DNA of 64,000 bases. Origin: a virus. Its lineage: Duplodnaviria; Heunggongvirae; Uroviricota; Caudoviricetes. Under the pieces are notes generated by a model. That model was given only the letters and a program-made list of their open reading frames with translations, searched no databases and was not told where the DNA came from. The DNA is taken from IMG/VR virus record IMGVR_UViG_3300032167_000010; one strand, given 5' to 3'. Shown here one piece after another: positions 1 through 64,000 of the stretch. Position 1 is the stretch's first letter. Every line of letters starts with the position of its first letter. Position numbers and translations under genes: made by a program.

Positions 1-5
1 ACGAT

Positions 6-281
6 GTGCAAAAGCATTTTAAGAAAGTAGTTAAAAAAGAAAGACCTGATGGCGAAGTTTATAGATATACGGAACACAGTAGTGAGTTCTGGCCGTATAG
101 ATTAGTTCAAATCGTGAGCAAGTTGCCCGATACATATAAAAACGACTTTATGGAGCGTTATGATATTAAAGAAGATAAATTAAATGCAGTTCTTACTGCT
201 ATCAATCGTGCTCCTAACCAAAAATTGTATCGTTATATTCGTAATATGCTTAGTGAGCTTAAAACTTCGTTTACATGTTAA
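6..281 (+). CDS. hypothetical protein, probably 5'-truncated by the window edge
   Basis: ORF track (GTG at 6); frame stays open back to nt 1; no SD upstream. Confidence 0.4.
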   Translation: MQKHFKKVVKKERPDGEVYRYTEHSSEFWPYRLVQIVSKLPDTYKNDFMERYDIKEDKLNAVLTAINRAPNQKLYRYIRNMLSELKTSFTC

Positions 282-339
282 TATATAAAGTTATTTATTG
301 TATTATATAATATAGAAACGAAATTAGGAGGATTACGTT

Positions 340-1041
340 TTGTACCTGGATTTATTTGACGAGCTTAGATTAAATAAAAAATTAGTAAGGATTGCTGGCT
401 TTGATGTCGCCGCTTATTGGGCCGAGCTACAAAGCGTTCTTAAACAAGTAGTTAAGAAACAGACTGCTGATGAAAGAGGATTCTTTACTTTAGATAGAGA
501 CTATATAGAAAGAGAAACTACTTTAACTATCACAAAGCAACTTAAGTGTGAAGAGAAGTTAGTTGCTATGGGAGTTATTATGAAAGACCCGGCAGAACCG
601 AATAAACTTGCTATTGCAGTAAACGGAATGGTTGCGGTAATCACAGATGAAGATACTACTAAGTTAAAGAAGTCTTCTAAAACTTCTGCTGATGCTAAGG
701 CCGCTAAGATCGCTGGGATTAAAGCGACAATGAAAAGAGCTATCTTTACTACTGACCCTGAACTTAGACCTGCTTATGAACGTTGGGTAGACGGAATGGT
801 TGATGCACAAAATTGTAAGTTTACTAAAGCAGTAGTACAACTGTTCGAGAAGACTGTGTCTCAATATACTACGAACATCGCTACACAACTTAAGATAATA
901 GAAGTCGCAACTATCAATAGCTACAAAGACGCAACTTGGGCAATTAACAAAATTACAAGCTCAACTAATTTTAGAACATCTGTTGCAACAGCACTTCCTG
1001 AGCAAAAGATATGTTCAGGTGTCTCTACAGAAGTTTTTTAA
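340..1041 (+). CDS. hypothetical protein (233 aa)
   Basis: ORF track; TTG start 8 nt after AGGAGG. Confidence 0.55.
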   Translation: MYLDLFDELRLNKKLVRIAGFDVAAYWAELQSVLKQVVKKQTADERGFFTLDRDYIERETTLTITKQLKCEEKLVAMGVIMKDPAEPNKLAIAVNGMVAVITDEDTTKLKKSSKTSADAKAAKIAGIKATMKRAIFTTDPELRPAYERWVDGMVDAQNCKFTKAVVQLFEKTVSQYTTNIATQLKIIEVATINSYKDATWAINKITSSTNFRTSVATALPEQKICSGVSTEVF

Positions 1042-1068
1042 AAAATTGTAAAAATATGTCAAAAATAG

Positions 1069-1097
1069 TTTACAAATATGCTTAAACGCGTTATAAT
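1069..1097 (+). promoter_or_regulatory. early-class promoter (UP-like A/T tract, -35 TTTACA, 17 bp spacer, TATAAT)
   Basis: TTTACA 1069-1074; TATAAT 1092-1097; A-rich tract upstream. Confidence 0.7.
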
Positions 1098-1128
1098 ATA
1101 TGTAGAATAAAAGTTGGAGGACAAATTT

Positions 1129-1509
1129 ATGGAAAAATTTATTGTTGTTGCAAATTTTACTTGTCATGACACTTGTGAAGATGACCTTTATACATCTCAA
1201 TGGTTAGTAGGAACTTTTGATAAAGTTGAAGATTGTATTGAGGCATCGAGAAAAGACTTAGGTAGAGTTGCTCAGGACCACTTTGAGTGTGTTCTTTGTG
1301 AAGAAGAATTTGAGAGTGAAAAAGAATACTACGACGCAATTGCTGAAAACGTTGCTAACTATTGCAGTGACCGTTGGGAGGCAATGATAGGAGGTATTGA
1401 AGTAGAACTAAATACCTCTAACTCAGTAGAAACTATGTCTAATGACTTTATTGATAGTGAGTTCACAGACCAACGTCAAATTGTAAAATATTATATACAT
1501 AAAATATGA
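1129..1509 (+). CDS. hypothetical small Cys-containing protein
   Basis: ORF track 1114..1509; internal ATG 9 nt after GGAGG preferred. Confidence 0.55.
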   Translation: MEKFIVVANFTCHDTCEDDLYTSQWLVGTFDKVEDCIEASRKDLGRVAQDHFECVLCEEEFESEKEYYDAIAENVANYCSDRWEAMIGGIEVELNTSNSVETMSNDFIDSEFTDQRQIVKYYIHKI

Positions 1510-1531
1510 TTAGTATACTGGAGAATGACTT

Positions 1532-1750
1532 ATGGAAAACATTTTAGAAATTATTAGAACAGAACTTGAAGAACTTGCTGAAGAACACAGAGTTGCGGCA
1601 AGTAATGAAAGACTTTGGGCAAAAGGATCGCCTGATGCAGAAACTGCTAAAATGCACGAAGACAATGTAATAGTAAATAATCAAATTGCAGACATATACA
1701 GTAATCTCGCGGCGAACGTTTTGTCTATCGTAGAAACTTACGGCAATTAA
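1532..1750 (+). CDS. hypothetical protein (72 aa)
   Basis: ORF track; SD-like CTGGAGAA upstream. Confidence 0.55.
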   Translation: MENILEIIRTELEELAEEHRVAASNERLWAKGSPDAETAKMHEDNVIVNNQIADIYSNLAANVLSIVETYGN

Positions 1751-1771
1751 AATATCTGGAGGATATATAAA

Positions 1772-2101
1772 ATGAAAAAATCAAAATACCTTGGTTTGAA
1801 ATCAGGCAATTGGGAATGCACGCATGTCGGAGTCGCTTCTGTACAACCTACATTCAAAAAGTATGAAAGGGATTTGTTTGGAAGACGTGTAAGGAGTAAG
1901 AGTCCTGGTAGTAAACAATACTACTATATCTTTGAAAGACTTACTTCCGACAAGAAAGCAATGAAGATGATTAGGCTCAACGCTGCTCAAGCGCGTCTAG
2001 TGCTCTGCAATTGGTTTACTGTTGAGGACTTTGCTAAAAAGAAAGAGACTAAGAGATCACAGGATTTTGCACATAAAGTGAGTTATAGTTTCTGTGATTA
2101 G
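1772..2101 (+). CDS. hypothetical protein (109 aa)
   Basis: ORF track; SD TGGAGGA 8 nt upstream. Confidence 0.55.
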   Translation: MKKSKYLGLKSGNWECTHVGVASVQPTFKKYERDLFGRRVRSKSPGSKQYYYIFERLTSDKKAMKMIRLNAAQARLVLCNWFTVEDFAKKKETKRSQDFAHKVSYSFCD

Positions 2102-2160
2102 TACATAAAATAAATTGATTTAATTGTGAAGTTTGTTAACAAGCTTGCAAATTGTAAAAT

Positions 2161-2200
2161 AGCACTGTGGTTGTTGGACAGTGCTATTTTAATTTTTTTT
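2161..2200 (+). terminator. rho-independent terminator
   Basis: hairpin agcactgt-N9-acagtgct followed by T-run. Confidence 0.6.
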
Positions 2201-2220
2201 GAAAAACTTGCTAAAAACAG

Positions 2221-2249
2221 TTTACAAATTACGGTAATTATGCTATAAT
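2221..2249 (+). promoter_or_regulatory. early-class promoter
   Basis: TTTACA 2221-2226; TGcTATAAT 2241-2249; 17 bp spacer. Confidence 0.7.
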
Positions 2250-2280
2250 ATAGATATAAAATAAATGGAGGATACATAGT

Positions 2281-2709
2281 ATGGATGAAATCGGAGCAAT
2301 TATCTTAGCAGTAGCTTTTATTGGTGGTATTATATTTTTAATAGGATACTGTACACTTGGAACAATTTTATATGATAGACTAGAAGACAAATATAGAAAA
2401 GAGTGGGAAGACGCCCATCCGAATGAACTTATTAGGATTAAAGAACTAGATAAAGAAATCGAAGCCCTTGAGCCGAAGCGACGACTATTACATACAATCA
2501 AGAAGCAGATTGATGAGATTACTGCGGAGATGAAGTATATAGCTAATACAGAAAATACTGAGCTAAAACTTCTTGGTTTAAAACGCATGGCAGAAACCCT
2601 TATAGAAGACGAGCGCCGTTGGTATAAACTACTCGGTGAACGTAATGATATATGTTATGCTTGGTCGGAATATATACAAAACAAAATGCCAAAATGGCTA
2701 AAATATTAA
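2281..2709 (+). CDS. membrane-anchored coiled-coil protein
   Basis: ORF track; N-terminal hydrophobic helix; SD TGGAGGA. Confidence 0.6.
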   Translation: MDEIGAIILAVAFIGGIIFLIGYCTLGTILYDRLEDKYRKEWEDAHPNELIRIKELDKEIEALEPKRRLLHTIKKQIDEITAEMKYIANTENTELKLLGLKRMAETLIEDERRWYKLLGERNDICYAWSEYIQNKMPKWLKY

Positions 2710-2737
2710 AAAATTTCAAAAATTTACCTAAAAACAG

Positions 2738-2766
2738 TTTACAAATTTTACCAAATATGATATAAT
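2738..2766 (+). promoter_or_regulatory. early-class promoter
   Basis: TTTACA 2738-2743; TGaTATAAT ending 2766; 17 bp spacer. Confidence 0.7.
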
Positions 2767-2798
2767 ATTTATAGTAAAAGTTTTGGAGGAAACTATAT

Positions 2799-3140
2799 AT
2801 GAAATTTTCAGATTTAGACAAAAGAGGTGTTGAATTATTTACAGAACACCACGAAGTTAAGTTTTACGAAATGATCTTATGCTTTGCTGCGGAAGAACTC
2901 TTCGAAGAAGATATTGATGAAATCGAATTAACAAATTATCAATTTAATAAACTATTAAATTGTATGACTTGTTATCTCGCTGATGACTATCACGTATCTC
3001 CTTGGCATGTTGCTGATGCACTCGTAGCATTAGTTAAGAAGCACGGAGCTGATACTGTTATTACAGACTGTAATGATGGAGGTAAGTTGCTAGAAACTGA
3101 ACTTTATAAGTTAGAGTCAGGAAGTTATGAAGGAGAATAA
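2799..3140 (+). CDS. hypothetical protein (113 aa)
   Basis: ORF track; SD TGGAGGA. Confidence 0.55.
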   Translation: MKFSDLDKRGVELFTEHHEVKFYEMILCFAAEELFEEDIDEIELTNYQFNKLLNCMTCYLADDYHVSPWHVADALVALVKKHGADTVITDCNDGGKLLETELYKLESGSYEGE

Positions 3141-3142
3141 GT

Positions 3143-3838
3143 ATGTTAAAAGTATATTGTGATGGAGCTTGCTCAGGAAATCCCGGTATGGGTGGTTGGG
3201 CATTTGTAATCCCTAAGTTAGAAGCAGAGGACTCTGGTTATTATGTAAAAACTACAAATAATCGTATGGAAATTACAGCAGTTATTGAAGCTCTTAATTA
3301 TGTTAATGAATACTTTTGGGGCGTTGACAAAGTAGAAATAATTACCGACAGTCAGTATGTAGTTAATACGATGACTAAAGGTTGGCAGAAGAAAAAGAAT
3401 CTAGACTTATGGGAAGCTCTTGATGAAATCCTCTATATGTTTAAAGAAGTCAAGTGGACTTGGGTTAAAGGACATGCCGATAATAAGCATAATCAAAGAT
3501 GTGATGAACTTGCTGTCGAAGCTTATAGAATATACCAACGTGCTAAAGAAGAGAAGGAAAGTCAAAAAGCTCACGAGGCCCTACATAAGTATGACGATTG
3601 TTATGATACAGAAATTCCACTTACTGCTACATCACCTCAGACAGCTGTAGCTATTGCGCTTACCGCACATAAGAGATATACTATTGGTAATCATACTTAT
3701 ACCATATTAGATTGTGCCGGCTTACCTGGTTTATATGTAATAGAGAAAGACTACTGTACACTTATCTACCACGGTACCTTTGACGATTGTATGTATGAAC
3801 TAAAAGACATAAAAAACCCAGACGCACTTCCTTTTTAA
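3143..3838 (+). CDS. rnh: ribonuclease H (RNase HI domain plus ~90 aa C-terminal extension)
   Basis: motifs CDGACSGNPG, TNNRMEI, TDSQYV, VKGHADNKHNQRCDELA match RNase HI catalytic core. Confidence 0.8.
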   Translation: MLKVYCDGACSGNPGMGGWAFVIPKLEAEDSGYYVKTTNNRMEITAVIEALNYVNEYFWGVDKVEIITDSQYVVNTMTKGWQKKKNLDLWEALDEILYMFKEVKWTWVKGHADNKHNQRCDELAVEAYRIYQRAKEEKESQKAHEALHKYDDCYDTEIPLTATSPQTAVAIALTAHKRYTIGNHTYTILDCAGLPGLYVIEKDYCTLIYHGTFDDCMYELKDIKNPDALPF

Positions 3839-3878
3839 AAATAATTTTAAAAATTTTTGAAAAAGCACGTTAAAACAG

Positions 3879-3907
3879 TTTACAAAATTGGAAAAATATG
3901 TTATAAT
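3879..3907 (+). promoter_or_regulatory. early-class promoter
   Basis: TTTACA 3879-3884; TATAAT 3902-3907; 17 bp spacer. Confidence 0.7.
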
Positions 3908-3939
3908 TATAAATGTAAATAAGTTTTGGAGGAAATATT

Positions 3940-4140
3940 ATGGAACTTAAACAATTTGCATTTGACGTATTGGGAGACTTTATGCCAGAAAGAGCTTATG
4001 AGATTACTGAAATGCGTGGTAAACCTGTTGTTATTGTTTTATACAAAGGTTTAGTGCAAGCGCCGAAAGAAATCATTTTTGACGAATGGAACAGAGCGAA
4101 AGCTGGAACTGAATTTGAAGAAGTAAGTCTTTATATGTAA
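3940..4140 (+). CDS. hypothetical protein (66 aa)
   Basis: ORF track; SD TGGAGGA. Confidence 0.55.
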   Translation: MELKQFAFDVLGDFMPERAYEITEMRGKPVVIVLYKGLVQAPKEIIFDEWNRAKAGTEFEEVSLYM

Positions 4141-4154
4141 GGAGGACCAAGAGT

Positions 4155-4547
4155 ATGTCTACACATTGTGGAATTGCAGTAAAAACAGAAAAAGGTTATA
4201 ACACTATCTACTGCCATCACGACGGATATGAAAGTTATATGTATCCTATGTTGGCTAAGAACTATGGTACAGAAGAAAGAGCTAGAGACTTAGTTAGCTT
4301 GGGTGATGCTTCTTGTATCTATGAAAGAATGGTGCCATCTAGAGAGTCTGGACATAGCTTCGACAATCCTGAGGATGGGGTTTGTGTTTTCTATCACAGA
4401 GACAGGGGCGAACGTTGGGAGCAGACTGCACCACAAGTTTTCACTAAGACTACAGTAGTAAATGATTTTTATTATGTGTATATTTTTGAAGACGGACAGT
4501 GGAACGCTTATAAGAACGGAAGAAAAATTATTGTGAGGGTAGACTAA
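4155..4547 (+). CDS. hypothetical protein (130 aa)
   Basis: ORF track; SD AAGGAGGA. Confidence 0.55.
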   Translation: MSTHCGIAVKTEKGYNTIYCHHDGYESYMYPMLAKNYGTEERARDLVSLGDASCIYERMVPSRESGHSFDNPEDGVCVFYHRDRGERWEQTAPQVFTKTTVVNDFYYVYIFEDGQWNAYKNGRKIIVRVD

Positions 4548-4700
4548 TGACTGAGCTCGAACTTATAAAACTTAAGAAAGAAATTTATTACTATTCTGAT
4601 ATCGAGCCAACTGACGAAGAAGCTTGGGAAATCTATGATATCATGCAAGAAAAGCCATACGCAGATTTGAGCGCTGTTGTTGCGGACTACTATGGATGTT
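4548..4700 (+). CDS. hypothetical small protein (51 aa)
   Basis: ORF missed by the 60-aa track cutoff; ATG overlaps upstream stop (TAATGA); ends just before next SD. Confidence 0.4.
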
Positions 4701-4713
4701 AAGGAGGATTAGT

Positions 4714-4941
4714 ATGAAAATTGAAATGACTACGTCGCCTGCAATACATATTAAAGCTATTGGGTACGAGAAGACTAATACAGAAGAAATCTTAAGTCTC
4801 GAGCTTCCTGATGGAATTCGTAAGTTTTACGGAGTGCCGAAGAACATTTATGACGAGCTCATCAAAGTCTTACATCGAGCTGACTTCTTGGTTAAGGTTT
4901 TAGCAAATAATTATAAATATGAAGATATAGTTTGTAATTAA
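4714..4941 (+). CDS. hypothetical protein
   Basis: ORF track 4696..4941; ATG 7 nt after AAGGAGGA. Confidence 0.5.
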   Translation: MKIEMTTSPAIHIKAIGYEKTNTEEILSLELPDGIRKFYGVPKNIYDELIKVLHRADFLVKVLANNYKYEDIVCN

Positions 4942-4979
4942 AAAATTTTTAAAAAAGTTTTAAAACAGGCTTAAAACAG

Positions 4980-5008
4980 TTTACAAATATTTAATTTTGT
5001 GGTATAAT
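4980..5008 (+). promoter_or_regulatory. early-class promoter
   Basis: TTTACA 4980-4985; TGgTATAAT ending 5008; 17 bp spacer. Confidence 0.7.
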
Positions 5009-5039
5009 ATATGTATAAAGATTGTTAAGGAGAGTACAT

Positions 5040-6338
5040 ATGAAAACACTTATTCACTTTAAGGAATTCTGCGACGAAATTACACAAAGTGCGAGCAGAA
5101 AATACAAACAAGAAGTATTAACTAAATATAAAGATGATGAAGTAATTAAGAAATATCTTAAGATTGCTTATGATCCTTATGAGGTATACGGAATTTCTAC
5201 TAAGAAGCTTTCTAAAGGTATTGCTGGAATGACCCTATACACTTTTGATACTATCCTCGAACTCTTTGATTACTTAAAAGTACATAACACAGGCAGAGAC
5301 TGCGATGTTAAATTATGTCAAGCAACATTAGAAGTTGTATATTCGGCGTTTGAGGGCTGTACTTTACTTCTTAAAGAACTTATCTGTAAAGATTTGAGTA
5401 TCGGGTGTGATGCGAAGACCATTAACTCTGTAATGCCTAATCTAATTCCTACGTTTGATGTACAACTCGCCAATAAATACTTCGATAAGCCTGATTACGT
5501 AGAAGGAAAGGAATTTGCTATTACTACGAAGATAGACGGCGGAAGAATTATTGCTATAAAGGAAAATGGCCAAGTTTCATTTTTCACTCGTGCTGGACAA
5601 AGATACGAAGGATTAGTTGATCTCGAAAAAGAAATGCTTGACCGAATTCCGGACAATTTCGTTTTTGATGGTGAGATTACTTTACTTGACTACAAGAGCT
5701 ATGATTCTAAAGACGCTTATAAGCAGGCAATGAAGATTACTAGAGCGGACGGCGAAAAGCATGGAGTTAAGATGCTTGTCTTCGATTGTATGTCTGCGGA
5801 AGAGTTTCGTAAGCAACACTGTCTGGCTGGTTGGTATGTAAGAAGAACGTTAGTAGAAAGTATTTTCAATCTTGCTGGAGACCTTACATATTTCGAACTT
5901 CTTCCAGTATTGTATCAAGGAACTGATACTTCTAAGATTACAGAATTGTTAGATGCCGAGATTGCTCGTGGCCAAGAAGGTATAATGATTAACATTTGCG
6001 ACGCGAAGTACGAATTCAAAAGAACGAACTCACTTCTTAAAGTAAAGAAGATGAATACCCTCGACCTTCAAATCATCGGCTTCGAAGAAGGATCTGGAAG
6101 ACTTGCCGGAACGTTAGGAGCTATCTTAGTTAGATACAAAGATGGAAACATCGTAAAAGTCGGCTCTGGATTTACGGACTGGTTGAGAGAAGAGATTTGG
6201 AAAAATCAAGGAAAGTATTTAGACACTATCTGCGAGATCCAGTATTTTGAAGAGACTACTAATCAAGACGGCGGAATTTCACTTCGCTTCCCTATCTTCA
6301 AAGATTTCAGAACTGACAAGCTTGAGGCCGACTTCTAA
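5040..6338 (+). CDS. lig: ATP-dependent DNA ligase
   Basis: motif I TKIDGGRII (KxDGxR), motif IV QEGIMI, motif V LLKVKK; ORF track 5022..6338 with ATG after AAGGAGAG. Confidence 0.8.
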   Translation: MKTLIHFKEFCDEITQSASRKYKQEVLTKYKDDEVIKKYLKIAYDPYEVYGISTKKLSKGIAGMTLYTFDTILELFDYLKVHNTGRDCDVKLCQATLEVVYSAFEGCTLLLKELICKDLSIGCDAKTINSVMPNLIPTFDVQLANKYFDKPDYVEGKEFAITTKIDGGRIIAIKENGQVSFFTRAGQRYEGLVDLEKEMLDRIPDNFVFDGEITLLDYKSYDSKDAYKQAMKITRADGEKHGVKMLVFDCMSAEEFRKQHCLAGWYVRRTLVESIFNLAGDLTYFELLPVLYQGTDTSKITELLDAEIARGQEGIMINICDAKYEFKRTNSLLKVKKMNTLDLQIIGFEEGSGRLAGTLGAILVRYKDGNIVKVGSGFTDWLREEIWKNQGKYLDTICEIQYFEETTNQDGGISLRFPIFKDFRTDKLEADF

Positions 6339-6356
6339 TAAATTATTAAATTAATA

Positions 6357-6390
6357 AAACCCGTGTATTAATCTGCACGGGTTTTTCTTT
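6357..6390 (+). terminator. rho-independent terminator
   Basis: hairpin aaacccgtg-N9-cacgggttt plus T-run. Confidence 0.65.
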
Positions 6391-6424
6391 ATAAAAAATT
6401 TTTGGAAAATTATGCCAAAAATAG

Positions 6425-6453
6425 TTTACAAAATTAAATTTTTATGTTATAAT
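6425..6453 (+). promoter_or_regulatory. early-class promoter
   Basis: TTTACA 6425-6430; TGtTATAAT ending 6453. Confidence 0.7.
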
Positions 6454-6484
6454 ATAAGTATAAAGCTTAAGTGAGGTACATATT

Positions 6485-6660
6485 ATGAAAAAGATTATTG
6501 TTGTTGTAGCAGACGGAAATGTTGAGACTGTGTTCACTAATGTTGATGAGGAAGTTGAACTTGAGATTGTAGACTTTGATTCTTGTTTTGATTCCCACGA
6601 TGAGCAAGAAGCTTTGGGAGATTACATTGACAGTCTTCGTGCGACAATGAAAGAAATTTA
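6485..6660 (+). CDS. hypothetical acidic small protein (58 aa)
   Basis: ORF below track cutoff; SD GTGAGGT 8 nt upstream. Confidence 0.45.
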
Positions 6661-6672
6661 AGGAGACTAGTT

Positions 6673-6864
6673 ATGAAAAGAGCGGAACAAGTAAGTCAAA
6701 AGAAAACTAAAAAAGAATCTTTGTCTTTTAATATAAAAGTAAATCCTACACATGTGCCTAATATAGAACATGTCCGTATGTGTGAGAAGTTTCCAGCGAG
6801 AACTTTTGAAGATAAGAGATTTAAGAAGCCGAAGCATAAAGAAAAATATTTAGAAAATTATTAA
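6673..6864 (+). CDS. hypothetical basic small protein
   Basis: ORF track; SD AAGGAGA. Confidence 0.5.
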   Translation: MKRAEQVSQKKTKKESLSFNIKVNPTHVPNIEHVRMCEKFPARTFEDKRFKKPKHKEKYLENY

Positions 6865-6882
6865 AAAGTGCTTAAAAATGCT

Positions 6883-6910
6883 TTACAAAATTGGTAAAAT
6901 GTGTTATAAT
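6883..6910 (+). promoter_or_regulatory. early-class promoter (16 bp spacer variant)
   Basis: TTTACA 6883-6888; TGtTATAAT ending 6910. Confidence 0.6.
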
Positions 6911-6949
6911 ATATACATAAAGAATAAATAAAGTTTGGAGGAAACTTTT

Positions 6950-7288
6950 ATGAAAAAAGACCTTAAGAAAACAAATTATGTAATCGTTATGGATTATAGC
7001 AAAGAAAGCTATTTAGCGGAGGCTTACTTATTAGGCTGGAACAATAACGAAGACTGGTTTGACACTGGTATTGACAGTCGCGATATTATGACTCCAGCAG
7101 GTAATGTTAAAAAGAATCATTGGGGTTTAATTGATGTTGACTCACACTCTAGTGCTTATGTAGGTGAAACTTTTGAAGACTGTGCGGACTATGCCGACGG
7201 TGCTAGAAAAGAAGGTTATGAATGTACTATCTGTCGTTTAGAAAAAGACGACGAAGGCAATATCAGACTTATACCAGTAGAAGACTAA
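6950..7288 (+). CDS. hypothetical protein
   Basis: ORF track 6935..7288; ATG 9 nt after GGAGG. Confidence 0.5.
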   Translation: MKKDLKKTNYVIVMDYSKESYLAEAYLLGWNNNEDWFDTGIDSRDIMTPAGNVKKNHWGLIDVDSHSSAYVGETFEDCADYADGARKEGYECTICRLEKDDEGNIRLIPVED

Positions 7289-7311
7289 TACATAATAAGG
7301 AGAATATAATT

Positions 7312-7728
7312 ATGGAAAAGAAAACAACTCGTAGTTCAGTAGAAATTTTAGCAGACATTGATAGATTAAAGCAAGAACTAAAACAAGCTTTAACTGCCGA
7401 AAAGAAAGCAGGTTATAGCGAATTACCTAAAGTAGTTTACATTTGGGATATGTACTTGAATGAAGAAGATAAGGGTAATTGGACTAGTGCTGAAATTTAT
7501 AACGGTCTATATTCCGGTGCAGTTTTTGAGACTGAAGAAGAAGCTTATGATGCTGGTTTGTTTCATCTTAGAGAATTAGAAGATGAAGGTGAATTGACTT
7601 ATGAAGATGAAGACGGCGAAGAATATGAAGCAGAGCCAGAAGATTATACAATCGATACTGTTGCAATTTCAGTTAAGGACGTGGATGAAGAAACTTTAGC
7701 AGGTTCTGGTTTAGAACATTTAATTTAA
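7312..7728 (+). CDS. hypothetical highly acidic protein
   Basis: ORF track 7222..7728; ATG after AAGGAGAA; Glu/Asp-rich C-terminal half. Confidence 0.55.
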   Translation: MEKKTTRSSVEILADIDRLKQELKQALTAEKKAGYSELPKVVYIWDMYLNEEDKGNWTSAEIYNGLYSGAVFETEEEAYDAGLFHLRELEDEGELTYEDEDGEEYEAEPEDYTIDTVAISVKDVDEETLAGSGLEHLI

Positions 7729-7742
7729 TAACGAGGTAGAAA

Positions 7743-8483
7743 ATGGATAAAGAATTATTTACAGAAATACTAGAGTCTCTAAAACAACGTAAGGATTTGT
7801 GCGAAAGTTTTCTAGGCACAGTACATACCACAGAAGATCTTAAACAACTTTCTCTCGCTCGAGCAGTAGAACTTAAGAAGTTTTGTGTAGAAGAAGAAGT
7901 AATCATGACTAAGATTGTTATGGTTGATCTCTACCATATTATTGGCATGGGACAGTTGTCGCCAACTCAGATGATGAAGTTTACATATTTAATGCAGGAC
8001 TACCTTTCTTACCGCCCAGTGATAAAAGCTCTTGCTCAGAAGTTAGACCGCATCGAAGAACTTCCTAAAATCCCTATTAAAACTAAATTTAAGTTAATGG
8101 GATTGGGCAACGCTACTCTAACTTATGGTGAAGGTGAAGTAGTTGATGAAGCTTCAATAGAAGACTACGATAAACTTAGGGAACAGAATATCCCTGAACC
8201 TCCCGCTGAACTTCCTTTTACAATCTCAGGCAATAAGATTAAAGTAGACCTTGGCAAGCTTGATGTGTTTGTTCAGTTAATGGAAATGTTGTTTAAGACA
8301 CCACTCTCTGTTGATAAACTTAAGAGTAAAATTAGTAGTCATGGTGAGTATATAGGAATTACTTGGACTGATATGTTCTATGAAGAAACTTGCGAAGGAC
8401 CTGCTGGTATTTTTGCAGTAGGCAATATGACATCTAACAGCACTCGTCAAAAGATTATGAGTTATGTTAATAAAAAATCTTAA
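7743..8483 (+). CDS. hypothetical protein (246 aa)
   Basis: ORF track; SD-like CGAGGTAG. Confidence 0.55.
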   Translation: MDKELFTEILESLKQRKDLCESFLGTVHTTEDLKQLSLARAVELKKFCVEEEVIMTKIVMVDLYHIIGMGQLSPTQMMKFTYLMQDYLSYRPVIKALAQKLDRIEELPKIPIKTKFKLMGLGNATLTYGEGEVVDEASIEDYDKLREQNIPEPPAELPFTISGNKIKVDLGKLDVFVQLMEMLFKTPLSVDKLKSKISSHGEYIGITWTDMFYEETCEGPAGIFAVGNMTSNSTRQKIMSYVNKKS

Positions 8484-8521
8484 AAATTTTTTAATTTTTT
8501 TGAAAAAGTATATAAAAACAG

Positions 8522-8550
8522 TTTACAAAACTGGTAAAATATGTTATAAT
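8522..8550 (+). promoter_or_regulatory. early-class promoter
   Basis: TTTACA 8522-8527; TGtTATAAT ending 8550. Confidence 0.7.
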
Positions 8551-8593
8551 ATAATTACAAAGTAAATAAACAAATTTTTTGGAGGAAAAATTT

Positions 8594-9106
8594 ATGAACA
8601 AAAAACGTTTTAAGAACATTATTGAACCTGCTAAGAACTTTACAAAGGCATCAGAAGTTTACAACTATCTAGAGTCTCTCGACGATGTAAACTTTATGGC
8701 AAGTGCAATCGCTTATGGATTTGGTTGTACTTATGATGACTACATAGAAGCAGAAGTACACAGTGCTTTATTAGAATTAGTACAAGACAAAGATAAGACT
8801 ATTGCCGAAGTTTATGACGAATACTGTGAGATGTATGCCGAAGAAGAAAGTGATAAAGACTATGATGACGATGAAACATTCAGCTGTTTTAATGGTTATG
8901 ACGGACAAGAACCTGAAGATATAATTGCTTGTGCGGTATTTGATGTATTAGACGCTGTAGATAAGTCTAAAACGGTTAAAGAGGGTTTCAAAGCATTCTT
9001 CCTTGAATATATGGTATATGACAGTGAATTAGATGAAGTTGTATATCTTTTAGACTTAGATGAATACGACATCGAAGACGACTCTGACGAATATTTTAAT
9101 AAATAA
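8594..9106 (+). CDS. hypothetical highly acidic protein
   Basis: ORF track 8579..9106; ATG 8 nt after GGAGG; Asp/Glu-rich. Confidence 0.55.
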   Translation: MNKKRFKNIIEPAKNFTKASEVYNYLESLDDVNFMASAIAYGFGCTYDDYIEAEVHSALLELVQDKDKTIAEVYDEYCEMYAEEESDKDYDDDETFSCFNGYDGQEPEDIIACAVFDVLDAVDKSKTVKEGFKAFFLEYMVYDSELDEVVYLLDLDEYDIEDDSDEYFNK

Positions 9107-9111
9107 CAATA

Positions 9112-9150
9112 GAAATAACCTATCATAAAAGGTAGGTTATTTTTTTTATT
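9112..9150 (+). terminator. rho-independent terminator
   Basis: hairpin aataacctatc-N7-gtaggttatt plus long T-run. Confidence 0.6.
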
Positions 9151-9175
9151 TTTTTTGAAAAGTGCTTAAAAACAG

Positions 9176-9204
9176 TTTACAAATTACGGTAAATGTGATA
9201 TAAT
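9176..9204 (+). promoter_or_regulatory. early-class promoter
   Basis: TTTACA 9176-9181; TGtgaTATAAT region ending 9204; 17 bp spacer. Confidence 0.7.
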
Positions 9205-9238
9205 ATATGTAAGATAAAACGAGGAGGACGTAAGTCTT

Positions 9239-9562
9239 ATGGAAATTATTAAAGTAGAAACAAAAGAACAATTAAAGGCACTCAATGACTGTTCTGCGAT
9301 GACGTGGGAAGGTTTAAGAGAAGAAGACTTTGGTGTTGCATTAAGTATGTGCGGTGCTGAAGGTGCTAAAGGTTATTGCACATTAGGTAAAGTAATGAAC
9401 AAACTTTGTAAGTTAACCGGTTCTAATGCTTATCCTGATGACTTGACTATTTTTAGTATTGATAAGTTTAAGGGACTTGCTATTACGGTAGGTGCTCGCT
9501 GGATGGATGATGTCATTTCGAATAACGCTCGCAGAGAAGGCTATTATCCTTTTAGAAAATAA
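9239..9562 (+). CDS. hypothetical protein (107 aa)
   Basis: ORF track; SD CGAGGAGGA. Confidence 0.55.
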   Translation: MEIIKVETKEQLKALNDCSAMTWEGLREEDFGVALSMCGAEGAKGYCTLGKVMNKLCKLTGSNAYPDDLTIFSIDKFKGLAITVGARWMDDVISNNARREGYYPFRK

Positions 9563-9579
9563 TTGGAGGAATACATATT

Positions 9580-9976
9580 ATGAAAAAAACTTATACTATT
9601 ACATTTAAGGCAGAACTTACTGAAGAGGATGTTAAAGCGATGCAAGGTTGTTTCTATCAAGCAATGAACGAAAGTATGGAAATTTCTGAAGTTTGGGGGG
9701 TTAGAAATTACTGAAGATAAGTTTAGTGCAGAACCAGATAACGGTTTTTATCATATTCACGACTGTGTTGACGCTTTAATGAACTGTGAGAGCATTGATG
9801 AAGTTAACAACTTGTTAGATAACTTCCCTCATAAATTTGGTGAATGGTGGGTAGACACTATTGGTGAAGGGGAAGACGCTTACTACGAAGTCACCAACGA
9901 GTGGTGGGATTCTGTAAACGAAGAACTTTGTAGTAATCAATACCAACTTGACATCGAGGTAGAGGAGGAAGACTAA
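9580..9976 (+). CDS. hypothetical acidic protein encoded in two overlapping frames joined at a G6 tract (+1 frameshift or homopolymer length error)
   Basis: frame 1 ORF 9580..9714 (good SD) overlaps the frame +1 reading frame open from 9668 to 9976; downstream ATG 9779 has no SD; G6 at 9695-9700. Confidence 0.45.
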
Positions 9977-9984
9977 AATTATTT

Positions 9985-9994
9985 GCTAAATTAT
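9985..9994 (+). promoter_or_regulatory. late-type promoter motif tttGCTAAATTATTT (copy 1)
   Basis: GCTAAATTAT 36 nt upstream of ATG 10023. Confidence 0.5.
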
Positions 9995-10022
9995 TTGATT
10001 AACTTCAAAGGAGACCATACTT

Positions 10023-10562
10023 ATGGCAATAATAGAAAACTTTAGTACATTATCACAAGAAGAACTTAAAGAGTTTGTTGATAAACTTATAAAAACTATT
10101 AACACAGAGCAGATCTTCGCAGATAATGCTGAACTTACATTGGATACTCAATGTGCTATAGAGACAAGTGATTTTGATGGCAATCTTTATATCCCACTTG
10201 AGTGTGCTATTGATGTTGAGCGTTTTGCTAAATGGGATTGTGGTAGTCCTGAAGAACGCTTTGATATGAATAGTGCCTATAATCTAAATTTTGATAACTC
10301 TATTATAGAAGATGCAAAAAAATCATTTAAGACGCTTTCTACAACACTTGAAGGTTATAACGTAAGTTTAGAGTTAGATGATGTAGATGACGACGGATAT
10401 GAACAAGTAGAAGTAGATAGCTATTCTGAAGCAGATGCTGGTATTGGTGAGTATGAGTTCTGGGGGCATAAGAGCTACGACTCTCAGCCTTACTGTGAAG
10501 TTGAAGGTACTATAACTAAATCATGTACTTGTTATATAACACTTTGTGTTGAGCCTATTTAA
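10023..10562 (+). CDS. hypothetical highly acidic protein (179 aa)
   Basis: ORF track; SD AAAGGAGA; preceded by GCTAAATTAT motif. Confidence 0.6.
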   Translation: MAIIENFSTLSQEELKEFVDKLIKTINTEQIFADNAELTLDTQCAIETSDFDGNLYIPLECAIDVERFAKWDCGSPEERFDMNSAYNLNFDNSIIEDAKKSFKTLSTTLEGYNVSLELDDVDDDGYEQVEVDSYSEADAGIGEYEFWGHKSYDSQPYCEVEGTITKSCTCYITLCVEPI

Positions 10563-10580
10563 TAATTAAAATTAACTAAT

Positions 10581-10612
10581 AAACCCTGAGGCATATGTCT
10601 TGGGGTTTTTAT
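10581..10612 (+). terminator. putative terminator
   Basis: aaaccc..ggggttttt stem with T-run. Confidence 0.45.
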
Positions 10613-10655
10613 TTTATAAAAAATTAAAAAAATTTTCAAAAAGTTTGTAAAAACA

Positions 10656-10684
10656 GTTTACAAAATTGGAAAAATATGTTATAA
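10656..10684 (+). promoter_or_regulatory. early-class promoter
   Basis: TTTACA 10656-10661; TGtTATAAT ending 10684. Confidence 0.7.
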
Positions 10685-10721
10685 TATTGTATGTAAATAA
10701 GATTTGGAGGTTAGTTAGAAT

Positions 10722-10904
10722 ATGCCAGAACCTAAATATATACCTAAAAAAAGAACAGCACTAGATGGTAAAACTTGGTGGTGTGTTTATGACACTGTGA
10801 AAGACGCTTGGAGTACGATAATTTATTTTGGTAAGTATAAAACTAAAAAAGCTTGCCAAATAGATATTGACTTTTTCACAAAGGAGGATAAGAAGAATGA
10901 CTAA
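10722..10904 (+). CDS. hypothetical protein (60 aa)
   Basis: ORF track; SD TGGAGGT. Confidence 0.5.
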   Translation: MPEPKYIPKKRTALDGKTWWCVYDTVKDAWSTIIYFGKYKTKKACQIDIDFFTKEDKKND

Positions 10905-11229
10905 AACAGAATTTGAAGAAATGACATTAGACGAACTTTTAGAATGGGCTAATGAAAATATCAATGATATTACATACGAAGATACTTTGATTGAATTTGC
11001 AAAGCATAAGATTGATGACGATAATATTTATATGGCCATACATATCCTCGGAGCAATCTATAATAGCGAAGAAGCTTATAACAATTACTACTTATATGAC
11101 TACTCTATGGGAACTTTGGAAACTCCGACACCTATTACTTGTAAAGAAGATTTAGAACCTTACATAGACTTTGATGATGAAGAGGACTGTGAAATATATA
11201 CCTGTTGGGATTTAGACGAGGAGGAATGA
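10897..11229 (+). CDS. hypothetical acidic protein
   Basis: ORF track 10867..11229; ATG after AAGGAGGA. Confidence 0.5.
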   Translation: MTKTEFEEMTLDELLEWANENINDITYEDTLIEFAKHKIDDDNIYMAIHILGAIYNSEEAYNNYYLYDYSMGTLETPTPITCKEDLEPYIDFDDEEDCEIYTCWDLDEEE

Positions 11230-11231
11230 TT

Positions 11232-11441
11232 ATGATTAAGTGTGTATATTTGATTAAATGTGAACGAGATGCGTATGACCCTAATGATATCACCGCTACT
11301 TACACGGATATAGTAGGTTTTGTAGACGACGTTGAAGTTGCAAAAGCATACTGTCTTAAAAGAAATGATGGTTGGGAATACGGTCCTTACTCTTATGAAT
11401 GTGTGAGCGAACTTACTATAAAAGATATGGAGGAAAACTAA
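11232..11441 (+). CDS. hypothetical protein
   Basis: ORF track 11205..11441; ATG 7 nt after GAGGAGG. Confidence 0.5.
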   Translation: MIKCVYLIKCERDAYDPNDITATYTDIVGFVDDVEVAKAYCLKRNDGWEYGPYSYECVSELTIKDMEEN

Positions 11442-11854
11442 TGAGAGACACAACTAATAAAATTTTAGAAATGATCGATGAAGGATTACTTGATGCTAGA
11501 GATGTTGCTCAGATGTGTCTAAAGTATATGAGTGAAGACGCTGTAGCAGATATGGCTGAGGCTAATGAGGTCTTCTTTGAAGAGGAAGAAGATGTTGATG
11601 AAGACTTCGATGAAGAAGCACCTGAATGTCCTTACATAGTTTTCGCTGGGAAGTCTTGTAGCGAAGAAAACCCAATGTCTGCGTGGCCAACTGAAGAAAG
11701 TGCTATCGAAGCGGGAAAAGCAATATTGGCTAGTAAGTCTATTTTCTATAAGTATGTTGAAGTAGTGCTTATGCCGGAAGATGATATTGATACCAACGAA
11801 GTTATTTGGTGGGGAGAAAATGTTGATACGACCAACGTAGGCCAACAGAATTAA
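11441..11854 (+). CDS. hypothetical highly acidic protein
   Basis: ORF track 11399..11854; ATG after TGGAGGAA; EEEEDVDEDFDEE tract. Confidence 0.55.
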   Translation: MRDTTNKILEMIDEGLLDARDVAQMCLKYMSEDAVADMAEANEVFFEEEEDVDEDFDEEAPECPYIVFAGKSCSEENPMSAWPTEESAIEAGKAILASKSIFYKYVEVVLMPEDDIDTNEVIWWGENVDTTNVGQQN

Positions 11855-11930
11855 CCCTGTGGGATTAGTTTAAGTCTAGTTTTAGTATTTTATCATCACT
11901 AGATTAACTAGCCCCAGAGGGCTAAATAAA
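11855..11930 (+). other. long imperfect hairpin followed by variant late motif GCTAAATAAA
   Basis: ccctgtggg(11855-63) pairs with cccagaggg(11913-21), 49-nt enclosed region with inner ctag repeats; GCTAAATAAA 11921-11930. Confidence 0.35.
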
Positions 11931-11962
11931 GACTCAAATACATTATAAATAGGAGAACAAAT

Positions 11963-12190
11963 ATGAAAAAAGAATGCACTGGAAATCTTAAAGAGATTAT
12001 TTTAGCAATGATCGAAAACGAAACGGACTGTTGTGAAGTTACAAATACTGTCGGTGACATTTCTGTAACTGTAGACATTACTATTACTAAGATAGTAGAT
12101 AAAGGTGAAGTAGTCTACGATGCTTACGAAGATAAAGATGATCCTTACAGCGACGAGATTGATGACTACGAGCCTCGAATTTTACATTAA
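11963..12190 (+). CDS. hypothetical acidic protein (75 aa)
   Basis: ORF track; SD ATAGGAGAA. Confidence 0.5.
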   Translation: MKKECTGNLKEIILAMIENETDCCEVTNTVGDISVTVDITITKIVDKGEVVYDAYEDKDDPYSDEIDDYEPRILH

Positions 12191-12229
12191 AATTTTTTAA
12201 AAAATTTTTAAAAAAGTGGCTAAAAACAG

Positions 12230-12258
12230 TTTACAAATCCGGTAAAATATGTTATAAT
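12230..12258 (+). promoter_or_regulatory. early-class promoter
   Basis: TTTACA 12230-12235; TGtTATAAT ending 12258. Confidence 0.7.
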
Positions 12259-12293
12259 ATAATTACAAAGATTGATTAAGGAGACCGCTTGTT

Positions 12294-12485
12294 ATGAAAA
12301 AGTATGGTGTTTACAGAGTATTTATTGAAAACGAAAAAGTTGACAAATGGCTTTGGGGAACTTGGGAAGACCCTCACAGAGCAAATGAAGTCGGACTTGA
12401 AATTCAAGGAGACGGTTATTTTACAGAAGTAATTGAATTTGAAGACCAAGATCCACCTAAACATATCTTTTATCATGCAAACTAA
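12294..12485 (+). CDS. hypothetical protein
   Basis: ORF track; SD TAAGGAGA. Confidence 0.55.
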   Translation: MKKYGVYRVFIENEKVDKWLWGTWEDPHRANEVGLEIQGDGYFTEVIEFEDQDPPKHIFYHAN

Positions 12486-12504
12486 ATACTTGGAGGGTTA
12501 ATTT

Positions 12505-12720
12505 ATGGAAAACGAAAAATATCCTATTAAAGAAGAATGGCAAGAATACTACGATGTATTAGAAGGAATTAGAAGAACTGGCGTCGTGAATATGTGGGGA
12601 GCTTCTCCCTACTTAAAAGAGTTTTGCCCAGAGCTATCAGAAAAAGAATCTCAAGAAATTCTTTGCAACTGGATACATAACTACAACGAGTTAAACAAAA
12701 AGTTTGGCTGGCAAAAATAA
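12505..12720 (+). CDS. hypothetical protein
   Basis: ORF track; SD TGGAGGG. Confidence 0.55.
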   Translation: MENEKYPIKEEWQEYYDVLEGIRRTGVVNMWGASPYLKEFCPELSEKESQEILCNWIHNYNELNKKFGWQK

Positions 12721-12734
12721 AGGAGTACATACGT

Positions 12735-13139
12735 ATGAACTATAATGACACTATTAAAGATTTAACTGCTTGGCTCGAAGACTTAAAGAGATCTGCTAAG
12801 CTTGATGAACCTTTTACCATCTCTTGGTTTAAAGGAACTAAAAATTATCCATTTTCGATTATCGGAGGCTGGACGAAAGGCTTCTCTGATGACTATGCCG
12901 ACTTATTATGCGTTAGTGAATCAGAATCTGAGTATGCTATGTGTGTAAAGATCGTTATCAACGAAGGATCTTATGCGTATACTGACTACGAAGCTATGAA
13001 CATGCCGTATGATGAAGAATCCGGTAATGTTGATGACACTGAAGTCGCTCTTGAGTGGGATGACAACTCTGAAAGTCTCGCTACGTGGTTATTAACGGAG
13101 TGGGAAAGGATTATGAAAGAGCACGGAGAGGAAATCTAA
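12735..13139 (+). CDS. hypothetical protein (134 aa)
   Basis: ORF track; SD AAGGAGTA. Confidence 0.55.
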   Translation: MNYNDTIKDLTAWLEDLKRSAKLDEPFTISWFKGTKNYPFSIIGGWTKGFSDDYADLLCVSESESEYAMCVKIVINEGSYAYTDYEAMNMPYDEESGNVDDTEVALEWDDNSESLATWLLTEWERIMKEHGEEI

Positions 13140-13303
13140 TGTTGTATACCCTAGAATTAACTGAAGAAGAAATAGACTTCATCAAGGAAAGATGCTCACG
13201 TAAGGCGGCGAGATTAGAAGAATCTCATTTAGAAGATACTCCCTGCTATAAACTATCGTGGGACATCATGATCAAGATTATGAATATTAAAAAGGAGAAT
13301 TAG
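13139..13303 (+). CDS. hypothetical protein
   Basis: ORF track 13085..13303; ATG after GGAGAGG overlapping upstream stop. Confidence 0.45.
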   Translation: MLYTLELTEEEIDFIKERCSRKAARLEESHLEDTPCYKLSWDIMIKIMNIKKEN

Positions 13304-13304
13304 T

Positions 13305-13493
13305 ATGGATATATTTAGTCAACGCAGTAATGAACTTCAAAAAGCGTATGAAGAAGGAATAATCCACGGTGTAGAAACCGTGTGTGCTGAACTAACTGAA
13401 ACTTTTAAAGATATTCCAATGTGGGGATCTGTAGCAGTATATCATATCAATAAGTTGTTAGAAAACTTTAATAAGGAGAAAGACGCCAGATGA
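13305..13493 (+). CDS. hypothetical protein
   Basis: ORF track; SD AAAGGAGAA. Confidence 0.5.
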   Translation: MDIFSQRSNELQKAYEEGIIHGVETVCAELTETFKDIPMWGSVAVYHINKLLENFNKEKDAR

Positions 13494-13738
13494 GAAAACC
13501 TGAAATAATCGAAACTTCCGAAATTTCGCCATGTCCGTTTTGTGGTAATACCAAACTTAAGGTAGATAGTAAGCACAATGGTCATTGGTCTACTGTTGGA
13601 ACACACTCTGCTACTGTAAGATGCACTAAGTGTCATGCCAGAGGTCCGACTGCATCGTGTAAAGTATCCCCTGAACTTTATGGTGCAGATGATGCTACTA
13701 AACAGAAAGCAATAGAACTTTGGAATAAGAGGATTTAA
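13490..13738 (+). CDS. Lar-like zinc-finger protein (possible restriction alleviation)
   Basis: SPCPFCGN...CTKCHARG double Cys pairs typical of the Lar family; ATGA overlap with upstream gene. Confidence 0.45.
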   Translation: MRKPEIIETSEISPCPFCGNTKLKVDSKHNGHWSTVGTHSATVRCTKCHARGPTASCKVSPELYGADDATKQKAIELWNKRI

Positions 13739-13740
13739 CT

Positions 13741-14049
13741 ATGAAAAAAGAAATTAGTTTTTGGAAAACACAGTGGTTTAGTATGGTGGTAGCTTTCATT
13801 GCTATTGCTACGGGATTCGTTTATCTTATCGGAGCAGTATCAATAGTAGAACCAGTACTTTCATTATTCTGGTTTTTAATCTCCGAAGTTTGGGTCATTA
13901 CAGCTTTAGTGGACTATAATAACCTTCGTATTAAGAAGATACGAGATAGAATAGAAGTACTTGAGTACTGCGCAATTACAGACATAGTAGAAGAGTCTCC
14001 TAAACACTATGTGGTAAAGAGACGACTCGGTCCAGATAAGGAGGACTAA
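13741..14049 (+). CDS. small membrane protein (2 TM)
   Basis: ORF track; hydrophobic helices. Confidence 0.55.
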   Translation: MKKEISFWKTQWFSMVVAFIAIATGFVYLIGAVSIVEPVLSLFWFLISEVWVITALVDYNNLRIKKIRDRIEVLEYCAITDIVEESPKHYVVKRRLGPDKED

Positions 14050-14051
14050 CT

Positions 14052-14258
14052 ATGGGAAAAACACTTACTCAAAGAATCTATGAAACTCCACTAGATATTA
14101 AAGATGCTCTTTATAACAGTGGATACAAAGCCGGCAAATCAGCAATGATAAGTGAAATAAAAGATATTCTAGAAGACTGCTCTCAGACTAATGGTATAAT
14201 GTTCGTTAGAGCGCTTCAAGATCTTATAGAAAAATACGGAGAGAAAGATGCTAGATAA
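14052..14258 (+). CDS. hypothetical protein
   Basis: ORF track; SD AAGGAGGA. Confidence 0.5.
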   Translation: MGKTLTQRIYETPLDIKDALYNSGYKAGKSAMISEIKDILEDCSQTNGIMFVRALQDLIEKYGEKDAR

Positions 14259-14484
14259 AATTTATCTTTATGGTGCAAGGGATACCACAACAGGAAAGTT
14301 AGTATCAGATATTACTAATCCTAAAAGAAAGTATTGGGATAAGAAAGGTAATGCCGAGAAAGCAATCAGCGATTACAATCGAGGTTATGCCAACAGAAAA
14401 CTTCCGTATTCCGCTAACAAAGGCGAACATGGGATTATCGAATTAGTTATCTTTGAATTAGTAGAGGTGCCAAATGGAAAATAA
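14248..14484 (+). CDS. hypothetical protein
   Basis: ORF track; SD GGAGAGA. Confidence 0.5.
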   Translation: MLDKIYLYGARDTTTGKLVSDITNPKRKYWDKKGNAEKAISDYNRGYANRKLPYSANKGEHGIIELVIFELVEVPNGK

Positions 14485-14698
14485 AGAAATAAAGTATTGG
14501 ATTATTAAGAATCCTGACACTGGACTTTACTACAGAGGTAAGGGAGAAAACCGTTGGGGTAAGTACTACAATCAAGCGTCTATCTTTAGAATTAGAGGGC
14601 AAGTAGAAGAATCCTGTGAGTGGATTAATAGATGCCATCGTAATGGTGAGAAGGCTGAAATTGTAGAAATTAAAATTATAGAAATTAGTAATAATTAA
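14474..14698 (+). CDS. hypothetical protein
   Basis: ORF track; SD GAGGTG. Confidence 0.5.
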   Translation: MENKEIKYWIIKNPDTGLYYRGKGENRWGKYYNQASIFRIRGQVEESCEWINRCHRNGEKAEIVEIKIIEISNN

Positions 14699-14707
14699 CA
14701 AAAAGAA

Positions 14708-14722
14708 ATCGTATAATATAAT
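14708..14722 (+). promoter_or_regulatory. middle-class extended -10 promoter (cgTATAATATAAT)
   Basis: TATAAT 14712-14717 with no -35 at the expected spacing. Confidence 0.35.
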
Positions 14723-14745
14723 ATAAAACATTGGAGGATTTAATT

Positions 14746-14928
14746 ATGAGTATTTATGGTAAATATGAAACTTATAAAATTGTATACTATCCTAAAATTC
14801 AAAATAACGGTCAAATGGGAGTTGCTCTTGTAGAAGCTGGAGACTGGTCGCACGCAATGACTCTTTTCCAAGAACAATATGCCGGACAATTCCACACTGT
14901 AAAGAGCTGTGAAAAATTACTCGGCTAA
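14746..14928 (+). CDS. hypothetical protein
   Basis: ORF track 14731..14928; ATG after TGGAGGA. Confidence 0.5.
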   Translation: MSIYGKYETYKIVYYPKIQNNGQMGVALVEAGDWSHAMTLFQEQYAGQFHTVKSCEKLLG

Positions 14929-14957
14929 TTTAGAAAATTACAGCAAAATGTAAAAAG

Positions 14958-14976
14958 TTTTACTGTATAATATAAT
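14958..14976 (+). promoter_or_regulatory. middle-class extended -10 promoter (cTGTATAATATAAT)
   Basis: TGTATAAT 14964-14971. Confidence 0.45.
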
Positions 14977-14977
14977 A

Positions 14978-15128
14978 GAAAATGCCGCGGGGAATAACTA
15001 CTTTTGATATATCTCTTATCGTTTTCTTTTGTAAGTGTTCCTTCATTCTCCTCCTTAAACATAAACATTCTCCGTGGCTTCCACATAATTATTTAAAAAG
15101 ACCTGCTGTTTTAGTGGGTCTTTTTTCT
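14978..15128 (+). ncRNA. candidate ~150-nt small RNA (promoter + terminator unit without ORF)
   Basis: starts just downstream of TGTATAAT; ends at hairpin gacctgctgttttagtgggtc + T6 (15098-15128); internal ccttcattCTCCTCCttaaac anti-SD-like motif; 5' gccgcgg pairs with 3' ccgtggc. Confidence 0.4.
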
Positions 15129-15175
15129 ACCATTTATTGTATACTATAGTATTATGAAATTTGGAGGATTAACAA

Positions 15176-15364
15176 ATGAGTAAGTACACTACATATTATA
15201 ATAGTAGACAGACGATGTATAGAGATCTAGCGACTAATTGGATGAAGTACGTAGAAGAACATGGGATTACGAAACGTCAGATGCACGGGATGTCTATCTT
15301 CTTTACTAATATCGCTAGAAGATTCGGATTAATGAAAGACTTCCGAGACATCGGAGTTATTTAA
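15176..15364 (+). CDS. hypothetical protein
   Basis: ORF track; SD TGGAGGA. Confidence 0.5.
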   Translation: MSKYTTYYNSRQTMYRDLATNWMKYVEEHGITKRQMHGMSIFFTNIARRFGLMKDFRDIGVI

Positions 15365-15391
15365 TTTTTTTCAAGAACTTCTTAAAAACAG

Positions 15392-15420
15392 TTTACAAAT
15401 TCTACCAAATGTGATATAAT
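15392..15420 (+). promoter_or_regulatory. early-class promoter
   Basis: TTTACA 15392-15397; TGaTATAAT ending 15420. Confidence 0.7.
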
Positions 15421-15453
15421 ATAGGTAGAATAAAAGTTAAGGAGAAATTACCG

Positions 15454-15828
15454 ATGCTTGAAATTATTAAAGAACGTAAAGTAAGAATCGAAAAAGAATA
15501 CTACATTAACTTTGACTGTAAGGCTGACGATAGTTGCGGATTTATTTTCCCTGCTAATCCAGATGAAACTCTTGCGTTGGATAAGATGCCGGAAGAAGCG
15601 AGGGCTAACTATTATACCTGTGAAATGAACGTAGACTTATACAATCGTTGGTTTGAAGAACGCGAAGTAAAAGTAGTTGACTATGCTGTGGGAAAATGTA
15701 GATGTGGTGCCAAAGTCGAACTAACTGACGATGCTTGGATGGGAGCAGTACAGTGTGAGAAGTGTGGTAAGTGGTACAACATCTACGGACAAGAACTCAG
15801 AGACCCGAAGTATTGGGAGGAGGATTAA
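15454..15828 (+). CDS. Zn-ribbon protein
   Basis: ORF track; CRCG..17..CEKCG; SD AAGGAGAA. Confidence 0.55.
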   Translation: MLEIIKERKVRIEKEYYINFDCKADDSCGFIFPANPDETLALDKMPEEARANYYTCEMNVDLYNRWFEEREVKVVDYAVGKCRCGAKVELTDDAWMGAVQCEKCGKWYNIYGQELRDPKYWEED

Positions 15829-15829
15829 G

Positions 15830-16081
15830 ATGAATAGATACCTTATCTTTTCTATTACCATAGCCGAAGATGATCTAAAACATCTTCCTGAGAAATCATG
15901 GTACAATCATAACTACTATGAAATAACCGACTGGAACGACTATCTAATTCCCGAGAAGTGTAATATACTCTTTGAGGAGTGTGAAGATGATGGACCCGGT
16001 GCTTACTATCACTTGGGATACTTTGAGGGTGAACAATTTAAGTCTATGTTTACTTGGTATGAAGATGAAGCATTGATTTAA
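15830..16081 (+). CDS. hypothetical protein
   Basis: ORF track 15731..16081; ATG after GGGAGGAGGA. Confidence 0.5.
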   Translation: MNRYLIFSITIAEDDLKHLPEKSWYNHNYYEITDWNDYLIPEKCNILFEECEDDGPGAYYHLGYFEGEQFKSMFTWYEDEALI

Positions 16082-16120
16082 AAATAATTTAAAAATTTTT
16101 AAAAAACTACTCAAAAACAG

Positions 16121-16149
16121 TTTACAAAATTTGGTAAACATGATATAAT
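16121..16149 (+). promoter_or_regulatory. early-class promoter
   Basis: TTTACA 16121-16126; TGaTATAAT ending 16149. Confidence 0.7.
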
Positions 16150-16182
16150 ATATATAAAGAATAAATAAAAGAGGTACATATT

Positions 16183-16428
16183 ATGCAGTCAACAAGAATC
16201 GCAGATACAAATGAAATTAACAGAAGGTGCAGTGAAGTCTTTGATATGCAAGAAGGCGACTTCGTTTGGGGAATCTTCCTAACTGATGACGGTCAATTGT
16301 TAGTTGAAATGGAAGAGATTACAGAAGACGGTGATAGTTCTGGCATCTTTAACTTTGAACCTAATATGGAAGAAAGACCTGAGGCACTCGCTTACTTGAT
16401 GGGCGAGAGAAACGATTTTAACGATTAA
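16183..16428 (+). CDS. hypothetical acidic protein
   Basis: ORF track; SD AAGAGGTA. Confidence 0.55.
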   Translation: MQSTRIADTNEINRRCSEVFDMQEGDFVWGIFLTDDGQLLVEMEEITEDGDSSGIFNFEPNMEERPEALAYLMGERNDFND

Positions 16429-16468
16429 AAAATAATTAAAAAATTTTTGAAAAAGTAGTTAAAAACAG

Positions 16469-16497
16469 TTTACAAATCTCACCAAATATGTTATAAT
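16469..16497 (+). promoter_or_regulatory. early-class promoter
   Basis: TTTACA 16469-16474; TGtTATAAT ending 16497. Confidence 0.7.
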
Positions 16498-16533
16498 ATA
16501 TGTAATGAATAAAGTTAATAAGGAGAACATATT

Positions 16534-16752
16534 ATGTTTTATTACAAAGTAGAATCAAGTCATTGGCCAAACAATTTAGAATTCAAATCTAAAATTAAAA
16601 TGGAAGTAGGACAATGTTTCCGAATTACTTCTCACGATGGTTTCAAATCGTATCCAACTAGATTTAAGGTATTAAGTGTTTCAGATACTCCTGAATATAC
16701 TGGAACTGTTGTTGAAATTCTAGATGCCGATTTAACTGTTGAACAGTTCTAA
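16534..16752 (+). CDS. hypothetical protein
   Basis: ORF track; SD AAGGAGAA. Confidence 0.55.
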   Translation: MFYYKVESSHWPNNLEFKSKIKMEVGQCFRITSHDGFKSYPTRFKVLSVSDTPEYTGTVVEILDADLTVEQF

Positions 16753-16818
16753 CTTTAATCACACTTATCCAAACTCGTTTTGGTTAATCTAATTTTCATA
16801 TTTTCAACTTTCGGAAAA

Positions 16819-16852
16819 AGACTGATAGAGAAAATCTATTGGTCTTTTTTCT
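16819..16852 (+). terminator. rho-independent terminator
   Basis: agactgatag-N7-ctattggtct (two G-U wobbles) plus T6. Confidence 0.55.
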
Positions 16853-16860
16853 TTTACTTA

Positions 16861-16889
16861 TTTACAGACCTCCGGAACCGTGCTATAAT
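16861..16889 (+). promoter_or_regulatory. early-class promoter (divergent spacer sequence, same geometry)
   Basis: TTTACA 16861-16866; TGcTATAAT ending 16889; 17 bp spacer. Confidence 0.6.
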
Positions 16890-16916
16890 TATCTAGAAAG
16901 TTGGAGGTGAAAGTAG

Positions 16917-17105
16917 ATGATTAGTTATTTAAGACTCAAAGATATGTGTAGAACTGTCTGGTCTTTATTAACTGAAGAAGAGCGGGACTACTATCTAGAA
17001 AATGTCGGGATGATTAAATTTATAAAAGATGTTTCTAACTTACTTGGTTTGACACCAGAATATCTTTTAGTTGAACTATATGATGAGATACTAGAACAAT
17101 TGTAA
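16917..17105 (+). CDS. hypothetical protein
   Basis: ORF track; SD TTGGAGGTGA. Confidence 0.5.
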   Translation: MISYLRLKDMCRTVWSLLTEEERDYYLENVGMIKFIKDVSNLLGLTPEYLLVELYDEILEQL

Positions 17106-17109
17106 AAGA

Positions 17110-17142
17110 AGAGATCGGTCGTTTGTTGACCGGTCTTTTTAA
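17110..17142 (+). terminator. rho-independent terminator
   Basis: gatcggtc-gtttgtt-gaccggtc plus T-run. Confidence 0.6.
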
Positions 17143-17186
17143 TTAAAAAAAATTAAAAAATTTTCAAAAAAAGTTATTAAAAACAG

Positions 17187-17215
17187 TTTACAAATTTTGT
17201 TAAATGTGATATAAT
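17187..17215 (+). promoter_or_regulatory. early-class promoter
   Basis: TTTACA 17187-17192; TGtgaTATAAT ending 17215. Confidence 0.7.
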
Positions 17216-17271
17216 ATATATGTAAATAAGTGAATGACACTTATAAAAAATAAAAAGGACGGAAACACATT

Positions 17272-17475
17272 ATGGAAAAAAAGTATGAAATTAGTTATTT
17301 TAGAAGTACAGGAAAACCTGACGAAGTCGTAGACAGAGACACGATGGAAGATATTGTTTATGAGTTAGAAAGTTTTGAAAGAGACGATGTAAACATGATA
17401 CACGAACTTGAACCTGACGGTAGTTTAGGAAAAACTATTTGGACTGAAGAAGAAGGTTTATTCGTACTTCTTTAA
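17272..17475 (+). CDS. hypothetical acidic protein
   Basis: ORF track; SD AAAGGACGGA. Confidence 0.5.
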   Translation: MEKKYEISYFRSTGKPDEVVDRDTMEDIVYELESFERDDVNMIHELEPDGSLGKTIWTEEEGLFVLL

Positions 17476-17502
17476 TTAGTTCTATCTAATAAATTTACAT
17501 AG

Positions 17503-17540
17503 AATAAAGTCTTATTAAATTAAGACTTTATTTTTTTTCA
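17503..17540 (+). terminator. rho-independent terminator
   Basis: aataaagtctta-ttaaat-taagactttatt plus T8. Confidence 0.65.
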
Positions 17541-17558
17541 AAAACTTGTTAAAAACAG

Positions 17559-17587
17559 TTTACTTTTCCGGTAAAATATGGTATAAT
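17559..17587 (+). promoter_or_regulatory. early-class promoter (-35 TTTACT variant)
   Basis: TTTACT 17559-17564; TGgTATAAT ending 17587. Confidence 0.6.
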
Positions 17588-17615
17588 ATATATAGAATAA
17601 AGAGGAGATTTTATT

Positions 17616-17852
17616 ATGATAAGTTTTGAAGATTATTTTTGGGATTGTAGAATAAAGAGTTATGATAAGAAAGTTCTAAATGGTAAATTTCCAATTAGAA
17701 AACTTGTAAATAGATGTCAAAAAGTTAATTGGGACAAAATGGAAGAAGTTTCTAAATTAAAAAGTTTTCAAATTTATAACTATTTAGAAAACAATCACGA
17801 CTTATTAGAAAAACTTTGGGAGTTAGAATTTGGAGTGAGTATTCATTCTTAA
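17616..17852 (+). CDS. hypothetical protein
   Basis: ORF track; SD AAGAGGAGA. Confidence 0.5.
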   Translation: MISFEDYFWDCRIKSYDKKVLNGKFPIRKLVNRCQKVNWDKMEEVSKLKSFQIYNYLENNHDLLEKLWELEFGVSIHS

Positions 17853-17866
17853 TAGGAGGAAATAAA

Positions 17867-18283
17867 ATGATTAAAGAAATTGTTAAAGACGCAGAGTTCT
17901 TAACACAAAAATCCGAACAAGTAAGCATAGAAGAAGCACAAGAAATTATTACTGACCTTCTAGATACTGCTAATTATCACATCGACAATTGTTGTGGTTT
18001 GGCAGCACCTCAGATTGGAGTACATAAAAGAGTAATAGTTATTAGAAATGGAAATACTTTCTTCCCTATGATTAACCCTGTGGTTATTAAGAAGGATGGT
18101 AGAAAGTTTGTTAACAACGAAGGTTGCCTTTCTTTGGAAGGAACTAGATCGGTAGACCGTTACTCTTCGGTCCTTGTTGGATATCTTGATAAGTCTGGCA
18201 AGAGAATAGTTAAAACTTTTAACGGACTTCTTGCTATCATTATTCAACATGAGACTGACCATCTTAATGGGATACTTATTTAG
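17867..18283 (+). CDS. def: peptide deformylase
   Basis: PDF motifs GLAAPQIG, EGCLS, QHETDHLNG (HExxH); ATG after TAGGAGGAA; ORF track 17816..18283. Confidence 0.8.
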   Translation: MIKEIVKDAEFLTQKSEQVSIEEAQEIITDLLDTANYHIDNCCGLAAPQIGVHKRVIVIRNGNTFFPMINPVVIKKDGRKFVNNEGCLSLEGTRSVDRYSSVLVGYLDKSGKRIVKTFNGLLAIIIQHETDHLNGILI

Positions 18284-18294
18284 GAGTACATAGT

Positions 18295-18585
18295 ATGGTG
18301 AAGTTTAAACTATTACAGATTAGAGATATAGATAACTGCAGTTATTCTTTTCTTGGATTTAATACCGCCAGACAGATGGGCTTTTCACTAAATGACTATG
18401 AAGTTGTTTATGAAGATGAAGTGGGATCTGTAGATGACGAAGATGCCTTGGAGTCGCTGTTCTACATTTTTAATGCCGACTGTCCTGAAGACTTCAAAGG
18501 TAGATCGATGTCGGTCAGTGACGTAGTAGAACTAGATGGAAAGTATTACTATACAGATATTGTAGGATTTAAGGAAATTAAGTAA
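18295..18585 (+). CDS. hypothetical acidic protein
   Basis: ORF track; SD TAGGAGTA. Confidence 0.5.
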   Translation: MVKFKLLQIRDIDNCSYSFLGFNTARQMGFSLNDYEVVYEDEVGSVDDEDALESLFYIFNADCPEDFKGRSMSVSDVVELDGKYYYTDIVGFKEIK

Positions 18586-18598
18586 GGAGACATTGATT

Positions 18599-18856
18599 AT
18601 GAAGAAGAATATAATTAAAACAACTGCTGGATGTTGTCCTAAATGTCATCGTCCTAATAAACAAATAGTAGAAGGTAAGTACCCAATGTACGATAGGTTC
18701 GAGGATACTATTACTAAGTACTTCATCTGTGAGGGATGCTTAACTGAGTATTATGAAAAGTTTAATCTTGAATATGCCGGCTGCGAAGTAATCGAACTTA
18801 CTGAGAACGGTTACGGTGTGGTTGCGTACGACGCACTCGGTACTGAGGTAAAGTAA
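18599..18856 (+). CDS. Zn-ribbon protein
   Basis: ORF track 18593..18856; CPKCH..CEGC; ATG after TAAGGAGA. Confidence 0.5.
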   Translation: MKKNIIKTTAGCCPKCHRPNKQIVEGKYPMYDRFEDTITKYFICEGCLTEYYEKFNLEYAGCEVIELTENGYGVVAYDALGTEVK

Positions 18857-19134
18857 TGAAATACTACCACGGAACCTCTATTGTTGGCCTAGAAGAAATA
18901 CTACCACCAATAGATACTAATAATTTAAGAGAGGATTTTAGATCAGGTTTTCAGGACTGTGTGTTTATTACTCCTCTAAAGAAGTCTGCAGAAACCTATG
19001 CCAGAAAATGTGCAGCTAAGTTTGGAGGAACTCCTACTGTTTATGAAGTAGAGCCAGTTAATCCAATTAGTCTAAACGTAGGGCAGTACGTCTGTGATAA
19101 AGCTTTTGTACTGGATAGTTATGAGGTAAAGTAA
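18856..19134 (+). CDS. hypothetical protein
   Basis: ORF track; ATGA overlap with upstream gene. Confidence 0.5.
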   Translation: MKYYHGTSIVGLEEILPPIDTNNLREDFRSGFQDCVFITPLKKSAETYARKCAAKFGGTPTVYEVEPVNPISLNVGQYVCDKAFVLDSYEVK

Positions 19135-19135
19135 A

Positions 19136-19351
19136 ATGACATACACTATTGAATTGGATAAGTATGATTTAGCTAGACTTAAACGTATAGTAAAAGATGC
19201 ACTGCAAAGAGAACTTAAAGCTATAGACGTTTCTATAAAATGTAATGATGAAAGTGGTGAGGCTTTGGCAGACTATGAAGCTACACAACTTATGATGTTA
19301 TTGGGAAAATTGGATAATGTTATTCCAGTAGCAGATAAGATTACTGTTTAA
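19136..19351 (+). CDS. hypothetical protein, paralog of 37543..37751
   Basis: shared IELDK..L..LK.IV.D....LDNVIP[IV]ADK pattern. Confidence 0.55.
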   Translation: MTYTIELDKYDLARLKRIVKDALQRELKAIDVSIKCNDESGEALADYEATQLMMLLGKLDNVIPVADKITV

Positions 19352-19364
19352 GGAGATCCTAACT

Positions 19365-19559
19365 ATGGAACCTATGAACGAAGAATATAAAGAAGAACTA
19401 AAGAAAGAACTCGGTAATGCTATTGCCGCCTACGGACAGATCTTAACTAAAGCTTTTCTAGGAATTAGCACACCTAAATTCGAACATCTGATGAGGTGCA
19501 CCGAAGATGAACTAAGACATAAGATGCAGATGCTTAAAGACTTTCATAGTGCGTTATAA
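19365..19559 (+). CDS. hypothetical protein, paralog of 20755..20949
   Basis: ~50% identity over 64 aa (ME.MN.EYK.EL..ELGNAIAAY.Q.L). Confidence 0.55.
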   Translation: MEPMNEEYKEELKKELGNAIAAYGQILTKAFLGISTPKFEHLMRCTEDELRHKMQMLKDFHSAL

Positions 19560-19560
19560 A

Positions 19561-19617
19561 ATATTTAAGGTAGCCTATTAAAAATAGACTGCCTTTTATT
19601 GTATAGTATAATAATTA
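19561..19617 (+). repeat. terminator/promoter junction repeat, copy 1
   Basis: aatatttaaggtagcctatta..ttattgtatagtataat; near-copy at 20381-20437. Confidence 0.5.
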
Positions 19618-19635
19618 GAACAGGAGAACTGATTA

Positions 19636-19899
19636 ATGAAAAAATATAAGTTTAACGTTAACCGTTACATGTATGTAAAACTAACCGACTTCGGTAAGGA
19701 AAAGATTATTGAGAAGTGTGGTTATGGATACTTCGAGCATTGTATAGAGAACAAGAAACAACCAGACGGATACTACCAGCTTCAGGCACATGAAGTGATG
19801 AACTTATTAGGTGAGTATTGCTATAATGGTGCTCTTCAATTACCATTTGAACTTGATGTATACTTTACTGATGAAGACCTTAAATCTGTGGAGGATTAA
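19636..19899 (+). CDS. hypothetical protein
   Basis: ORF track; SD CAGGAGAA. Confidence 0.5.
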   Translation: MKKYKFNVNRYMYVKLTDFGKEKIIEKCGYGYFEHCIENKKQPDGYYQLQAHEVMNLLGEYCYNGALQLPFELDVYFTDEDLKSVED

Positions 19900-19900
19900 T

Positions 19901-20191
19901 ATGAGCGTAGTAAAAGAAGCATATGGTTATGGTGCTTCACATTGTAAATTAACTTATAGATATGCTATTACTAATATGCCAGAAGAAGATTCCGTATTAA
20001 TAGAATCAGTAGAGTACATAATGAATAAAGCCTTTTATGCAGCCGAAGCTGAGATAGAAAAAGAACTTTACAAGAGAGGATTAATGACCTGTAATGCTTA
20101 CCTTTACCGTATTGATGACATGCGTGTAAATGGTAATTACTTAGTACAAGACTATATTAAAGAACTAGATGCTAAGTATAAGGAGAACTAA
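19901..20191 (+). CDS. hypothetical protein
   Basis: ORF track 19811..20191; ATG after GTGGAGGA. Confidence 0.5.
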   Translation: MSVVKEAYGYGASHCKLTYRYAITNMPEEDSVLIESVEYIMNKAFYAAEAEIEKELYKRGLMTCNAYLYRIDDMRVNGNYLVQDYIKELDAKYKEN

Positions 20192-20192
20192 T

Positions 20193-20375
20193 ATGACATT
20201 TGTAGAATTTACAGAGATGACTTACGGAGTAGACCGTTGGCAGATCTTCTTTAACGGTAAATGGATCGTCGGAACAGATACCCTAGACAGTAAGTATTAC
20301 GATATGACTATTACTGGATTTGACTTCGAAGCCGATGATTATGGAAGGATTACCTGCACGGTAGATTTAAAATAA
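20193..20375 (+). CDS. hypothetical protein
   Basis: ORF track 20169..20375; ATG after AAGGAGAA. Confidence 0.45.
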   Translation: MTFVEFTEMTYGVDRWQIFFNGKWIVGTDTLDSKYYDMTITGFDFEADDYGRITCTVDLK

Positions 20376-20380
20376 CTAAA

Positions 20381-20437
20381 AAATATTTAAGGTGGTCTAT
20401 TAATAATGGGTCACCCTTTATTGTATAATATAGTAAG
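20381..20437 (+). repeat. terminator/promoter junction repeat, copy 2
   Basis: aaatatttaaggtggtctatta..tttattgtataatatag. Confidence 0.5.
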
Positions 20438-20463
20438 TAAACAAATTATGTCGAGGTAGATAT

Positions 20464-20568
20464 ATGAATCCTTTAAATATTATTGCTCAAGTTGCATTAG
20501 TAGTTGCTACAGGCCTTAGCATTACATATATAATATACCTAATAACTGATTTAGTAAAAAGGAAATAG
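20464..20568 (+). CDS. hypothetical 34-aa hydrophobic peptide
   Basis: ORF below track cutoff; SD GAGGTAG 8 nt upstream; single TM-like helix. Confidence 0.35.
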   Translation: MNPLNIIAQVALVVATGLSITYIIYLITDLVKRK

Positions 20569-20572
20569 TACA

Positions 20573-20755
20573 ATGAGCATAAGTACAACTACAGATAACT
20601 TCTTTTTTGACAAGTGGCATACTCAATATTTAGATCAAACTGAGGAGCCTGCTTATAGCGATACGCTTAACGGAAAGAAGATAAGTATTTCTAAGACAGA
20701 GAATATAGTATTAACTATTCCTATAAAAAGATTAACCGGTGGGGAGGTAAAATAA
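20573..20755 (+). CDS. hypothetical protein
   Basis: ORF track; SD AAAGGAAA. Confidence 0.45.
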   Translation: MSISTTTDNFFFDKWHTQYLDQTEEPAYSDTLNGKKISISKTENIVLTIPIKRLTGGEVK

Positions 20756-20949
20756 TGGAACAGATGAATGCAGAATATAAAAAAGAACTAAGAACAGAAT
20801 TAGGAAATGCGATTGCAGCTTATGCCCAAGTTTTGCGTAGAGCCTCTGAAGGAATTCTTACACCAGGATTTGCGCCTTTATTAAAATGCTCTGAATTAGA
20901 ACTGAGGTACAAATTAGAAATACTCAAAGAGTTATATAATAGCTTTTAA
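20755..20949 (+). CDS. hypothetical protein, paralog of 19365..19559
   Basis: ORF track; SD GGGGAGGT. Confidence 0.55.
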   Translation: MEQMNAEYKKELRTELGNAIAAYAQVLRRASEGILTPGFAPLLKCSELELRYKLEILKELYNSF

Positions 20950-20960
20950 GGAGAATTAGT

Positions 20961-21377
20961 ATGGATAAGAAATTAGCGTATCAAATACAAATACACCTTT
21001 GTACGGATGGTGACTTTGCTTTTAGAAAGGATTTATTATGGGATGATTTCTTTACTAATGATTGTAGAGAGATTCTTATTTGTGGTGAAGAGGACTTCGT
21101 ATGTAATATCTATGAAAAAGATATGAGCCGTTGTAAGTGGGACCCTGGTGAATGGTCAATGTATACAGCTAGAAGTACTTTTGAACAATACATATCTGCA
21201 ATGCATGTCTTGCATACCCACCTATATATTTGGCAAGATTTATTAGAGTGCCTCGAAAAGCTAGAGAGATGGATCTACCATCGTGAGACATTTGAAAATA
21301 AAGATTATTTTACTGCTTATATGTACGGAAACTATGAGGGTACAGAATTTACTATAACAAGAATCGAGGAGAACTAG
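20961..21377 (+). CDS. hypothetical protein (138 aa)
   Basis: ORF track; SD AAGGAGAA. Confidence 0.55.
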   Translation: MDKKLAYQIQIHLCTDGDFAFRKDLLWDDFFTNDCREILICGEEDFVCNIYEKDMSRCKWDPGEWSMYTARSTFEQYISAMHVLHTHLYIWQDLLECLEKLERWIYHRETFENKDYFTAYMYGNYEGTEFTITRIEEN

Positions 21378-21378
21378 T

Positions 21379-21624
21379 ATGGAATTTATATTTGGAGATA
21401 TAATATATAAGTATGAGGATGGACATATTTATTATAAAACGGACTATGGTACTTACCATTATTTTTGTCCGGTGCTTAGAGAGCTAGAAGAAATACTAGG
21501 GCTCTTTACAGAAGAAGGACAGATAACTATTTTAGAAGCTATTGTTCATGGCTGTCTGTATGGATATAGCGACGGTAAGAAAGCAAAGATTAGCGAAATT
21601 AGAAGAGCGCTTGATATAGATTAA
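21379..21624 (+). CDS. hypothetical protein
   Basis: ORF track; SD CGAGGAGAA. Confidence 0.5.
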   Translation: MEFIFGDIIYKYEDGHIYYKTDYGTYHYFCPVLRELEEILGLFTEEGQITILEAIVHGCLYGYSDGKKAKISEIRRALDID

Positions 21625-21636
21625 GGAGGACTTGTT

Positions 21637-22041
21637 GTGGAACAAAAAGAAATAGCAATCCAATGTTTAGAAAGACTCGACATCTATAAACCTTACATTA
21701 GAAAGTTTAAATCAAAAGCCGGCATTCCCTGCTTCTTTGAAAACTTCGGTGGATACTATGTAGATCAAGAACCTGAGATCTGGAACAAGGTAAAAGAAGT
21801 AGAAAAAGAATACGGTGGTCTAGTCTACGCCCTTACACATGAGAGAACTAACATTGGGGAAACCTGGTCGATGTTATATATACCGAAAGACTGTGAGATT
21901 GTTGAAGATGTTCTTGATCCGATTAACTCAAAAGAATTCTATGTCTTTGCTTACGTCTGGAATAAAGATGACGACTGGTGCTCAGAGTTCGGCGACATCG
22001 TAGTAAGGTCCTTCGGTGGTGGCATAAAAAGAATTGGTTAA
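21637..22041 (+). CDS. hypothetical protein (GTG start)
   Basis: ORF track; GTG 6 nt after AAGGAGGA. Confidence 0.5.
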   Translation: MEQKEIAIQCLERLDIYKPYIRKFKSKAGIPCFFENFGGYYVDQEPEIWNKVKEVEKEYGGLVYALTHERTNIGETWSMLYIPKDCEIVEDVLDPINSKEFYVFAYVWNKDDDWCSEFGDIVVRSFGGGIKRIG

Positions 22042-22048
22042 TTAATAG

Positions 22049-22077
22049 TTTACAAAACTTCTTTCTTGTAGTATAAT
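22049..22077 (+). promoter_or_regulatory. early-class promoter (isolated copy)
   Basis: TTTACA 22049-22054; TATAAT 22072-22077; 17 bp spacer. Confidence 0.6.
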
Positions 22078-22160
22078 GTATCTGTATTCTGTTGAGCTGA
22101 TTTATATTAGTATCATTACTCAAAGGGGCTGACTATCTTAATTGGTAGTCGGTCTTTTTA
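22078..22160 (+). ncRNA. candidate ~80-nt small RNA (promoter + terminator unit without ORF)
   Basis: no SD or ORF between TATAAT (22077) and terminator hairpin gactatc-ttaatt-ggtagtc + T5 (22130-22160). Confidence 0.35.
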
Positions 22161-22163
22161 TTT

Positions 22164-22173
22164 GCTAAATTAT
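22164..22173 (+). promoter_or_regulatory. late-type promoter motif (copy 2)
   Basis: tatttGCTAAATTATTTaga 44 nt upstream of ATG 22217. Confidence 0.5.
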
Positions 22174-22216
22174 TTAGATAACTTATTAAATTAATAAATT
22201 TAAGGGGGCTCTCATA

Positions 22217-22741
22217 ATGAGACAAACTATAAAAGAATCGTCTAACAACAATAATATTTTATATACCAAATCTTCTGGAGAATATCTAGAGGCAAATAGC
22301 AGTGGTCATGGTTATGCTGCATATAATAAGTTCAACGTATATCTCGGACATATTAGTGCCGACTCTGATGAAGAGGCTATTAATAAGTTCATGGCTAAAG
22401 AGCCTGAATATGAGTCTTTAGAAGAAGCTACTAATTATGATTTTACCAGATATAAACTACACGCAGAAATAGTAATCGAAAGAGAGTACGGGGAAGATGC
22501 TGAATATCACTTAATGAATTACCATAAGTACTATCAAGCCTTCGAACCTGAATATATCTTATTATATGAATTAATAGACCAAGGCAAGTTTATAATAGTT
22601 ACTACAAGTAATGATGCAATAGAAGAGTTTGATACTATAACAGAAGCTAATAATTACTGGGATGAGTTCTTCTCTGAACCTGAAGATGAAGAATCTTTTG
22701 TAAAAGATGCCGCAGATAACTGGCATACACAAGAGTGGTAA
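22217..22741 (+). CDS. hypothetical acidic protein (174 aa)
   Basis: ORF track; SD AAGGGGG. Confidence 0.55.
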   Translation: MRQTIKESSNNNNILYTKSSGEYLEANSSGHGYAAYNKFNVYLGHISADSDEEAINKFMAKEPEYESLEEATNYDFTRYKLHAEIVIEREYGEDAEYHLMNYHKYYQAFEPEYILLYELIDQGKFIIVTTSNDAIEEFDTITEANNYWDEFFSEPEDEESFVKDAADNWHTQEW

Positions 22742-22760
22742 GATACTGATTTAAATACAT

Positions 22761-22792
22761 AAAGACCTTTCAAGTAATTGAGAGGTCTTTTC
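22761..22792 (+). terminator. rho-independent terminator
   Basis: aaagacctttc-aagtaattg-agaggtcttt plus T-run. Confidence 0.65.
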
Positions 22793-22796
22793 TTTT

Positions 22797-22806
22797 GCTA
22801 AATTAT
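22797..22806 (+). promoter_or_regulatory. late-type promoter motif (copy 3)
   Basis: ttttGCTAAATTATCTaga 39 nt upstream of ATG 22845. Confidence 0.5.
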
Positions 22807-22844
22807 CTAGATATTAATTCTTGATAAAAGGCGGAACTTGCTAA

Positions 22845-23456
22845 ATGAACTTTAATGATGTATATTCTACACTAGAAACTTTATATGAAGCGAAGAGGGT
22901 AATCCATGATGCAGACATCCTTTACCACTTCACTAACCCGACACCATTCTTAAAGATCTTTAAAGAGGATTGCTTACGCGCAGACGTTCATCTAGACGCA
23001 GTTTGTCTAACCACAGATAAGGACTACCAGATCTACGGGTATCCCTGTGGCATCCAGTTTAGTCGTAGCAAATTAACCCAGGCAGGTTACGATCTAGTTC
23101 CCTTTGATGAATTCGAAGATGACCCAGAATCTAGAGGAGAATCAGAGGAGCGCATCTATGGGAACATTAATAACATGTCTAACTACGTAACTGCCGTCTA
23201 TATAAATTGGGAAAACATCTCATTAGTACAAAGTGCTGAGGGGGACAGAATAGCAGATGCTGTATATGATGAGCAAGGAAATGAAGATGAGACCTATGAC
23301 TTAATGCTAGAAGAATTCAGGTCCTTACTATCAGAACTAAAGGGTAGAGGAATTAGAGTAGTAGAGAAAGGTTACCCGGTGACCGGTGAATATTATTTAG
23401 ATACAGACGGGACTCTTCAGTATGGTCAGATGCCAGCACTTAGCACTGCGAGCTAA
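22845..23456 (+). CDS. hypothetical protein with N-terminal MNFNDVYSTLETLYEAK motif; locally GC-richer
   Basis: ORF track; SD AAAGGCGGAA; N-terminus shared with 52078 and 51302 proteins. Confidence 0.6.
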   Translation: MNFNDVYSTLETLYEAKRVIHDADILYHFTNPTPFLKIFKEDCLRADVHLDAVCLTTDKDYQIYGYPCGIQFSRSKLTQAGYDLVPFDEFEDDPESRGESEERIYGNINNMSNYVTAVYINWENISLVQSAEGDRIADAVYDEQGNEDETYDLMLEEFRSLLSELKGRGIRVVEKGYPVTGEYYLDTDGTLQYGQMPALSTAS

Positions 23457-23474
23457 TTTAGTTAATTAAATATT

Positions 23475-23510
23475 TAAAGACTCTTCTATAAAACGAGGGT
23501 CTTTTATTTT
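23475..23510 (+). terminator. rho-independent terminator
   Basis: aaagactc-ttctataaaac-gagggtcttt plus T-run. Confidence 0.55.
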
Positions 23511-23581
23511 TACTTAAACAATTAAATTTGGAATCTTGACATTGTATAATATAATATAAAAAATTATACGGAGAAATAGAT

Positions 23582-23971
23582 ATGAAATTTAATCAAGTTG
23601 AAACTACTTTTATTTGTCAGTTTAGTAAGCCAGCAAACATAGCGATGCTCGAAGGATATAAAACACGTAGAGACAAAAGTAATAAAGAACTTGCTAATTA
23701 CTATCGAGATATAGTTTGCGCTCTTGCTAATACACCGGCGTGGGGAGTATCTGGCGTTAATAAGATGATGAATGAACTTACTGCAGCAGTTAGAGCATCT
23801 CTTACTAAAGCAAAGAAAGGTAAGACTTCTGCGTATGCTCACGCAAATAAGCTTCTTACTTATGTCGCTCATTTCGGTAACGAAGATGCCAAGCCTTGCT
23901 ATAGTGGTAGATATAAGTTAGCGCCTATTCTTACGACTGAAGAATTACTTCAATTAGAAACAATGGTTTAA
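23582..23971 (+). CDS. hypothetical basic protein (129 aa)
   Basis: ORF track; SD ACGGAGAAA; upstream TTGTATAATATAAT. Confidence 0.55.
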   Translation: MKFNQVETTFICQFSKPANIAMLEGYKTRRDKSNKELANYYRDIVCALANTPAWGVSGVNKMMNELTAAVRASLTKAKKGKTSAYAHANKLLTYVAHFGNEDAKPCYSGRYKLAPILTTEELLQLETMV

Positions 23972-23980
23972 GGTATACAT

Positions 23981-24370
23981 ATGGCACCTGAATTAATCCT
24001 ATCAATAGTATCCCTAGGACTATCCACTATCACAAGTATATTAACATTAACCATAAATGCAAAGATAGGTAGACTTAATAACCTTGAGGCTGAACATAAA
24101 TACAAGAAACACATAACTAAATTTGAACTTAGCTTTAAAGATGAAGAATGGCTATTTAACCTAATGAAGTCAGATGAATTTCATAACTATGATAACAAGA
24201 GCCGACGTTTAATTCACAAGTGGTGGCGAGAATATAGTAAAACATATCTGCCTAAAAAACTAAAGGCTACGCTGCCTAATAGCCATGACTTTAGTGGTGT
24301 AATATTACGTTGCCCACCTCCTGTTGAAGTTCCTGTTGAAGACTGCTGCGATATTGATAAAGAGGATTAA
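23981..24370 (+). CDS. membrane-anchored protein
   Basis: ORF track; N-terminal TM helix; SD AAGGTATA. Confidence 0.5.
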   Translation: MAPELILSIVSLGLSTITSILTLTINAKIGRLNNLEAEHKYKKHITKFELSFKDEEWLFNLMKSDEFHNYDNKSRRLIHKWWREYSKTYLPKKLKATLPNSHDFSGVILRCPPPVEVPVEDCCDIDKED

Positions 24371-24466
24371 GGAATTAGTCTTCTTTTTTTTTATTTACAA
24401 AAATTTATTAAATTCTGAAATAAAAGATCGTATAATATAATGATAGAAATTTTATGAGGTACATTT

Positions 24467-24781
24467 ATGTATAATGTTGTAGGCTATAAAAATAAACCAG
24501 CTGTAGTAATGAGTAAGAATGATAGTGTAGCATCTGTTATGTATTTTATAGAAGAAGATAATATGATAAAAGCTGCTATAGACACTGTTTATGATAAAGC
24601 GTTGATAACCGATTACGTTTGTCCGTATGCAGATGCAACCCACCCAACCAGAATTTACTGTAGCGGCGGTAAGTGTATGTACATGATGAACTCACCGGCA
24701 GAATTAAACTATGTTTGTCTAAAATGCTTAAACGAATCTTTATTAAGCAAAGCTGCGGATGAAGGTATTATAGAGAGGTAA
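24467..24781 (+). CDS. Cys-rich hypothetical protein
   Basis: ORF track; SD TGAGGTA. Confidence 0.5.
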   Translation: MYNVVGYKNKPAVVMSKNDSVASVMYFIEEDNMIKAAIDTVYDKALITDYVCPYADATHPTRIYCSGGKCMYMMNSPAELNYVCLKCLNESLLSKAADEGIIER

Positions 24782-24784
24782 CTT

Positions 24785-24925
24785 ATGGAATTTATTTTAA
24801 CTTGTAAATCAGATACCCAAAGTGGATATGCTGTAATGACTATCTGTGGTAGTAACTTAGACCTTGCCCTCTGCGAGTATGAAGGTAGCCAAGAAGATAT
24901 TGTATCTATAGTGAGGGTATTTTAA
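24785..24925 (+). CDS. hypothetical 46-aa protein
   Basis: ORF below track cutoff; SD GAGAGGTAA 6 nt upstream. Confidence 0.35.
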   Translation: MEFILTCKSDTQSGYAVMTICGSNLDLALCEYEGSQEDIVSIVRVF

Positions 24926-24929
24926 AAGT

Positions 24930-25088
24930 ATGTTCATTAAATTCATTTTAGATAATAAAGAAGTTACTTATGAAGAACTACAGCAAGCAATGAAGAATTT
25001 AGATGCTGGATTTGGCTATAAATATTTTTTTAAATTAGACGATATTAAAAGTGATGGTACCTTAATATTTGAAAGACTAATTGTATAA
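24930..25088 (+). CDS. hypothetical 52-aa protein
   Basis: ORF below track cutoff; fills the gap, weak SD. Confidence 0.3.
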   Translation: MFIKFILDNKEVTYEELQQAMKNLDAGFGYKYFFKLDDIKSDGTLIFERLIV

Positions 25089-25108
25089 GTTATGTTGGAG
25101 GCTAATCT

Positions 25109-25420
25109 ATGGCAGAAGTTACTAGACACGGAATATATTATTCAGAAGCTAATAAATGTATTCTTTTAGATCCTATTATTGAAAACCCAGTAGACATTAG
25201 ATGTCCAGAGTGTGGTTATGCTTTTACTATTGACAAACAATACATAGATAAAGGGGAACGTAATACTAGAGCATATTGTCGTAATTGTGAGTGTGAGTTT
25301 ATTCCTGAAGAATCTGATATAATTGAAAAACAATTGTCAGATGAAGACATGTCATTAATTAGCCACCTAAAAATTATTGCCTATAAAATGGATAAAGTTA
25401 TAGAAGGACTAAATAAATAA
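25109..25420 (+). CDS. Zn-ribbon protein
   Basis: ORF track; CPECG..CRNCEC; SD TTGGAGG. Confidence 0.5.
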   Translation: MAEVTRHGIYYSEANKCILLDPIIENPVDIRCPECGYAFTIDKQYIDKGERNTRAYCRNCECEFIPEESDIIEKQLSDEDMSLISHLKIIAYKMDKVIEGLNK

Positions 25421-25424
25421 AAAC

Positions 25425-25625
25425 ATGACTAGAGAGAAAGCTTTAGAAGTAAGTAATTTACTATTTAAGATAGAAAGATATGAAGCATTAATAGAAGACA
25501 TTAGTAGTTTAAATGGATTAGAAGAACTCGCTGAAGTTTATGGGGAAACCGAACTAGAAGCCGAGCTAACAGGAGTTGTTCAGGGTAGGCTAAATAAACT
25601 GCTTAAAAAACTGAAGGAGCTGTAG
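25425..25625 (+). CDS. hypothetical coiled-coil protein
   Basis: ORF track; no clear SD. Confidence 0.4.
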   Translation: MTREKALEVSNLLFKIERYEALIEDISSLNGLEELAEVYGETELEAELTGVVQGRLNKLLKKLKEL

Positions 25626-25874
25626 ATGAATAAAGACGCGTTAGTTAGAGCAAAAGAGCTCGAACACCAAATAGATACTTATAGTAAGATAGCTTTTGCT
25701 ATGACTTTTCCATATACAAAGTTTAAGCTTTTTAAAAAGCAGGCCTATATTGGTTATGCCGGATATAATGCCCACCCTGAAATTGCAGTGTCAGATCCTG
25801 AACTAGCAAAGCTTATTGCAGACTACTGTAAGGATAAAATAAATAAACTTAATGCAAAACTAGAGGAGATGTAA
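25626..25874 (+). CDS. hypothetical protein
   Basis: ORF track; SD GAAGGAG 6 nt upstream; ATG follows upstream TAG. Confidence 0.5.
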   Translation: MNKDALVRAKELEHQIDTYSKIAFAMTFPYTKFKLFKKQAYIGYAGYNAHPEIAVSDPELAKLIADYCKDKINKLNAKLEEM

Positions 25875-25876
25875 GT

Positions 25877-26314
25877 ATGGAAGAAAAAGAAACTTTAGTA
25901 GAACAGATCGCTAAGGCAATTTGTCCTATTATTCAACCCCTTCAATGTAGGGAACTCTGTACAAATGTAGGTAATTGCCAAGAATTAAAAGAAGTATGTA
26001 GGAAAATAGTTAATGGTTTTTCTAAGCACGATACTGCGGTGGTGCTGACAAGAGAAGAATACGAAGAATATCAAGATTTACTTAAAAACTTTGATAACTA
26101 TCTTTTTGAATATAGAAAATTTGCTGATGGATGTATCAAAGATAAAGGCAAGGAAACGGCAGAGAAGATTTTATTTAAGGTTTATTCTAAACTAACTGAA
26201 CCGTCAACTTGGAAACAAATGCATACTTGGTGGCTATATAACGGAGAGTGTGAACAACTTAAAGCATTATTGAACGAAATTGCAATTAGTGAAGGCGTTG
26301 AAATAAAGGAGTAG
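25877..26314 (+). CDS. hypothetical protein (145 aa)
   Basis: ORF track; SD GGAGGAGATG. Confidence 0.55.
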   Translation: MEEKETLVEQIAKAICPIIQPLQCRELCTNVGNCQELKEVCRKIVNGFSKHDTAVVLTREEYEEYQDLLKNFDNYLFEYRKFADGCIKDKGKETAEKILFKVYSKLTEPSTWKQMHTWWLYNGECEQLKALLNEIAISEGVEIKE

Positions 26315-26317
26315 GCT

Positions 26318-26479
26318 ATGAAAACCTATAAAGCAATAGTTTCTACAATAGAAATTGTAGATGTGACCGCTGAAAGTGAGGAGCAGGCGATCGAAAGAGT
26401 TAAAGCAAGCTTACCTCCACGTACAGTGGCAGAAGTACAAATAGCACAAGAAACTAATATAGAAGAAATAAAGGAGTAA
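26318..26479 (+). CDS. hypothetical 53-aa protein (small-paralog family)
   Basis: ORF below track cutoff; SD AAAGGAGTAGG. Confidence 0.4.
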   Translation: MKTYKAIVSTIEIVDVTAESEEQAIERVKASLPPRTVAEVQIAQETNIEEIKE

Positions 26480-26483
26480 GATT

Positions 26484-26651
26484 ATGAACACTTATATAGT
26501 AACGTGGTTAGATACGCATGATAATATTATGTCTGAACAAGTAGAGGCTTACGATGTTAATGGTGCCTGCTGGTGTATTAGCTGTAGGCCGTCAGATATT
26601 ATATCGGTAATTAGAATTTATAATAAAGTACAAGAGGCGCACTATGAGTAA
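26484..26651 (+). CDS. hypothetical 55-aa protein, MNTYIVTW family
   Basis: SD AAAGGAGTAAG; same N-terminus as 27624 ORF. Confidence 0.45.
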   Translation: MNTYIVTWLDTHDNIMSEQVEAYDVNGACWCISCRPSDIISVIRIYNKVQEAHYE

Positions 26652-27624
26652 TAATCCAATTAAAGGTTTAACTGAATTATATGATGAAGCAGTTAAAAAA
26701 TCAGATGATGCCGGTTTAGCAGAAGTATATAAGCAAGCAACAGATGCAGTATTTAACGCTTTAAAGAAAGAGCTTAAAGAATACCGTAAGCTTGATATTA
26801 CTATAGAAGATGTAGAATACCTAGACGGTTATTTTATCTTTGGTATGGGAACGAACTCAGTAGTTCATTTTCACATTAAAGAAACTCCTGGTTGGAAGTA
26901 TGGCATCTGGTGGTCGCCAGTAGAAACAAAAGATTCTACAGAAGAAAATCCTAAATATGAACTTAATAAATTACATTGTAGTGTCTTCACTCAATACGAA
27001 GAAGAGATAGATAAGTTTAAACCTTCAGCATCTACGTTTGTAAAAGAGTTTACTTTCTATTTAGATAATACTTCAGGCTACGGTATGTGGGAGTTTGTCA
27101 AGACTATTAAGTTTATTCACGAGGAACCTTACCTTGCTTTTTATAGAGAGATGACATATACTGATTTTAATCACGAGCACGTTAGCCGAGCGAAAGCTAA
27201 GTCTTATTTCGAACGCCATTTTAAACAAAAGAGACTTGAAGAAGAAACCACTGCATTTAACGATAAAGAATTACTTAAGACTATCTATACTATCTTAAAA
27301 GAAGATATAGACGAAGGTACTTGTTTCGTACACGACCGTGGTGATAATTGGCATCCTAGATACGAGATCGTTATGAAGAATCCTTTTGATATAGAGGACG
27401 GCTGCTATGGATTATTTGATATACTAGAAGACGCATATGCTACCGAAGCACAAAAGCTTTGGGATGAAACAGTAAAAGATTGTGAAAAGCGAGCAGACAA
27501 AGCTGATAGCTACTGGTATAAGTGTTGTCACGATAGCTTGATATTAGTATCTGCCGATAGATTTAAAGAGTGTTCTGAAAGCGCTAATATAATAGATGTT
27601 AAGAAGTTAATGGAGGTTGACTAA
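26644..27624 (+). CDS. hypothetical protein (326 aa)
   Basis: ORF track; SD CAAGAGGCG. Confidence 0.6.
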   Translation: MSNNPIKGLTELYDEAVKKSDDAGLAEVYKQATDAVFNALKKELKEYRKLDITIEDVEYLDGYFIFGMGTNSVVHFHIKETPGWKYGIWWSPVETKDSTEENPKYELNKLHCSVFTQYEEEIDKFKPSASTFVKEFTFYLDNTSGYGMWEFVKTIKFIHEEPYLAFYREMTYTDFNHEHVSRAKAKSYFERHFKQKRLEEETTAFNDKELLKTIYTILKEDIDEGTCFVHDRGDNWHPRYEIVMKNPFDIEDGCYGLFDILEDAYATEAQKLWDETVKDCEKRADKADSYWYKCCHDSLILVSADRFKECSESANIIDVKKLMEVD

Positions 27625-27779
27625 TGAACACTTATATCGTAACTTGGTTTAATGAAGAATACGAAGAGTACAGAACTGAACAAATAGATGCCACTGATAT
27701 AGTAGAGGCTTGTTATTATGTTGGATGTAAACTAGAAAACGTGGTATCTGCGACTAGAATCTATAAGGGGAGTGATTAA
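27624..27779 (+). CDS. hypothetical 51-aa protein, MNTYIVTW family
   Basis: SD ATGGAGGTTGA; paralog of 26484 ORF. Confidence 0.45.
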   Translation: MNTYIVTWFNEEYEEYRTEQIDATDIVEACYYVGCKLENVVSATRIYKGSD

Positions 27780-27780
27780 T

Positions 27781-27930
27781 ATGTACTTATATGAAATAAA
27801 ATATAAAGATAATACGACTGAATATGTAGAAGCAACAGATGTCCAAAATGCTTGTAGTGTTGCTAATTGCAGAATGGATAATGTTGTGTCGGTAATGATA
27901 GTGCATGAAGTAGAGAAAGAGGAAAATTAG
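27781..27930 (+). CDS. hypothetical 49-aa protein, related small family
   Basis: SD AAGGGGAGTGA; shares ATDV..AC....NVVS pattern. Confidence 0.4.
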   Translation: MYLYEIKYKDNTTEYVEATDVQNACSVANCRMDNVVSVMIVHEVEKEEN

Positions 27931-27931
27931 T

Positions 27932-28111
27932 ATGGCACAAGCAACAGTATGTGATAAATGTGGTACAGTTTTAAAATACGCACCTGATACTAAGATTAAA
28001 ATTTATTATCACCCTTATGGTGATATACATTATGAGCTATGCTCTAAGTGCACGGAAGAACTAAAGAAGTGGCTTAATAGTGAAAAGCCCTGGAATAAGG
28101 AGACTAAATAA
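27932..28111 (+). CDS. Zn-ribbon small protein (59 aa)
   Basis: CDKCG..CSKC; SD GAGGAAAA. Confidence 0.45.
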   Translation: MAQATVCDKCGTVLKYAPDTKIKIYYHPYGDIHYELCSKCTEELKKWLNSEKPWNKETK

Positions 28112-28914
28112 TGAAACCGATTATTAAATGGGTGGGTGGAAAGCATGGCAATTTGGAGCATATTAGAAAGTTGTTGCCCGAAAACTATAACAGATATTAT
28201 GAACCTTTCTTAGGAGGCGGAGCAGTATTACTAGACCTTAATCCGAAAGAAGCTTACGTGAATGATATTAACTCAGAGCTAATAAATATGTATATTCAAG
28301 TAAGAGAGGATGTAGAAGTAGTAATTAGAGAGCTAGTTAAATTTGACGAGCTACATGAATCTTACGCTAACCCGAAAGTATTCTACTATGATGTTAGAAA
28401 AGATTTTAATAATAATCTTAGAAGCAATACTGCCACTCAGGCAGCAAGATTTATATACTTAAATAAACACTGTTTTAATGGTTTATACAGAGAAAACTCT
28501 AAGTGTGAGTTTAACGTGCCTTTTAATGGAAAGCTTACTGGCGGTTCTTTTGATGCCGAACATCTTAGAGAAGTATCTAAGCAGATTCATGACGTAATGT
28601 TTCTTAACGGCGACTTTGAAGACTGCGTATGTCACGCTGATAAAGGCGATCTAGTGTTCCTAGATCCCCCTTACGACAATTCTTTTACTGACTATACAGG
28701 AGCCGGCTTTGAAAGAGATGAGCAAATCAGAGTAGCTAAGAAATTTAAAGAACTATCTGATAGAGGTTGTTATTGTATGTTAACTAATCACGATACGCCG
28801 CTTATCAGAGAACTATATAAAGAATATAACTTTACCGAAGTAGACGTCCGCCGTAGTATCAATAGAAAAGGCGATAATAGAAAAGGTAAAGAAGTTATTA
28901 TTACTACTTATTAG
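28111..28914 (+). CDS. dam: DNA N6-adenine methyltransferase (Dam/D12 class)
   Basis: N-terminal KWVGGK...EPFLGGGAV (SAM motif) and catalytic DPPY; SD AAGGAGA. Confidence 0.8.
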   Translation: MKPIIKWVGGKHGNLEHIRKLLPENYNRYYEPFLGGGAVLLDLNPKEAYVNDINSELINMYIQVREDVEVVIRELVKFDELHESYANPKVFYYDVRKDFNNNLRSNTATQAARFIYLNKHCFNGLYRENSKCEFNVPFNGKLTGGSFDAEHLREVSKQIHDVMFLNGDFEDCVCHADKGDLVFLDPPYDNSFTDYTGAGFERDEQIRVAKKFKELSDRGCYCMLTNHDTPLIRELYKEYNFTEVDVRRSINRKGDNRKGKEVIITTY

Positions 28915-28922
28915 GAGTATCT

Positions 28923-29501
28923 ATGTTAAAAGTTATTTTTTGCGGGATTACTTTACTTATTGTTATTGGCATCATTGTTTTTCTTTTATGCGGTTATACA
29001 CAAAGAAAAACAATGTCAAAAGATTATGTGCTAGATTTAACTAAAAAGACTACTTATGAATCAGCTACTATCGTGGAACAGTGGGCGGCTGCCGAGGAGC
29101 GTCTTGAAAAAGAACGCACTTGGATTAACGAAGTAAAAGAACTTTGTAAACTGAACATAGTTAAGCTTAGCCGAAGACTACCGGTCGGAGTATCTAGAGT
29201 AGAACATTACAATAACATAATAGATGAAGTTTATTATAGAGCCATGAGTACTAATGCGAATTACTTTATAATCGCGTCTAATTGGCTTCCTATCTTTTCT
29301 TTTACTGCAGACTTTGAGATGACTGAAACTATGCCTATTCAAGGCTCTTATGTTGCAGGTACTTATAAAGGACTTCCTATCATTGTTTCACCTTGCTTAG
29401 GTTCCTTTGAAATGATTTGTGGAGCAGATACGCCCACGCCTGAATATAATACTGCAGCTATAGACATGAATAAGTTTATGTTTATTAAGCTCGAAGACTA
29501 A
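28923..29501 (+). CDS. membrane-anchored protein (N-terminal TM, juxtamembrane KDYVLD)
   Basis: ORF track; SD TAGGAGTA. Confidence 0.55.
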   Translation: MLKVIFCGITLLIVIGIIVFLLCGYTQRKTMSKDYVLDLTKKTTYESATIVEQWAAAEERLEKERTWINEVKELCKLNIVKLSRRLPVGVSRVEHYNNIIDEVYYRAMSTNANYFIIASNWLPIFSFTADFEMTETMPIQGSYVAGTYKGLPIIVSPCLGSFEMICGADTPTPEYNTAAIDMNKFMFIKLED

Positions 29502-29544
29502 TTAAAATAAATTACTAATAAATTAATGAAGGAGATATTTAAAT

Positions 29545-29895
29545 ATGGGTTGGTTTGATGCAGCAGCTACTTATCGTAGTGGTAAAACACCAAAGTATAA
29601 AGTAGGAGATAAAGTATATAGACTACTTGTTATTCCGCCGAAGTTTAATAAAAGAAAGCTACAGAAGTTCTGCGTGCCTTGTGAGATTATGGGAGTATCC
29701 GCAAAGAAGAGCGGCTTTATCTTTAGAGAGTTTACTTATACAGTTAAGTCCGCAGCTGGCGAAACTGTAGAAAACGTTTATGAGTCAGAACTTTATACTG
29801 AATATCAGAATGTGCCAGAAACTAAGAATCCTGATATTACTTTTAAAGAAGCAGTAGAAGAAGCTCTAGAACAAATGACAGAGGAAGCACAGTAA
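29545..29895 (+). CDS. hypothetical protein, MGW-N-terminal paralog A
   Basis: ORF track; SD GAAGGAGA; N-terminus MGWFDAAATYRSGKTPKYKVGDKVY. Confidence 0.55.
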   Translation: MGWFDAAATYRSGKTPKYKVGDKVYRLLVIPPKFNKRKLQKFCVPCEIMGVSAKKSGFIFREFTYTVKSAAGETVENVYESELYTEYQNVPETKNPDITFKEAVEEALEQMTEEAQ

Positions 29896-29898
29896 CTT

Positions 29899-30639
29899 AT
29901 GGGTTGGATTCATTCAAAGTTTTCATATAAGAGCGGTAAGTGGCCAGAATATAAAGTAGGGGAAGAAGTTTATCTAGTTAGAGATATTCCTGATCCTTGG
30001 CTTGGAACTGGCTTATCTCCTGTGCCTGCTAAGTATAAAATAAAGGAAGTATCTAAGACTGCTTGTGGCGGGATTATTAATAGAGAGTTTGTATATGTTA
30101 TTGTAAATACCGAAACTAATATGGTAACAATAAATGTGTATGAATCAGAACTTAGATCTGCCGCTCAGCCACTAGGATACTATAAACCAGATCACAGACA
30201 TACAGATTATGAATACCTGATAATTGGCGTTACAAATAAGCTCGATCGTAATGAAGCACCAAGTTTCTACAATGACAATATTCTAGAGCTTACTTGGGAT
30301 AGCCGAACCGATACTTACCGTCTTTGGTTTGATTCTACTATTACAAACAGCGCGATCGTACGCAATGTAACTCTTTTACTTATGAGCTTGTCATTAGAAG
30401 GATATTCAGATGATGAGGTTGTAAGAATTCAGTATAAGTATATAGAACCTACACTTAAAGTCGGCGAGGGGCAGCTAGAAGGAAAAGACGCCTGGATAGC
30501 AAAGTCTATCTATATACTTGTAGCTAGAAGATTTATCTGGGATGATATAGTATGTCATGACGAAAAAGATGAGTATATAAAGACACATCCTTCTGCGGAA
30601 AAGGTATATAGACCTGATAAGAAATATATTAAGGAGTAA
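29899..30639 (+). CDS. hypothetical protein, MGW-N-terminal paralog B
   Basis: same frame as upstream gene, separated by TAA + 1 codon; N-terminus MGWIHSKFSYKSGKWPEYKVGEEVY. Confidence 0.55.
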   Translation: MGWIHSKFSYKSGKWPEYKVGEEVYLVRDIPDPWLGTGLSPVPAKYKIKEVSKTACGGIINREFVYVIVNTETNMVTINVYESELRSAAQPLGYYKPDHRHTDYEYLIIGVTNKLDRNEAPSFYNDNILELTWDSRTDTYRLWFDSTITNSAIVRNVTLLLMSLSLEGYSDDEVVRIQYKYIEPTLKVGEGQLEGKDAWIAKSIYILVARRFIWDDIVCHDEKDEYIKTHPSAEKVYRPDKKYIKE

Positions 30640-30645
30640 CTGTGA

Positions 30646-31335
30646 ATGACTACTGAGCTTTATATTTTACACGTATTTATATTTATGCTGCTAGGTTTTG
30701 CTTTGCTAGGCTGTCATCATTTTTTATCTAAATATCGTGATCGTCTTAGAGAAGAAGTACAAGCTAAAAAAGATAAAGAAAATAAAAAGGAAAATAAGAC
30801 TATGAAGAAGACTATTGTTGTTAATTTAGCTGGTGCACCTGGTGCTGGGAAGAGCACTGGCGCTGCAAAGATATTTAGTGAACTTAAGATGCTAGGTATT
30901 AACTGTGAACTTGTAGGTGAGTTTGCAAAAGATATAACCTGGGAGCATAATACTACAGCACTTAGCTGTCAGGAATATGTATTCGGAAAGCAGTCTTATC
31001 GTTTAGCTAGATGCAGAAATGACGTAGACGTTATTATTACTGATAGTCCCCTCCCGCTTACTATTATCTATACGCAAGACGAAGCTATTAAGAAACCACT
31101 TACTGATTTGGTTATGGCAGTATTTAATACATATGATAATATTAGCTTCTTTATAAATAGAACTAAGCCTTACAATCCTAAAGGCCGCAATCAGACTATG
31201 GAAGAGAGCGATGCTATTAGCTTAAGAATTAAGGGGCTTTACAAGGAATTAAATATCCCATACATAGAAATTAATGGTGATTCTGCAGGATACGAAAAAG
31301 CTGTTGAATTAATATTAGATAAACTAAATAAATAA
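30646..31335 (+). CDS. P-loop NTPase / kinase-like protein with N-terminal TM helix
   Basis: Walker A GAPGAGKST; DVIITDSP Walker-B-like; hydrophobic N-terminus. Confidence 0.6.
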   Translation: MTTELYILHVFIFMLLGFALLGCHHFLSKYRDRLREEVQAKKDKENKKENKTMKKTIVVNLAGAPGAGKSTGAAKIFSELKMLGINCELVGEFAKDITWEHNTTALSCQEYVFGKQSYRLARCRNDVDVIITDSPLPLTIIYTQDEAIKKPLTDLVMAVFNTYDNISFFINRTKPYNPKGRNQTMEESDAISLRIKGLYKELNIPYIEINGDSAGYEKAVELILDKLNK

Positions 31336-31341
31336 GAAAAT

Positions 31342-31380
31342 ATTTACCAATTATTTTTAGAATAGTTGGTAATTTTTATT
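31342..31380 (+). terminator. rho-independent terminator (twin of 32605-32645)
   Basis: atttaccaattatt-tttaga-atagttggtaat + T5. Confidence 0.65.
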
Positions 31381-31439
31381 TAATGCACTGTATTATATAA
31401 TATAAAACTTAAACAAATAAAAATTATAAAGGAGTATTT

Positions 31440-32591
31440 ATGGTAGGTTTTATTTTTGGTATCATTATTTTACTAGCCGGCATTATTACCGGCATATGTT
31501 TAACTACTTGTAAAAGAGAAGTTGAAACAAAAGAGTATGTACTAGACGAGAACGGCTCGCCTATTAGAAACAATTGGGGTGAACCTAAGTACATAACCAA
31601 GACAAGTGTTAAAAAGCCTTATAAAAAGTATAGTGGCTTTGCTTATGCTGCAGGCATCTTTTTAGGTATCTTATTAACGTTCTTTGGCTGCATGGCTTCT
31701 GTATCTACCGGAAACACTGGTGTCGTAACTACTTTTGGTAAAGTTGAAAATTATACTTTAGAAGCAGGTTTTCACCTTAAAGCACCTTGGCATACGGTTA
31801 CTGAAATGGACAATAGAGTGCAGAAGACTACGGTAGAATTAAGCTGCTTTAGCTCTGACATTCAAGAAGTGTCTATGAAGTATACCCTTAATTATCAAAT
31901 CGATAAAGCTAACGCACAAGAGATTTATAGAACGGTAGGTGTTAATTATTATGCTACTATCGTAGAGCCTAATATTGCTGAGGCAGTTAAAGTTGCTACT
32001 GCACAGTACACTGCAGAACAATTGGTACAAACGAGAAGTAACCTTGCGAAAGATATTGAGACGTTGTTAGAAGAAAACTTAGGACGTTTTAATATTAAAG
32101 TATCTTCTACTGCTATCGAGGATATGGACTTTACTGATGCATTTACTAACGCAGTTGAAGCTAAGCAAGTAGCTGAACAAAAGAAAAAACAAGCCGAAAT
32201 CGAACAAGCTCAAGCATTGGCTCAAGCAGAAAATGATAAGAAGATTGCAGAGACTAATGCAAAAGCAAATGCAGAAGTAGCTAAGATTCAAGCTGAGGCT
32301 GATATGGAAGTTGCGAAGATTGCTGCTGACTCTGCTGAATATCAAGGTAAGAAAGAAGCCGCTATTGCTCTTCAACGTTTAGCAAGTATCAATGGTTGGA
32401 CTGTAGTTATGGATGAAGAAACAGGACTTAATAAACTCTATAAACCTGATGGTTCTGAAGTAAATGAAGAAGAATTAAAAGCCGGCGCTGAAAGACTTAT
32501 TGAATATTACTATACTCAACAGTGGGATGGTAAGTTACCTGAAACTGTTCTTGGTTCAGACGATAACCTTCTAATTGGCGTAGGAAATTAA
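31440..32591 (+). CDS. SPFH/Band-7 (prohibitin/stomatin/HflKC-like) membrane protein
   Basis: two N-terminal TM segments, SPFH core, Ala/Glu/Gln/Lys-rich coiled-coil tail; SD AAAGGAGTA. Confidence 0.8.
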   Translation: MVGFIFGIIILLAGIITGICLTTCKREVETKEYVLDENGSPIRNNWGEPKYITKTSVKKPYKKYSGFAYAAGIFLGILLTFFGCMASVSTGNTGVVTTFGKVENYTLEAGFHLKAPWHTVTEMDNRVQKTTVELSCFSSDIQEVSMKYTLNYQIDKANAQEIYRTVGVNYYATIVEPNIAEAVKVATAQYTAEQLVQTRSNLAKDIETLLEENLGRFNIKVSSTAIEDMDFTDAFTNAVEAKQVAEQKKKQAEIEQAQALAQAENDKKIAETNAKANAEVAKIQAEADMEVAKIAADSAEYQGKKEAAIALQRLASINGWTVVMDEETGLNKLYKPDGSEVNEEELKAGAERLIEYYYTQQWDGKLPETVLGSDDNLLIGVGN

Positions 32592-32604
32592 TAATATAAT
32601 TTAA

Positions 32605-32645
32605 ATAAATTACCAGTTATATTAATGTAACTGGTAATTTTTATT
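32605..32645 (+). terminator. rho-independent terminator (twin of 31342-31380)
   Basis: aattaccagttat-attaat-gtaactggtaatt + T5. Confidence 0.7.
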
Positions 32646-32703
32646 ATACTTATATTGTATTATATATTGTAATAACTTAAAAGGAAATGGCTATATGTAG
32701 AAA

Positions 32704-33045
32704 ATGCACCTAATAAAATTAGAAGAATTAAACGACTGGGTAGAACGTTTAGCTAGCCCTGGTGAGGTTGCTATCTACTATGAGAGCAGAGCAGATATAC
32801 TATATGTATATAAGTATGAAGGCTCAGACGAAAATCCACAGTGGTTACGCTTTGTAAAAGAATTACCTGTATTAGAAGAGCTTCCTACGGTAAAAGGTAA
32901 ATGGATACCCGTAAGCCAGAAACCTGGAGTTCACGCAGGTATGAAGTGTTCTATTTGTAAAGCTAAAATTTCTTATAAAGATTATTACGGCGGCCAGCAT
33001 AACTATTGTTATAAATGTGGTGCCAAGATGACTAAGGAGGATTAA
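32704..33045 (+). CDS. Zn-ribbon protein
   Basis: ORF track; CSICK..CYKCG. Confidence 0.5.
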   Translation: MHLIKLEELNDWVERLASPGEVAIYYESRADILYVYKYEGSDENPQWLRFVKELPVLEELPTVKGKWIPVSQKPGVHAGMKCSICKAKISYKDYYGGQHNYCYKCGAKMTKED

Positions 33046-33048
33046 TCA

Positions 33049-33552
33049 ATGGAAAAGAATTGTACTAACTGTAAACATAGGATTCCTGTATACGGAGCGG
33101 ACTACGACTTTTGTAATCATATAAAACACTTAGGTATAAAAGCAAATGAGCATGCTTTGTGTTCAGAGCACGAACTTCAAGAAGAACCTACCTATACTAA
33201 TGAAGAAATACAAGAAGTATTACTTGGTTTAAAGTGTTGTACTGGCTCACAAAGTAAGGGGTGTATAGACTGTCCGTTTGCTAGATATGAGTGTACCTGT
33301 CAACAAGACCTTATGTTTGCAGCTAAAGTAGTTATAGAAAAGTTACAAAAAGAACTGGGTGGTTATATTGTAGATCAAGGTATCTGGATAACCCGAAATG
33401 ACTATTTAGAAAAAGAAAATAAGAAACTTTGGAATAGCTGCCATCAAGGATATGACGTTGGCTATAAATATGGAAAGCAAGATGCGCTCACTGCAGACGG
33501 AGCTAAACCTTCTAATGAAAAACCAGAACGTGAACAAGAACTCGCTCAATGA
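33049..33552 (+). CDS. Cys-rich protein
   Basis: ORF track; CTNCKH, CIDCPF..CTC; SD TAAGGAGGA. Confidence 0.55.
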   Translation: MEKNCTNCKHRIPVYGADYDFCNHIKHLGIKANEHALCSEHELQEEPTYTNEEIQEVLLGLKCCTGSQSKGCIDCPFARYECTCQQDLMFAAKVVIEKLQKELGGYIVDQGIWITRNDYLEKENKKLWNSCHQGYDVGYKYGKQDALTADGAKPSNEKPEREQELAQ

Positions 33553-33573
33553 TATTAAGGATGCAATAGACTA

Positions 33574-33834
33574 ATGGAAGAATACAGGTTAGAAGAATTA
33601 TTTAAAGAAAGAATAAAAGCAGAACTTGCTGCCATTAATGTTGGTAAAGACATTTCTCTTAAAGCAGAAGTTAGAGATGATATTTTAGAGGGCGCGCTTA
33701 GAATGTCCTTAGGTGAGCTTAGTAATGCTATACACAAAGGAGCGCTTGCGGAATATTTTTTAGTGCTAGGTGATTATGACTTAGCAAAATTATATCACAA
33801 GCAATACACGAAAGAGCTCAAGGAATTATTATGA
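33574..33834 (+). CDS. hypothetical protein
   Basis: ORF track; weak SD. Confidence 0.45.
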   Translation: MEEYRLEELFKERIKAELAAINVGKDISLKAEVRDDILEGALRMSLGELSNAIHKGALAEYFLVLGDYDLAKLYHKQYTKELKELL

Positions 33835-33929
33835 TTATAGCAGTTATTATTTTAAGTATTTTACTATTCTCATCACTTACTTTTATTGCTGAAAGCTGTG
33901 CGTGGGAATATAAAGCAGAGGTTTTATGA
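33831..33929 (+). CDS. hypothetical 32-aa hydrophobic peptide
   Basis: ATGA overlap; SD AAGGAAT; fills the gap to next SD. Confidence 0.3.
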   Translation: MIIAVIILSILLFSSLTFIAESCAWEYKAEVL

Positions 33930-33939
33930 GGTATAAAAT

Positions 33940-34131
33940 ATGAATAAATATTTAATTGCATTTACAGAGTATAAACATTATTTCTCCACAGAACTTGAGA
34001 TAAGTACTTTTTGGACTGAAGCGGAAAATATGAAAGAAGCTGTTAAAAACACAAAAGCCGTAAATAGCGTTTATGATATTATAGCTATCACTCAATTAGA
34101 TGATAGTATTACTTGGGAGGACATTGACTAA
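33940..34131 (+). CDS. hypothetical protein
   Basis: ORF track; SD TGAGGTATAA. Confidence 0.45.
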   Translation: MNKYLIAFTEYKHYFSTELEISTFWTEAENMKEAVKNTKAVNSVYDIIAITQLDDSITWEDID

Positions 34132-34406
34132 TGGAGATACCTTACAGTATTGGCCAGCACATTTGGGGAGTAGATGCCAGAGATAATAAAATTCAAATAA
34201 ATGAATATGAAATAACTATGATAACTATTAAAAAAGACCTTACTATTAAATTAAGATTAACTAGAGTAAAAGAGAAATGGTCCCATGAGATTTGTGCAAC
34301 TGCACTAAATAGAGTTGATGAAAAAACATGTAATTGTTATCATACTTATGAAGAATGTGCTAAAAAGCATTATGAATTATTAAAAGCTTTGGAGGGTCAT
34401 AATTAA
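34131..34406 (+). CDS. hypothetical protein
   Basis: ORF track; ATGA-type overlap. Confidence 0.5.
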   Translation: MEIPYSIGQHIWGVDARDNKIQINEYEITMITIKKDLTIKLRLTRVKEKWSHEICATALNRVDEKTCNCYHTYEECAKKHYELLKALEGHN

Positions 34407-34407
34407 T

Positions 34408-34599
34408 ATGGAAGAAACTAGAAAAATAGTGCGTGAAGAAATTGCACGCGCAGCAGAAATTTGGTGTAAAAAAGTTGCACATTATGAAAAGCATTTAACC
34501 ACGCCAGATGGTTCTGTTTGGTATGGAAACCGTGCTGCAACTATAGATGAGAAGTTTGAATTATTTCTTAGACTTTTAGAGGAGAGCAAAGATGAATAA
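34408..34599 (+). CDS. hypothetical protein
   Basis: ORF track; SD TGGAGGGT. Confidence 0.5.
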   Translation: MEETRKIVREEIARAAEIWCKKVAHYEKHLTTPDGSVWYGNRAATIDEKFELFLRLLEESKDE

Positions 34600-34912
34600 A
34601 CATTATAGTGTATCAATAATAGACCCAGAAGAACGATATGATATGCCGGTTTATGCACATTCTGTGAAAGAACTTAGCAGTCAAGTAATAAAAAGTGGCC
34701 CAGATGCGCCTTATATCGAAACTGAAGTAGTAGTAAAAGCTGTTTTTAGAGAATATAATCCAGATTATGGCGATGGTAAGCTTTGTAAATGTGGCCATTC
34801 TTATTATAGGCATTTTGATTCTTGTGAAAATATGGCCCCAATAGGCTGCAAATATTGTGGATGTCATACTTTTGTCCCCGCAGAGGAAATTGATAATGGA
34901 CAAACGTTGTAA
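34592..34912 (+). CDS. Cys/His-rich protein
   Basis: ORF track; CKCGHSYYRH..CKYCGCH. Confidence 0.5.
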   Translation: MNKHYSVSIIDPEERYDMPVYAHSVKELSSQVIKSGPDAPYIETEVVVKAVFREYNPDYGDGKLCKCGHSYYRHFDSCENMAPIGCKYCGCHTFVPAEEIDNGQTL

Positions 34913-35183
34913 AGACTGTACTTATAAGGGTTTCGAAGAACGAGATAAGAATGAAGCTTGGCCTTTTTGTATGTACAAAGATGAAGACTTAAGAAAGAAA
35001 GCTGCTGAATATTGGAATTATATACATCGATATTCTATTAGATATGGAGTGGAGCACAAGATAAAAGACTTTCCTCAAGAAAATGTTCCGTCTTGCCAAA
35101 TGGTTCAAGCAGCTTATAGTGAATTATATGGGACGACTTGTCCTAACTATAGAGGAGTAGAAAATGTTAAAGAAAAAGAATAA
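34896..35183 (+). CDS. Cys-rich protein
   Basis: ORF track 34857..35183; ATG after AGAGGAAAT. Confidence 0.45.
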   Translation: MDKRCKDCTYKGFEERDKNEAWPFCMYKDEDLRKKAAEYWNYIHRYSIRYGVEHKIKDFPQENVPSCQMVQAAYSELYGTTCPNYRGVENVKEKE

Positions 35184-35847
35184 AGAACTTTCTGTTGAAA
35201 GAATAACTGATAAAGAAGAAGTTAAGATGATGGCTAATGACATAGATTATGCATGTGTTAATTTGTCGTCAGAGCAGAGACTTGAGATTGCTAAAGTACT
35301 AGCTATTCTTGGTTATGGAAAATTAAATAAAGAAAAAACTGGTAATTGGGTTGTTTCAGAAAGAGGTTGTGTGATAACCTGTTCAAATTGTAAAGAACGT
35401 GTAGAGCTATATTGGCCTGATGGGACAGAGATAGGGCCGACATTACCTTATTGTCCATTCTGTGGGACTAAGATAGCCAGTTCTGCAGAAGTAAAAGATG
35501 TTGATAAGAAGCTGGGGAGAACAGTTATGAAAATTTGGTTAGATGATATTAGACCTGCACCAATAGATTATATTTGGCTTAAAAGTGTAGATGAGGCAAA
35601 AACATGGATACTTAACTGTGAAAGAAAGTATACAGAAAAGCATATAAAAGAAGATATTTTTGATACATCTCTCTTAGCTCGATATTGGGATATGAGTTGC
35701 GATACAAGTGACTATATAGAGCTTTTAAACTGGCTTGAAAGCACCAATAGAATAAACTTTACTTTTAAACTCCATGGCACAAACATAGTAGGTGTAGAAA
35801 ATATGCGCCGTATTATAAAAAGAAATGGTTGGACAGAGGTGAAATAA
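35164..35847 (+). CDS. Zn-ribbon protein (227 aa)
   Basis: ORF track; CSNCKE..CPFCG. Confidence 0.55.
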   Translation: MLKKKNKELSVERITDKEEVKMMANDIDYACVNLSSEQRLEIAKVLAILGYGKLNKEKTGNWVVSERGCVITCSNCKERVELYWPDGTEIGPTLPYCPFCGTKIASSAEVKDVDKKLGRTVMKIWLDDIRPAPIDYIWLKSVDEAKTWILNCERKYTEKHIKEDIFDTSLLARYWDMSCDTSDYIELLNWLESTNRINFTFKLHGTNIVGVENMRRIIKRNGWTEVK

Positions 35848-35849
35848 TT

Positions 35850-36050
35850 ATGAACAATACAAGATGTATGGTAAATTTTAATTGTGAAAAATGTATAAAA
35901 GGTGATGTATGCCCTCATAAAAGTAAAGTTGCTGAGCTTGTCGAAAATTTTTCTGATAAGGTATGTGGGCATCCATTTAATGCTTCATTAACTTGTTGGG
36001 CATATATAAACAAATCTAAATCAACAACTGGATTAATTAAAGGTGAGTAA
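35850..36050 (+). CDS. Cys-rich small protein
   Basis: ORF track 35829..36050; ATG after GAGGTGAAAT. Confidence 0.45.
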   Translation: MNNTRCMVNFNCEKCIKGDVCPHKSKVAELVENFSDKVCGHPFNASLTCWAYINKSKSTTGLIKGE

Positions 36051-36051
36051 T

Positions 36052-36267
36052 ATGTGTAAATATTGTGATTGTGTAGATATTCCCATGGCTGGAAAATATG
36101 GAAATGGAATTGAAAGTATAGAGAGTGAAAGTGTTTTCGCTCATATACAACAAACACCAGATAATAAATTTTTATTTGGAATTGATGAGGATGTTTTTTA
36201 CCATTTTGAAATTAACTACTGCCCTATGTGTGGTAGAGATTTAAGTTATAAATCTGAGGTGAAGTAA
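36052..36267 (+). CDS. Zn-ribbon small protein
   Basis: ORF track 36043..36267; CKYCDC..CPMCG. Confidence 0.45.
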   Translation: MCKYCDCVDIPMAGKYGNGIESIESESVFAHIQQTPDNKFLFGIDEDVFYHFEINYCPMCGRDLSYKSEVK

Positions 36268-36268
36268 T

Positions 36269-36523
36269 ATGGCTTGGAATGAAATTGGACTTATTATACT
36301 TTTCTGTTCAGTTATAAGTGTTTTCACTCATTGGTTTGTTTGGGCTATTCTAGAAGAGTTTATAGATAAGCCTCCATTTTTATATACTCCTGGCACATTA
36401 TATCTCCATACAAAAATGAATTGGTTTGGCTGTATTATGATTTATATTATTCTGTTTCCATTTGGTTTTGTATTTGAAATAGGTGGATTTTTAAGATGGT
36501 TATTTACAGTAGGGAGGAGATGA
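36269..36523 (+). CDS. small membrane protein, NWFGC family copy 1
   Basis: ORF track; conserved NWFGC and C-terminal VGRR. Confidence 0.55.
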   Translation: MAWNEIGLIILFCSVISVFTHWFVWAILEEFIDKPPFLYTPGTLYLHTKMNWFGCIMIYIILFPFGFVFEIGGFLRWLFTVGRR

Positions 36524-36527
36524 TAAC

Positions 36528-36788
36528 ATGGCTTGGTATCAATATTTATTATGTTTTTATATAGCATTCTCAATAGTAACATTTATAATTGTTTTGGCAA
36601 TATTTATTGACGAGCCGTATGAATGGATAATTCAATCTCCAATTCAATTATATGAAAAAACAAATATGAATTGGTTTGGCTGCATTTTTATTTGGTTTTT
36701 AGAATTTTTATTAATGCCAGTACCTGTGATTTTGTCATTAATCTGGGACTTTTTTAACTGGTTAGTTCATGTTGGGAGGAAAGATTAA
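36528..36788 (+). CDS. small membrane protein, NWFGC family copy 2
   Basis: ORF track; NMNWFGC, ..VGRKD. Confidence 0.55.
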   Translation: MAWYQYLLCFYIAFSIVTFIIVLAIFIDEPYEWIIQSPIQLYEKTNMNWFGCIFIWFLEFLLMPVPVILSLIWDFFNWLVHVGRKD

Positions 36789-36789
36789 T

Positions 36790-36972
36790 ATGTGTTTATT
36801 TAGAAAAAAAGAAAAACAATTATATGAAATAACTTATGAATCTTATGGTATTAACAGAGAAATTTTTGCAGCAAAAAGTCCAGAACAAGCAATAAGAAAA
36901 TTTCATCGAAAACATTATTCATGCTGGGATGTAATAGATATAAAATTATATAAAATGTTAGAGGTAGAATAA
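36790..36972 (+). CDS. hypothetical protein
   Basis: ORF track 36769..36972; ATG after GGGAGGAAAG. Confidence 0.45.
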   Translation: MCLFRKKEKQLYEITYESYGINREIFAAKSPEQAIRKFHRKHYSCWDVIDIKLYKMLEVE

Positions 36973-36973
36973 T

Positions 36974-37210
36974 ATGGTTTGGTGGTTAATTTTAATAATT
37001 TTATATCTTATATCACATGCAATAGGAGTAGCTCAAATTTCGTACACAGAAGAAAAATTTGATTTTGCCTTTCTCTCACCTTATACCTTATATAAATATT
37101 GTAAAGTAAATATGTTTGGTGCAATATTCTTATGGTTATTGCATTTAGCAGTTACTCCTATTTATGCGTTGATAGGTTTATTTATTTGGTTGTGTACAGT
37201 AGGGAGGTAA
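36974..37210 (+). CDS. small membrane protein, NWFGC family copy 3 (divergent: NMFGA)
   Basis: ORF track; ends ..CTVGR. Confidence 0.5.
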   Translation: MVWWLILIILYLISHAIGVAQISYTEEKFDFAFLSPYTLYKYCKVNMFGAIFLWLLHLAVTPIYALIGLFIWLCTVGR

Positions 37211-37216
37211 AATAAT

Positions 37217-37540
37217 ATGACATTAAGATTAGCAATAAAATCAATTGAAACTTATAATTGTATCGAAGGAAAAGATGGTTTATACAATCATAGTTGGGTT
37301 CCAGTAAGTGCTATTGTAGATAAATTACCATTTAATAAACTTATGGAAAAATATCCTAAATTAAACATAATCTATGAAGGAATTTTTAATAACGGAAAAC
37401 TTCTCAACTATACAATAAAGGGACCTAAAAAGCTTTGCAATGAAGTTATGATAAGCTTAACGAGCATAGCTGAATTAGCAAAATATTTTGATATAATGAC
37501 AGTTGGTAAGTATGATTACTATTGGAAGAAAGGGTGGTAA
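37217..37540 (+). CDS. hypothetical protein
   Basis: ORF track; SD GGGAGGTAAAA. Confidence 0.5.
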   Translation: MTLRLAIKSIETYNCIEGKDGLYNHSWVPVSAIVDKLPFNKLMEKYPKLNIIYEGIFNNGKLLNYTIKGPKKLCNEVMISLTSIAELAKYFDIMTVGKYDYYWKKGW

Positions 37541-37542
37541 TA

Positions 37543-37751
37543 TGAAATATATTATTGAATTAGATAAAGATGAATTAAGTTTTTTAAAAGGTATAGTTAG
37601 AGACACACGCTATAAATTACTTGATAAGCTTAGAAATAATATCTTTGATAAAAAATCAATTAACCATATTATTACTCAAACGCTTATATTAAGCGAGAGA
37701 TTAGACAATGTTATTCCTATAGCAGACAAAGCAAATAAAGAGGTGAAATAA
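37543..37751 (+). CDS. hypothetical protein, paralog of 19136..19351
   Basis: ORF track 37503..37751; ATG after AAGGGTGGTAAT. Confidence 0.5.
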
Positions 37752-37752
37752 T

Positions 37753-37944
37753 ATGAAAATATGGAAGATATTAACACAAATATTGATTGATATCCTTGTT
37801 ATGATAGGTTTGTTGTGCTTGATGGTGCATTTAATAATTGCATGGAAACTCAATATAATTACAAGTAGTTTGTTTGGTATTCTTACTGGTGTAGTTATTG
37901 TTACAATATGGTATGTAATATATCTAATATTTTATAAGAGGTAA
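37753..37944 (+). CDS. small membrane protein (2 TM)
   Basis: ORF track; SD AGAGGTGAAA. Confidence 0.5.
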   Translation: MKIWKILTQILIDILVMIGLLCLMVHLIIAWKLNIITSSLFGILTGVVIVTIWYVIYLIFYKR

Positions 37945-37950
37945 GGCAAA

Positions 37951-38139
37951 ATGACAAAAATATTGATACAATATTTACTCTATCTTATTCGTTGGCAACT
38001 TTCTACACCAATATTGGCGATAGTGCTATGGTTATTCGGAATAGGCGTTTCACCATTTATACCAACTGTAATAGCAAATTTGATTGGTGGATTAATATTT
38101 TTTTGGATAGATAAATGGATATTTAATAAAAACAGTTAA
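37951..38139 (+). CDS. small membrane protein (2 TM)
   Basis: ORF track; SD AGAGGTAAGG. Confidence 0.5.
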   Translation: MTKILIQYLLYLIRWQLSTPILAIVLWLFGIGVSPFIPTVIANLIGGLIFFWIDKWIFNKNS

Positions 38140-38154
38140 CAGAGGTAAAGTACT

Positions 38155-38508
38155 ATGTTTAATGAAAAAGTAATAGAAGTAATTGCAAGTGTTCTTCCAT
38201 ATGAAGAAACTGAGAATAAATTACTTGCAAAGACAATAGCAAAGACTTTATGGGATAGTGGGCTTGTTATGAATAGCCCTGAAATGATGGATGAGCAAGA
38301 ACCTAATATCTATAAATGGACTGCTATGGAAAACGATGGTTATACCCATATGGAATCCGGAGTCGCTATGAATATGCTTGATGCTTTTATCAAAGCTACT
38401 GAGTATAGTCCGAGCTATCATAAATATATAGAAATAGAAAAAGTAGAAAAAGAAGATTATACTGATGCTCACAAAGAGTTATTAGATTGGTATAAAGAGG
38501 TGAAATAA
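38155..38508 (+). CDS. hypothetical protein
   Basis: ORF track; SD AGAGGTAAAG. Confidence 0.5.
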   Translation: MFNEKVIEVIASVLPYEETENKLLAKTIAKTLWDSGLVMNSPEMMDEQEPNIYKWTAMENDGYTHMESGVAMNMLDAFIKATEYSPSYHKYIEIEKVEKEDYTDAHKELLDWYKEVK

Positions 38509-38509
38509 T

Positions 38510-38746
38510 ATGGAAATAGAAAGAAAGGTTTTGGTTGGATATATTTGTGATACTTCCAGTGTTAAGCCGTTTCAGAAAGCTCTTCAGGATTATTTAGATA
38601 ACGGCTGGCAGGTAGAGCATACTGAGCATACAGATAGAGCTGTTGTGGCATTCTTTTATAGAATAAAAGATACCGGAGTAGAAGAAGAGTCAATGGATAA
38701 TTCACTTAATGAGTCTGCTTACGAAAATACTAAGAGGTATTTATGA
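38510..38746 (+). CDS. hypothetical protein
   Basis: ORF track; SD AGAGGTGAAA. Confidence 0.5.
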   Translation: MEIERKVLVGYICDTSSVKPFQKALQDYLDNGWQVEHTEHTDRAVVAFFYRIKDTGVEEESMDNSLNESAYENTKRYL

Positions 38747-39105
38747 AATTTGGATATCAACCTAAAATAGGACCAGCTACGCCACCAGAGCCGCCAACCT
38801 CCGGAAGCAACGCAGACTTAAGCGTTAAGGTAAAAACAGAAGATATAGTAATCTTGAGTACAAAAGAGTATTTAGACTTACTTAGTACTATAAATAGACT
38901 AAGGCAATATGATTATGAAAGAGATGTTGTTTTACACGCAAAGCTTATTAGCAAAACCAGAGAAGAAAATTCAAAAGAAATTTTTGAAAAGCTAGATGAA
39001 ATTTGTAAAGGTTTCTGTTGGGATTTTAACCATTATCAAGATACTTGGTTTGGACAAAAGTTTTTAGCATTGGCAAAAGAATACGGAGTAGAATTATGCA
39101 GATAG
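38743..39105 (+). CDS. hypothetical protein
   Basis: ORF track; ATGA overlap. Confidence 0.5.
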   Translation: MKFGYQPKIGPATPPEPPTSGSNADLSVKVKTEDIVILSTKEYLDLLSTINRLRQYDYERDVVLHAKLISKTREENSKEIFEKLDEICKGFCWDFNHYQDTWFGQKFLALAKEYGVELCR

Positions 39106-39482
39106 ATTATATTTTATATAAAGGTAAAACATTAGAAGGCATTTGGGTAGAAGGACTTCCTTGTTATAATATTTATAAACAGTTGTGTATACAGCCACTT
39201 GATAATATGCCATGTTGTGTTATTAACAGAGATACTCTCAGTAGATTTACCACGCAAATTGATAAAAATTCTGTGAAGATTTTTGACGGAGATATTACTA
39301 GATTTACAAAAGATGGTTTTCCAATGTTAATTAGGTGGGACTGTGAACAAGCTCGATTTGTTTTTCACGATACTATAAACAACGTTGATATTTACATGTA
39401 TAGAATGCTTGCGGAGCAGTGTGAAGTAATTGGAAATGTGTGGGATAACCCAAAACTTTTGGAGGACTCAGAAGATGACTAA
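39096..39482 (+). CDS. YopX-family protein
   Basis: C-terminal VIGNVWDNPKLLED matches the YopX signature (IGNIYENPELL); ORF track 39045..39482. Confidence 0.6.
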   Translation: MQIDYILYKGKTLEGIWVEGLPCYNIYKQLCIQPLDNMPCCVINRDTLSRFTTQIDKNSVKIFDGDITRFTKDGFPMLIRWDCEQARFVFHDTINNVDIYMYRMLAEQCEVIGNVWDNPKLLEDSEDD

Positions 39483-39729
39483 GGTTTACAAGAAAGGTGA
39501 ACGTGGCAGAATTCCTACTCGTATTAAAGCGGCAGTAGAAAAAGAGATTGAGAAATATGGTTTTTATATGGCATGGCATTACTTTGCTTATGATTGTGAT
39601 TTTGGTAATTTAACTAGCTGGGAAATTCAAACTTGGAGAGCTTTTGATCAATATGAAAGAACCAATAAAATTAAAGAAAAACCACTTACTACAAAATCTA
39701 TGATGGGGAGATTAGCAAATGGAAATTAA
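39475..39729 (+). CDS. hypothetical protein
   Basis: ORF track 39430..39729; ATG 9 nt after GGAGG. Confidence 0.45.
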   Translation: MTKVYKKGERGRIPTRIKAAVEKEIEKYGFYMAWHYFAYDCDFGNLTSWEIQTWRAFDQYERTNKIKEKPLTTKSMMGRLANGN

Positions 39730-40039
39730 ATATGAACGTATCAAAGATAACAGTGACGCCACGAGTAATTATGATGTAATAGTTAAGTACCCTATATCTT
39801 TTGCAGAGTTTTACAGAGTAATTCTTGAAAATGACGATAGCTTTAGAATAGTTCTTCACGCTACGAATGATACTTATGGTGGCTGGTGTTATAATAAAGT
39901 TGAAATTAGCCACAATGAAACCGAAGATGTAGAGATGTTTGATAGATATATGAAAGAAACTGTTGTTGACTGCTGGGCAAATGGCGGTTGGGGACAAATG
40001 ACATATTTTATGACTTTTGCTGAACAGGAGGTAAATTAA
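39719..40039 (+). CDS. hypothetical protein
   Basis: ORF track. Confidence 0.5.
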   Translation: MEIKYERIKDNSDATSNYDVIVKYPISFAEFYRVILENDDSFRIVLHATNDTYGGWCYNKVEISHNETEDVEMFDRYMKETVVDCWANGGWGQMTYFMTFAEQEVN

Positions 40040-40040
40040 T

Positions 40041-40235
40041 ATGAGAAGCTCAAATGAAGTTACTCAAGAGATTTTTCAGTTATTTAGTGAATTGATAGCG
40101 GCACGAGAAGCTGAAGAAAGTGAACAAAGAGCTAAGTTCGATTATTTAGAACATAGATTAAATGACTTATATAACAAGATTGACCTTCAAGAAAATAAAA
40201 ATAGACAAATCGCTCAAATATTATTAAAAGATTAA
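40041..40235 (+). CDS. hypothetical coiled-coil protein
   Basis: ORF track; SD CAGGAGGTAAA. Confidence 0.45.
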   Translation: MRSSNEVTQEIFQLFSELIAAREAEESEQRAKFDYLEHRLNDLYNKIDLQENKNRQIAQILLKD

Positions 40236-40282
40236 TTATTTTATTGTATTATAAAATATAATAATATTTGGAGGTATTATTT

Positions 40283-40486
40283 ATGAGTTATTTATGTTAT
40301 AAGTGTAGAAAAGAAATAGAAGGTAAACCCGGACACTTAGTTTATGGTTATAAGAAAGGTAAGCCTTTTTCATTAGTTCTTTGTAAAGACTGTCGAGATG
40401 AGCTTACTGACGAACAAGTTGAAGAACTTGAAAGAACTCAAGCATCCAATACTATTTCTGAAGAATTAGGAATTTTAGGACAATAA
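40283..40486 (+). CDS. Zn-ribbon small protein
   Basis: ORF track 40268..40486; ATG after TGGAGGTA; CYKCR..CKDCR. Confidence 0.5.
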   Translation: MSYLCYKCRKEIEGKPGHLVYGYKKGKPFSLVLCKDCRDELTDEQVEELERTQASNTISEELGILGQ

Positions 40487-40488
40487 TT

Positions 40489-41370
40489 ATGATAATGACA
40501 AAAATTAGACCAACTTTTACGATGTTAGTAGGCATTCCAGGTTGTGGAAAAACCTCATTCGCAGAAGAACTTAAAAATGAAACTACAGTTCATTTATCTT
40601 CTGATGCCATTAGAAAAGAGCTTTGGGGCGATGAGAATTGCCAAGATGATCACAATAGAGTATTTAACTTAATGCATGAAAGAACTTTGTATGCTTTAAG
40701 AAATGGCTATGATGTAATCTATGATGCTACTAATATTACTAGAAAGAGCAGAAGAAGTATACTTGAGAAACTTCCTGCTTATGTAGATAAAAAATGTGTT
40801 ATTGTGTAGGCACCTATTTCATTTTGTTTAGCTAGGGATATGCACAGAGGTAGACATGTGGGTGAAGAAGTAATTATGTCAATGCTTAAAAGATTTGAAG
40901 CTCCTTTTTATGATGAAGGCTTTGATAGTATTGAAGTAAAATATTCTGGCTATTTTTTAAACAGTGATTATTTTACTGAGTGTAAACAGGCCTTAGAAAT
41001 TCCACATGATAACCCACATCATACTGCAGACGTAGCAGAACATTGTAGACTTTGTGGTGAAAATCTTTTAGACCAAGACTTGCCAAGAGTTGTAAAATCG
41101 GCAGGCTATGTTCACGATATTGGTAAACCTATTACAAAGACTTTTGTCAACAATAAAGGTGAAACTACTGAAATCGCACATTACTATGGGCATCAGGCAG
41201 CTGGTGCGTGGATTAGCTATGGATTTTTAGATGAAGATAATATTACACTTGCTTGGTTAATTTCCACACATATGGCGCCTTTTATTAATCAGAAATACTA
41301 TAATAGCTTAGACCCTTTATATAAGAATTGGATTGACGCTTTACATAAGGCTGACTTGGAAGCACACTAA
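40489..41370 (+). pseudogene. Pnk-like polynucleotide kinase domain fused to HD phosphohydrolase domain, interrupted by in-frame TAG at 40807-40809
   Basis: Walker A GIPGCGKTS; kinase motif CLARDMHRGRHVGEEVIMSM continues in the same frame right after the TAG; HD signatures HDNPHHTAD / HDIGKP downstream; both track ORFs 40489..40809 and 40840..41370 are in the same frame. Confidence 0.6.
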
Positions 41371-41388
41371 AAACGAACAAATTTATCC

Positions 41389-41398
41389 GCTAAATTAT
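41389..41398 (+). promoter_or_regulatory. late-type promoter motif (copy 4)
   Basis: atccGCTAAATTATTAaag 46 nt upstream of GTG 41444. Confidence 0.45.
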
Positions 41399-41443
41399 TA
41401 AAGAAGACTACAAAGTCTTACTACTATTTGGAGGATATTTGTT

Positions 41444-41869
41444 GTGATTAAAAACAAAGCGACTTTTTATCTTTTATCGTTTACTTGGGGCATTGTGATG
41501 TCTATAATTGGATGCCTAGCAGCACTCGGACTTTTAATTGCTGGGCATAAACCAGAAAAGTGGGGCTATTGCTTACATTTTAGGCTTGGTAAAAATTGGG
41601 GCGGAGTTAATTTAGGTCCAGTAATTATTACTGATGTGTATTCTGGTGATTCTAGTAGTATTAAGAACCACGAGCACGGACACGCGCTTCAGAACTGTAA
41701 ATACGGACTCTTTATGATAGTAGTTAGTATTATGTCGTTTATACGTTATTGGTACAGAGAGCTTAAGTACTATAGAAAAAACTTAATTCCACCTACTGCC
41801 TACGATGACGCTTGGTATGAAGGTGAAGCTACTAAACTAGGTGATGAGTTTATGGCAGCTTTTGAGTAA
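41444..41869 (+). CDS. integral membrane protein with HExxH (HEHGH) motif
   Basis: ORF track; GTG 8 nt after GGAGGA; 3-4 TM segments. Confidence 0.5.
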   Translation: MIKNKATFYLLSFTWGIVMSIIGCLAALGLLIAGHKPEKWGYCLHFRLGKNWGGVNLGPVIITDVYSGDSSSIKNHEHGHALQNCKYGLFMIVVSIMSFIRYWYRELKYYRKNLIPPTAYDDAWYEGEATKLGDEFMAAFE

Positions 41870-41897
41870 AAATAAAAACTATAATTAAATAAAAAAG

Positions 41898-41935
41898 AAA
41901 GATCTCTTATTTATCTCTAAGAGGTCTTTTATTTT
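41898..41935 (+). terminator. rho-independent terminator
   Basis: aagatctctta-tttatctc-taagaggtctt + T-run. Confidence 0.6.
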
Positions 41936-41987
41936 ACCACTTTTTACTGTATTTTATAATATAGATTAATACTATGGAGGATAGAGA

Positions 41988-42185
41988 ATGAAGTGGTCTG
42001 TTAGTGTTGGATTAAGATTGGCTATTGATTATGATGATATTGAAGCTGAAACTCAAGAAGACGCTGAAGCAATCGCTATAGAAAAAGCTCTTGAAGATGT
42101 TGATTATAATAACGCTTCTTGTGATGAAAGTGATGTTATTGTATATGCTGCTTGGCCAGAAGAGGAGGAAGAAGATGTATATTAA
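41988..42185 (+). CDS. hypothetical acidic protein
   Basis: ORF track; SD TGGAGGATAGAGA. Confidence 0.5.
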   Translation: MKWSVSVGLRLAIDYDDIEAETQEDAEAIAIEKALEDVDYNNASCDESDVIVYAAWPEEEEEDVY

Positions 42186-42396
42186 TAGAATATGCTGTCC
42201 AGTTTGTTCTGGTACGGGTAAAGCTCAAAAGTGGGTTATGGTTGAAACCCATCCAGATGGCACTGGAACTCTTAAAGCTGAAGAATGTGTTTGTGGTAAT
42301 TGTAGCGGAAAAGGTTATACTACTTATCCGGTATTTACTACAGAAGAAGCTAAAGTTATCGCAAAGCATTTTGGTTTTGTAATTATAGGAGATTAA
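42175..42396 (+). CDS. DnaJ-type (CxxCxGxG) zinc-finger mini-protein
   Basis: CPVCSGTGK and CGNCSGKG repeats; ATG after AGAGGAGGAAGA; track ORF 42091 is an unlikely N-extension. Confidence 0.5.
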   Translation: MYINRICCPVCSGTGKAQKWVMVETHPDGTGTLKAEECVCGNCSGKGYTTYPVFTTEEAKVIAKHFGFVIIGD

Positions 42397-42397
42397 A

Positions 42398-42715
42398 ATG
42401 ACTAATTTTGAAAAATTTAAATCTATGTCTATAGATGAGTTGGCGGATTGGCTAGATAAGTATGGACAATTTGATGGCTCACCCTGGATGGAGTGGTTTA
42501 ATGACAACTACTGTAAAAAATGTGAGTCTATCAAATGCAAATTTTCTGAGGCAGATGAAAAACTTGGATTTACTCCCTTGTTCCCAGGTAAAGAAATAGA
42601 CTGTGCCTATTGTGAACTAGAGAAGCACTGTAAATTTTTTACAGAGCTTATGGAAGTTCCAGACAATAAGAGCATAATTGAGATGTGGTTAAATCAGGAG
42701 GTGCAAAATGGATAA
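42398..42715 (+). CDS. Cys-rich protein
   Basis: ORF track; CKKCESIKC..CAYCELEKHC. Confidence 0.5.
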   Translation: MTNFEKFKSMSIDELADWLDKYGQFDGSPWMEWFNDNYCKKCESIKCKFSEADEKLGFTPLFPGKEIDCAYCELEKHCKFFTELMEVPDNKSIIEMWLNQEVQNG

Positions 42716-43130
42716 AGAACTTAGTAAAGAAGTAGATGAAATTATGAGTGTTTTGTTTGCATATGCTGAACGTTTTAATACAGCCACTACTGCAGTAGCT
42801 ACTCAAGCATTTATAAATCAATTATATCCAGCCTTTAGGGGTTATGCAGAAGCACTCGTTGCAGCCGGTTATAAAAATTGTAAAGATAAGAGAGTGGTGG
42901 ATCCAAAAGAATACGACAAACTTCAGTATTATAGATTTGAAACTGGTATTAAACATGGACGTAAAGAAGTCTTTTCTGCAGTAAAAGAACTTATAGATCA
43001 TACTGATATTGTGGTAGACAATGATGTACATACTTGGCAGCCCGATGCTGGCTATGACAAAAAACAAGTAGACGAAGGTTTAAAAGAACTAGCTAAAAGG
43101 TTTGAGGTAAAAATAGATGACAATTATTGA
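42708..43130 (+). CDS. hypothetical protein
   Basis: ORF track; SD CAGGAGGTGCAAA. Confidence 0.5.
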   Translation: MDKELSKEVDEIMSVLFAYAERFNTATTAVATQAFINQLYPAFRGYAEALVAAGYKNCKDKRVVDPKEYDKLQYYRFETGIKHGRKEVFSAVKELIDHTDIVVDNDVHTWQPDAGYDKKQVDEGLKELAKRFEVKIDDNY

Positions 43131-43392
43131 AATTGAACGTAAACCAGATCACAAAATATTTACTGCTACCATAAAATTAAACTACGATGAACTAAGAGAC
43201 TTAGACCACGGTATGTATCAGTTATGCAAAGACGAGGAAAACAAGAAAAATACTTCCTATCATGAAACACATAAAGAAATAGCTTTATTATTTGATTTAG
43301 TAAAACACGGTCATCTTGATAGCTGCTCAATAGATATGCTGCATGATTTGCAAAAAGCTATAGATGAGAGCATAAAAAAGGAGATTGAATAG
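43117..43392 (+). CDS. hypothetical protein
   Basis: ORF track. Confidence 0.5.
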   Translation: MTIIEIERKPDHKIFTATIKLNYDELRDLDHGMYQLCKDEENKKNTSYHETHKEIALLFDLVKHGHLDSCSIDMLHDLQKAIDESIKKEIE

Positions 43393-43676
43393 TGAAAGAA
43401 TTTAATTTAGGTCAAGCTGTGTATTATTGTCATTGTTATGGCGAATCTTATGGAAGTAAATCGTATAGATGGGGTAATATACGACTTGGTTTTATTACTG
43501 ATAAAAAATATATAGAAGCTCGCAATCAGTATATTTATATTGTTGGTACTATAAACCCTTATGACGAACTTGGAGCCATTTATAAAACACTTGGCCCACA
43601 TCTAATATTTGGATATAATGAGTATCACAACGCTCTAGAAAAATTAAAAGAGCTTTGTGAAGAGGTAGATGAATAA
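43392..43676 (+). CDS. hypothetical protein (GTG start)
   Basis: GTG 7 nt after AAGGAGA. Confidence 0.45.
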   Translation: MKEFNLGQAVYYCHCYGESYGSKSYRWGNIRLGFITDKKYIEARNQYIYIVGTINPYDELGAIYKTLGPHLIFGYNEYHNALEKLKELCEEVDE

Positions 43677-44239
43677 TGAAGCTAACTGAAGAACAAAAAC
43701 GTAATAAACAGCTGGTTGAACGTTATCCTTTTTTACTGCCTCGTAATGTATGGACTGATAAAATACCTGAAAACTACGATTATCACTATATTAGAGGCAT
43801 CGGGGAGCTTCCTGAAGGTTGGGAAAAATTATTCTTACAAATGTGTGAAGATATTAGACAGCCTCTGATTGATGCGGACTATTTAGACAAATTTAGATTT
43901 ACTCAAATTAAAGAAAAATATAACCGTATGGAATGCTATAACAATGGAGCTCCTGAGAAAGTACATAAAATTTTAGATAAGTACTCGATGATGGCTGGCT
44001 ATATTTGCACTGTCTGTGGAAAACCAGCCACATTTGAAACTGAAGGCTATATTGCTTCTTACTGCGATGAGTGCTTTAAAGATAAAGCGAGACACTACCC
44101 AGGTGAATGGATTAAATTTAATCCTAGCTACATAGTACACGGTTATGCAAATGGAAAAAGCTATAGAAAGATCATTTCATTTAAAAGAGAATGGAATAGA
44201 TATATTAAAAGTTTAGAAAGTGAGGCAATAAATATATGA
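43676..44239 (+). CDS. Zn-ribbon protein (187 aa)
   Basis: ORF track; CTVCG..CDEC. Confidence 0.55.
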   Translation: MKLTEEQKRNKQLVERYPFLLPRNVWTDKIPENYDYHYIRGIGELPEGWEKLFLQMCEDIRQPLIDADYLDKFRFTQIKEKYNRMECYNNGAPEKVHKILDKYSMMAGYICTVCGKPATFETEGYIASYCDECFKDKARHYPGEWIKFNPSYIVHGYANGKSYRKIISFKREWNRYIKSLESEAINI

Positions 44240-44457
44240 ACATTGTAAAAGTTGGTATTGGAGTCATGCGCGCTGAACAAGTAGCGAAGCTATTGAAAAC
44301 ACTTGCGCAGGCGAGCAGTACAAAGGTTTCTGAATGGATTGCTATACCGCACGAAGTGGATATTATAACAAACGTTTCTATAGAACAACTAAGATTGCTT
44401 AAATCTATTGTAGATAGACGTATTGAAGAACTTGAAACTAAGGAGGATGTAGAATGA
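44236..44457 (+). CDS. hypothetical protein
   Basis: ORF track; ATGA overlap. Confidence 0.45.
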   Translation: MNIVKVGIGVMRAEQVAKLLKTLAQASSTKVSEWIAIPHEVDIITNVSIEQLRLLKSIVDRRIEELETKEDVE

Positions 44458-44639
44458 GAGACTCAAATAGAATACCTGAATTGTTGAAAGTATTACAAAC
44501 TGGCTGGGAAAAGGTGCCTGACTGGCGTTTTGGTCAGTTAATTGAAAATCTTAAGCGATTTATAAACAAGCAAGATTTATTTTATATAGAAGATGATGAT
44601 TTAATAAATGCTTTGATTGAATTTTTTGATTTAATTTAA
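44454..44639 (+). CDS. hypothetical protein
   Basis: ORF track; SD TAAGGAGGATG. Confidence 0.45.
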   Translation: MRDSNRIPELLKVLQTGWEKVPDWRFGQLIENLKRFINKQDLFYIEDDDLINALIEFFDLI

Positions 44640-44666
44640 ATAATATTATTTTTGGAGAAAATTTAT

Positions 44667-45017
44667 ATGAAAATTTTTGGAATTAACTTTGAAACAAAGA
44701 AAGAACTTCGCGCTAAAAACTCTGAACTTATCGGTAAAATTAATAAGTTAGGGAAAGCCTTAGATTTCGCTAATGATGAACTTCATTATATGCAGATAAG
44801 GTTTCCACTTGAACTTGGTCAAGTGGTGTATGATGTAGCACTTAAAAACGCTCAGGGTAAATATACTAAAACTAAACCATCTCGTGAACATAGCACAATT
44901 ACCCCAGTTGAAGTAAATGAAAAGAATTATTTTGGACTCGTTAAGCGTCTTAATCATAATGATGTATTCTTGACTCAAGAAGCTGCCTTAGAATACCTTA
45001 AATCGGTGTGTAAATAA
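44667..45017 (+). CDS. hypothetical protein
   Basis: ORF track 44652..45017; ATG 9 nt after TGGAGAAAA. Confidence 0.5.
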   Translation: MKIFGINFETKKELRAKNSELIGKINKLGKALDFANDELHYMQIRFPLELGQVVYDVALKNAQGKYTKTKPSREHSTITPVEVNEKNYFGLVKRLNHNDVFLTQEAALEYLKSVCK

Positions 45018-46129
45018 TGGATTATAAAGGATATAAATTATTAGATAAAATTATGTTGGTTTGCAGAGACCTTCCTTCACGCACGGACGGTTATGGTCTT
45101 AATTGTGGAGCAAAAGCGTACCAAGCATACTTTGTGGATCCTTCTAGCAAAAACCAGTTAGACTCCGCAAGAAATTGGGCGGAATGGACAGAGTTTGGAC
45201 CTTCTTATACAAATGCCGAAGGTAGGTGGACGCACGAATGGGAAATCAAACATAAGCCTGCAGAATTTACTTTTGATAATGATGGTTTTACACTTGAACT
45301 ACTAGACTGCGCAGGTGGAAGTTCTCAGGGCGGTAAACTCTCTTTTTGGAATTGTTTAGTAAATAAAGACGACAAAACTTTTAAGATTGGTATTAACTCA
45401 GAGATGTTATTAAATCTGTTAAAAGACGCAGATTTTAATAAAGGCGTTTGTCAAAGCCCACTTATTTTTATTACACAGAAAGGCAGAGTGGGCTTGACAG
45501 TTAAAGATTCTGAAACCTACAGGCAATGTATTAGCGACAGAGATCTTAAAAAGAAATTTGGCTCTGAAACTACTTCTAAGTTTGCTTTCGGCGACCTACT
45601 TAAAACAGCGACGCTTAAAGAAGTATATCTTGGAACGCTTACTCAGTATTATACTGTTGATATTGGAATAAATAGAGACCGCCGGTATCACGAGCGAATT
45701 AACTTTAAAGAGTGCACAGTTGTTAAGTTAGCAAAGCCTATTACTTACCATGTCTTTGAGAGCCTATACAGCGAGGATAAAAAATTATCTGAATTTATAG
45801 AAGGTTATAAGAAGTATCAATATTCATACCCAGACCTTAAAAAGACCTGTCCTAAAAGAGTAATTGACGGCAAAATTGATTTAGATATTACAGAAGAAGA
45901 CTTTTATAATGAAGTAATAGATAAAGCATATAACTTCGAACTTTATAAGAAATTATACATTGATAGCTATGTTTCTTATGGTAATAAAGCACCTGCTATT
46001 GACGAAGATGTAGTTTTATACTATTTCTTAGGGTCTAGAATATTTGGTCTTGGAAAAGAACCTTTTGAACTTCCTGAAGATATTATGAGCAGACTTAAAG
46101 CTGCCGGTATAAAATACGTGGAGGAGTAG
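45017..46129 (+). CDS. hypothetical protein (370 aa)
   Basis: ORF track; ATGA-type overlap. Confidence 0.6.
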   Translation: MDYKGYKLLDKIMLVCRDLPSRTDGYGLNCGAKAYQAYFVDPSSKNQLDSARNWAEWTEFGPSYTNAEGRWTHEWEIKHKPAEFTFDNDGFTLELLDCAGGSSQGGKLSFWNCLVNKDDKTFKIGINSEMLLNLLKDADFNKGVCQSPLIFITQKGRVGLTVKDSETYRQCISDRDLKKKFGSETTSKFAFGDLLKTATLKEVYLGTLTQYYTVDIGINRDRRYHERINFKECTVVKLAKPITYHVFESLYSEDKKLSEFIEGYKKYQYSYPDLKKTCPKRVIDGKIDLDITEEDFYNEVIDKAYNFELYKKLYIDSYVSYGNKAPAIDEDVVLYYFLGSRIFGLGKEPFELPEDIMSRLKAAGIKYVEE

Positions 46130-46133
46130 ACCT

Positions 46134-46313
46134 ATGAAATATATTGTAGATATGGATGCTTTTGCAGACTGCTTAGAATGCTTACATGGTATGGTAATTA
46201 ATGGTAAAGATTATGTTTCTATTGAAATGGTAAAGGCATTTATTGAAAGATTTCCAAAAGATCCGGTAGTCCTACAAGCTGAGACTAATACTGAGCTAGA
46301 ACAAGCAGAATAA
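46134..46313 (+). CDS. hypothetical 59-aa protein
   Basis: ORF below track cutoff; SD GTGGAGGAG 8 nt upstream. Confidence 0.45.
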   Translation: MKYIVDMDAFADCLECLHGMVINGKDYVSIEMVKAFIERFPKDPVVLQAETNTELEQAE

Positions 46314-46435
46314 TCCAGATTTAAACGTTTTAGGCTAAGATGTATAAATTATTTATTATAGTATAAAGTGTCTTAAAACGCGAATTTGGGCTCCAAAATA
46401 CCTGTTAAAAACTAAATAAAATAATTAAAAAATTC

Positions 46436-46456
46436 TATTGATTATTGTATAATATA
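46436..46456 (+). promoter_or_regulatory. middle-class extended -10 promoter (attaTTGTATAATATAT)
   Basis: TGTATAAT core; sits before the 46490 gene in the longest non-coding gap. Confidence 0.4.
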
Positions 46457-46489
46457 TCAGTAGAATTTTTATTTTTGGGGTGTATAAAA

Positions 46490-46759
46490 ATGACGAGATA
46501 TAATATTTACTATTCACAATATAGTATTACGGCGCGGAAGTATATTTCATATATTAAAGTGATACATACCGAGGATGTTTATCACGAAATTGGCTGGATG
46601 ATTTGTAATGCACTTGAACATATCGATAAAATTAGATATACTCGACCGAGAGCGAGTGAAGAAGCTTGTGAGCAGTTTTGGATTGATAGTGGCTATATAA
46701 AAATTTCAGACAACCTTTGGATGCTTGAAAAGAAATCTGATGAAGACGATGATAAATAG
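46490..46759 (+). CDS. hypothetical protein
   Basis: ORF track 46445..46759; ATG after GGGGTG. Confidence 0.5.
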   Translation: MTRYNIYYSQYSITARKYISYIKVIHTEDVYHEIGWMICNALEHIDKIRYTRPRASEEACEQFWIDSGYIKISDNLWMLEKKSDEDDDK

Positions 46760-46772
46760 GAGGAATGTAAAA

Positions 46773-47126
46773 ATGACATTTATAGAAGAACTTAAACAAC
46801 TTTCTGAATCTGTGGCACTACGCCATAAGCTTGAAAGACAATTAAATGAAATTAAAGCTAAGATGAAAACTGCGGCGAGTAATGGTTATAGGGGTTTTAA
46901 AATTGACATTATTACGTTATTAGACTCAAGAGCTAGTATTATACGTTTACCAGATATTAATGCTGAAAATTATTACTGTATTTTTACTAATAATGAAACT
47001 TTTTACATTGATGCTATTAGCAGCTTCTTAGCTGAACTTGGATTTAATACTTCTGAAATTGCTTATGTTAAACGTAGCAATATTACGGACGGCTACAACT
47101 CAATGCTTATTACTATACTTTGGTAG
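46773..47126 (+). CDS. hypothetical protein
   Basis: ORF track 46725..47126; ATG after TAGGAGGAATG. Confidence 0.5.
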   Translation: MTFIEELKQLSESVALRHKLERQLNEIKAKMKTAASNGYRGFKIDIITLLDSRASIIRLPDINAENYYCIFTNNETFYIDAISSFLAELGFNTSEIAYVKRSNITDGYNSMLITILW

Positions 47127-47136
47127 GAGGATAACT

Positions 47137-47943
47137 ATGGAAAGAGACGCAGCTATTATGGAAAGAGTAAGACAGCATTTTGCTGAAGCTCTTAAATATT
47201 TTCCAGAAGATAGAATTGTTGGTGTATTTTTACAAGGAAGCCAAAATTACGGATTAGATTTACCAACGTCGGACGTAGATACTAAGCTAATTGTAGTACC
47301 GACTTTTCACAATATTGCTTTAAACAGTAAGCCTGTTAGCACCACGCACGTCAGAGCAAACGACGAACATATTGATTTTAAAGATATTCGTCTTTATATG
47401 GAAACTTTTAGGAAACAGAATTTAAACTTCCTTGAGATTTTATTTACGGACTACTATATCATCAATCCGCTTTACGAAGAACAATGGAATAGACTAGTAA
47501 AAGCTCGTGAAGAAATTGCGCGTATGAATCCTTATCGTGCGGTAAAATCTATGAAGGGTATTGCTCTAGAAAAATTTCATGCAATGGAGCATCCCTATCC
47601 AACGAAGCTTGACTTAATCGAAAAATATGGTTTTGATGGAAAACAGGTACACCACCTTATCAGAGTTGCCGACTATCTTACTAGATATATAAATGGTGAA
47701 TCTTACGCAGGCTGTTTAAAACCAAGTAAGCATTTAGTAGAACATATGTTAGAATATAAACGTCACGAAATCGACCTTGAAACGGCAAGAAAAGAAGCGA
47801 AATTAGTATTAGACTTTACAACTAAGATAGCCGATGATTTTTGCTCGACTCACAAAGATGAAGAAGACTCAATGATGCGAGAGCTGCTTCAAGACGTGTC
47901 ATATAATATTATGAAAATTGCAACATTAAAAGAACTTACATGA
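47137..47943 (+). CDS. Pol-beta-superfamily nucleotidyltransferase (RlaP-like)
   Basis: GSQNYGLDLPTSDVDTKLIVVP (GS..YG....SD.D) plus downstream NLNFLEILFT; ATG after GGTAGGAGGAT. Confidence 0.6.
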   Translation: MERDAAIMERVRQHFAEALKYFPEDRIVGVFLQGSQNYGLDLPTSDVDTKLIVVPTFHNIALNSKPVSTTHVRANDEHIDFKDIRLYMETFRKQNLNFLEILFTDYYIINPLYEEQWNRLVKAREEIARMNPYRAVKSMKGIALEKFHAMEHPYPTKLDLIEKYGFDGKQVHHLIRVADYLTRYINGESYAGCLKPSKHLVEHMLEYKRHEIDLETARKEAKLVLDFTTKIADDFCSTHKDEEDSMMRELLQDVSYNIMKIATLKELT

Positions 47944-47956
47944 GGAGATAGGAATA

Positions 47957-48265
47957 ATGAAAGTAATAAATTTGAAACGCGGTCAGGGAAAGACTACAAG
48001 ACTTTTATATGCAAGTGAATTCGATGAAATACCTATATTATGTGAAACGCGAGAAACTAAAAAATTTTTACTTGATACTGCATTTCAGCTTGGACTAACC
48101 ATACCAGAGCCTATCACTGTAAATGATTTAATTTCTAATAAATCAACAATGCACTATTCGGACATTCTCATAGACGAAGCTCCGCATGTGTTGCAGTGCT
48201 TATTAAGGAATTTAGGCGTAGTTGACGATATAAGAGCTATCACATTAACATCTGATAAAATATAA
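47957..48265 (+). CDS. mini P-loop NTPase (102 aa) with Walker A and B
   Basis: KRGQGKTT and DILIDEA; SD TGAGGAGATAGG. Confidence 0.5.
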   Translation: MKVINLKRGQGKTTRLLYASEFDEIPILCETRETKKFLLDTAFQLGLTIPEPITVNDLISNKSTMHYSDILIDEAPHVLQCLLRNLGVVDDIRAITLTSDKI

Positions 48266-48303
48266 CTTATTAAGCATGGTATAACTTACCGTGCTCTTTT
48301 CTT

Positions 48304-49068
48304 TTGAATCCCTGGCCGATTTACTGTATATTAAATAGAAAGGTCGGTGATACATGTTTGAAACGAAACATAGAGTTAATAGTAAAACTAATATTACTTA
48401 GCATTTTAATTCTTTTGCTTCTTTTTATTAACCACAAAAGTAATAAGGCTGAAACAATGACCAGCCAAAAGTCCGCTATAGCTCCAAAAGCTAGTTATAC
48501 TTTAAAAATACCTGAAAATACTTTACCTGAAGATAGCTCAGCCTTAGTGGAGTCTGATACTACAGAACCGGTTGTAGAACAGCCTATTATCGAAGCTGTA
48601 GAAAAATCAGACCCTTATAAAACATGGGAAGAAGAATATTTTTATGCAGCTAACGTTTATAAGTATTTCATGCAAAGAGGCTTTACTAAAGAAGCAACGG
48701 CTGGTATAATTGGAAACATGATGATAGAAACTTCTGGAGGTTCGTTAGACCTTAAACCGAATATTTATAGTAAAAGTGGAAATTACTACGGGCTTTGTCA
48801 GTGGTCTAAAAAGTATTATCCAGAAGCACATGGGCTTTCTTTTAAACGGCAATTAAACTATTTATTTAAAACAATGCCTGCAGAATTTAAAACTTTTGGG
48901 TGGTTATATAAAGACGGTTTTAATTTTAAAGACTTTACTAAAATGACTAATGTTAAAGAAGCGGCTATTGCTTTTACTAAAGTATATGAACGTTGTAGCC
49001 CAGTTAGCTACAAACAACGTCAACAGGCTGCATTAAAAGCATACAACTATTTTAAAGCACTCAAATAA
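48304..49068 (+). CDS. membrane-anchored lysozyme-like / lytic-transglycosylase-like peptidoglycan hydrolase (start uncertain)
   Basis: hydrophobic anchor VKLILLSILILLLLFI; domain IGNMMIETSGGS...GNYYGLCQWS resembles the ES..GxxGLMQ SLT-type signature; alternative TTG start at 48358. Confidence 0.45.
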   Translation: MNPWPIYCILNRKVGDTCLKRNIELIVKLILLSILILLLLFINHKSNKAETMTSQKSAIAPKASYTLKIPENTLPEDSSALVESDTTEPVVEQPIIEAVEKSDPYKTWEEEYFYAANVYKYFMQRGFTKEATAGIIGNMMIETSGGSLDLKPNIYSKSGNYYGLCQWSKKYYPEAHGLSFKRQLNYLFKTMPAEFKTFGWLYKDGFNFKDFTKMTNVKEAAIAFTKVYERCSPVSYKQRQQAALKAYNYFKALK

Positions 49069-49082
49069 TGGGTGCTTTTATT
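49053..49082 (+). terminator. rho-independent terminator
   Basis: aaagcactc-aaataat-gggtgcttt + T-run, overlapping the stop codon. Confidence 0.55.
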
Positions 49083-49123
49083 GTATAATATTATATATAA
49101 AATAACTAGGAGTTTTTATTATA

Positions 49124-49675
49124 ATGGTATATAAAACAGAACAAGAACGTATTGCTGAATTTATAGAGGAAGCCTCAAAGTATAGTACTTTGAATATTTC
49201 AAAAGAGTTTATGGATTGGTTAAAAGAACAAGGCTTCTTTACTAAACCTGCAGCAATTAAACATCATGGAAACTATGAAGGTGGTTTATTTGATCACAGT
49301 TTAGCAGTTGCTCAAAGTTTACTTACTATGACGGGAGCTTTAAATCTTAAGTGGCAAAACCCACGTTCACCTTTTGTAGTTGGTATGTTCCACGACCTCT
49401 GTAAATTGGATGACTATGCAATAAAACAAGAAGATTCTGGTAAATTCTTTTGGTACAATAATGATAAAATTCTTAATGGTCACGGGGATAAGTCACTTAT
49501 AATGTTATCTCAGTTTTTAAAGCTGACGGAAGAAGAAATCTTATGTATTAGATATCACATGGGAGCTTATCAAACTGATGACTGGGATTCTTATGATAAA
49601 GCAATTAGAAAATATGAAACAGTTCTTTGGACTCATACTGCCGATATGTATGCTTCTAAGATTTTAAATATTTAA
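49124..49675 (+). CDS. HD-domain phosphohydrolase
   Basis: H..G..H then FHDLCKLDD (HD signature); SD CTAGGAGTTT; upstream TTGTATAATAT. Confidence 0.7.
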   Translation: MVYKTEQERIAEFIEEASKYSTLNISKEFMDWLKEQGFFTKPAAIKHHGNYEGGLFDHSLAVAQSLLTMTGALNLKWQNPRSPFVVGMFHDLCKLDDYAIKQEDSGKFFWYNNDKILNGHGDKSLIMLSQFLKLTEEEILCIRYHMGAYQTDDWDSYDKAIRKYETVLWTHTADMYASKILNI

Positions 49676-49689
49676 TGAGGGAAATTTTT

Positions 49690-50103
49690 ATGTATATTAA
49701 TAAAATTAATAAAGATTCTGCTTGGATAGTCTATGAAACTTTTGAAAATAATGAACATAGTTTTAAAGCACAATGTCCACATTGTGGGTATACTTATGAG
49801 ATAGCTTGTTCTATGGATCTAGAGAGTTATGAATACACTACTGAACCGCTTAAAGAAGGTTGTCCGCTTTGTCTTAAAAGTATGAGAAAGACTAAAGAAA
49901 CGCCTTTTATTGTTGGATCTGGCATTGGACGTAATCTTTTAGATGAACTCCCACCTAAAACTTTGAGTATTGACTGTGATACCATTATTCTTAACCAAAG
50001 AAGTCTTGATATTTCTTTTAAACTAGAAAGAGTAAATTTAGAAAAGTTTGATAACTTAACTATCAATGGATTTACTTTTGTGAGGGAGAAAACAGATGAA
50101 TAA
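49690..50103 (+). CDS. Zn-binding hypothetical protein
   Basis: ORF track 49675..50103; CPHCG..CPLC; ATG after GAGGGAAA. Confidence 0.5.
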   Translation: MYINKINKDSAWIVYETFENNEHSFKAQCPHCGYTYEIACSMDLESYEYTTEPLKEGCPLCLKSMRKTKETPFIVGSGIGRNLLDELPPKTLSIDCDTIILNQRSLDISFKLERVNLEKFDNLTINGFTFVREKTDE

Positions 50104-50479
50104 TTTCTTTGTAATTTTACTTATGATTTTCTGTCATATTTTAGATGATTATGGCCTACAAGTACCTTGCTTATGTAATTTAAAACAAAGGAAATTTTGG
50201 AAAGAGAAAGCGCCGGAAAAGATGTATAAATAAGATTATATCTGGGCCCTAATTATGCACTCATTTAGTTGGGCTTTTATGATCATGCTTCCAATCGCGG
50301 CAGTAATGAAATTTGAAGTTGATATTTTATTTGGAATTATTTTTGGAATAAACGTAGTATTACACGCAATAATAGATAATGAGAAAGCAAATAAATTTCA
50401 TATTAATCTTTGGGTTGATCAATTATTACATATAGTACAAATACTTGGAACTGCTTTTATTTTATTAGGTACATATTAA
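50096..50479 (+). pseudogene. small integral membrane protein gene interrupted by in-frame TAA at 50231-50233
   Basis: 45-aa ORF (SD GAGGGAGAAAA) and track ORF 50255..50479 are in the same frame with one stop between; downstream part has no SD. Confidence 0.4.
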
Positions 50480-50868
50480 TGAAAAGAAAATCAATATCAA
50501 AAAAGATGCGTGAGGCTGTTTATAATAAGTATGACGGCCATTGTGCTTATTGTGGAAAAAAGTTAGAACCAAAAGGCTGGCAGTTAGACCACCTAATTCC
50601 GTATCAAAGAGAACGATTTGGTAGGTATACAGAAGGGCAGATTGAATGCTTTGAAAACTATATGCCGGCATGTAGGCGTTGTAACCACTATAAGAGAGCA
50701 CATTCATTAGAAGTATTTAGAGAAATGATTGGAGAGATTCCTAAGAAACTTTATCGAGATAATTACATATATAAAGTCGGACTTGATTACGATCTAATCG
50801 AATCAAAAGAACATATGATTAGATTTTATTTTGAATTAAGTGAAGAAGAAAGAAAAGCGAGGAATTAA
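50479..50868 (+). CDS. HNH endonuclease
   Basis: CAYCG..DHLIPY..N..CRRCNHYK HNH signature; ATGA overlap. Confidence 0.75.
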   Translation: MKRKSISKKMREAVYNKYDGHCAYCGKKLEPKGWQLDHLIPYQRERFGRYTEGQIECFENYMPACRRCNHYKRAHSLEVFREMIGEIPKKLYRDNYIYKVGLDYDLIESKEHMIRFYFELSEEERKARN

Positions 50869-50869
50869 T

Positions 50870-51232
50870 ATGTTTTTTAATAAAAAGAAATCTACTAGCT
50901 CTTGTTCGGAAATTACAGTAAACGGTAAAACTATTAGAGTTAGGGGTAATAACATTACAGTAGTCAATGATAAAATAATTGTTGACGGTATAGTCCTTGA
51001 TGAATCTATGGATTTTAAAAATATTACCGTGATTGTTGAAGGCGACTGTAATAAGCTAGATGCTTGTGGAGATGTTGAAATAAAAGGTAGCTGCGGTTCT
51101 GTCGACTGTAGCGGCAGCTGTCATATTGAAGGTAATGTACATGGAGACGTTGACGCTAGTGGATCTGTAACTTGTGGAGATGTTGCTGGGAATATCGATG
51201 CTAGTGGCAGTGTTAGATGTACAAAAAGATAA
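50870..51232 (+). CDS. beta-helix-like repeat protein (bactofilin-like GxV/GxI repeats)
   Basis: ORF track 50840..51232; ATG after GCGAGGAATTAAT; repeats GDVDASGSV.CGDVAGNIDASGSV. Confidence 0.45.
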   Translation: MFFNKKKSTSSCSEITVNGKTIRVRGNNITVVNDKIIVDGIVLDESMDFKNITVIVEGDCNKLDACGDVEIKGSCGSVDCSGSCHIEGNVHGDVDASGSVTCGDVAGNIDASGSVRCTKR

Positions 51233-51257
51233 TTTGATAATTTAATAAAAATTAACT

Positions 51258-51267
51258 GCTAAATTAT
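51258..51267 (+). promoter_or_regulatory. late-type promoter motif (copy 5)
   Basis: taactGCTAAATTATTTgta 35 nt upstream of ATG 51302. Confidence 0.5.
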
Positions 51268-51301
51268 TTGTAAGAAAAAGCTCAGTGAGGAGTTTATAAA
51301 T

Positions 51302-52042
51302 ATGAATAATTTATGGAGCACGTTTTTAGAGCTAGACGCTTTATATGAAGACGTTTATGACTTTAAATCTACGAATAAAAACAATTGGATATCTATGCAA
51401 CCAAAAGCTAATGTTCAACAACCAATTGCTCAATCACAACCTATTACTAAACCTGCTATTACAAGTCCTAATGGTAAGTGTGTCGTAGTTATTGTCTCAG
51501 ATAAAGGCAGACTTAGAGCTTTTGGTACTGATGGGGTTAATCCAGGAGCTTTTGTAGCTTTTCCAAATAATTTAAGACAATTCGAAGGCCAAAAATACGA
51601 AGTTGACCAATTAATTTGGAATGGAAAAAACTATAGAGTATCTGGTAATATTAAAGAAATTAAACCAGTACCATTAACAACAACGCCTACTTCGCAATCA
51701 GCAAGCTCAGTTAATACTCAAAATAATAGTCAAAGTACTACTAGTATTGATATACCAGCTATTTTAAAAGCTTGGCTAAGTTTTATGAATGACGTGGGTT
51801 TACCTGGTGATACTTGGTATGATTATGACTTAGGAGACGATGATAAAGTTCCTTTAATTTTATCTGACTCAGATTTATTGAATGATTTAGCAGCTAAAAT
51901 TGAAATAGCTTTAAAAAACGAGGGTTTATTTGATATCTTCAGTACTTCTGATCCCGCTGAGGCACTGGATGACGATAATGATAAGGCGCTAGAAATAATT
52001 TCTTGTATTGCTGATGAAATTGTAGAACTCTTAGAGTTATAA
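51302..52042 (+). CDS. hypothetical protein with N-terminal MNNLWSTFLELDALYED motif
   Basis: ORF track; SD GTGAGGAGTT; acidic C-terminus. Confidence 0.6.
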   Translation: MNNLWSTFLELDALYEDVYDFKSTNKNNWISMQPKANVQQPIAQSQPITKPAITSPNGKCVVVIVSDKGRLRAFGTDGVNPGAFVAFPNNLRQFEGQKYEVDQLIWNGKNYRVSGNIKEIKPVPLTTTPTSQSASSVNTQNNSQSTTSIDIPAILKAWLSFMNDVGLPGDTWYDYDLGDDDKVPLILSDSDLLNDLAAKIEIALKNEGLFDIFSTSDPAEALDDDNDKALEIISCIADEIVELLEL

Positions 52043-52077
52043 AGATAAATAAAAATTAATAAGGAGACTTATAAAAA

Positions 52078-52779
52078 ATGAATTTTAATAGTGTTTTTGA
52101 AGAACTTAGCAGTCTTTATGAAGAAAAGGTTGTAGAAGAAGTTAAACCTACAGAAGAAGAACTTAAAGTGGAAGAGCGCTGCTCAAATGAAGCTGAGCCT
52201 TGCGAAGAAGCTTGTGCTAAAAAATTAGAAGAGGCTACCAATGAAGAAGAAACTGAAACTGTTAATGACGAAGCTCCAGTAGAAGAAGTTTCTGAAGAAG
52301 AACCCGCAGGTGAAATTGAATTTGCAGAAGAACCTGTTGAACCTATTGCTAGACAGCTAATTCTTGAATGCTCTAAATGCGGTGCAATTATAATCAAAGA
52401 TGAAGCTGACGTAGTTATTGATGAAGAATCTGATTTAGTAAATATCGAAGAAGAGTGTCCATTCTGTGAAGAAACAGAAGGCTACAAGATTATTGGTGTT
52501 GTTGCTCCATATGAAGCAATTGAAGAAGACTCTGTAGAAGTATCCGAAGAACTTGAACCTGTAGAAGCTAATGATAATGCAGATTTAAATGAGTATTATG
52601 ACGCTGAAGCTCCTCTTGGAAGAGACACGCCTTATTATACTAATAGCGCTAAATCTTGGGGAGACCCAGTCCCACAATGGTGGTTAGACCAAGGCGGTAC
52701 TCGAGCAAGCTGGAATGCACGAAATACTTCTAGTGGTCGCAAATGGGATGAAGAAACCGGCGGAAAGGATAGATATTAA
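52078..52779 (+). CDS. highly acidic Glu-rich protein with N-terminal MNFNSVFEELSSLYEEK motif and two CxxC pairs
   Basis: ORF track; SD AAGGAGACTTAT. Confidence 0.6.
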   Translation: MNFNSVFEELSSLYEEKVVEEVKPTEEELKVEERCSNEAEPCEEACAKKLEEATNEEETETVNDEAPVEEVSEEEPAGEIEFAEEPVEPIARQLILECSKCGAIIIKDEADVVIDEESDLVNIEEECPFCEETEGYKIIGVVAPYEAIEEDSVEVSEELEPVEANDNADLNEYYDAEAPLGRDTPYYTNSAKSWGDPVPQWWLDQGGTRASWNARNTSSGRKWDEETGGKDRY

Positions 52780-52832
52780 GCAAAATGCTATTAATATGCA
52801 TAAGTTTATTTAACTTTTAGAGTTTTAAAATA

Positions 52833-52866
52833 AAAAGACTGGCTTTATACCGGTCTTTTTATTTTA
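52833..52866 (+). terminator. rho-independent terminator
   Basis: aaagactgg-ctttata-ccggtcttt + T-run. Confidence 0.65.
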
Positions 52867-52884
52867 CATTTTAGCTAAAATAGC

Positions 52885-52912
52885 CTTTATTATATTGTAT
52901 ATTATAATATAA
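52885..52912 (+). promoter_or_regulatory. middle-class extended -10 promoter
   Basis: tttattatATTGTATATTATAATATA. Confidence 0.35.
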
Positions 52913-52934
52913 CAAAAATAACGGAGAGTATTTT

Positions 52935-53360
52935 ATGATTAATTATATGTTTATGTTGCGTCCTACTGAAAAGAAATTTACTACGGTTTGTCCAGCTTGT
53001 GCCAAACGTGGCGAGGTAGTTGATACTTGTAGAACTTGCTATGGTAAAGGTGTGATCAGAAAGAGTACTATGCAATATTATGTACGAACGAATCCTATTG
53101 AAATTGAAAAAATAGATCGTGATCCTAAAAATGGAATTTTAAGATACTGGGAAGATGCTAGCGATTTTTGCTATGAAACCACTACACCTAAATTAAATAA
53201 ATATGTTCCAGATGTTCCATATGGAGTGCACCTTTGTCATTTTGATAGAAAGTCTGCACAAATTGAGTGTGATAGAATTAATAAGTATCTTAGTGAAAAA
53301 GCGAAGCGTGCTGAGTCAGAAGTAGATAAATTAAGTATTGAGCTTAATTATATTTTTTAG
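52935..53360 (+). CDS. DnaJ-type zinc-finger protein
   Basis: CPACAKRG and CRTCYGKG; SD ACGGAGAGT. Confidence 0.5.
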   Translation: MINYMFMLRPTEKKFTTVCPACAKRGEVVDTCRTCYGKGVIRKSTMQYYVRTNPIEIEKIDRDPKNGILRYWEDASDFCYETTTPKLNKYVPDVPYGVHLCHFDRKSAQIECDRINKYLSEKAKRAESEVDKLSIELNYIF

Positions 53361-53369
53361 GAGTTTCTA

Positions 53370-53540
53370 ATGGATATTACGTATTGCAATAATGAATGTT
53401 CTATTGGTAAAAAAGCACGCGAAGAATTTTTAAATGATAATAATTCGGCTTTTGATGCTGTTATAGATTTCTGGCATTTTGTTGACGAATGTGTAAAAAC
53501 TTGTCCTTATAAAGATAAACATAACACGGAGGATAGATAA
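53370..53540 (+). CDS. Cys-rich 56-aa protein
   Basis: ORF below track cutoff; SD TAGGAGTTTC. Confidence 0.4.
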   Translation: MDITYCNNECSIGKKAREEFLNDNNSAFDAVIDFWHFVDECVKTCPYKDKHNTEDR

Positions 53541-53543
53541 ATA

Positions 53544-54074
53544 ATGAAAGTATGTTGTATTAGCGCGAAAGCGAGACACGGAAAAGATACTGCAGCAGCC
53601 ATAATCGCAAAATATCTCGAAAAGCAAGGCCACAGAGTACTTATTACTCATTTTGCAGATTTACTTAAATATATTTGTAATAAATTTTTTGGTTGGGATG
53701 GTAATAAAGACGAAAAAGGTAGAACGCTGCTTCAATATGTTGGAACAGACGTAGTTGGTGCACAAAAACCAGACTTTTGGGCAAATTTTATAATAGATAT
53801 TTTAAAGTTATTTGAAAATGAGTGGGATTTTGTACTTATTCCAGATTGCAGATATCCTATTGAGATGACTACAATGGAAAATAACTTTGATACTACTCTT
53901 CTTAGAGTCGAAAGACCTAATTTTGATAACGGTTTAACTGACGAACAAAAGAAACATCCTTCTGAGACGGCTATGGATAATTATCCCTATGACACTGTTT
54001 TATACAATGACAGCGACCTTGATACTTTTAAAGATAAAGTAGAATGGTTCGCGGATAATTTTTTACTTAACTGA
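53544..54074 (+). CDS. deoxynucleoside monophosphate kinase (T4 gp1-like)
   Basis: SAKARHGKDTAA P-loop, LLQYVGTDVV, IPDCRYPIE resemble T4 dNMP kinase; SD ACGGAGGATAG. Confidence 0.55.
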   Translation: MKVCCISAKARHGKDTAAAIIAKYLEKQGHRVLITHFADLLKYICNKFFGWDGNKDEKGRTLLQYVGTDVVGAQKPDFWANFIIDILKLFENEWDFVLIPDCRYPIEMTTMENNFDTTLLRVERPNFDNGLTDEQKKHPSETAMDNYPYDTVLYNDSDLDTFKDKVEWFADNFLLN

Positions 54075-54076
54075 TT

Positions 54077-54460
54077 ATGATATATACTACTTATTTTGCT
54101 AAACTTAGGTCTTTACCTAAAAATATTATTCCTATTGCTATTTGTGCAAAGCCGCCTGTGGGCTATCGAGGACCGGCTTATAGACAGCTTGCACCACACT
54201 ATGACTTTTACAGTCAATATAAAGTCAGTGGTGATAGAGAGTATTTTGAACAGTGTTACAACAATCTAGTATTAAAAGACTTAAATCCAACTAAAGTTAT
54301 AGCTGATTTATATGGCCTAGTAGGAAAAAGCTACTGCGACGGTGATATTGCTTTAGTATGCTACGAAAAGGCTACTGACTTTTGTCATAGACATCTGGTG
54401 GCGTATTGGTTGCAAGAAAATGGCTATAAGTGCGAAGAATTTGACTTTGACAAAAAATAA
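54077..54460 (+). CDS. DUF488-like protein
   Basis: C-terminal LVCYEKATDFCHRHLVAYWL matches the DUF488 C..CHR.L.A..L signature. Confidence 0.45.
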   Translation: MIYTTYFAKLRSLPKNIIPIAICAKPPVGYRGPAYRQLAPHYDFYSQYKVSGDREYFEQCYNNLVLKDLNPTKVIADLYGLVGKSYCDGDIALVCYEKATDFCHRHLVAYWLQENGYKCEEFDFDKK

Positions 54461-54476
54461 AGCTTACTTATTATCA

Positions 54477-54486
54477 GCTAAATTAA
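54477..54486 (+). promoter_or_regulatory. late-type promoter motif (copy 6, GCTAAATTAA)
   Basis: 21 nt upstream of ATG 54507. Confidence 0.4.
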
Positions 54487-54506
54487 TATAGTGAGGTGAT
54501 TTTGAC

Positions 54507-54692
54507 ATGTTAAAACTAGAAAAAGACACACAACAAAATCAAGAGCTTAGTAATAATATAAAACTTACTATTAAAACGCCCAAAGACTGTTTAACTGTGC
54601 CTAAAATTAACCCAAAAGAAATTAAATCTGCAGAGCAGCCAATACATCCCACTGAAAAACAAAATAATGAATCTTTATTTGAAATTTATTAA
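54507..54692 (+). CDS. hypothetical protein
   Basis: ORF track; SD GTGAGGTGATTT. Confidence 0.45.
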   Translation: MLKLEKDTQQNQELSNNIKLTIKTPKDCLTVPKINPKEIKSAEQPIHPTEKQNNESLFEIY

Positions 54693-54725
54693 GGTAGACC
54701 TTTTAAAGTCTACCTTTTATTTTTA
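54691..54725 (+). terminator. rho-independent terminator
   Basis: perfect 8-bp stem aggtagac/gtctacct + T-run. Confidence 0.7.
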
Positions 54726-54743
54726 TCTTTGATTATAAAAAGT

Positions 54744-54753
54744 GCTAAATTAT
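54744..54753 (+). promoter_or_regulatory. late-type promoter motif (copy 7)
   Basis: aaagtGCTAAATTATTTgat 48 nt upstream of TTG 54801. Confidence 0.5.
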
Positions 54754-54800
54754 TTGATATATTAATTTTATATAAAAATAACAACTAGGAGGACTTACGC

Positions 54801-55313
54801 TTGCTTAGTTATTGTACAAATTATCTAGCGACGATGCCTGAAATTACGGTATATATGAATTGTGATACCAGGCTTGCAGTAAATCTACGTATGTTTGATT
54901 TGGGCGACGATGATGAGTTTGTTTTTGCTATAAAAAACTATAATCACATTAATTCACCTTATGTATATTTATTTAAAGCTCGAAAAACTGATATAGACGA
55001 AAACGGTGAGGTGCTTTTTAAAATTGCCCCAGAGGTATCTAGACAAATAAAACCTGGCGCTTTTTATAATTTTTCTGTTTTATTAAACGCTTATAACCAG
55101 AAGAAAGAGACTGAATACAAAAAACTTACTGATAATGGAGAGATTAGAATTGAATACGGTGCTCAAGACCTTCAAACCAAGCCTGACCCTAACGACCCTA
55201 AAGGTGAAATTGTTAGTGTACGTTTTGAGTTGCTTCCTGAAGAGGCCGAGGTTGGAGTACCCAGTAAGTATTTAAGTAGTAAAATAGTTGGAATACGCTT
55301 AGAGGAGGTTTAA
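54801..55313 (+). CDS. hypothetical (probably structural) protein
   Basis: ORF track; TTG 7 nt after AGGAGGA. Confidence 0.5.
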   Translation: MLSYCTNYLATMPEITVYMNCDTRLAVNLRMFDLGDDDEFVFAIKNYNHINSPYVYLFKARKTDIDENGEVLFKIAPEVSRQIKPGAFYNFSVLLNAYNQKKETEYKKLTDNGEIRIEYGAQDLQTKPDPNDPKGEIVSVRFELLPEEAEVGVPSKYLSSKIVGIRLEEV

Positions 55314-55314
55314 T

Positions 55315-55611
55315 ATGTTAGAAATAAAAAGACCTTCTAAAAAACCTATTGTAGTAATTAGATCCGCGACAGGTAATGAGCTTTCTAACTATGAAAAACG
55401 TAAACTTGCTAATATCGAAGAGAGCGCCCAAGTAAATAAAATTGAAGTTATTAAACTTGGCGAAACGCGTCTTCCAATTGACCCGCTTAATAAAGAAGTT
55501 AGAATTGATTTAGGCAACCTTGCTTTTAAGTCAGCTATTAAGCCGGAAGACTTGTCAGCGGAAGATCTTTTCTTTATTAAATGTGAGCTGGACGAAACCG
55601 CATTAAAGTGA
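55315..55611 (+). CDS. hypothetical protein
   Basis: ORF track; SD AGAGGAGGTTTAAT. Confidence 0.5.
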   Translation: MLEIKRPSKKPIVVIRSATGNELSNYEKRKLANIEESAQVNKIEVIKLGETRLPIDPLNKEVRIDLGNLAFKSAIKPEDLSAEDLFFIKCELDETALK

Positions 55612-55622
55612 GGTAATTATAA

Positions 55623-55868
55623 ATGAACGAAGAAAAAAATAGATTAGACGAACTACTTACTGCTATTGCGGAAGGAACTGTGCCAGAAAATTGGACCTGT
55701 TTAAATCGTCTAGAGCAATACTTAATTTGTATATTAACGCGTAAAGATATTGAAACCCTTGGTGAACCTTTAAATAGACTTGAAGTTTTATTACGAGCTC
55801 TATATGAAGTAGTTCCTGAGAATGCTATTGAAGTTCTTTCTGCGCGTTTAGAAGAAACAAATAATTAA
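55623..55868 (+). CDS. hypothetical protein
   Basis: ORF track; SD GTGAGGTAAT. Confidence 0.5.
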   Translation: MNEEKNRLDELLTAIAEGTVPENWTCLNRLEQYLICILTRKDIETLGEPLNRLEVLLRALYEVVPENAIEVLSARLEETNN

Positions 55869-55888
55869 TTTAAGTGAGGAGATAGATT

Positions 55889-56101
55889 ATGGCAACTTAT
55901 AAAGTATGGCTTACTGTGAAAGATAGCTATGGCAATACTAAAGAAGTAGACGGCGGCACTATTGATGTAAATCTTGCTGAAATGACCGAGACTGAAGTTA
56001 GCACAGTAGCCGAAAAACTTGACTCTTATCTTGCTACAGATGCTGCGGTAGAGAATAAGAACACTATTAAATACTCAGACTTTGAGATAAAATCAGAGTA
56101 A
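55889..56101 (+). CDS. hypothetical protein
   Basis: ORF track; SD GTGAGGAGATAG. Confidence 0.5.
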   Translation: MATYKVWLTVKDSYGNTKEVDGGTIDVNLAEMTETEVSTVAEKLDSYLATDAAVENKNTIKYSDFEIKSE

Positions 56102-56110
56102 TAAGGAGTT

Positions 56111-57787
56111 ATGAAAATGAATGATTTTAAAATTAAACGTGGCCTATCATCAGTAGTATTTATCGAGCCGGGAGTGATTAATCCACAACTAGTTATTGAA
56201 GAAGGCTGTTGGTATCTTTGTACTGACACCGCAGAACTTTATTTAGGTGTTCAGATAGACACTGGCTTAACATTAAAGAAAATTAATGGTCATAATGCAG
56301 TAGATATCCCAACTCAATCACCTGACGGTGGAGATGGTGAAGCTCCTAGAGGTTTAATCGGTGCTTATATAGATGAAGCTGGAGAGCTTTGTGTAATTTT
56401 TTCAGATAATACTGAAGAATCGCTTGGTGTGGTTGTTGGCAAAAACGGTATTGACGGTAAAGATGGTACCAACGGTATCGATGGCCGCGATGGTATTACA
56501 CCACATATCGGTGATAATGGAAATTGGTACCTTGGAGAACTAAACACCGGAGTTTCTGCAGCCGGTACTGAGGGCCCACAAGGACCTCAAGGTGAAGCTG
56601 GTCCCCAAGGTAGTCAAGGTGAAAAAGGCGAAAAAGGTGACGCTTTTACATACGAAGATTTTACAGAAGAGCAATTAGCTGCTCTTAAAGGTGAACAAGG
56701 TCCCACAGGTAAAGACGGTTATACTCCCGTTAAAGGTGTTGACTATTTTGATGGAGCTGCGGGTAAAGACGGTAAAGACGGTTTAACTACCGCTGTAAAG
56801 GTTAACGGTACTGTTTATGAACACGACAACGGCGTTATTGAATTACCTAACTTTATTACTGAACATCAATCTTTAGCAGACTATGCCAAAAAGACAGACT
56901 TATTTAGTAAGTCTTATAATGATTTAACTGATAAGCCTACTATTCCTTCTATTGAAGGCCTAGCGACAGAAGATTATATAAATAATGCTATTGCAAATAT
57001 CAAACATCCTGCTAGTCCGACAAAAGTAAGTGATTTAGAAAATGACGCAGGCTATATTACTTCTGCGGATATTCCTGAAACTGACTTAAGTAATTATTAC
57101 ACAAAGACAGAAGTTGATAATAAAATACTTGACATAAAAGCTAATGATGTACCTTTTACAAGCGCTAAATTTGTTGCAAAAGCGTTTGGCGGATTTGCCG
57201 TCGGTGATGATTTAAACGGCTTAACTGTTGCTCAATTATTTGCTAAATTATTAGAGCTAACTGATACTAAACCTGGTGAAAATCCTGACGTCCCTGAGGT
57301 TCCAACTGAGCCAGACGGCGTAATAGATGAGATTATAACCGACAAGCTTCCTATGTATTCTGTAAATGCTGAGGGTGAAGTTATTGAGATATCTTATGAT
57401 GATGTAATTACTTATACAGAAGCTACCGCAAGTGAACAACCTACAGAGTCTGGTTTTTATCAAATAACAAATGAAACTGGCGAAGTTATTGAGTCTGGCT
57501 ACCAAGAATTAACTGCAGAAAACCCAAATACTATTTATATTATTGCATTACCTAAAGGCGTTGATTTTAATACAATGGTTACTACTCAAACTTATGACAT
57601 GCTAGAAGGTAAATGGAAAGATGATTCTCTCGAAATGTCTAGAGACTATGACACAATAAGCGGTATTTGTGAAGCACTTTCTATTGATACTTCACACATT
57701 GACCTTAAAAAATATATTCTTTGGGCAGATTTAACTTCAGGACAAGGACCTAGTGGTAAGATACATAGATTTATTATAAAGGAATAA
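56111..57787 (+). CDS. collagen-like repeat tail-fibre protein
   Basis: ~25 G-X-Y triplets (GKNGIDGKDGTNGIDGRDG...GPQGPQGEAGPQGSQGEKGEKG); SD TAAGGAGTT; alternative ATG 56117. Confidence 0.7.
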   Translation: MKMNDFKIKRGLSSVVFIEPGVINPQLVIEEGCWYLCTDTAELYLGVQIDTGLTLKKINGHNAVDIPTQSPDGGDGEAPRGLIGAYIDEAGELCVIFSDNTEESLGVVVGKNGIDGKDGTNGIDGRDGITPHIGDNGNWYLGELNTGVSAAGTEGPQGPQGEAGPQGSQGEKGEKGDAFTYEDFTEEQLAALKGEQGPTGKDGYTPVKGVDYFDGAAGKDGKDGLTTAVKVNGTVYEHDNGVIELPNFITEHQSLADYAKKTDLFSKSYNDLTDKPTIPSIEGLATEDYINNAIANIKHPASPTKVSDLENDAGYITSADIPETDLSNYYTKTEVDNKILDIKANDVPFTSAKFVAKAFGGFAVGDDLNGLTVAQLFAKLLELTDTKPGENPDVPEVPTEPDGVIDEIITDKLPMYSVNAEGEVIEISYDDVITYTEATASEQPTESGFYQITNETGEVIESGYQELTAENPNTIYIIALPKGVDFNTMVTTQTYDMLEGKWKDDSLEMSRDYDTISGICEALSIDTSHIDLKKYILWADLTSGQGPSGKIHRFIIKE

Positions 57788-57799
57788 GGAGATTTACAT

Positions 57800-58573
57800 A
57801 TGGCTTTAGAAATATCTAATCAATATCTATATACAGGTAGAGGCCCTTTTGACGCGAAGTCTATTGTAAAAACTTATGCTGACTTACTATCAGAAGAAAC
57901 TTGGAAGTCTGACAAGGGCAATATTATCGCTTATAACGGTATGGTTGTTGCGGTATGGCTTAATAAAGAAGACCCTACTAAAAACGGCATTTATTATCTG
58001 TATGATAGTGCGGTTTTATCTAATCAGACCGCGGCTTATATAGTGCCAGCACCGGATGTTACGAAAGAAGAAAACTGGCACAAATTAGCAGAAATATCTG
58101 ACCTAGAAGCTTTTACAAAAGTACTTTCTAACAGGTTAACCGAGCTCGAAGGAGTTGAGCTGTTCCAAAAAATCGAACAGGAAACTGAGTTGCCTAATAA
58201 CTTTGACTCAGACGAATTTAACCCTAATATTACATATTATAGAGTTCGTCAGCTTGGTGCTGATACTGATGCTTATATACTTTATACTTATATATATGAT
58301 AAAGACTCTAATCGTTATTTACGTAAAGCTAACGCTAATGACGCGAGAGCAAGTGTTTCCGACGTAGAGGTTAATAACGAAGGCGGTATCACAGTATACT
58401 ATTCTGATGGAACCTCAAAAACTGTCTGCGTAGGAAGCTCTAATGTTGACCTTACTAACTACGCAACTAAAGATTTCGTAGAAGAGTACGTAGACAATTC
58501 ATTTACTAGTTTTACTGAGTCACTTAAAACGACTATATTATTTGGTGGTGACTCTGACCCAAATGATGACTAA
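57800..58573 (+). CDS. hypothetical structural protein
   Basis: ORF track; SD TAAGGAGATTTA. Confidence 0.5.
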   Translation: MALEISNQYLYTGRGPFDAKSIVKTYADLLSEETWKSDKGNIIAYNGMVVAVWLNKEDPTKNGIYYLYDSAVLSNQTAAYIVPAPDVTKEENWHKLAEISDLEAFTKVLSNRLTELEGVELFQKIEQETELPNNFDSDEFNPNITYYRVRQLGADTDAYILYTYIYDKDSNRYLRKANANDARASVSDVEVNNEGGITVYYSDGTSKTVCVGSSNVDLTNYATKDFVEEYVDNSFTSFTESLKTTILFGGDSDPNDD

Positions 58574-58593
58574 AACAAAATTAATTAGAATTA

Positions 58594-58603
58594 GCTAAAT
58601 TAA
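58594..58603 (+). promoter_or_regulatory. late-type promoter motif (copy 8, GCTAAATTAA)
   Basis: 61 nt upstream of ATG 58664. Confidence 0.4.
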
Positions 58604-58663
58604 TATGTGTGTTTAAAAACATGCATAACTAAAAATAAAAATTATAATTAAAGGAGATACTTT

Positions 58664-59860
58664 ATGGCAGAACAAACTATTAATACTATTATAGTGTTAA
58701 GAAATGACTCAACCACCGAGTGGCAAAAATCTAGCTACAAGTTGAGAAGCGGCGAAGTTGGCGTTGGCTATATGACTCGTACAGTAGACGGCGAAAACAA
58801 AGTAGTGCCTATCATCAAAGTTGGTGACGGTACTAGCACCTGGAGTCAGCTTCCTCAGGCTGAAGGTGTGTTTGAACAACCTGTTACTTTAACACAGAAC
58901 TTCGGTTACTACAATGACGTACCTGCAGGTAGCTTCAAGACTTACTCAAGCACTGCTGGTATGACTACTTCAGAATTCCTTCTTAGCGCGCTTAAGAAGA
59001 CTGTTGAACCTACTATTACTCAACCAAATGCATCTTTTAGCTCTGTAAGCGCAACGGTGCAAAATAATGACCCTGAAATGGGCGCGTATATCACAGCTCT
59101 TAACTGGGATGGCTCAACATCAAACGGTAAGTACAACGTCGGTACAGCAGCTGACCAAGCTACTGGTATTAGTGCTAGCAACTTCAAGTGGTCAGTTACT
59201 ACGAATAAAACAATTGATGGCAACCCTCCTGCTGCATCAGACCAGGTAGATGGTTCCTTCGCATTAGCAGACAATTCAGCTAACGAAGGTGGTGTAGATA
59301 ACCGTATTCAAATTACGTCTGAATCTAGCACAGAATATGCTAAGATTTATGCAACAGTTACTTTAGATTTGACAAATACTACTGTTAATGCTCCTAAGAA
59401 TAACTTAAACGAAGTTACTTCTGGTACAATAACTGGTTTTGATAAAAATGGCACTAAAACAAAAGACCTTACTGGTTCCGTTAAAGTAACTGGATATAGA
59501 AAACCTTTCTGGGGCTGGAAGAGCTCTACCGATGCTTTAGCGGATCCTACAGCCATTACTTCAGTACAAGTAAGAGCGCTTGGCAATAGTGGTACTTCTA
59601 CTGCTGGACTTCCTACTTCTCTAAAGGTGCCTGCTGGTACGAAGCAAGTTTTCTTTGCAGCAAAAGCTGGTGCCAAATCTTCTTTAACTGTTAAAAACGT
59701 AACTAAAGAGCCTGCAACCAGTGTTGCTTGTACAAAGAAAGCAAGACTTCTTACAGTTGATGGCGCTAACGGCTATACCGCAGTTGACTATGACGTATGG
59801 TATATCAATTTGGACGCACCTTTCACTGGTGAAACTAGTCTTGAGCTTACTTGGGCTTAA
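58664..59860 (+). CDS. tail-fibre-like protein
   Basis: N-terminal RNDSTTEWQ..L..GE.GV.....K.GDG.S.WS.LPQ motif common to phage tail fibres; SD AAAGGAGATAC. Confidence 0.55.
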   Translation: MAEQTINTIIVLRNDSTTEWQKSSYKLRSGEVGVGYMTRTVDGENKVVPIIKVGDGTSTWSQLPQAEGVFEQPVTLTQNFGYYNDVPAGSFKTYSSTAGMTTSEFLLSALKKTVEPTITQPNASFSSVSATVQNNDPEMGAYITALNWDGSTSNGKYNVGTAADQATGISASNFKWSVTTNKTIDGNPPAASDQVDGSFALADNSANEGGVDNRIQITSESSTEYAKIYATVTLDLTNTTVNAPKNNLNEVTSGTITGFDKNGTKTKDLTGSVKVTGYRKPFWGWKSSTDALADPTAITSVQVRALGNSGTSTAGLPTSLKVPAGTKQVFFAAKAGAKSSLTVKNVTKEPATSVACTKKARLLTVDGANGYTAVDYDVWYINLDAPFTGETSLELTWA

Positions 59861-59878
59861 TAAGGAGGGCAATATATA

Positions 59879-62251
59879 ATGGCAAAATCATATCTTGATA
59901 TTCAAAATTCAGCCTATAAAGTAGGCAATATTATGGACTGGACCAATGCCCTTACTCGTTTAAGCGGTGTTCCTGTCGATATTACAGAAGTTTATGACTC
60001 ATTTGATAAAGCAGTTGTGTATGCAGCAACAAACCCTGTTGCTTATGAAGGTCAGTTAATCACTGTTACTGAAAATGGTGATACTACTGTTTATGTAATT
60101 ACACCTTCAGAACAAGGCACTCACAAAGTTATTGAAAAAGTAGATAACGTTGATACAGAAGTAGAATATTCTATTTATATTAAGAAAGTAGGCACAGTTC
60201 CTACCGGTGATGACGCATCTATCACAGTAACTGAAGACGGAAGAGTAGCTCTTAAAGGCTTTGCTAATGCAGAAGATGCTTATTTACCTCGCGTAAAAGT
60301 AACTAATGGTGTTAGATCTATCGAGTGGGTACCTATTAACCAAATCGTTGAAGGTGACACAAATACCGTAACAAAAGTTGAAGTTGCTGAAGGCTCTGCA
60401 CTTAGTATTGAGAAAGACGAAGATGTTAATACTGACACTGTTACATATACTCTTGACGTAGCAATTCCTGAATATGCTGTTAAGAAGACTACTGGTACTG
60501 GCGTAGTAAATTATGAACTTACTAAAGACGGTATAGCTGTTGCAGAGCAAATCGTGGTACCTAATGCTTATAATGATTCGGCTTTAGTTGAGAGAGTTGA
60601 AGACGTTGAGGCTTTAGCTGCTGGAAATAAAGACGTTTTAGATAATGCTGTAGAAGATATAAGCGATCACGAAGACCGCTTAGAGGCTATCGAGGCATTC
60701 TTTGATGGTGCGGCTGCAGATGAAGGCGAAGGTGAAAGTCTTAAAAATGCTCTTGATACTTTAGTTGAAATCCAAACTTTTATTAATACTGAAGGTGAAA
60801 CTGCTAAAGATTTACTTGATGCTATTAACGAAAATACCGAGGATATCGCTGCTTTACAAAAGACCTTAGCTACTAACGGCGACTTTGAAAAACGCGTAGC
60901 TGAGGTTGAAGCTAAGGCATCTAATAATACTAGTGACATTGAGGCACTTCAAGAACTTACTACTACTAGTGGCGCAATCTATACAGCAATTAACGCTGCT
61001 AAAGATCAAGCAGATAAGGGTGTAGCTGATGCTGCTACGGCTCAAGCTGCTGCAAATGCTGCTGATGCTAAAGCTGTTAATGCTCAAAAAGAAGTTGATG
61101 CTCTTGAAACTGAAGTTGCTGGTATTAAAACTACAGCTGAAGATGCCAATGCTTTAGCTATTGCAAATGATGGTCGTTTAGATACTGCAGAAGCTAATAT
61201 TGACGCTTTAGAAGCTATTGTTAAAACCGGTGCTAATACTAATGCTGCTCTTAGAGAAGCTATTACAGAACTCCAAGGTATTGTTAAAACTGGAGATGAT
61301 GCAAATAGCGCACTTCGTACTGACCTAACAAATTTGGGTAAAGATTTAAGCGACTTAGCTACAGCTATTAATGATGAAAATAGCGGTCTCGCTAAAACTA
61401 ACGAAATTGCTGATAATGCAGCATCTTTAGCTGCTGAAAACGCCGGCCGTTTAGATACTGCAGAAGCTGATATTGATGTGTTACAAGAAATCGTAGATTC
61501 TGGTGATGGTAAAACAATTAGAAACGATATTACTGCACTTCAACAATTAACTGGTGATGGTTCTAAAGGTAATAACGCTTTATATACAGAAATCTCTAGA
61601 GTTGCTGGATTGGTGGATAATAAGACAGCTGGCCTTAGTGCAACAAAAGCTATCGCAGACAATGCCGCTAGTGAAGCATCTGATGCACATAGCCGTTTAG
61701 ATGATATTGATACTATCTTAACTGGGTACGAGGATATTAACGTTAAAGATGATGTAAACGACGCTAGAAACGCTGCTTATACTGCTGATGGAAAGGCAGT
61801 TGCTGCACAAAACGCTGCAGATGCTGCTCAAGGTACGGCTAATGCAGTTAAAGCTGCTGTAGAAGATGCAGCGACAGGTCTCGCTAAGACGAAAGAAGTT
61901 GCTGACGCCGCTGCCGCAAAAGCTGCTGAAAACGCTGGTCGTTTAGATACAGCTGCAGATGCTATTGAGGATTTAGAAAGTATTGTTTTAGATCCTGATA
62001 GCGTTGGTAATGAAAAATTACGTGCTGACTTAGACGCTATTACAGGCAGTGTTAATAACGCATCAACAGGTCTTGCTAAAACTAAAGAAATTGCTGATAA
62101 TGCAGCGGCTGCTGCAAGTGCAAATAGTGATCGTCTTGATGCTATTGAAGGTGATTGTGTAAAAATTGGCACAGATAACAAACTTTACCACGGTAAAGAC
62201 GGTGATGTTATTATTTTCTATTGCGGTTCTGCAACTGAAAATATTGATTAA
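59879..62251 (+). CDS. long Ala-rich coiled-coil fibre protein with internal repeats (790 aa)
   Basis: ORF track; SD AAGGAGGGCAAT; repeated GLAKTKEIADNAA..AENAGRLDTAE units. Confidence 0.65.
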   Translation: MAKSYLDIQNSAYKVGNIMDWTNALTRLSGVPVDITEVYDSFDKAVVYAATNPVAYEGQLITVTENGDTTVYVITPSEQGTHKVIEKVDNVDTEVEYSIYIKKVGTVPTGDDASITVTEDGRVALKGFANAEDAYLPRVKVTNGVRSIEWVPINQIVEGDTNTVTKVEVAEGSALSIEKDEDVNTDTVTYTLDVAIPEYAVKKTTGTGVVNYELTKDGIAVAEQIVVPNAYNDSALVERVEDVEALAAGNKDVLDNAVEDISDHEDRLEAIEAFFDGAAADEGEGESLKNALDTLVEIQTFINTEGETAKDLLDAINENTEDIAALQKTLATNGDFEKRVAEVEAKASNNTSDIEALQELTTTSGAIYTAINAAKDQADKGVADAATAQAAANAADAKAVNAQKEVDALETEVAGIKTTAEDANALAIANDGRLDTAEANIDALEAIVKTGANTNAALREAITELQGIVKTGDDANSALRTDLTNLGKDLSDLATAINDENSGLAKTNEIADNAASLAAENAGRLDTAEADIDVLQEIVDSGDGKTIRNDITALQQLTGDGSKGNNALYTEISRVAGLVDNKTAGLSATKAIADNAASEASDAHSRLDDIDTILTGYEDINVKDDVNDARNAAYTADGKAVAAQNAADAAQGTANAVKAAVEDAATGLAKTKEVADAAAAKAAENAGRLDTAADAIEDLESIVLDPDSVGNEKLRADLDAITGSVNNASTGLAKTKEIADNAAAAASANSDRLDAIEGDCVKIGTDNKLYHGKDGDVIIFYCGSATENID

Positions 62252-62280
62252 AATAATTTAAAAAACTTATAGTATTTAAA

Positions 62281-62306
62281 AAGGTAACCTTACACGGTTA
62301 CCTTTT
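62281..62306 (+). terminator. rho-independent terminator
   Basis: perfect aggtaacc-ttacac-ggttacct + T5. Confidence 0.7.
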
Positions 62307-62324
62307 TATTTATTAAATCTATTT

Positions 62325-62334
62325 GCTAAATTAT
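62325..62334 (+). promoter_or_regulatory. late-type promoter motif (copy 9)
   Basis: ctatttGCTAAATTATACgaa 34 nt upstream of ATG 62368. Confidence 0.5.
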
Positions 62335-62367
62335 ACGAACAAAAAATTAATGATGGGAGTTAGCATT

Positions 62368-64000
62368 ATGATAGTAAAACACCGTAGAGGAACAACTCAA
62401 GAATGGAAAGATTTTGATCTTATTCCAGAAGAGGGTGAACTGATAATAGAAGAGTGTCTTGACGGTACTAGAAAGTGTAAGATAGGTACCGGCTATACAA
62501 TATTCTCAAAACTACCTTATATAGATGATAAAACTAAGACTATTTTACTACAAGAGCTAGCAAAAACACAAGCCGAGCTCGAAGAAAAGATAGCTGAAAT
62601 AAAAGAGAGCCTTCCAGAAAATATTTCAAGTATTAGACAAGAAATATCTCAAGTTATTGAGGCAAAGAGCTCAGAATTAACGAATGATTTTATTAATAGA
62701 GATGAAATTGTTAGTACAGACATTAAGGGCGAGATCTCTAAAACAGCAAATACCTTACGTAGTGAAACAAAGGCTGCTACAAAAGCTGTCACAGAGCAAG
62801 CCCAGGAGGCCAGAAATAACCTTAAAACTGAGTTAGAGTCAAAGATTGCTAAAGATATATCTGAAGCTAAAACTTCGTTAGAATCTACAATATTTGACGA
62901 AAAAAGCGCTCGTGAAGGAGCTATTAATGACATATATAAAGTTATTGCGGATGCAGACATTGCGAGCAAGAACGAGCTTAACTCAGCAATTAATAAATTA
63001 GACAATACAATAAATACTCGTATTAATAGCGTAGTTAGTCAAACGGCTTCTGATATATCTTCGCTTGAAACACAACTGGATAATAAAGCAGAAGAACTTG
63101 ACAATAAAATTGATGATAGCTTTAAGACAATTAATGAAGCTTTGACTGCTGCGATAAATACTTTAGAACAACAAACGAAAGAGGCTGATGAGAATAATAC
63201 TGCTCAAATAAGAGGTTTAGAAAAAGACATAGCAGCTTTAGCTACTTTCAATAAAGGTCTTGTAGATCGTATAGACCTCGATCAAGAGAAACTTTTAGCT
63301 AATATTGAAGACCTTGACACTAGAATAACTGATACGGAAGAAGGGTTACAGACTGACCTTGCTGCCGTTGAGACTGCTTTAATTGATAAGATGTCTTACA
63401 TAGAACAGCAAGGCACAGCCGCTGCCGAAGAGCTTTCAAAACATATAAACACTCTAAAAGAAAGTGTAAATAGTCTATCAGAAAAATTAAAAGCTACTCA
63501 AGGTCAGCTTGATACTGATGTTGAAAAATTTTTAGCTAATATTGAAGACCTTGACACTAGAATAAATACTGCAGAAGATAGTTTGTCTGATGAGCTTACT
63601 GAAATTGAAACTACTTTAGATGGTGCGATAACTCTTTTAGAGCAATATTGCAAAGAAACGGACGCAGAGCTTTTAGCACAAATAAAGTCGGTTATGGAAA
63701 ATGTTACTATTTTACATTCTGACATTAGTACCTTAGAAGGTACTTTTCTTGAATACCGTGATAAAACAATTGCCAGCTTTTGTGTGTTAGAAGAAACAAT
63801 CGGTATTCAGTCCACTCCCGCTGCCGGTGTTGAAGGTGAAGACGATTATGTGCCTGCTGAAGCTGCTACTGGTATTTATGCTATTATCGAAGACGGTGAT
63901 AAAGAGTTGACAGACCAAATTGCTTCTGTAAATCAAGCATTACTAGATACTAAAACAACTTATGAAGCAAAAGTAGCTGAACTTACTGCGGAAGATGCTG
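62368..64000 (+). CDS. tail-fibre protein with coiled-coil repeats (3'-truncated by window edge)
   Basis: N-terminal RRGTTQEWKDFDLIPEEGELIIEE....KIGTGYTIFSKLPY fibre signature; repeated LANIEDLDTRI units; SD GATGGGAGTTAG. Confidence 0.6.
   Translation, partial: MIVKHRRGTTQEWKDFDLIPEEGELIIEECLDGTRKCKIGTGYTIFSKLPYIDDKTKTILLQELAKTQAELEEKIAEIKESLPENISSIRQEISQVIEAKSSELTNDFINRDEIVSTDIKGEISKTANTLRSETKAATKAVTEQAQEARNNLKTELESKIAKDISEAKTSLESTIFDEKSAREGAINDIYKVIADADIASKNELNSAINKLDNTINTRINSVVSQTASDISSLETQLDNKAEELDNKIDDSFKTINEALTAAINTLEQQTKEADENNTAQIRGLEKDIAALATFNKGLVDRIDLDQEKLLANIEDLDTRITDTEEGLQTDLAAVETALIDKMSYIEQQGTAAAEELSKHINTLKESVNSLSEKLKATQGQLDTDVEKFLANIEDLDTRINTAEDSLSDELTEIETTLDGAITLLEQYCKETDAELLAQIKSVMENVTILHSDISTLEGTFLEYRDKTIASFCVLEETIGIQSTPAAGVEGEDDYVPAEAATGIYAIIEDGDKELTDQIASVNQALLDTKTTYEAKVAELTAEDA

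What the first reader, a model, noticed from the sequence alone, without database searches (positions are those of the whole stretch)
14978..15128. Promoter-to-terminator unit with no ORF: candidate sRNA carrying a CCUCC anti-Shine-Dalgarno motif
Seen in sequence: the 246-nt gap between 14928 and 15176 has a class-2 promoter (cTGTATAATATAAT, 14964-14971), ~150 nt with no plausible ORF or SD on the + strand, then a clean terminator (gacctgctgttttagtgggtc + T6, 15098-15128). The next gene's own TTGTATACTATAGTATTATG and SD follow. The putative transcript contains 'ccuucauuCUCCUCCuuaaac' (15040-15060), complementary to the GGAGG SDs used throughout this genome and reminiscent of a 16S 3'-end decoy. 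Its 5' 'gccgcgg' (14984-14990) can pair with 3' 'ccgtggc' (15072-15078). Inference: a phage sRNA that could sequester SD sequences or modulate translation. I cannot assign it to a known family.
Basis: partly seen in the sequence, partly recalled or inferred. Interest (0 to 1): 0.6.

Follow-up and report, generated by a model that had tools for sequence, protein, structure and literature searches.

The report
Phage small RNA displaying anti-Shine-Dalgarno motifs
An uncultivated giant phage, probably infecting a Gram-positive bacterium, carries a roughly 145-base non-coding RNA gene, conserved in its relatives, that exposes copies of the sequence ribosomes use to recognise mRNAs, so it probably blocks ribosome-binding sites.

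Summary
Window 14929-15175 is a gene-free gap. It contains a consensus phage promoter (14964-14976), a 12-bp helix P1 (14984-14995 / 15067-15078), an open pyrimidine-rich loop with CUCCUCCUU (15048-15056), and an intrinsic terminator (15095-15126).

The + strand folds well beyond chance (z = -5.45). The loop is the most pyrimidine-rich 80-mer in the 64 kb.

Eighteen diverged relatives from metagenomic phage contigs (neighbouring protein 35-66% identical) keep the same unit.
- P1 covaries: 13 of 15 pairs change on both sides, and 0 of 500 shuffles reach the observed values. RNAalifold recovers P1 independently.
- The loop interior varies freely in length and sequence.
- Every member has 1-5 CCUCC and no GGAGG. 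In total there are 50 CCUCC against 3.9 ± 1.9 expected.
- The motifs are predicted to be unpaired.
- Motif flanks often reproduce the 16S rRNA 3' tail (UCACCUCCUUUCUA).

No conserved ORF exists on either strand. There is no Rfam match and no match in cultured phages.

Best reading: a new family of trans-acting phage sRNAs that pair with Shine-Dalgarno sites. This is the mechanism of the Gram-positive CU-rich sRNAs (LhrC, RsaE/RoxS, RNAIII), but here the seed is the exact anti-SD sequence. The function is inferred; targets and expression are untested.

The parts
14964..14976 (+). Promoter TGTATAATATAAT, with two overlapping TATAAT hexamers at 14966-14971 and 14971-14976. The predicted transcription start is about 14978-14984, at or just before the first base of P1.
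   Evidence: Exact match to a recurring + strand phage motif. The same motif sits at the same place in 16 of 18 relatives. The start site is inferred from spacing, not measured.
14984..14995 (+). P1 5' arm, GCCGCGGGGAAU.
   Evidence: MFE and centroid folds. Covariation across 19 loci.
14996..15066 (+). Open, pyrimidine-rich loop enclosed by P1 (71 nt) with only weak local hairpins. It includes UGAUAUAUCUCUUAU (15005-15019), which is shared with the nearest relatives L011 and L016.
   Evidence: No consensus structure inside P1. Most pyrimidine-rich 80-mer in the window. Subfamily alignment.
15048..15056 (+). Anti-Shine-Dalgarno motif CUCCUCCUU. CCUCCUUA (15050-15057) equals the last 8 nt of an E. 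coli-type 16S rRNA (from my own knowledge).
   Evidence: Unpaired probability 0.91-0.93. CCUCC is present in every relative and enriched about 12-fold.
15067..15078 (+). P1 3' arm, AUUCUCCGUGGC. Two G·U pairs mean the helix is only complete on the + strand RNA.
15095..15126 (+). Intrinsic terminator: AAAAA-GACCUGC-UGUUUUA-GUGGGUC-UUUUUU. The stem contains two wobble pairs that would be A·C mismatches on the minus strand.
   Evidence: Folds (hairpin -14.0 kcal/mol). A hairpin plus U-run is found at the equivalent place in most relatives, with different stem sequences; the automatic bounds were wrong for 3 of the 18. Not listed by the simple scan.
15138..15175 (+). Context only, not part of the RNA: the 62-aa gene's own promoter-like motif TGTATACTATAGT (15138-15150) and its SD GGAGG (15163-15167) ahead of the ATG at 15176.
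   Evidence: A promoter at this place is conserved in most relatives.

Best explanation
This is a stand-alone gene for a small non-coding RNA of about 145 nt, roughly 14979/14984 to 15126 on the + strand, in an uncultivated phage of about 222 kb that probably infects a Bacillota host.

The gene sits among early-type small genes and is transcribed from a consensus phage promoter. Its 5' end is locked into a 12-bp helix (P1) with a segment 83 nt downstream. The RNA ends at an intrinsic terminator. P1 holds open a long, unstructured, pyrimidine-rich loop that displays CUCCUCCUU. Relatives add further copies in a 3' single-stranded domain, in hairpin loops and in terminator loops.

These CCUCC seeds are the same sequence as the anti-SD core of 16S rRNA. 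The proposed mechanism is that they pair with GGAGG Shine-Dalgarno sites of mRNAs and so keep 30S subunits off them. That would repress or re-programme translation during infection.

Shown here: the gene anatomy, strand, structure, conservation, motif enrichment and motif accessibility.

Inferred: that it is transcribed as a discrete RNA, that it acts in trans by SD pairing, and which mRNAs (host, phage or both) it acts on.
For: - Origin: the flanking proteins lie on a 221,766-bp metagenomic contig. The DNA ligase is closest to those of Geobacillus, Clostridioides, Brevibacillus and Bacillus phages.
- Fold: z = -5.45 on the + strand and -1.86 on the - strand.
- Conservation: 18 further distinct loci keep the unit directly upstream of the 62-aa gene homologue, or one inserted gene away in L015.
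- P1 covariation: 86% of cells paired, 13 of 15 pairs changed on both sides, 0 of 500 shuffles as high, slid registers 34-56%.
- Independent structure prediction: RNAalifold on an unguided MAFFT alignment returns only P1, and all 11 pairs show compensatory changes.
- Strand: covariance model R1 scores the + strand 50-84 bits for the 16 best-scoring loci (29-39 bits for L014, L020 and L021) against at most 34 on the minus strand. It finds one copy per locus. It finds none in 1.06 Mb of unrelated viral DNA chosen to contain matching arms.
- Motif enrichment: 50 CCUCC against 3.9 ± 1.9 in dinucleotide shuffles (maximum 10). CCCUC, UCCCC, CUCCC and CCCCU occur 3-8 times. No GGAGG occurs inside any member.
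- Accessibility: motif unpaired probability is 0.82 against 0.48 for other positions.
- Pairing potential: the window seed pairs with the phage's translation-initiation regions as well as a 16S-type tail does (-10.2 against -9.5 kcal/mol mean). The whole loop pairs better with initiation regions than with random segments (-15.0 against -10.3).
- Precedent: CU-rich UCCC motifs in loops, single strands and terminator loops of LhrC, RNAIII, RsaE, SprD and FsrA block SD sites (PMC4132741).
Against: - There are no expression data. The transcription start and the 3' end are predictions.
- CCUCC would pair with almost any strong SD, including the phage's own (46 of 142 crude gene calls have GGAGG). 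Specificity, and the benefit to the phage, are therefore unclear.
- No outstanding target emerged. The best initiation region, at 36528, is only about 2.6 sd from the mean.
- Two relatives (L011, L016) lack a recognisable promoter both upstream of the RNA and upstream of the 62-aa gene. In those phages the element sits inside an operon transcript. That fits a 3'UTR-derived sRNA, but it fits a cis element as well.
- The P1 register used for one search was anchored by hand, though reproduces it without guidance.
- Sequences are phylogenetically related, so the shuffle statistics overstate independence.
Confidence: 0.58

Rival explanations
1. The RNA is a decoy for the 16S rRNA 3' tail, or a protein sponge. 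It would titrate a protein or nuclease that recognises the single-stranded 16S 3' end or pyrimidine tracts. Candidates are a 16S 3'-end maturation or decay factor, a ribosomal protein such as bS1 or bS21, or a defence or toxin RNase.
For: - Motif flanks go beyond the CCUCC core towards the 16S tail. Position -1 is A in 25 of 48 and position -2 is C in 20 of 48, against backgrounds of 0.23 and 0.21.
- Up to 14 contiguous nt are identical to UCACCUCCUUUCUA.
- In L015, L020 and L021 a motif follows the P1 3' strand within 2-3 nt. This resembles helix 45 followed by the tail (the resemblance is from my own knowledge of 16S).
- Multiple redundant sites are typical of sponges.
Against: - The extended flanks are equally predicted by pairing to long Firmicute SDs (AGAAAGGAGGUGA), so they do not discriminate between the two readings.
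- The window copy has only CCUCCUU(A).
- No candidate binding protein was identified. Both neighbours have no meaningful family match; only a marginal unknown-function PHROG hit at E = 0.008 for the 60-aa protein.
Confidence: 0.15
2. The element is a cis-acting leader or attenuator for the downstream 62-aa gene. Its terminator would gate read-through, and in read-through transcripts the CCUCC tract would sequester that gene's GGAGG.
For: - The element lies upstream of the 62-aa gene in all 19 loci, directly except in L015 where one gene is inserted, even where the upstream gene differs (L017).
- L011 and L016 have no recognisable promoter between the terminator and the gene.
- Whole-gap folds of L003 and L007 pair a CCUCC with the downstream SD.
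Against: - 16 of 18 relatives, and the window, have a separate promoter after the terminator.
- The interior has no conserved aptamer-like core or alternative anti-terminator.
- There is no co-variation between each RNA and its own downstream initiation region: cognate -15.44 and non-cognate -15.44 kcal/mol.
- In the window, the neighbouring genes rank 94th and 123rd of 142 as predicted targets.
Confidence: 0.12
3. The real feature is on the minus strand. The CCTCC strings would be GGAGG ribosome-binding sites of one or more small minus-strand genes (for example a type I toxin), or of a minus-strand RNA rich in SD sites.
For: - In the window, AAGGAGGAGAATG on the minus strand precedes a 28-aa ORF (14960-15046).
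- Several relatives also have a minus-strand start codon 4-11 nt after a GGAG-type motif.
Against: - These ORFs differ in presence, start codon, length (10-56 aa) and sequence. Four relatives have none.
- DNA conserved between the window and L011 is read in different frames, as seen directly from the sequences.
- The SD-to-start spacing is 3-4 nt in the window, against 8-9 nt for the flanking genes (read).
- The peptides are not hydrophobic.
- The 3'-domain motifs have no start codon downstream on the minus strand (sequence).
- P1 and the terminators carry G·U pairs that become A·C on the minus strand.
- The covariance model strongly prefers the + strand.
- Every ORF of 200 aa or more and all crude gene calls in the window are on the + strand.
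Confidence: 0.03
4. There is no dedicated function. The region would be an ordinary intergenic spacer made of a promoter, a terminator and drifted filler.
For: AT-rich phage intergenic regions often hold orphan promoters and terminators. A single CCTCC in 150 nt is weak evidence on its own.
Against: - A covarying 11-15-bp long-range helix is kept across relatives whose neighbouring protein is only 35-66% identical.
- The motif is enriched 12-fold in a motif-specific way.
- The purine/pyrimidine skew is reversed relative to the whole window.
Confidence: 0.02

Closest known systems
LhrC1-5 of Listeria monocytogenes (CU-rich, SD-blocking sRNAs)
   Same: Both are short, terminator-ended sRNAs of low-GC Gram-positive systems. 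Both carry several redundant C/U-rich seeds placed in a hairpin loop, in a single-stranded stretch and in the terminator loop, which bind the SD region and block translation (PMC4132741). Relatives L012, L025 and L027 even carry the motif in the terminator loop, and L020 and L021 carry it in a 5' hairpin loop.
   Different: The seed here is CCUCC(UUUC), the exact 16S anti-SD, not CUCCC/UCCC. The architecture is a long-range closing helix around a 50-170-nt open loop. The RNA is encoded by a large phage, not by the host chromosome. There is no sequence or Rfam similarity.
RsaE/RoxS, S. aureus RNAIII, SprD and FsrA (the UCCC / C-rich-region sRNAs of Bacillota)
   Same: The logic is the same: unpaired C-rich motifs pair with G-rich SD sequences (cited in PMC4132741; PMC6158497 and PMC8216469 are listed).
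   Different: These are different families. No covariance-model match reached gathering score in the window or in 16 relatives. Those sRNAs have defined regulons and C-runs rather than a literal anti-SD sequence.
c4 antisense RNA of phages P1 and P7
   Same: It is a phage-encoded RNA whose loop sequences pair around the ribosome-binding site of an mRNA to block translation (review PMC12197685).
   Different: c4 targets one specific phage mRNA (ant) through gene-specific complementarity, in temperate phages of enterobacteria. Here the seed is generic for any strong SD, and the family is unrelated in sequence and structure.
The 3' terminus of 16S rRNA (anti-SD tail, ...GAUCACCUCCUUUCUA-3' in Bacillus-type rRNA; from my own knowledge)
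   Same: Up to 14 contiguous identical nucleotides in relatives, and CCUCCUUA in the window. The motif is displayed single-stranded, sometimes directly 3' of a helix.
   Different: It is not rRNA. There is no helix 44/45 homology and no Rfam SSU hit. The motif is internal rather than 3'-terminal and is present in 1-5 copies.
AbsR25 (Rfam RF02607), the best sub-threshold Rfam hit
   Same: A partial alignment over 15026-15125, mostly the U-rich tail and the terminator.
   Different: It scores 30.9 bits against a gathering score of 47, and AbsR25 is an Acinetobacter sRNA. I treat it as a chance match driven by the terminator.

Membership tests
Stand-alone, terminator-ended bacterial or phage sRNA gene (generic class) | Own promoter immediately upstream | tested here: met
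   TGTATAATATAAT at 14964-14976 matches the recurring phage motif exactly. It is conserved in 16 of 18 relatives and absent in L011 and L016. Promoter activity was not measured.
Stand-alone, terminator-ended bacterial or phage sRNA gene (generic class) | Intrinsic terminator at the 3' end | tested here: met
   A 14-bp hairpin plus U6 at 15095-15126. An equivalent hairpin plus U-run, with different stem sequences, is found in most relatives; the automatic bounds were wrong for 3 of the 18. The simple scan missed it.
Stand-alone, terminator-ended bacterial or phage sRNA gene (generic class) | No conserved protein-coding potential | tested here: met
   No ORF with an SD is conserved in presence, frame or sequence on either strand across 18 loci. 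Gene callers left the gap empty in all annotated relatives.
Stand-alone, terminator-ended bacterial or phage sRNA gene (generic class) | Detected as a discrete transcript | not testable with these tools
   No transcriptome data are available.
CU/C-rich SD-blocking sRNAs of Bacillota (LhrC, RsaE/RoxS, RNAIII-type) | Homology to the described families (sequence plus structure) | tested here: not met
   There was no Rfam hit at gathering score in the window or in 16 relatives. A relaxed search gave only sub-threshold, unrelated hits.
CU/C-rich SD-blocking sRNAs of Bacillota (LhrC, RsaE/RoxS, RNAIII-type) | Redundant C-rich motifs exposed in loops or single strands | tested here: met
   Each member has 1-5 CCUCC with unpaired probability 0.82 against 0.48 elsewhere. 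The motif is CCUCC rather than UCCC.
CU/C-rich SD-blocking sRNAs of Bacillota (LhrC, RsaE/RoxS, RNAIII-type) | Pairs with the SD of target mRNAs and inhibits translation | not testable with these tools
   Only predicted duplex energies are available. No standout target was found.
Riboswitch or cis-regulatory leader | Conserved ligand- or factor-binding core, and a terminator/anti-terminator alternative linked to the downstream gene | tested here: not met
   The interior of P1 has no conserved structure and ranges from 51 to 170 nt between the helix cores. A separate promoter follows the terminator in most loci. There is no co-variation with the downstream initiation region and no Rfam hit.
Type I toxin-antitoxin locus | Small hydrophobic toxin ORF overlapped by an antisense RNA | tested here: not met
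   Minus-strand ORFs are not conserved and are hydrophilic. The + strand ORFs lack an SD and are not conserved.
6S RNA, Y RNA and retron msr/msd (other RNAs with a long 5'/3' closing helix) | The family-specific internal structure (central bubble and terminal hairpin; Ro-binding helix; msd stem plus adjacent reverse transcriptase) | tested here: not met
   There are no Rfam matches and no conserved internal structure. The neighbouring genes are small proteins with no meaningful family match and no reverse transcriptase or Ro domain.

The most novel reading that the evidence does not exclude
The RNA is a molecular mimic of the 16S rRNA 3' tail made by a giant phage. By flooding the cell with exposed anti-SD copies, it would compete with ribosomes for Shine-Dalgarno sites genome-wide, or would decoy a factor that acts on the 16S tail. 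This would be an RNA-based way to shut off or re-programme host translation. It would be distinct from gene-specific antisense control and from the protein-based ribosome hijacking described for huge phages.
Probability: 0.2. Interest if true: 0.85.

Novelty: new variant of a known kind. Interest (0 to 1): 0.62.

Why it matters
Few regulatory RNAs are known from virulent phages, and almost none from phages of Gram-positive bacteria. This family would be a clean example, defined entirely by comparative evidence. Its only invariant content is a structural clamp and the ribosome's own mRNA-recognition sequence.

If it acts as proposed, a phage can tune or suppress Shine-Dalgarno-dependent initiation with a small RNA. 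That bears on how large phages take over host translation. It would also supply a compact, portable anti-RBS module for synthetic biology.

The finding also gives a ready covariance model and 19 sequences for annotating metagenomic phage genomes.

Tried and rejected
- Cultured-phage DNA: megablast and blastn of 14500-15700 found no match. tblastn of the 790-aa protein also found none.
- tRNA/tmRNA: no genes in the window.
- Rfam: nothing at gathering score. At E ≤ 10 only sub-threshold hits appeared, the best being AbsR25 at 30.9 bits against 47.
- A single-protein scan of IMG/VR with the 62-aa protein found nothing. My first coordinates for the 60-aa gene were out of frame.
- GTDB genomes hold no homologue of the 62-aa protein, so there is no direct host assignment.
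- An IMG/VR search with a promoter plus 5'-arm pattern found 0 matches.
- Two arm-gap-arm patterns gave 43 and at least 120 matches in IMG/VR. None scored with model R1, so they are chance inverted repeats and serve as a negative control.
- The minus-strand small-gene and type I toxin idea was rejected.
- Regulation of the adjacent genes by specific pairing was rejected. There is no cognate advantage, and the neighbours rank 94th and 123rd of 142.
- A temporal-class hypothesis, with different SD strength in different parts of the window, showed no clear pattern.
- Searching for a second copy in the window with the model found none. The only other intergenic CCTCC (16869) lies in a promoter region after a terminator.
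- Pfam and PHROGs gave no meaningful family match for either neighbour; only a marginal unknown-function PHROG hit at E = 0.008 for the 60-aa protein.
- Literature searches for a phage anti-SD or 16S-mimic sRNA returned nothing comparable.

Full report
**What is there**

The window is part of a 221,766-bp metagenomic contig (ENA ERZ27248446, k141_1405776).
- Every ORF of 200 aa or more is on the + strand.
- GC is about 34% with a strong purine excess on the + strand.
- There is no DNA or tblastn match to cultured phages.
- The ATP-dependent DNA ligase is closest to those of Geobacillus, Clostridioides, Brevibacillus and Bacillus phages, at 37-43% identity. A Bacillota host is therefore likely but not shown.

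The finding lies in the 247-nt gap 14929-15175. The gap separates a 60-aa gene (14746-14928) from a 62-aa gene (15176-15364). Neither protein has a meaningful family match; the 60-aa one has only a marginal hit to a PHROG of unknown function (E = 0.008).

**Checking the observation**

- The promoter string TGTATAATATAAT (14964-14976) is an exact copy of a motif that recurs on the + strand in front of genes.
- The pairing gccgcgg/ccgtggc is real and extends to 12 bp (14984-14995 with 15067-15078).
- The + strand RNA 14978-15134 folds to -38.1 kcal/mol against -21.2 ± 3.1 for dinucleotide shuffles, z = -5.45. The reverse strand gives z = -1.86.
- The terminator is a 14-bp hairpin followed by U6 (15095-15126). 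The simple consensus scan did not list it, probably because A/U pairing absorbs the T-run.
- The segment 15003-15082 is the most pyrimidine-rich 80-mer of the whole 64 kb: 71% against a mean of 44%, sd 5.7%.
- CCTCC occurs only 9 times on the + strand, against 60 for GGAGG.

**Relatives**

The 62-aa protein has homologues at 53-66% identity in the large protein collection. More distant ones, down to 35%, were found in a metagenome scan and in IMG/VR. Fetching their contigs gave 18 further distinct loci.

In every one, a gene-free stretch of 180-400 nt lies upstream of the 62-aa gene. It is directly adjacent except in L015, where one extra gene is inserted. Each stretch contains the following:
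- the same promoter motif, except in L011 and L016;
- a 5' arm built around GCGG;
- a variable pyrimidine-rich interior;
- a complementary 3' arm built around CCGC;
- often a second single-stranded domain;
- a terminator hairpin with a U-run;
- usually a fresh promoter for the 62-aa gene.

**Structure**

I anchored the two arms on their cores without gaps. All 19 loci then form a helix of at least 10 bp in the same register. On that alignment (A3):
- 86% of cells form standard pairs;
- 13 of 15 pairs show changes on both sides;
- none of 500 column shuffles reaches the observed pairing, covariation score or double-change counts;
- sliding the partner by 1-3 columns drops pairing to 34-56%.

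Because I chose that register by eye, I repeated the test without guidance. MAFFT plus RNAalifold on the 19 P1 domains returns exactly this helix and nothing else. It has 11 pairs, every one with compensatory changes. The interior has no consensus structure, and the distance between the helix cores ranges from 51 to 170 nt.

Covariance model R1, built from that alignment, gave these results:
- It scores the + strand 50-84 bits for the 16 best-scoring loci (29-39 bits for L014, L020 and L021) and the minus strand at most 34 bits. It finds one copy per locus and no second copy in the window.
- It finds nothing in 1.06 Mb of IMG/VR DNA that I had selected because it contained matching arm sequences.

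G·U pairs in P1 (16 cells in the core 12 pairs) and in the terminator stems would be A·C mismatches on the other strand (seen directly in the sequences). The functional strand is the + strand.

**The motif**

CCUCC is the second invariant of the family.
- Every member has 1-5 copies and none has GGAGG.
- Across 18 members there are 50 CCUCC, against 3.9 ± 1.9 (maximum 10) in dinucleotide-preserving shuffles.
- The other arrangements of four C and one U occur only 3-8 times. The signal is therefore not just pyrimidine richness.
- The motifs are predicted unpaired: mean probability 0.82 against 0.48 for other positions, and 0.91-0.93 for the window copy.
- They sit in the P1 loop, in a 3' single-stranded domain, in 5' hairpin loops (L020, L021) and in terminator loops (L012, L025; CACCUC in L027).
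- Their flanks lean towards CA-CCUCC-UUUC. Several copies match a Bacillus-type 16S 3' end over 11-14 contiguous nucleotides, for example L025 UCACCUCCUUUCUA (the rRNA sequence is from my own knowledge).

The window copy is the minimal member. It has one CUCCUCCUU inside the loop and no 3' domain. Its closest relatives, L011 and L016, share the loop sequence UGAUAUAUCUCUUAU...UUUUCUUUUGUA...CCUCCUCCUU.

**Excluding coding**

On the minus strand, CCTCC reads as GGAGG. In the window, AAGGAGGAGAATG precedes a 28-aa ORF. Four points argue against a minus-strand gene.
- Across relatives, such ORFs differ in presence, start codon, length (10-56 aa) and sequence. Four loci have none.
- DNA conserved between the window and L011 is read in different frames.
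- The SD-to-start spacing is 3-4 nt, where the flanking genes use 8-9 nt (read).
- The 3'-domain motifs have no start codon behind them.

The + strand ORFs lack an SD and are not conserved. Gene callers left the gap empty in every annotated relative.

**Mechanism**

The anatomy is that of a stand-alone sRNA: a promoter, a 5' end buried in a helix, exposed seeds and an intrinsic terminator. The nearest functional precedent is the group of Gram-positive sRNAs with exposed C/U-rich motifs that pair with SD sequences and block initiation. LhrC has three redundant sites, in a loop, in a single strand and in the terminator loop. RNAIII, RsaE, SprD and FsrA use UCCC (PMC4132741).

I therefore propose that this RNA pairs through CCUCC with GGAGG sites and excludes 30S subunits.
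- Predicted duplexes of the window seed with phage initiation regions are as stable as those of a 16S-type tail: -10.2 against -9.5 kcal/mol.
- The whole loop pairs better with initiation regions than with random segments: -15.0 against -10.3 kcal/mol.

Transcription, trans action and target identity are all inferred. I found no specific target.
- The best initiation region (gene at 36528) is only about 2.6 sd from the mean.
- The adjacent genes rank 94th and 123rd of 142.
- Each RNA pairs no better with its own downstream initiation region than with those of other phages: -15.44 against -15.44 kcal/mol.

A difficulty for the model is that the phage's own genes use strong GGAGG sites (46 of 142 crude calls). 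Selectivity between host and phage mRNAs would have to come from flanks, timing or dosage. The phage prefers GGAGGA (33 of 46), whereas many seeds in relatives complement GGAGGUG. This is suggestive but untested.

**Rivals**

- A 16S-tail decoy or protein sponge fits the extended flank identity and the multiplicity of sites. SD pairing explains both equally well, and no partner protein is evident.
- A cis leader for the 62-aa gene fits the conserved position upstream of that gene and the two promoter-less relatives. It is weakened by the downstream promoter in most loci, by the lack of a conserved core and by the lack of cognate co-variation.
- A minus-strand gene and a functionless spacer are both disfavoured by the results above.

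**Novelty**

There is no Rfam family match and no cultured-phage homologue. A 2025 review of phage sRNAs describes nothing comparable (PMC12197685), and full-text searches for a phage anti-SD or 16S-mimic sRNA found none.

The kind, an SD-occluding sRNA, is known. The variant is new in three ways:
- it is encoded by a large, probably virulent phage;
- its seed is the literal anti-SD sequence, present in 1-5 copies;
- its architecture is a covarying clamp around a free-form loop.

I rate it a new variant of a known kind, of moderate to high interest. It would be of higher interest if it proves to be a global competitor for SD sites or a mimic of the 16S tail.

Noticed in passing
window 22045-22165: A second promoter-to-terminator unit without an ORF. 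TTTACA-17-TATAAT is followed by an RNA of about 85 nt with a small hairpin and a 16-bp terminator (GGGGCUGACUAUC...GGUAGUCGGUCUUUUU). The fold is -25.3 kcal/mol, z = -4.95. There is no + strand ORF of 20 aa or more within the unit. It has no CCUCC.
   Followed up: partly
L011 1300-1503 and L016 1255-1503: In these two relatives the RNA begins about 20 nt after the stop codon of the 60-aa gene. No TATAAT promoter is visible, and none precedes the 62-aa gene either. There the element would be part of an operon transcript, either as a 3'UTR-derived sRNA or as a cis element.
   Followed up: partly
L012 ~1185-1215, L025 ~240-268, L027 ~1395-1420: The terminator hairpin loops themselves carry the motif (UUUUCCUCCGG, UUUCCUCCAG, UUCACCUCGG). 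This echoes the seed in the LhrC terminator loop.
   Followed up: no
L020 ~515-545 and L021 ~1225-1255: The most distant relatives have an extra 5' hairpin whose loop is (U)AAACCUCCCUCUG or UACACCUCCCUCUA. Their P1 loop is GU-rich rather than pyrimidine-rich, and their CCUCC copies are moved outside P1.
   Followed up: no
window ~17867-18283 and ~18295 onward (L001 5692-6189): A peptide deformylase gene and a YodL-like gene lie about 3 kb downstream of the RNA. This is another translation-related function in the same early-type region (Pfam labels).
   Followed up: no
window 13490-13738; 5022-6338; 31440-32591; 56111-57787: Recognisable genes elsewhere in the window: a Lar-like restriction-alleviation protein, an ATP-dependent DNA ligase, an SPFH/Band-7 protein and a collagen-repeat protein that is probably a fibre.
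   Followed up: no
window 16001-18000 and 36001-38000: Local GC dips to 0.285 and 0.275. The second has AT skew near zero, unlike the rest of the window. The first region has several intergenic gaps of about 165 nt holding terminators and promoters.
   Followed up: no
window, genome-wide: Among phage SD sites with GGAGG, the next base is A in 33 of 46. The 16S-complementary U appears in 9 of 46. The phage's own ribosome-binding sites may therefore differ systematically from the perfect complement of the UCACCUCC seeds seen in relatives.
   Followed up: partly

What the first reader, a model, noticed from the sequence alone, without database searches (positions are those of the whole stretch)
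22845..52779. Three proteins share an N-terminal 'MNFN..LxxLYE' motif: candidate capsid-targeting propeptide with an LxE cleavage site
Seen in sequence: 22845 ORF MNFNDVYSTLETLYEAK…, 52078 ORF MNFNSVFEELSSLYEEK…, 51302 ORF MNNLWSTFLELDALYED… (one-residue offset); 10023 ORF has a looser NFSTLSQEELKE. All four sit behind the GCTAAATTAT late motif, and beyond residue ~17 the proteins are unrelated. Established knowledge: T4 internal proteins and some other packaged proteins carry a short N-terminal capsid-targeting sequence that the prohead protease (gp21) removes after a (L/I)xE site. L-Y-E at residues 13-15 fits that pattern. Inference: these are virion-internal or ejected proteins. One of them (22845) lies far from the structural block and has atypical composition, like an anti-defence cargo protein such as T4 IPI.
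Basis: partly seen in the sequence, partly recalled or inferred. Interest (0 to 1): 0.65.

Follow-up and report, generated by a model that had tools for sequence, protein, structure and literature searches.

The report
Shared N-terminal tag on phage proteins
Three otherwise unrelated late proteins of an uncultured ~220-kb phage, one of them an ADP-ribosyltransferase-like enzyme, start with the same 15-residue helix ending in Leu-x-Glu. This is most likely a T4-style address label that loads them into the virus head and is then cut off, so it would mark the proteins the phage injects into its host.

Summary
ORFs 22845, 51302 and 52078 start with the same ~15-residue peptide (MN-F..[FY]..L..LYE). 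A profile of it scores 29-35 bits on these three and at most 4 bits on the other 482 ORF starts. Their bodies are unrelated.

Two details are wrong. ORF 10023 is not a member. ORF 52078 has no promoter box of its own, being the second gene of the 51302 operon.

The window is part of an uncultured ~222-kb phage. In more than 200 homologues from related phages the tag is kept while the domains behind it are swapped. Each conserved "mature" module is directly preceded by [LIV]-x-E:
- ART family: P3, P1 and P1' invariant in class in 45/45 unique contexts, whatever the distance from the N-terminus.
- Beta-barrel family: 68/70.
- Long fused forms: recurring LxE|GIFD junctions.

This is the grammar of T4's capsid-targeting sequence (MKTYQEFIAE|A) and gp21 sites. 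Best reading (about 0.55): a head-loading propeptide removed at LxE, marking injected effectors. Not shown: virion presence, cleavage, or a prohead protease (none in the 83 kb I could read).

The parts
22761..22790 (+). Terminator-like hairpin that closes the preceding unit, directly before the promoter box of the ART gene
   Evidence: 13-bp stem followed by a T run
22797..22806 (+). GCTAAATTAT box (putative late promoter element), 48 nt upstream of ORF 22845
   Evidence: The same box sits 37 nt upstream of the orthologous ART gene in relative L034
22845..22889 (+). Tag of ORF 22845: MNFNDVYSTLETLYE (residues 1-15), with putative cleavage after E15 (LYE|AKR)
   Evidence: AF2 predicts helix 3-11 with pLDDT in the 60s, detached from the body. 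The [LIV]xE|[AST]xR site is invariant in 45/45 unique family contexts
22845..23456 (+). ORF 22845, 203 aa. The tag is followed by an ADP-ribosyltransferase-fold body (residues ~18-200, nt 22896-23444), Tpt1/DarT-like
51258..51267 (+). GCTAAATTAT box, 44 nt upstream of ORF 51302, driving the two-gene cargo operon
   Evidence: Conserved in front of the same cassette in relatives L007, L010, L012, L015, L020 and L021
51302..51349 (+). Tag of ORF 51302: MNNLWSTFLELDALYE (residues 1-16, with one extra residue after M1), with putative cleavage LYE|DVYDF
   Evidence: This LYE aligns with the internal LxE|GIFD..W[VI]S junction of longer homologues
51302..52042 (+). ORF 51302, 246 aa: tag, disordered linker, very conserved small beta-barrel (residues 56-120, nt 51467-51661), linker, helical C-terminal domain
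52061..52066 (+). Shine-Dalgarno AAGGAG of ORF 52078. It is retained, together with the ATG, inside the fused ORFs of relatives
   Evidence: The 'NINKENxxM' linker recurs in P0117, P0158, P0174, P0193 and P0210-P0220
52078..52122 (+). Tag of ORF 52078: MNFNSVFEELSSLYE (residues 1-15), with putative cleavage LYE|EK
52078..52779 (+). ORF 52078, 233 aa, pI 4.05: tag, Glu-rich region, CxxC...CxxC zinc ribbon (residues 98-132, nt 52369-52473), C-terminal W/G-rich tail
   Evidence: Orthologues with the tag occur in every relative examined
52225..52233 (+). Candidate second processing site in ORF 52078: C-A-K-K-L-E-E|A-T (P1 = E52)
   Evidence: Found by reading orthologues, not a formal count: CSKTLTE|DA, CKEELTE|AA, CKEALTE|AA, NKLEE|AT
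52826..52866 (+). Terminator-like hairpin that closes the 51302-52078 operon
   Evidence: 17-bp stem
54744..54753 (+). The same GCTAAATTAT box in front of the tail-fibre operon (reference point for 'late')
   Evidence: The downstream ORFs are tail-fibre or collagen-like
62325..62334 (+). The same box in front of the 2813-aa LRR giant structural gene

Best explanation
The 15-16 N-terminal residues are a portable loading-and-processing tag.

**Proposed mechanism.** The tag is an acidic amphipathic helix with aromatic or hydrophobic residues at positions 3/4, 7, 10 and 13/14. It docks the newly made protein to the scaffolding core or inner surface of the assembling prohead. A prohead protease of the T4 gp21 type then cuts after the [LIV]-x-Glu that ends the tag, and after further LxE junctions between modules. 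This frees the mature proteins inside the head, and they are ejected with the DNA at the next infection.

**Cargo in this phage.** A Tpt1/DarT-like ADP-ribosyltransferase-fold enzyme (ORF 22845), a small beta-barrel protein (ORF 51302) and a very acidic zinc-ribbon protein (ORF 52078).

**What is shown.** The shared tag, its modularity, the invariant LxE border, the common promoter box, and the ART fold.

**What is inferred by analogy with T4.** Late timing, head loading, cleavage and injection.
For: 1. **Tag significance.** 29-35 bits against at most 4 bits for the other 482 ORF starts. Recognition also holds across families.
2. **Modularity.** 80/88 ART-family and 113/120 beta-barrel-family homologues start with the tag, while the domains behind it vary: NYNF domain, zinc ribbon, ART-PolyVal (P0149, E 2e-20), NUDIX (764 aa in L034), coiled coil (L021), double zinc ribbon (L042).
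3. **Conserved cleavage-type site at module borders.**
   - ART family: across 45 unique 8-mers before the invariant Arg, P3 = L39/I5/V1, P1 = E 45/45, P1' = A29/S11/T5. The Arg lies anywhere from residue 18 to 102. Variants with an inserted domain have LxE on both sides of the insert.
   - Beta-barrel family: 68/70 unique contexts start LxE|GIFD...WVSASG or LVE|WVSASG, whatever precedes them.
   - Junction motif E-G-I-F-D: P3 is hydrophobic in 64/66 cases, and the motif recurs 1-3 times inside the 460-999-aa fused proteins.
4. **Structure.** AF2 places the tag as a separate, lower-confidence helix joined to the bodies by coil.
5. **Co-regulation.** The GCTAAATTAT box (8 copies against 0.68 expected) precedes the carriers, a membrane protein, the tail-fibre operon and the giant structural gene. 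It is conserved before the same genes in relatives. In relative L036 the tag-bearing operon uses recoded TGA for 9/13 Trp codons against 6/30 elsewhere (p = 0.004). That preference has been described for late genes (bioRxiv 10.1101/2021.08.26.457843).
6. **Same grammar as T4.** ipII/ipIII start MKTYQEFIAE|A and ipI starts MKTFKEF...ITE|A. Targeting depends on residues 4 and 7, and processing on L/I-x-E (PMC9026906). The ART Alt is head-packaged, cleaved by gp21 and injected. Family variants start MKLYEEFNLYE.., MKLFEEFKEYE...
7. **N-terminal position is maintained.** In fused ORFs the internal second tag keeps its own SD and ATG.
8. **Hypervariable cargo slot.** The slot next to a T4 gp1-type dNMP kinase and upstream of the tail genes resembles the T4 ipI-57-1-3 neighbourhood.
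Against: - There are no virion data and no cultured relative.
- No prohead protease, capsid, portal or scaffold gene lies in the 83 kb of this genome that could be read, window -8.9 kb to +72 kb.
- E15 is not invariant in the beta-barrel family: 28 N-termini read ..ELDEAYN, where the LxE is at residues 10-12.
- The invariant LxE-A-x-R of the ART family could instead be part of the enzyme, for example a flexible arm carrying a catalytic Arg.
- All three cargo proteins are acidic, pI 4.0-4.3. The T4 IPs are basic.
- The similarity to the T4 CTS is one of pattern. Homology is not demonstrated.
Confidence: 0.55

Rival explanations
1. The tag is a docking helix for a partner other than the capsid, such as a tail or baseplate component, a phage chaperone or a host target. 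LxE is conserved for structural reasons (helix cap, or part of the mature domains) and is not cleaved.
For: The cassette lies directly upstream of the tail-fibre block. The beta-barrel is extremely conserved, as expected for a structural contact. No protease was found. The LxEAxR motif includes an invariant Arg that may belong to the enzyme.
Against: LxE recurs at module borders in three unrelated families, and repeatedly inside long fusions in different sequence contexts. That is hard to explain by fold constraints. AF2 puts these residues in low-confidence coil, outside the folded domains.
Confidence: 0.17
2. The tag and LxE junctions belong to a polyprotein-processing system that is independent of head assembly. 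The effectors would be cut by a dedicated phage or host glutamyl endopeptidase, in the producing cell or after delivery, as proposed for some polyvalent proteins.
For: Long fused forms of 460-999 aa carry several LxE|GIFD junctions, and one homologue holds ART-PolyVal. The literature on polyvalent proteins proposes proteolytic release of modules (PMC5512222).
Against: No peptidase domain was detected in any carrier that was scanned. The short window proteins carry a single module and still keep the tag. The x-E specificity with a hydrophobic P3 is the documented signature of prohead proteases.
Confidence: 0.12
3. The tag is a degradation or regulatory signal (a degron or autoinhibitory N-terminal peptide) that keeps toxic enzymes such as the ART short-lived or inactive in the producing cell.
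For: The carriers include potentially toxic NAD-using enzymes. The tag is a short N-terminal linear motif.
Against: The same tag sits on non-enzymatic, acidic or coiled-coil proteins. It does not explain the conserved internal LxE junctions or the co-regulation with structural genes.
Confidence: 0.06
4. The tag is an export leader (double-glycine-type bacteriocin leader, or a T7SS/LXG-type signal).
For: There is a superficial likeness to double-glycine leaders (..F..L...EL..), recalled from my own knowledge.
Against: There is no Gly-Gly, no hydrophobic core and no transporter or C39 peptidase nearby. The proteins are large cytoplasmic-type enzymes.
Confidence: 0.02

Closest known systems
[quoted passage not shown]
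   Same: - A short N-terminal peptide (10-19 aa in T4, 15-16 aa here) is shared by otherwise unrelated proteins of one phage.
- Aromatic residues lie at positions 4 and 7 (3/4 and 7 here), and the tag ends in [L/I]-x-E followed by a small residue.
- The carriers are diverse and sit in hypervariable slots.
- One carrier is an ADP-ribosyltransferase-fold enzyme, like Alt.
- The genes are scattered among non-structural genes but use the late-type promoter.
- The slot lies next to a gp1-type dNMP kinase and tail genes, as ipI does in T4.

   Different: - No demonstrable sequence homology, only a shared pattern.
- The consensus is different and longer (MNxFxxFxELDxLYE) and is acidic.
- The cargo is acidic (pI ~4) where the T4 IPs are basic.
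- Modules are also joined by an extended LxE|GIFD junction, and long fused forms exist.
- No gp21 homologue or head gene has yet been seen for this phage.
Propeptides of inner-body and ejection proteins of giant phages (phiKZ gp175, 201phi2-1, SPN3US gp245)
   Same: Jumbo genome. Many head-internal and ejected proteins are cut C-terminal to Glu at a minimal x-E motif, often at several redundant sites per protein (PMC5694885, PMC7411985 and PMC10052503 were listed).
   Different: Those proteases prefer S/A/G at P3 (S/A/G-x-E, A-x-E), whereas P3 here is L/I/V, as in T4. No common N-terminal targeting helix has been described for them. No chimallivirus-type genes were seen in the window.
Polyvalent proteins and MuF-toxin fusions of phages (Iyer et al. 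2017, PMC5512222)
   Same: Modular proteins that combine effector domains and are predicted to be head-packaged and injected. The Pfam domain ART-PolyVal occurs in one homologue (P0149). They sit in late-gene contexts.
   Different: The window proteins are short (one or two modules). They carry a dedicated N-terminal tag in place of a MuF or portal-associated anchor, and no embedded peptidase.
Encapsulation peptides of bacterial microcompartments and cargo-loading peptides of encapsulins (works-like only; from my own knowledge)
   Same: A short terminal amphipathic helix on a flexible linker directs unrelated enzymes into a protein shell.
   Different: Those peptides are not removed and belong to cellular organelles. 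The shells differ in BMCs, while encapsulins share the HK97 fold but use C-terminal peptides.

Membership tests
T4-type capsid-targeting propeptide (CTS) | A short N-terminal peptide shared by otherwise unrelated proteins of the same phage | tested here: met
   Three ORFs score 29-35 bits against at most 4 bits for the rest. Their bodies are unrelated. The peptide is modular in more than 200 homologues.
T4-type capsid-targeting propeptide (CTS) | The peptide ends in the prohead-protease site L/I-x-E, with the mature protein starting right after it | tested here: met
   Met at the sequence level only. [LIV]xE|[AST] holds in 45/45 ART-family contexts, LxE in 68/70 beta-barrel contexts, and P3 is hydrophobic at 64/66 junctions. 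Cleavage itself was not tested.
T4-type capsid-targeting propeptide (CTS) | Hydrophobic or aromatic residues at positions 4 and 7 carry the targeting function | tested here: inconclusive
   F at positions 3/4 and F/Y at 7 are the most conserved positions of the profile, matching Y4 and F7 in T4. Their function was not tested.
T4-type capsid-targeting propeptide (CTS) | The carrier proteins are present inside mature heads and are ejected | not testable with these tools
   There is no cultured phage and no proteome. INPHARED holds no relative.
T4-type capsid-targeting propeptide (CTS) | The genome encodes a gp21-type (S77) prohead protease and a scaffolding core | not tested
   None lies in the 83 kb that could be read. 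The other ~139 kb of contig ERZ27248446 k141_1405776 could not be fetched.
T4-type capsid-targeting propeptide (CTS) | Late expression together with the structural genes | tested here: inconclusive
   The carriers share the GCTAAATTAT box with the tail-fibre and giant structural genes, and the box is conserved in relatives. Recoded TGA is enriched in the tag operon of L036. There are no transcription data.
T4-type capsid-targeting propeptide (CTS) | Sequence homology to the T4 CTS (MKTYQEFIAE) | tested here: not met
   Only a pattern resemblance. The best case is MKLYEEF.. in P0042, with 5/7 identical residues. The peptides are too short to establish homology.
ADP-ribosyltransferase superfamily (Tpt1/KptA - DarT branch), for ORF 22845 | ART fold with an NAD-binding core | tested here: met
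ADP-ribosyltransferase superfamily (Tpt1/KptA - DarT branch), for ORF 22845 | Catalytic residues in place (Tpt1 R-H-R-R tetrad, or DarT H/Y/E-type) | tested here: inconclusive
   The family invariants include R18, Y27-H28-x-T30, R45, S73-R74 and E99-S-E-E-R103. I made no residue-level superposition. There is no sequence-profile hit.
Polyvalent proteins (Iyer et al. 2017) | Several disparate effector domains in one polypeptide, in a late or packaging context | tested here: inconclusive
   Met by relatives: P0149 with ART-PolyVal plus beta-barrel, and P0211 of 999 aa. The window proteins have only one or two modules.

The most novel reading that the evidence does not exclude
The tag and the LxE(|GIFD) junction together form a clade-wide 'cargo code'. 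This code would define the whole injected protein set of an uncultivated lineage of ~220-kb anaerobe-infecting phages. A hypervariable slot next to the tail genes would be continually refilled with tag-bearing modules, many of them acting on NAD/ADP-ribose chemistry (Tpt1/DarT-like ART, ART-PolyVal, NUDIX). These would be delivered as polyproteins that are cut into modules inside the head. The tag would then be both a predictor of new first-minute counter-defence effectors and a transferable loading signal for engineering such phages.
Probability: 0.3. Interest if true: 0.7.

Novelty: new variant of a known kind. Interest (0 to 1): 0.55.

Why it matters
If the tag is a head-loading signal, reading N-termini alone would list the proteins that this large, uncultured phage lineage injects with its DNA. 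For T4, that protein class includes the anti-restriction protein IPI and the RNA-polymerase-modifying Alt.

The candidates found here are an unannotated Tpt1/DarT-like ADP-ribosyltransferase, ART-PolyVal and NUDIX proteins, an extremely acidic zinc-ribbon protein and a very conserved beta-barrel. None has a family assignment, so all are testable leads for new host-takeover or anti-defence activities.

It would also show that the T4 design (aromatic residues at positions 4 and 7, then L-x-E) is used far outside the Straboviridae. And it would give a 15-residue handle for packaging foreign proteins into phages of anaerobic gut or rumen bacteria.

Tried and rejected
- **ORF 10023 as a fourth member.** Rejected: -6.2 bits, rank 18/485.
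- **ORF 12735 (MNYNDTIKDLTAWLEDL).** It ranks fourth but scores only 4-5 bits and has no late box. I treat it as a chance look-alike.
- **DNA-level repeat or recent recombination as the cause of the shared N-terminus.** Rejected: 24-28/45 nt identity, and nothing but the promoter box aligns upstream.
- **Cultured relatives.** No megablast or tblastn match in INPHARED, except a 31% tail-protein match to Faecalibacterium phage FP_Brigit.
- **ART family in bacterial genomes.** No relative in the GTDB representative genomes.
- **Reaching the head module.**
  - The protein after the giant gene has no relative in IMG/VR or in the JGI contigs held.
  - The last word-index protein search, run on the partial ORF at the end of L003, found nothing.
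  - The giant gene is not conserved between relatives, so walking by homology is blocked.
  - Look-ups around other carriers gave only early-region or tail-fibre contexts.
- **Fishing late genes with the promoter box.** Not feasible, because only 10 bases are conserved.
- **Pattern scans for the tag.**
  - IMG/VR: true hits only in this clade. The rest, including L014, are chance matches.
- **Motif profile against 1.84 billion representatives.** 12 hits at E up to 1e-3. Nine are true, all long fusions with two tag copies.
- **Secretion-leader reading.** Rejected: no Gly-Gly, no hydrophobic core, no transporter nearby.
- **Literature search for the motif strings.** Nothing relevant.

Full report
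**1. What is there**

ORFs 22845-23456 (203 aa), 51302-52042 (246 aa) and 52078-52779 (233 aa) are real, lie on the + strand, and begin MNFNDVYSTLETLYE, MNNLWSTFLELDALYE and MNFNSVFEELSSLYE.

- In all six frames of the window, h-x-x-L-x-x-L-Y-E occurs three times, each time at one of these N-termini.
- A position-specific matrix built from 143 homologous N-termini scores them 35.3, 30.5 and 29.0 bits. The next best of 485 Met-starts of ORFs of at least 40 aa reaches 4.1 bits.
- Matrices built from one family alone still pick out the proteins of the other families.
- The bodies have no detectable similarity. Pairwise E-values are 0.29 or worse, and the only significant local match is residues 1-19.
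- The coding DNA of the tags is only 53-62% identical, and nothing upstream aligns except a 10-base box. The conservation is therefore at the protein level.

**2. Context**

The window is 34% GC with nearly all genes on one strand. It belongs to a ~222-kb phage genome that recurs in at least 24 metagenome assemblies. There is no cultured relative.

The box GCTAAATTAT occurs 8 times, against 0.68 expected. Seven copies are intergenic and lie 30-60 nt before a start codon, often just after a terminator hairpin. The genes they precede are:
- ORF 10023
- ORF 22217
- ORF 22845
- a membrane protein (41444)
- the 51302-52078 operon
- the tail-fibre operon (54834 onwards)
- a 2813-aa LRR giant protein

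ORF 52078 has no box of its own. It is the second gene of the unit box 51258 - 51302 - 52078 - terminator 52826-52866.

The box is conserved before the same genes in relatives that share only ~55-60% protein identity. I take it as a late-type promoter element; that is an inference.

One divergent relative (L036) reads TGA as Trp. Its tag-bearing operon uses TGA for 9 of 13 Trp codons, against 6 of 30 elsewhere (p = 0.004). This bias has been described for late genes of recoded phages (bioRxiv 10.1101/2021.08.26.457843).

**3. The tag is modular**

- ORF 22845 has 88 homologues. Eighty of them start with the tag. The others are truncated, have mis-called starts, or carry the variant MKL[YHF]EEFxLYE...
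- ORF 51302 has 126 homologues. They share mainly a ~65-residue, very conserved beta-barrel, and 113 of the 120 listed start with the tag. Between the tag and the barrel they carry different inserts: an 'NYNF' domain, a zinc ribbon, an ART-PolyVal domain (P0149, Pfam E 2e-20) and others.
- The gene pair 'beta-barrel protein + acidic zinc-ribbon protein', each with its own tag, occupies the same slot in most relatives examined. The slot follows an HNH gene and lies before a T4 gp1-type dNMP kinase and the tail-fibre block. Other relatives hold different tag-bearing proteins there (L021 325 aa plus a divergently transcribed 334-aa coiled coil; L042 337 aa plus a 139-aa double zinc ribbon; L133 807 aa).
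- In several lineages the two genes of the pair are fused into one ORF. The 'linker' is the old intergenic Shine-Dalgarno sequence plus the ATG. The second tag can therefore still be made as a true N-terminus.
- Further carriers in relatives are a 764-aa NUDIX protein behind the same box (L034) and a 251-aa protein next to the ART (L036). The first gene of that L036 operon (351 aa, MANNFRFLYENLF..) may carry a variant tag, judged by eye only.
- Within the 83 kb of this genome that I could read, there are exactly three carriers.

**4. The LxE border**

This is the strongest new result.

- **ART family.** The eight residues before the invariant Arg of the body give 45 unique contexts. P3 is L/I/V in 45, P1 is Glu in 45, and P1' is A/S/T in 45. 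This holds although that Arg lies anywhere from residue 18 to 102. Where an extra domain is inserted (P0054, P0056, P0057, P0078), there is one LxE after the N-terminal helix and another just before the ART body.
- **Beta-barrel family.** In 68 of 70 unique contexts the mature module starts LxE|GIFDxKP....WVSASG or LVE|WVSASG. This holds whether it follows a zinc ribbon, an ART-PolyVal region or the tag itself. In the window protein the tag's LYE|DVYDFKSTNKNNWISM aligns with that internal junction.
- **Junction motif.** The junction E-[GDSA]-[IVL]-[FY]-[DGNK] has a hydrophobic P3 in 64 of 66 unique cases. It recurs up to three times in fused proteins of 460-999 aa.
- **Acidic family.** A second site, C-x-K-x-L-[TE]-E|[AD], is seen by eye in all orthologues I read.
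- **Structure.** AF2 models put the tag in a separate helix of moderate confidence and the LxE in coil, outside the folded domains.

A hydrophobic-x-Glu site that marks module borders in three unrelated families is what a processing site looks like. It is not what a fold constraint looks like.

**5. What the cargo is**

- **ORF 51302.** It has a small, highly conserved beta-barrel (pLDDT ~95) with no significant structural match, plus a helical C-terminal domain.
- **ORF 52078.** It is extremely acidic (68 D+E, pI 4.05) and has a CxxC...CxxC zinc ribbon.

**6. Comparison with what is known**

In T4, IPII and IPIII start MKTYQEFIAE|A and IPI starts MKTFKEF...ITE|A. The literature states the following:
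- These 10-19-residue propeptides target otherwise unrelated internal proteins to the scaffolding core.
- Targeting depends mainly on residues 4 and 7.
- gp21 cuts after L/I-x-E.
- The ART Alt is likewise packaged, cleaved and injected.
- The IP repertoire is hypervariable, with only the CTS conserved.
(PMC9026906, PMC3012670, PMC8442874, PMC5512222.)

The tag here has the same design: aromatic residues at positions 3/4 and 7, then [LI]-x-E. Some variants even begin MKLYEEF... It is used on the same kinds of protein. The T4 ipI gene lies beside genes 57, 1 (dNMP kinase) and 3, which resembles the slot here.

The differences are as follows:
- No demonstrable homology.
- A longer, acidic consensus.
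- Acidic cargo.
- An extended GIFD junction and polyprotein-like fusions, which recall the 'polyvalent proteins' of Iyer et al.
- Giant phiKZ-like phages also cut head proteins after x-E, but with small P3 residues.

**7. Verdict**

The main gap is the missing head module. I found no prohead protease, capsid, portal or scaffold gene in window -8.9 kb to +72 kb, and I could not reach the rest of the genome.

Rival readings are not excluded: a non-capsid docking helix, head-independent polyprotein processing, and a degron.

It is a new variant of a known kind of system. Its practical value is as a predictor of injected effectors in an uncultured jumbo-phage lineage.

Noticed in passing
L036 (Logan SRR24653867_2541) 1-13311, especially 7576-10627: A relative that carries the tagged ART reads TGA as Trp. 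It has no TGA stops and 15 in-frame TGA codons that align with W in homologues. They are concentrated in the late-box operon that holds the tag-bearing genes (9/13 against 6/30 Trp codons, p = 0.004). The window phage itself uses the standard code.
   Followed up: partly
window 57242-57251 (inside ORF 56111-57787): One GCTAAATTAT box lies inside the collagen-like tail-fibre gene. It is conserved in relatives, where it encodes AQ[IL]FAKLL. It could be an internal promoter for ORF 57800 or a coincidence of protein conservation.
   Followed up: no
window 26318-27930: A cluster of tiny paralogous ORFs (MKTYKAIV.., MNTYIVTW.. twice, MYLYEIKY..). They resemble the ~60-aa domain inserted between the tag and the ART body in homologues P0054, P0056 and P0078.
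   Followed up: no
window 50479-51232: An HNH endonuclease gene sits immediately upstream of the variable cargo slot in the window and in most relatives examined. The window and L004 also have a 120-aa ORF between it and the slot; in the window this is bactofilin-like (Pfam E 2e-4, below the curated cut-off).
   Followed up: partly
window 62368-64000, continuing in L003 12490-20931: A 2813-aa protein with LRR_5 repeats lies behind a late box. Its N-terminal 411 aa have no similarity to the giant gene at the same place in relative L004, so it is probably a hypervariable receptor-binding protein.
   Followed up: partly
L158 2082-4800 (about 4.1-6.8 kb upstream of the window start): Anaerobic ribonucleotide reductase NrdD and its activase. 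This points to a strictly anaerobic host and fits the weak match of a tail protein to Faecalibacterium phage FP_Brigit.
   Followed up: no
window 12735-13139: The ORF starts MNYNDTIKDLTAWLEDL, a weak look-alike of the tag (rank 4 of 485, 4-5 bits). It has no late box and lies inside an early operon, so it is probably chance.
   Followed up: yes
window 41389-41869 and 48457-49068: A 141-aa membrane protein with a GTG start lies behind a late box and may be a holin. A Phage_lysozyme2 'tail lysozyme' lies a few kb before the cargo slot. The late lysis genes are thus scattered in the 'early' half, like the tagged genes.
   Followed up: partly
window 22164-22741 and 9985-10562: Two further single-gene units behind the late box encode acidic proteins of 174 and 179 aa. 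They have no tag and no family assignment, so it is unclear what makes them 'late'.
   Followed up: no
L161 330-1349; L160 279-1448 and 18202-18489: Relatives encode a Gad1-family (anti-Gabija) protein, a T4-type RNA ligase 1 and a T4_Y16D-family protein. The window also has a T4 gp1-type dNMP kinase (27% identity, pairwise E 2e-8). These are hints of T4-like gene content in this lineage.
   Followed up: no
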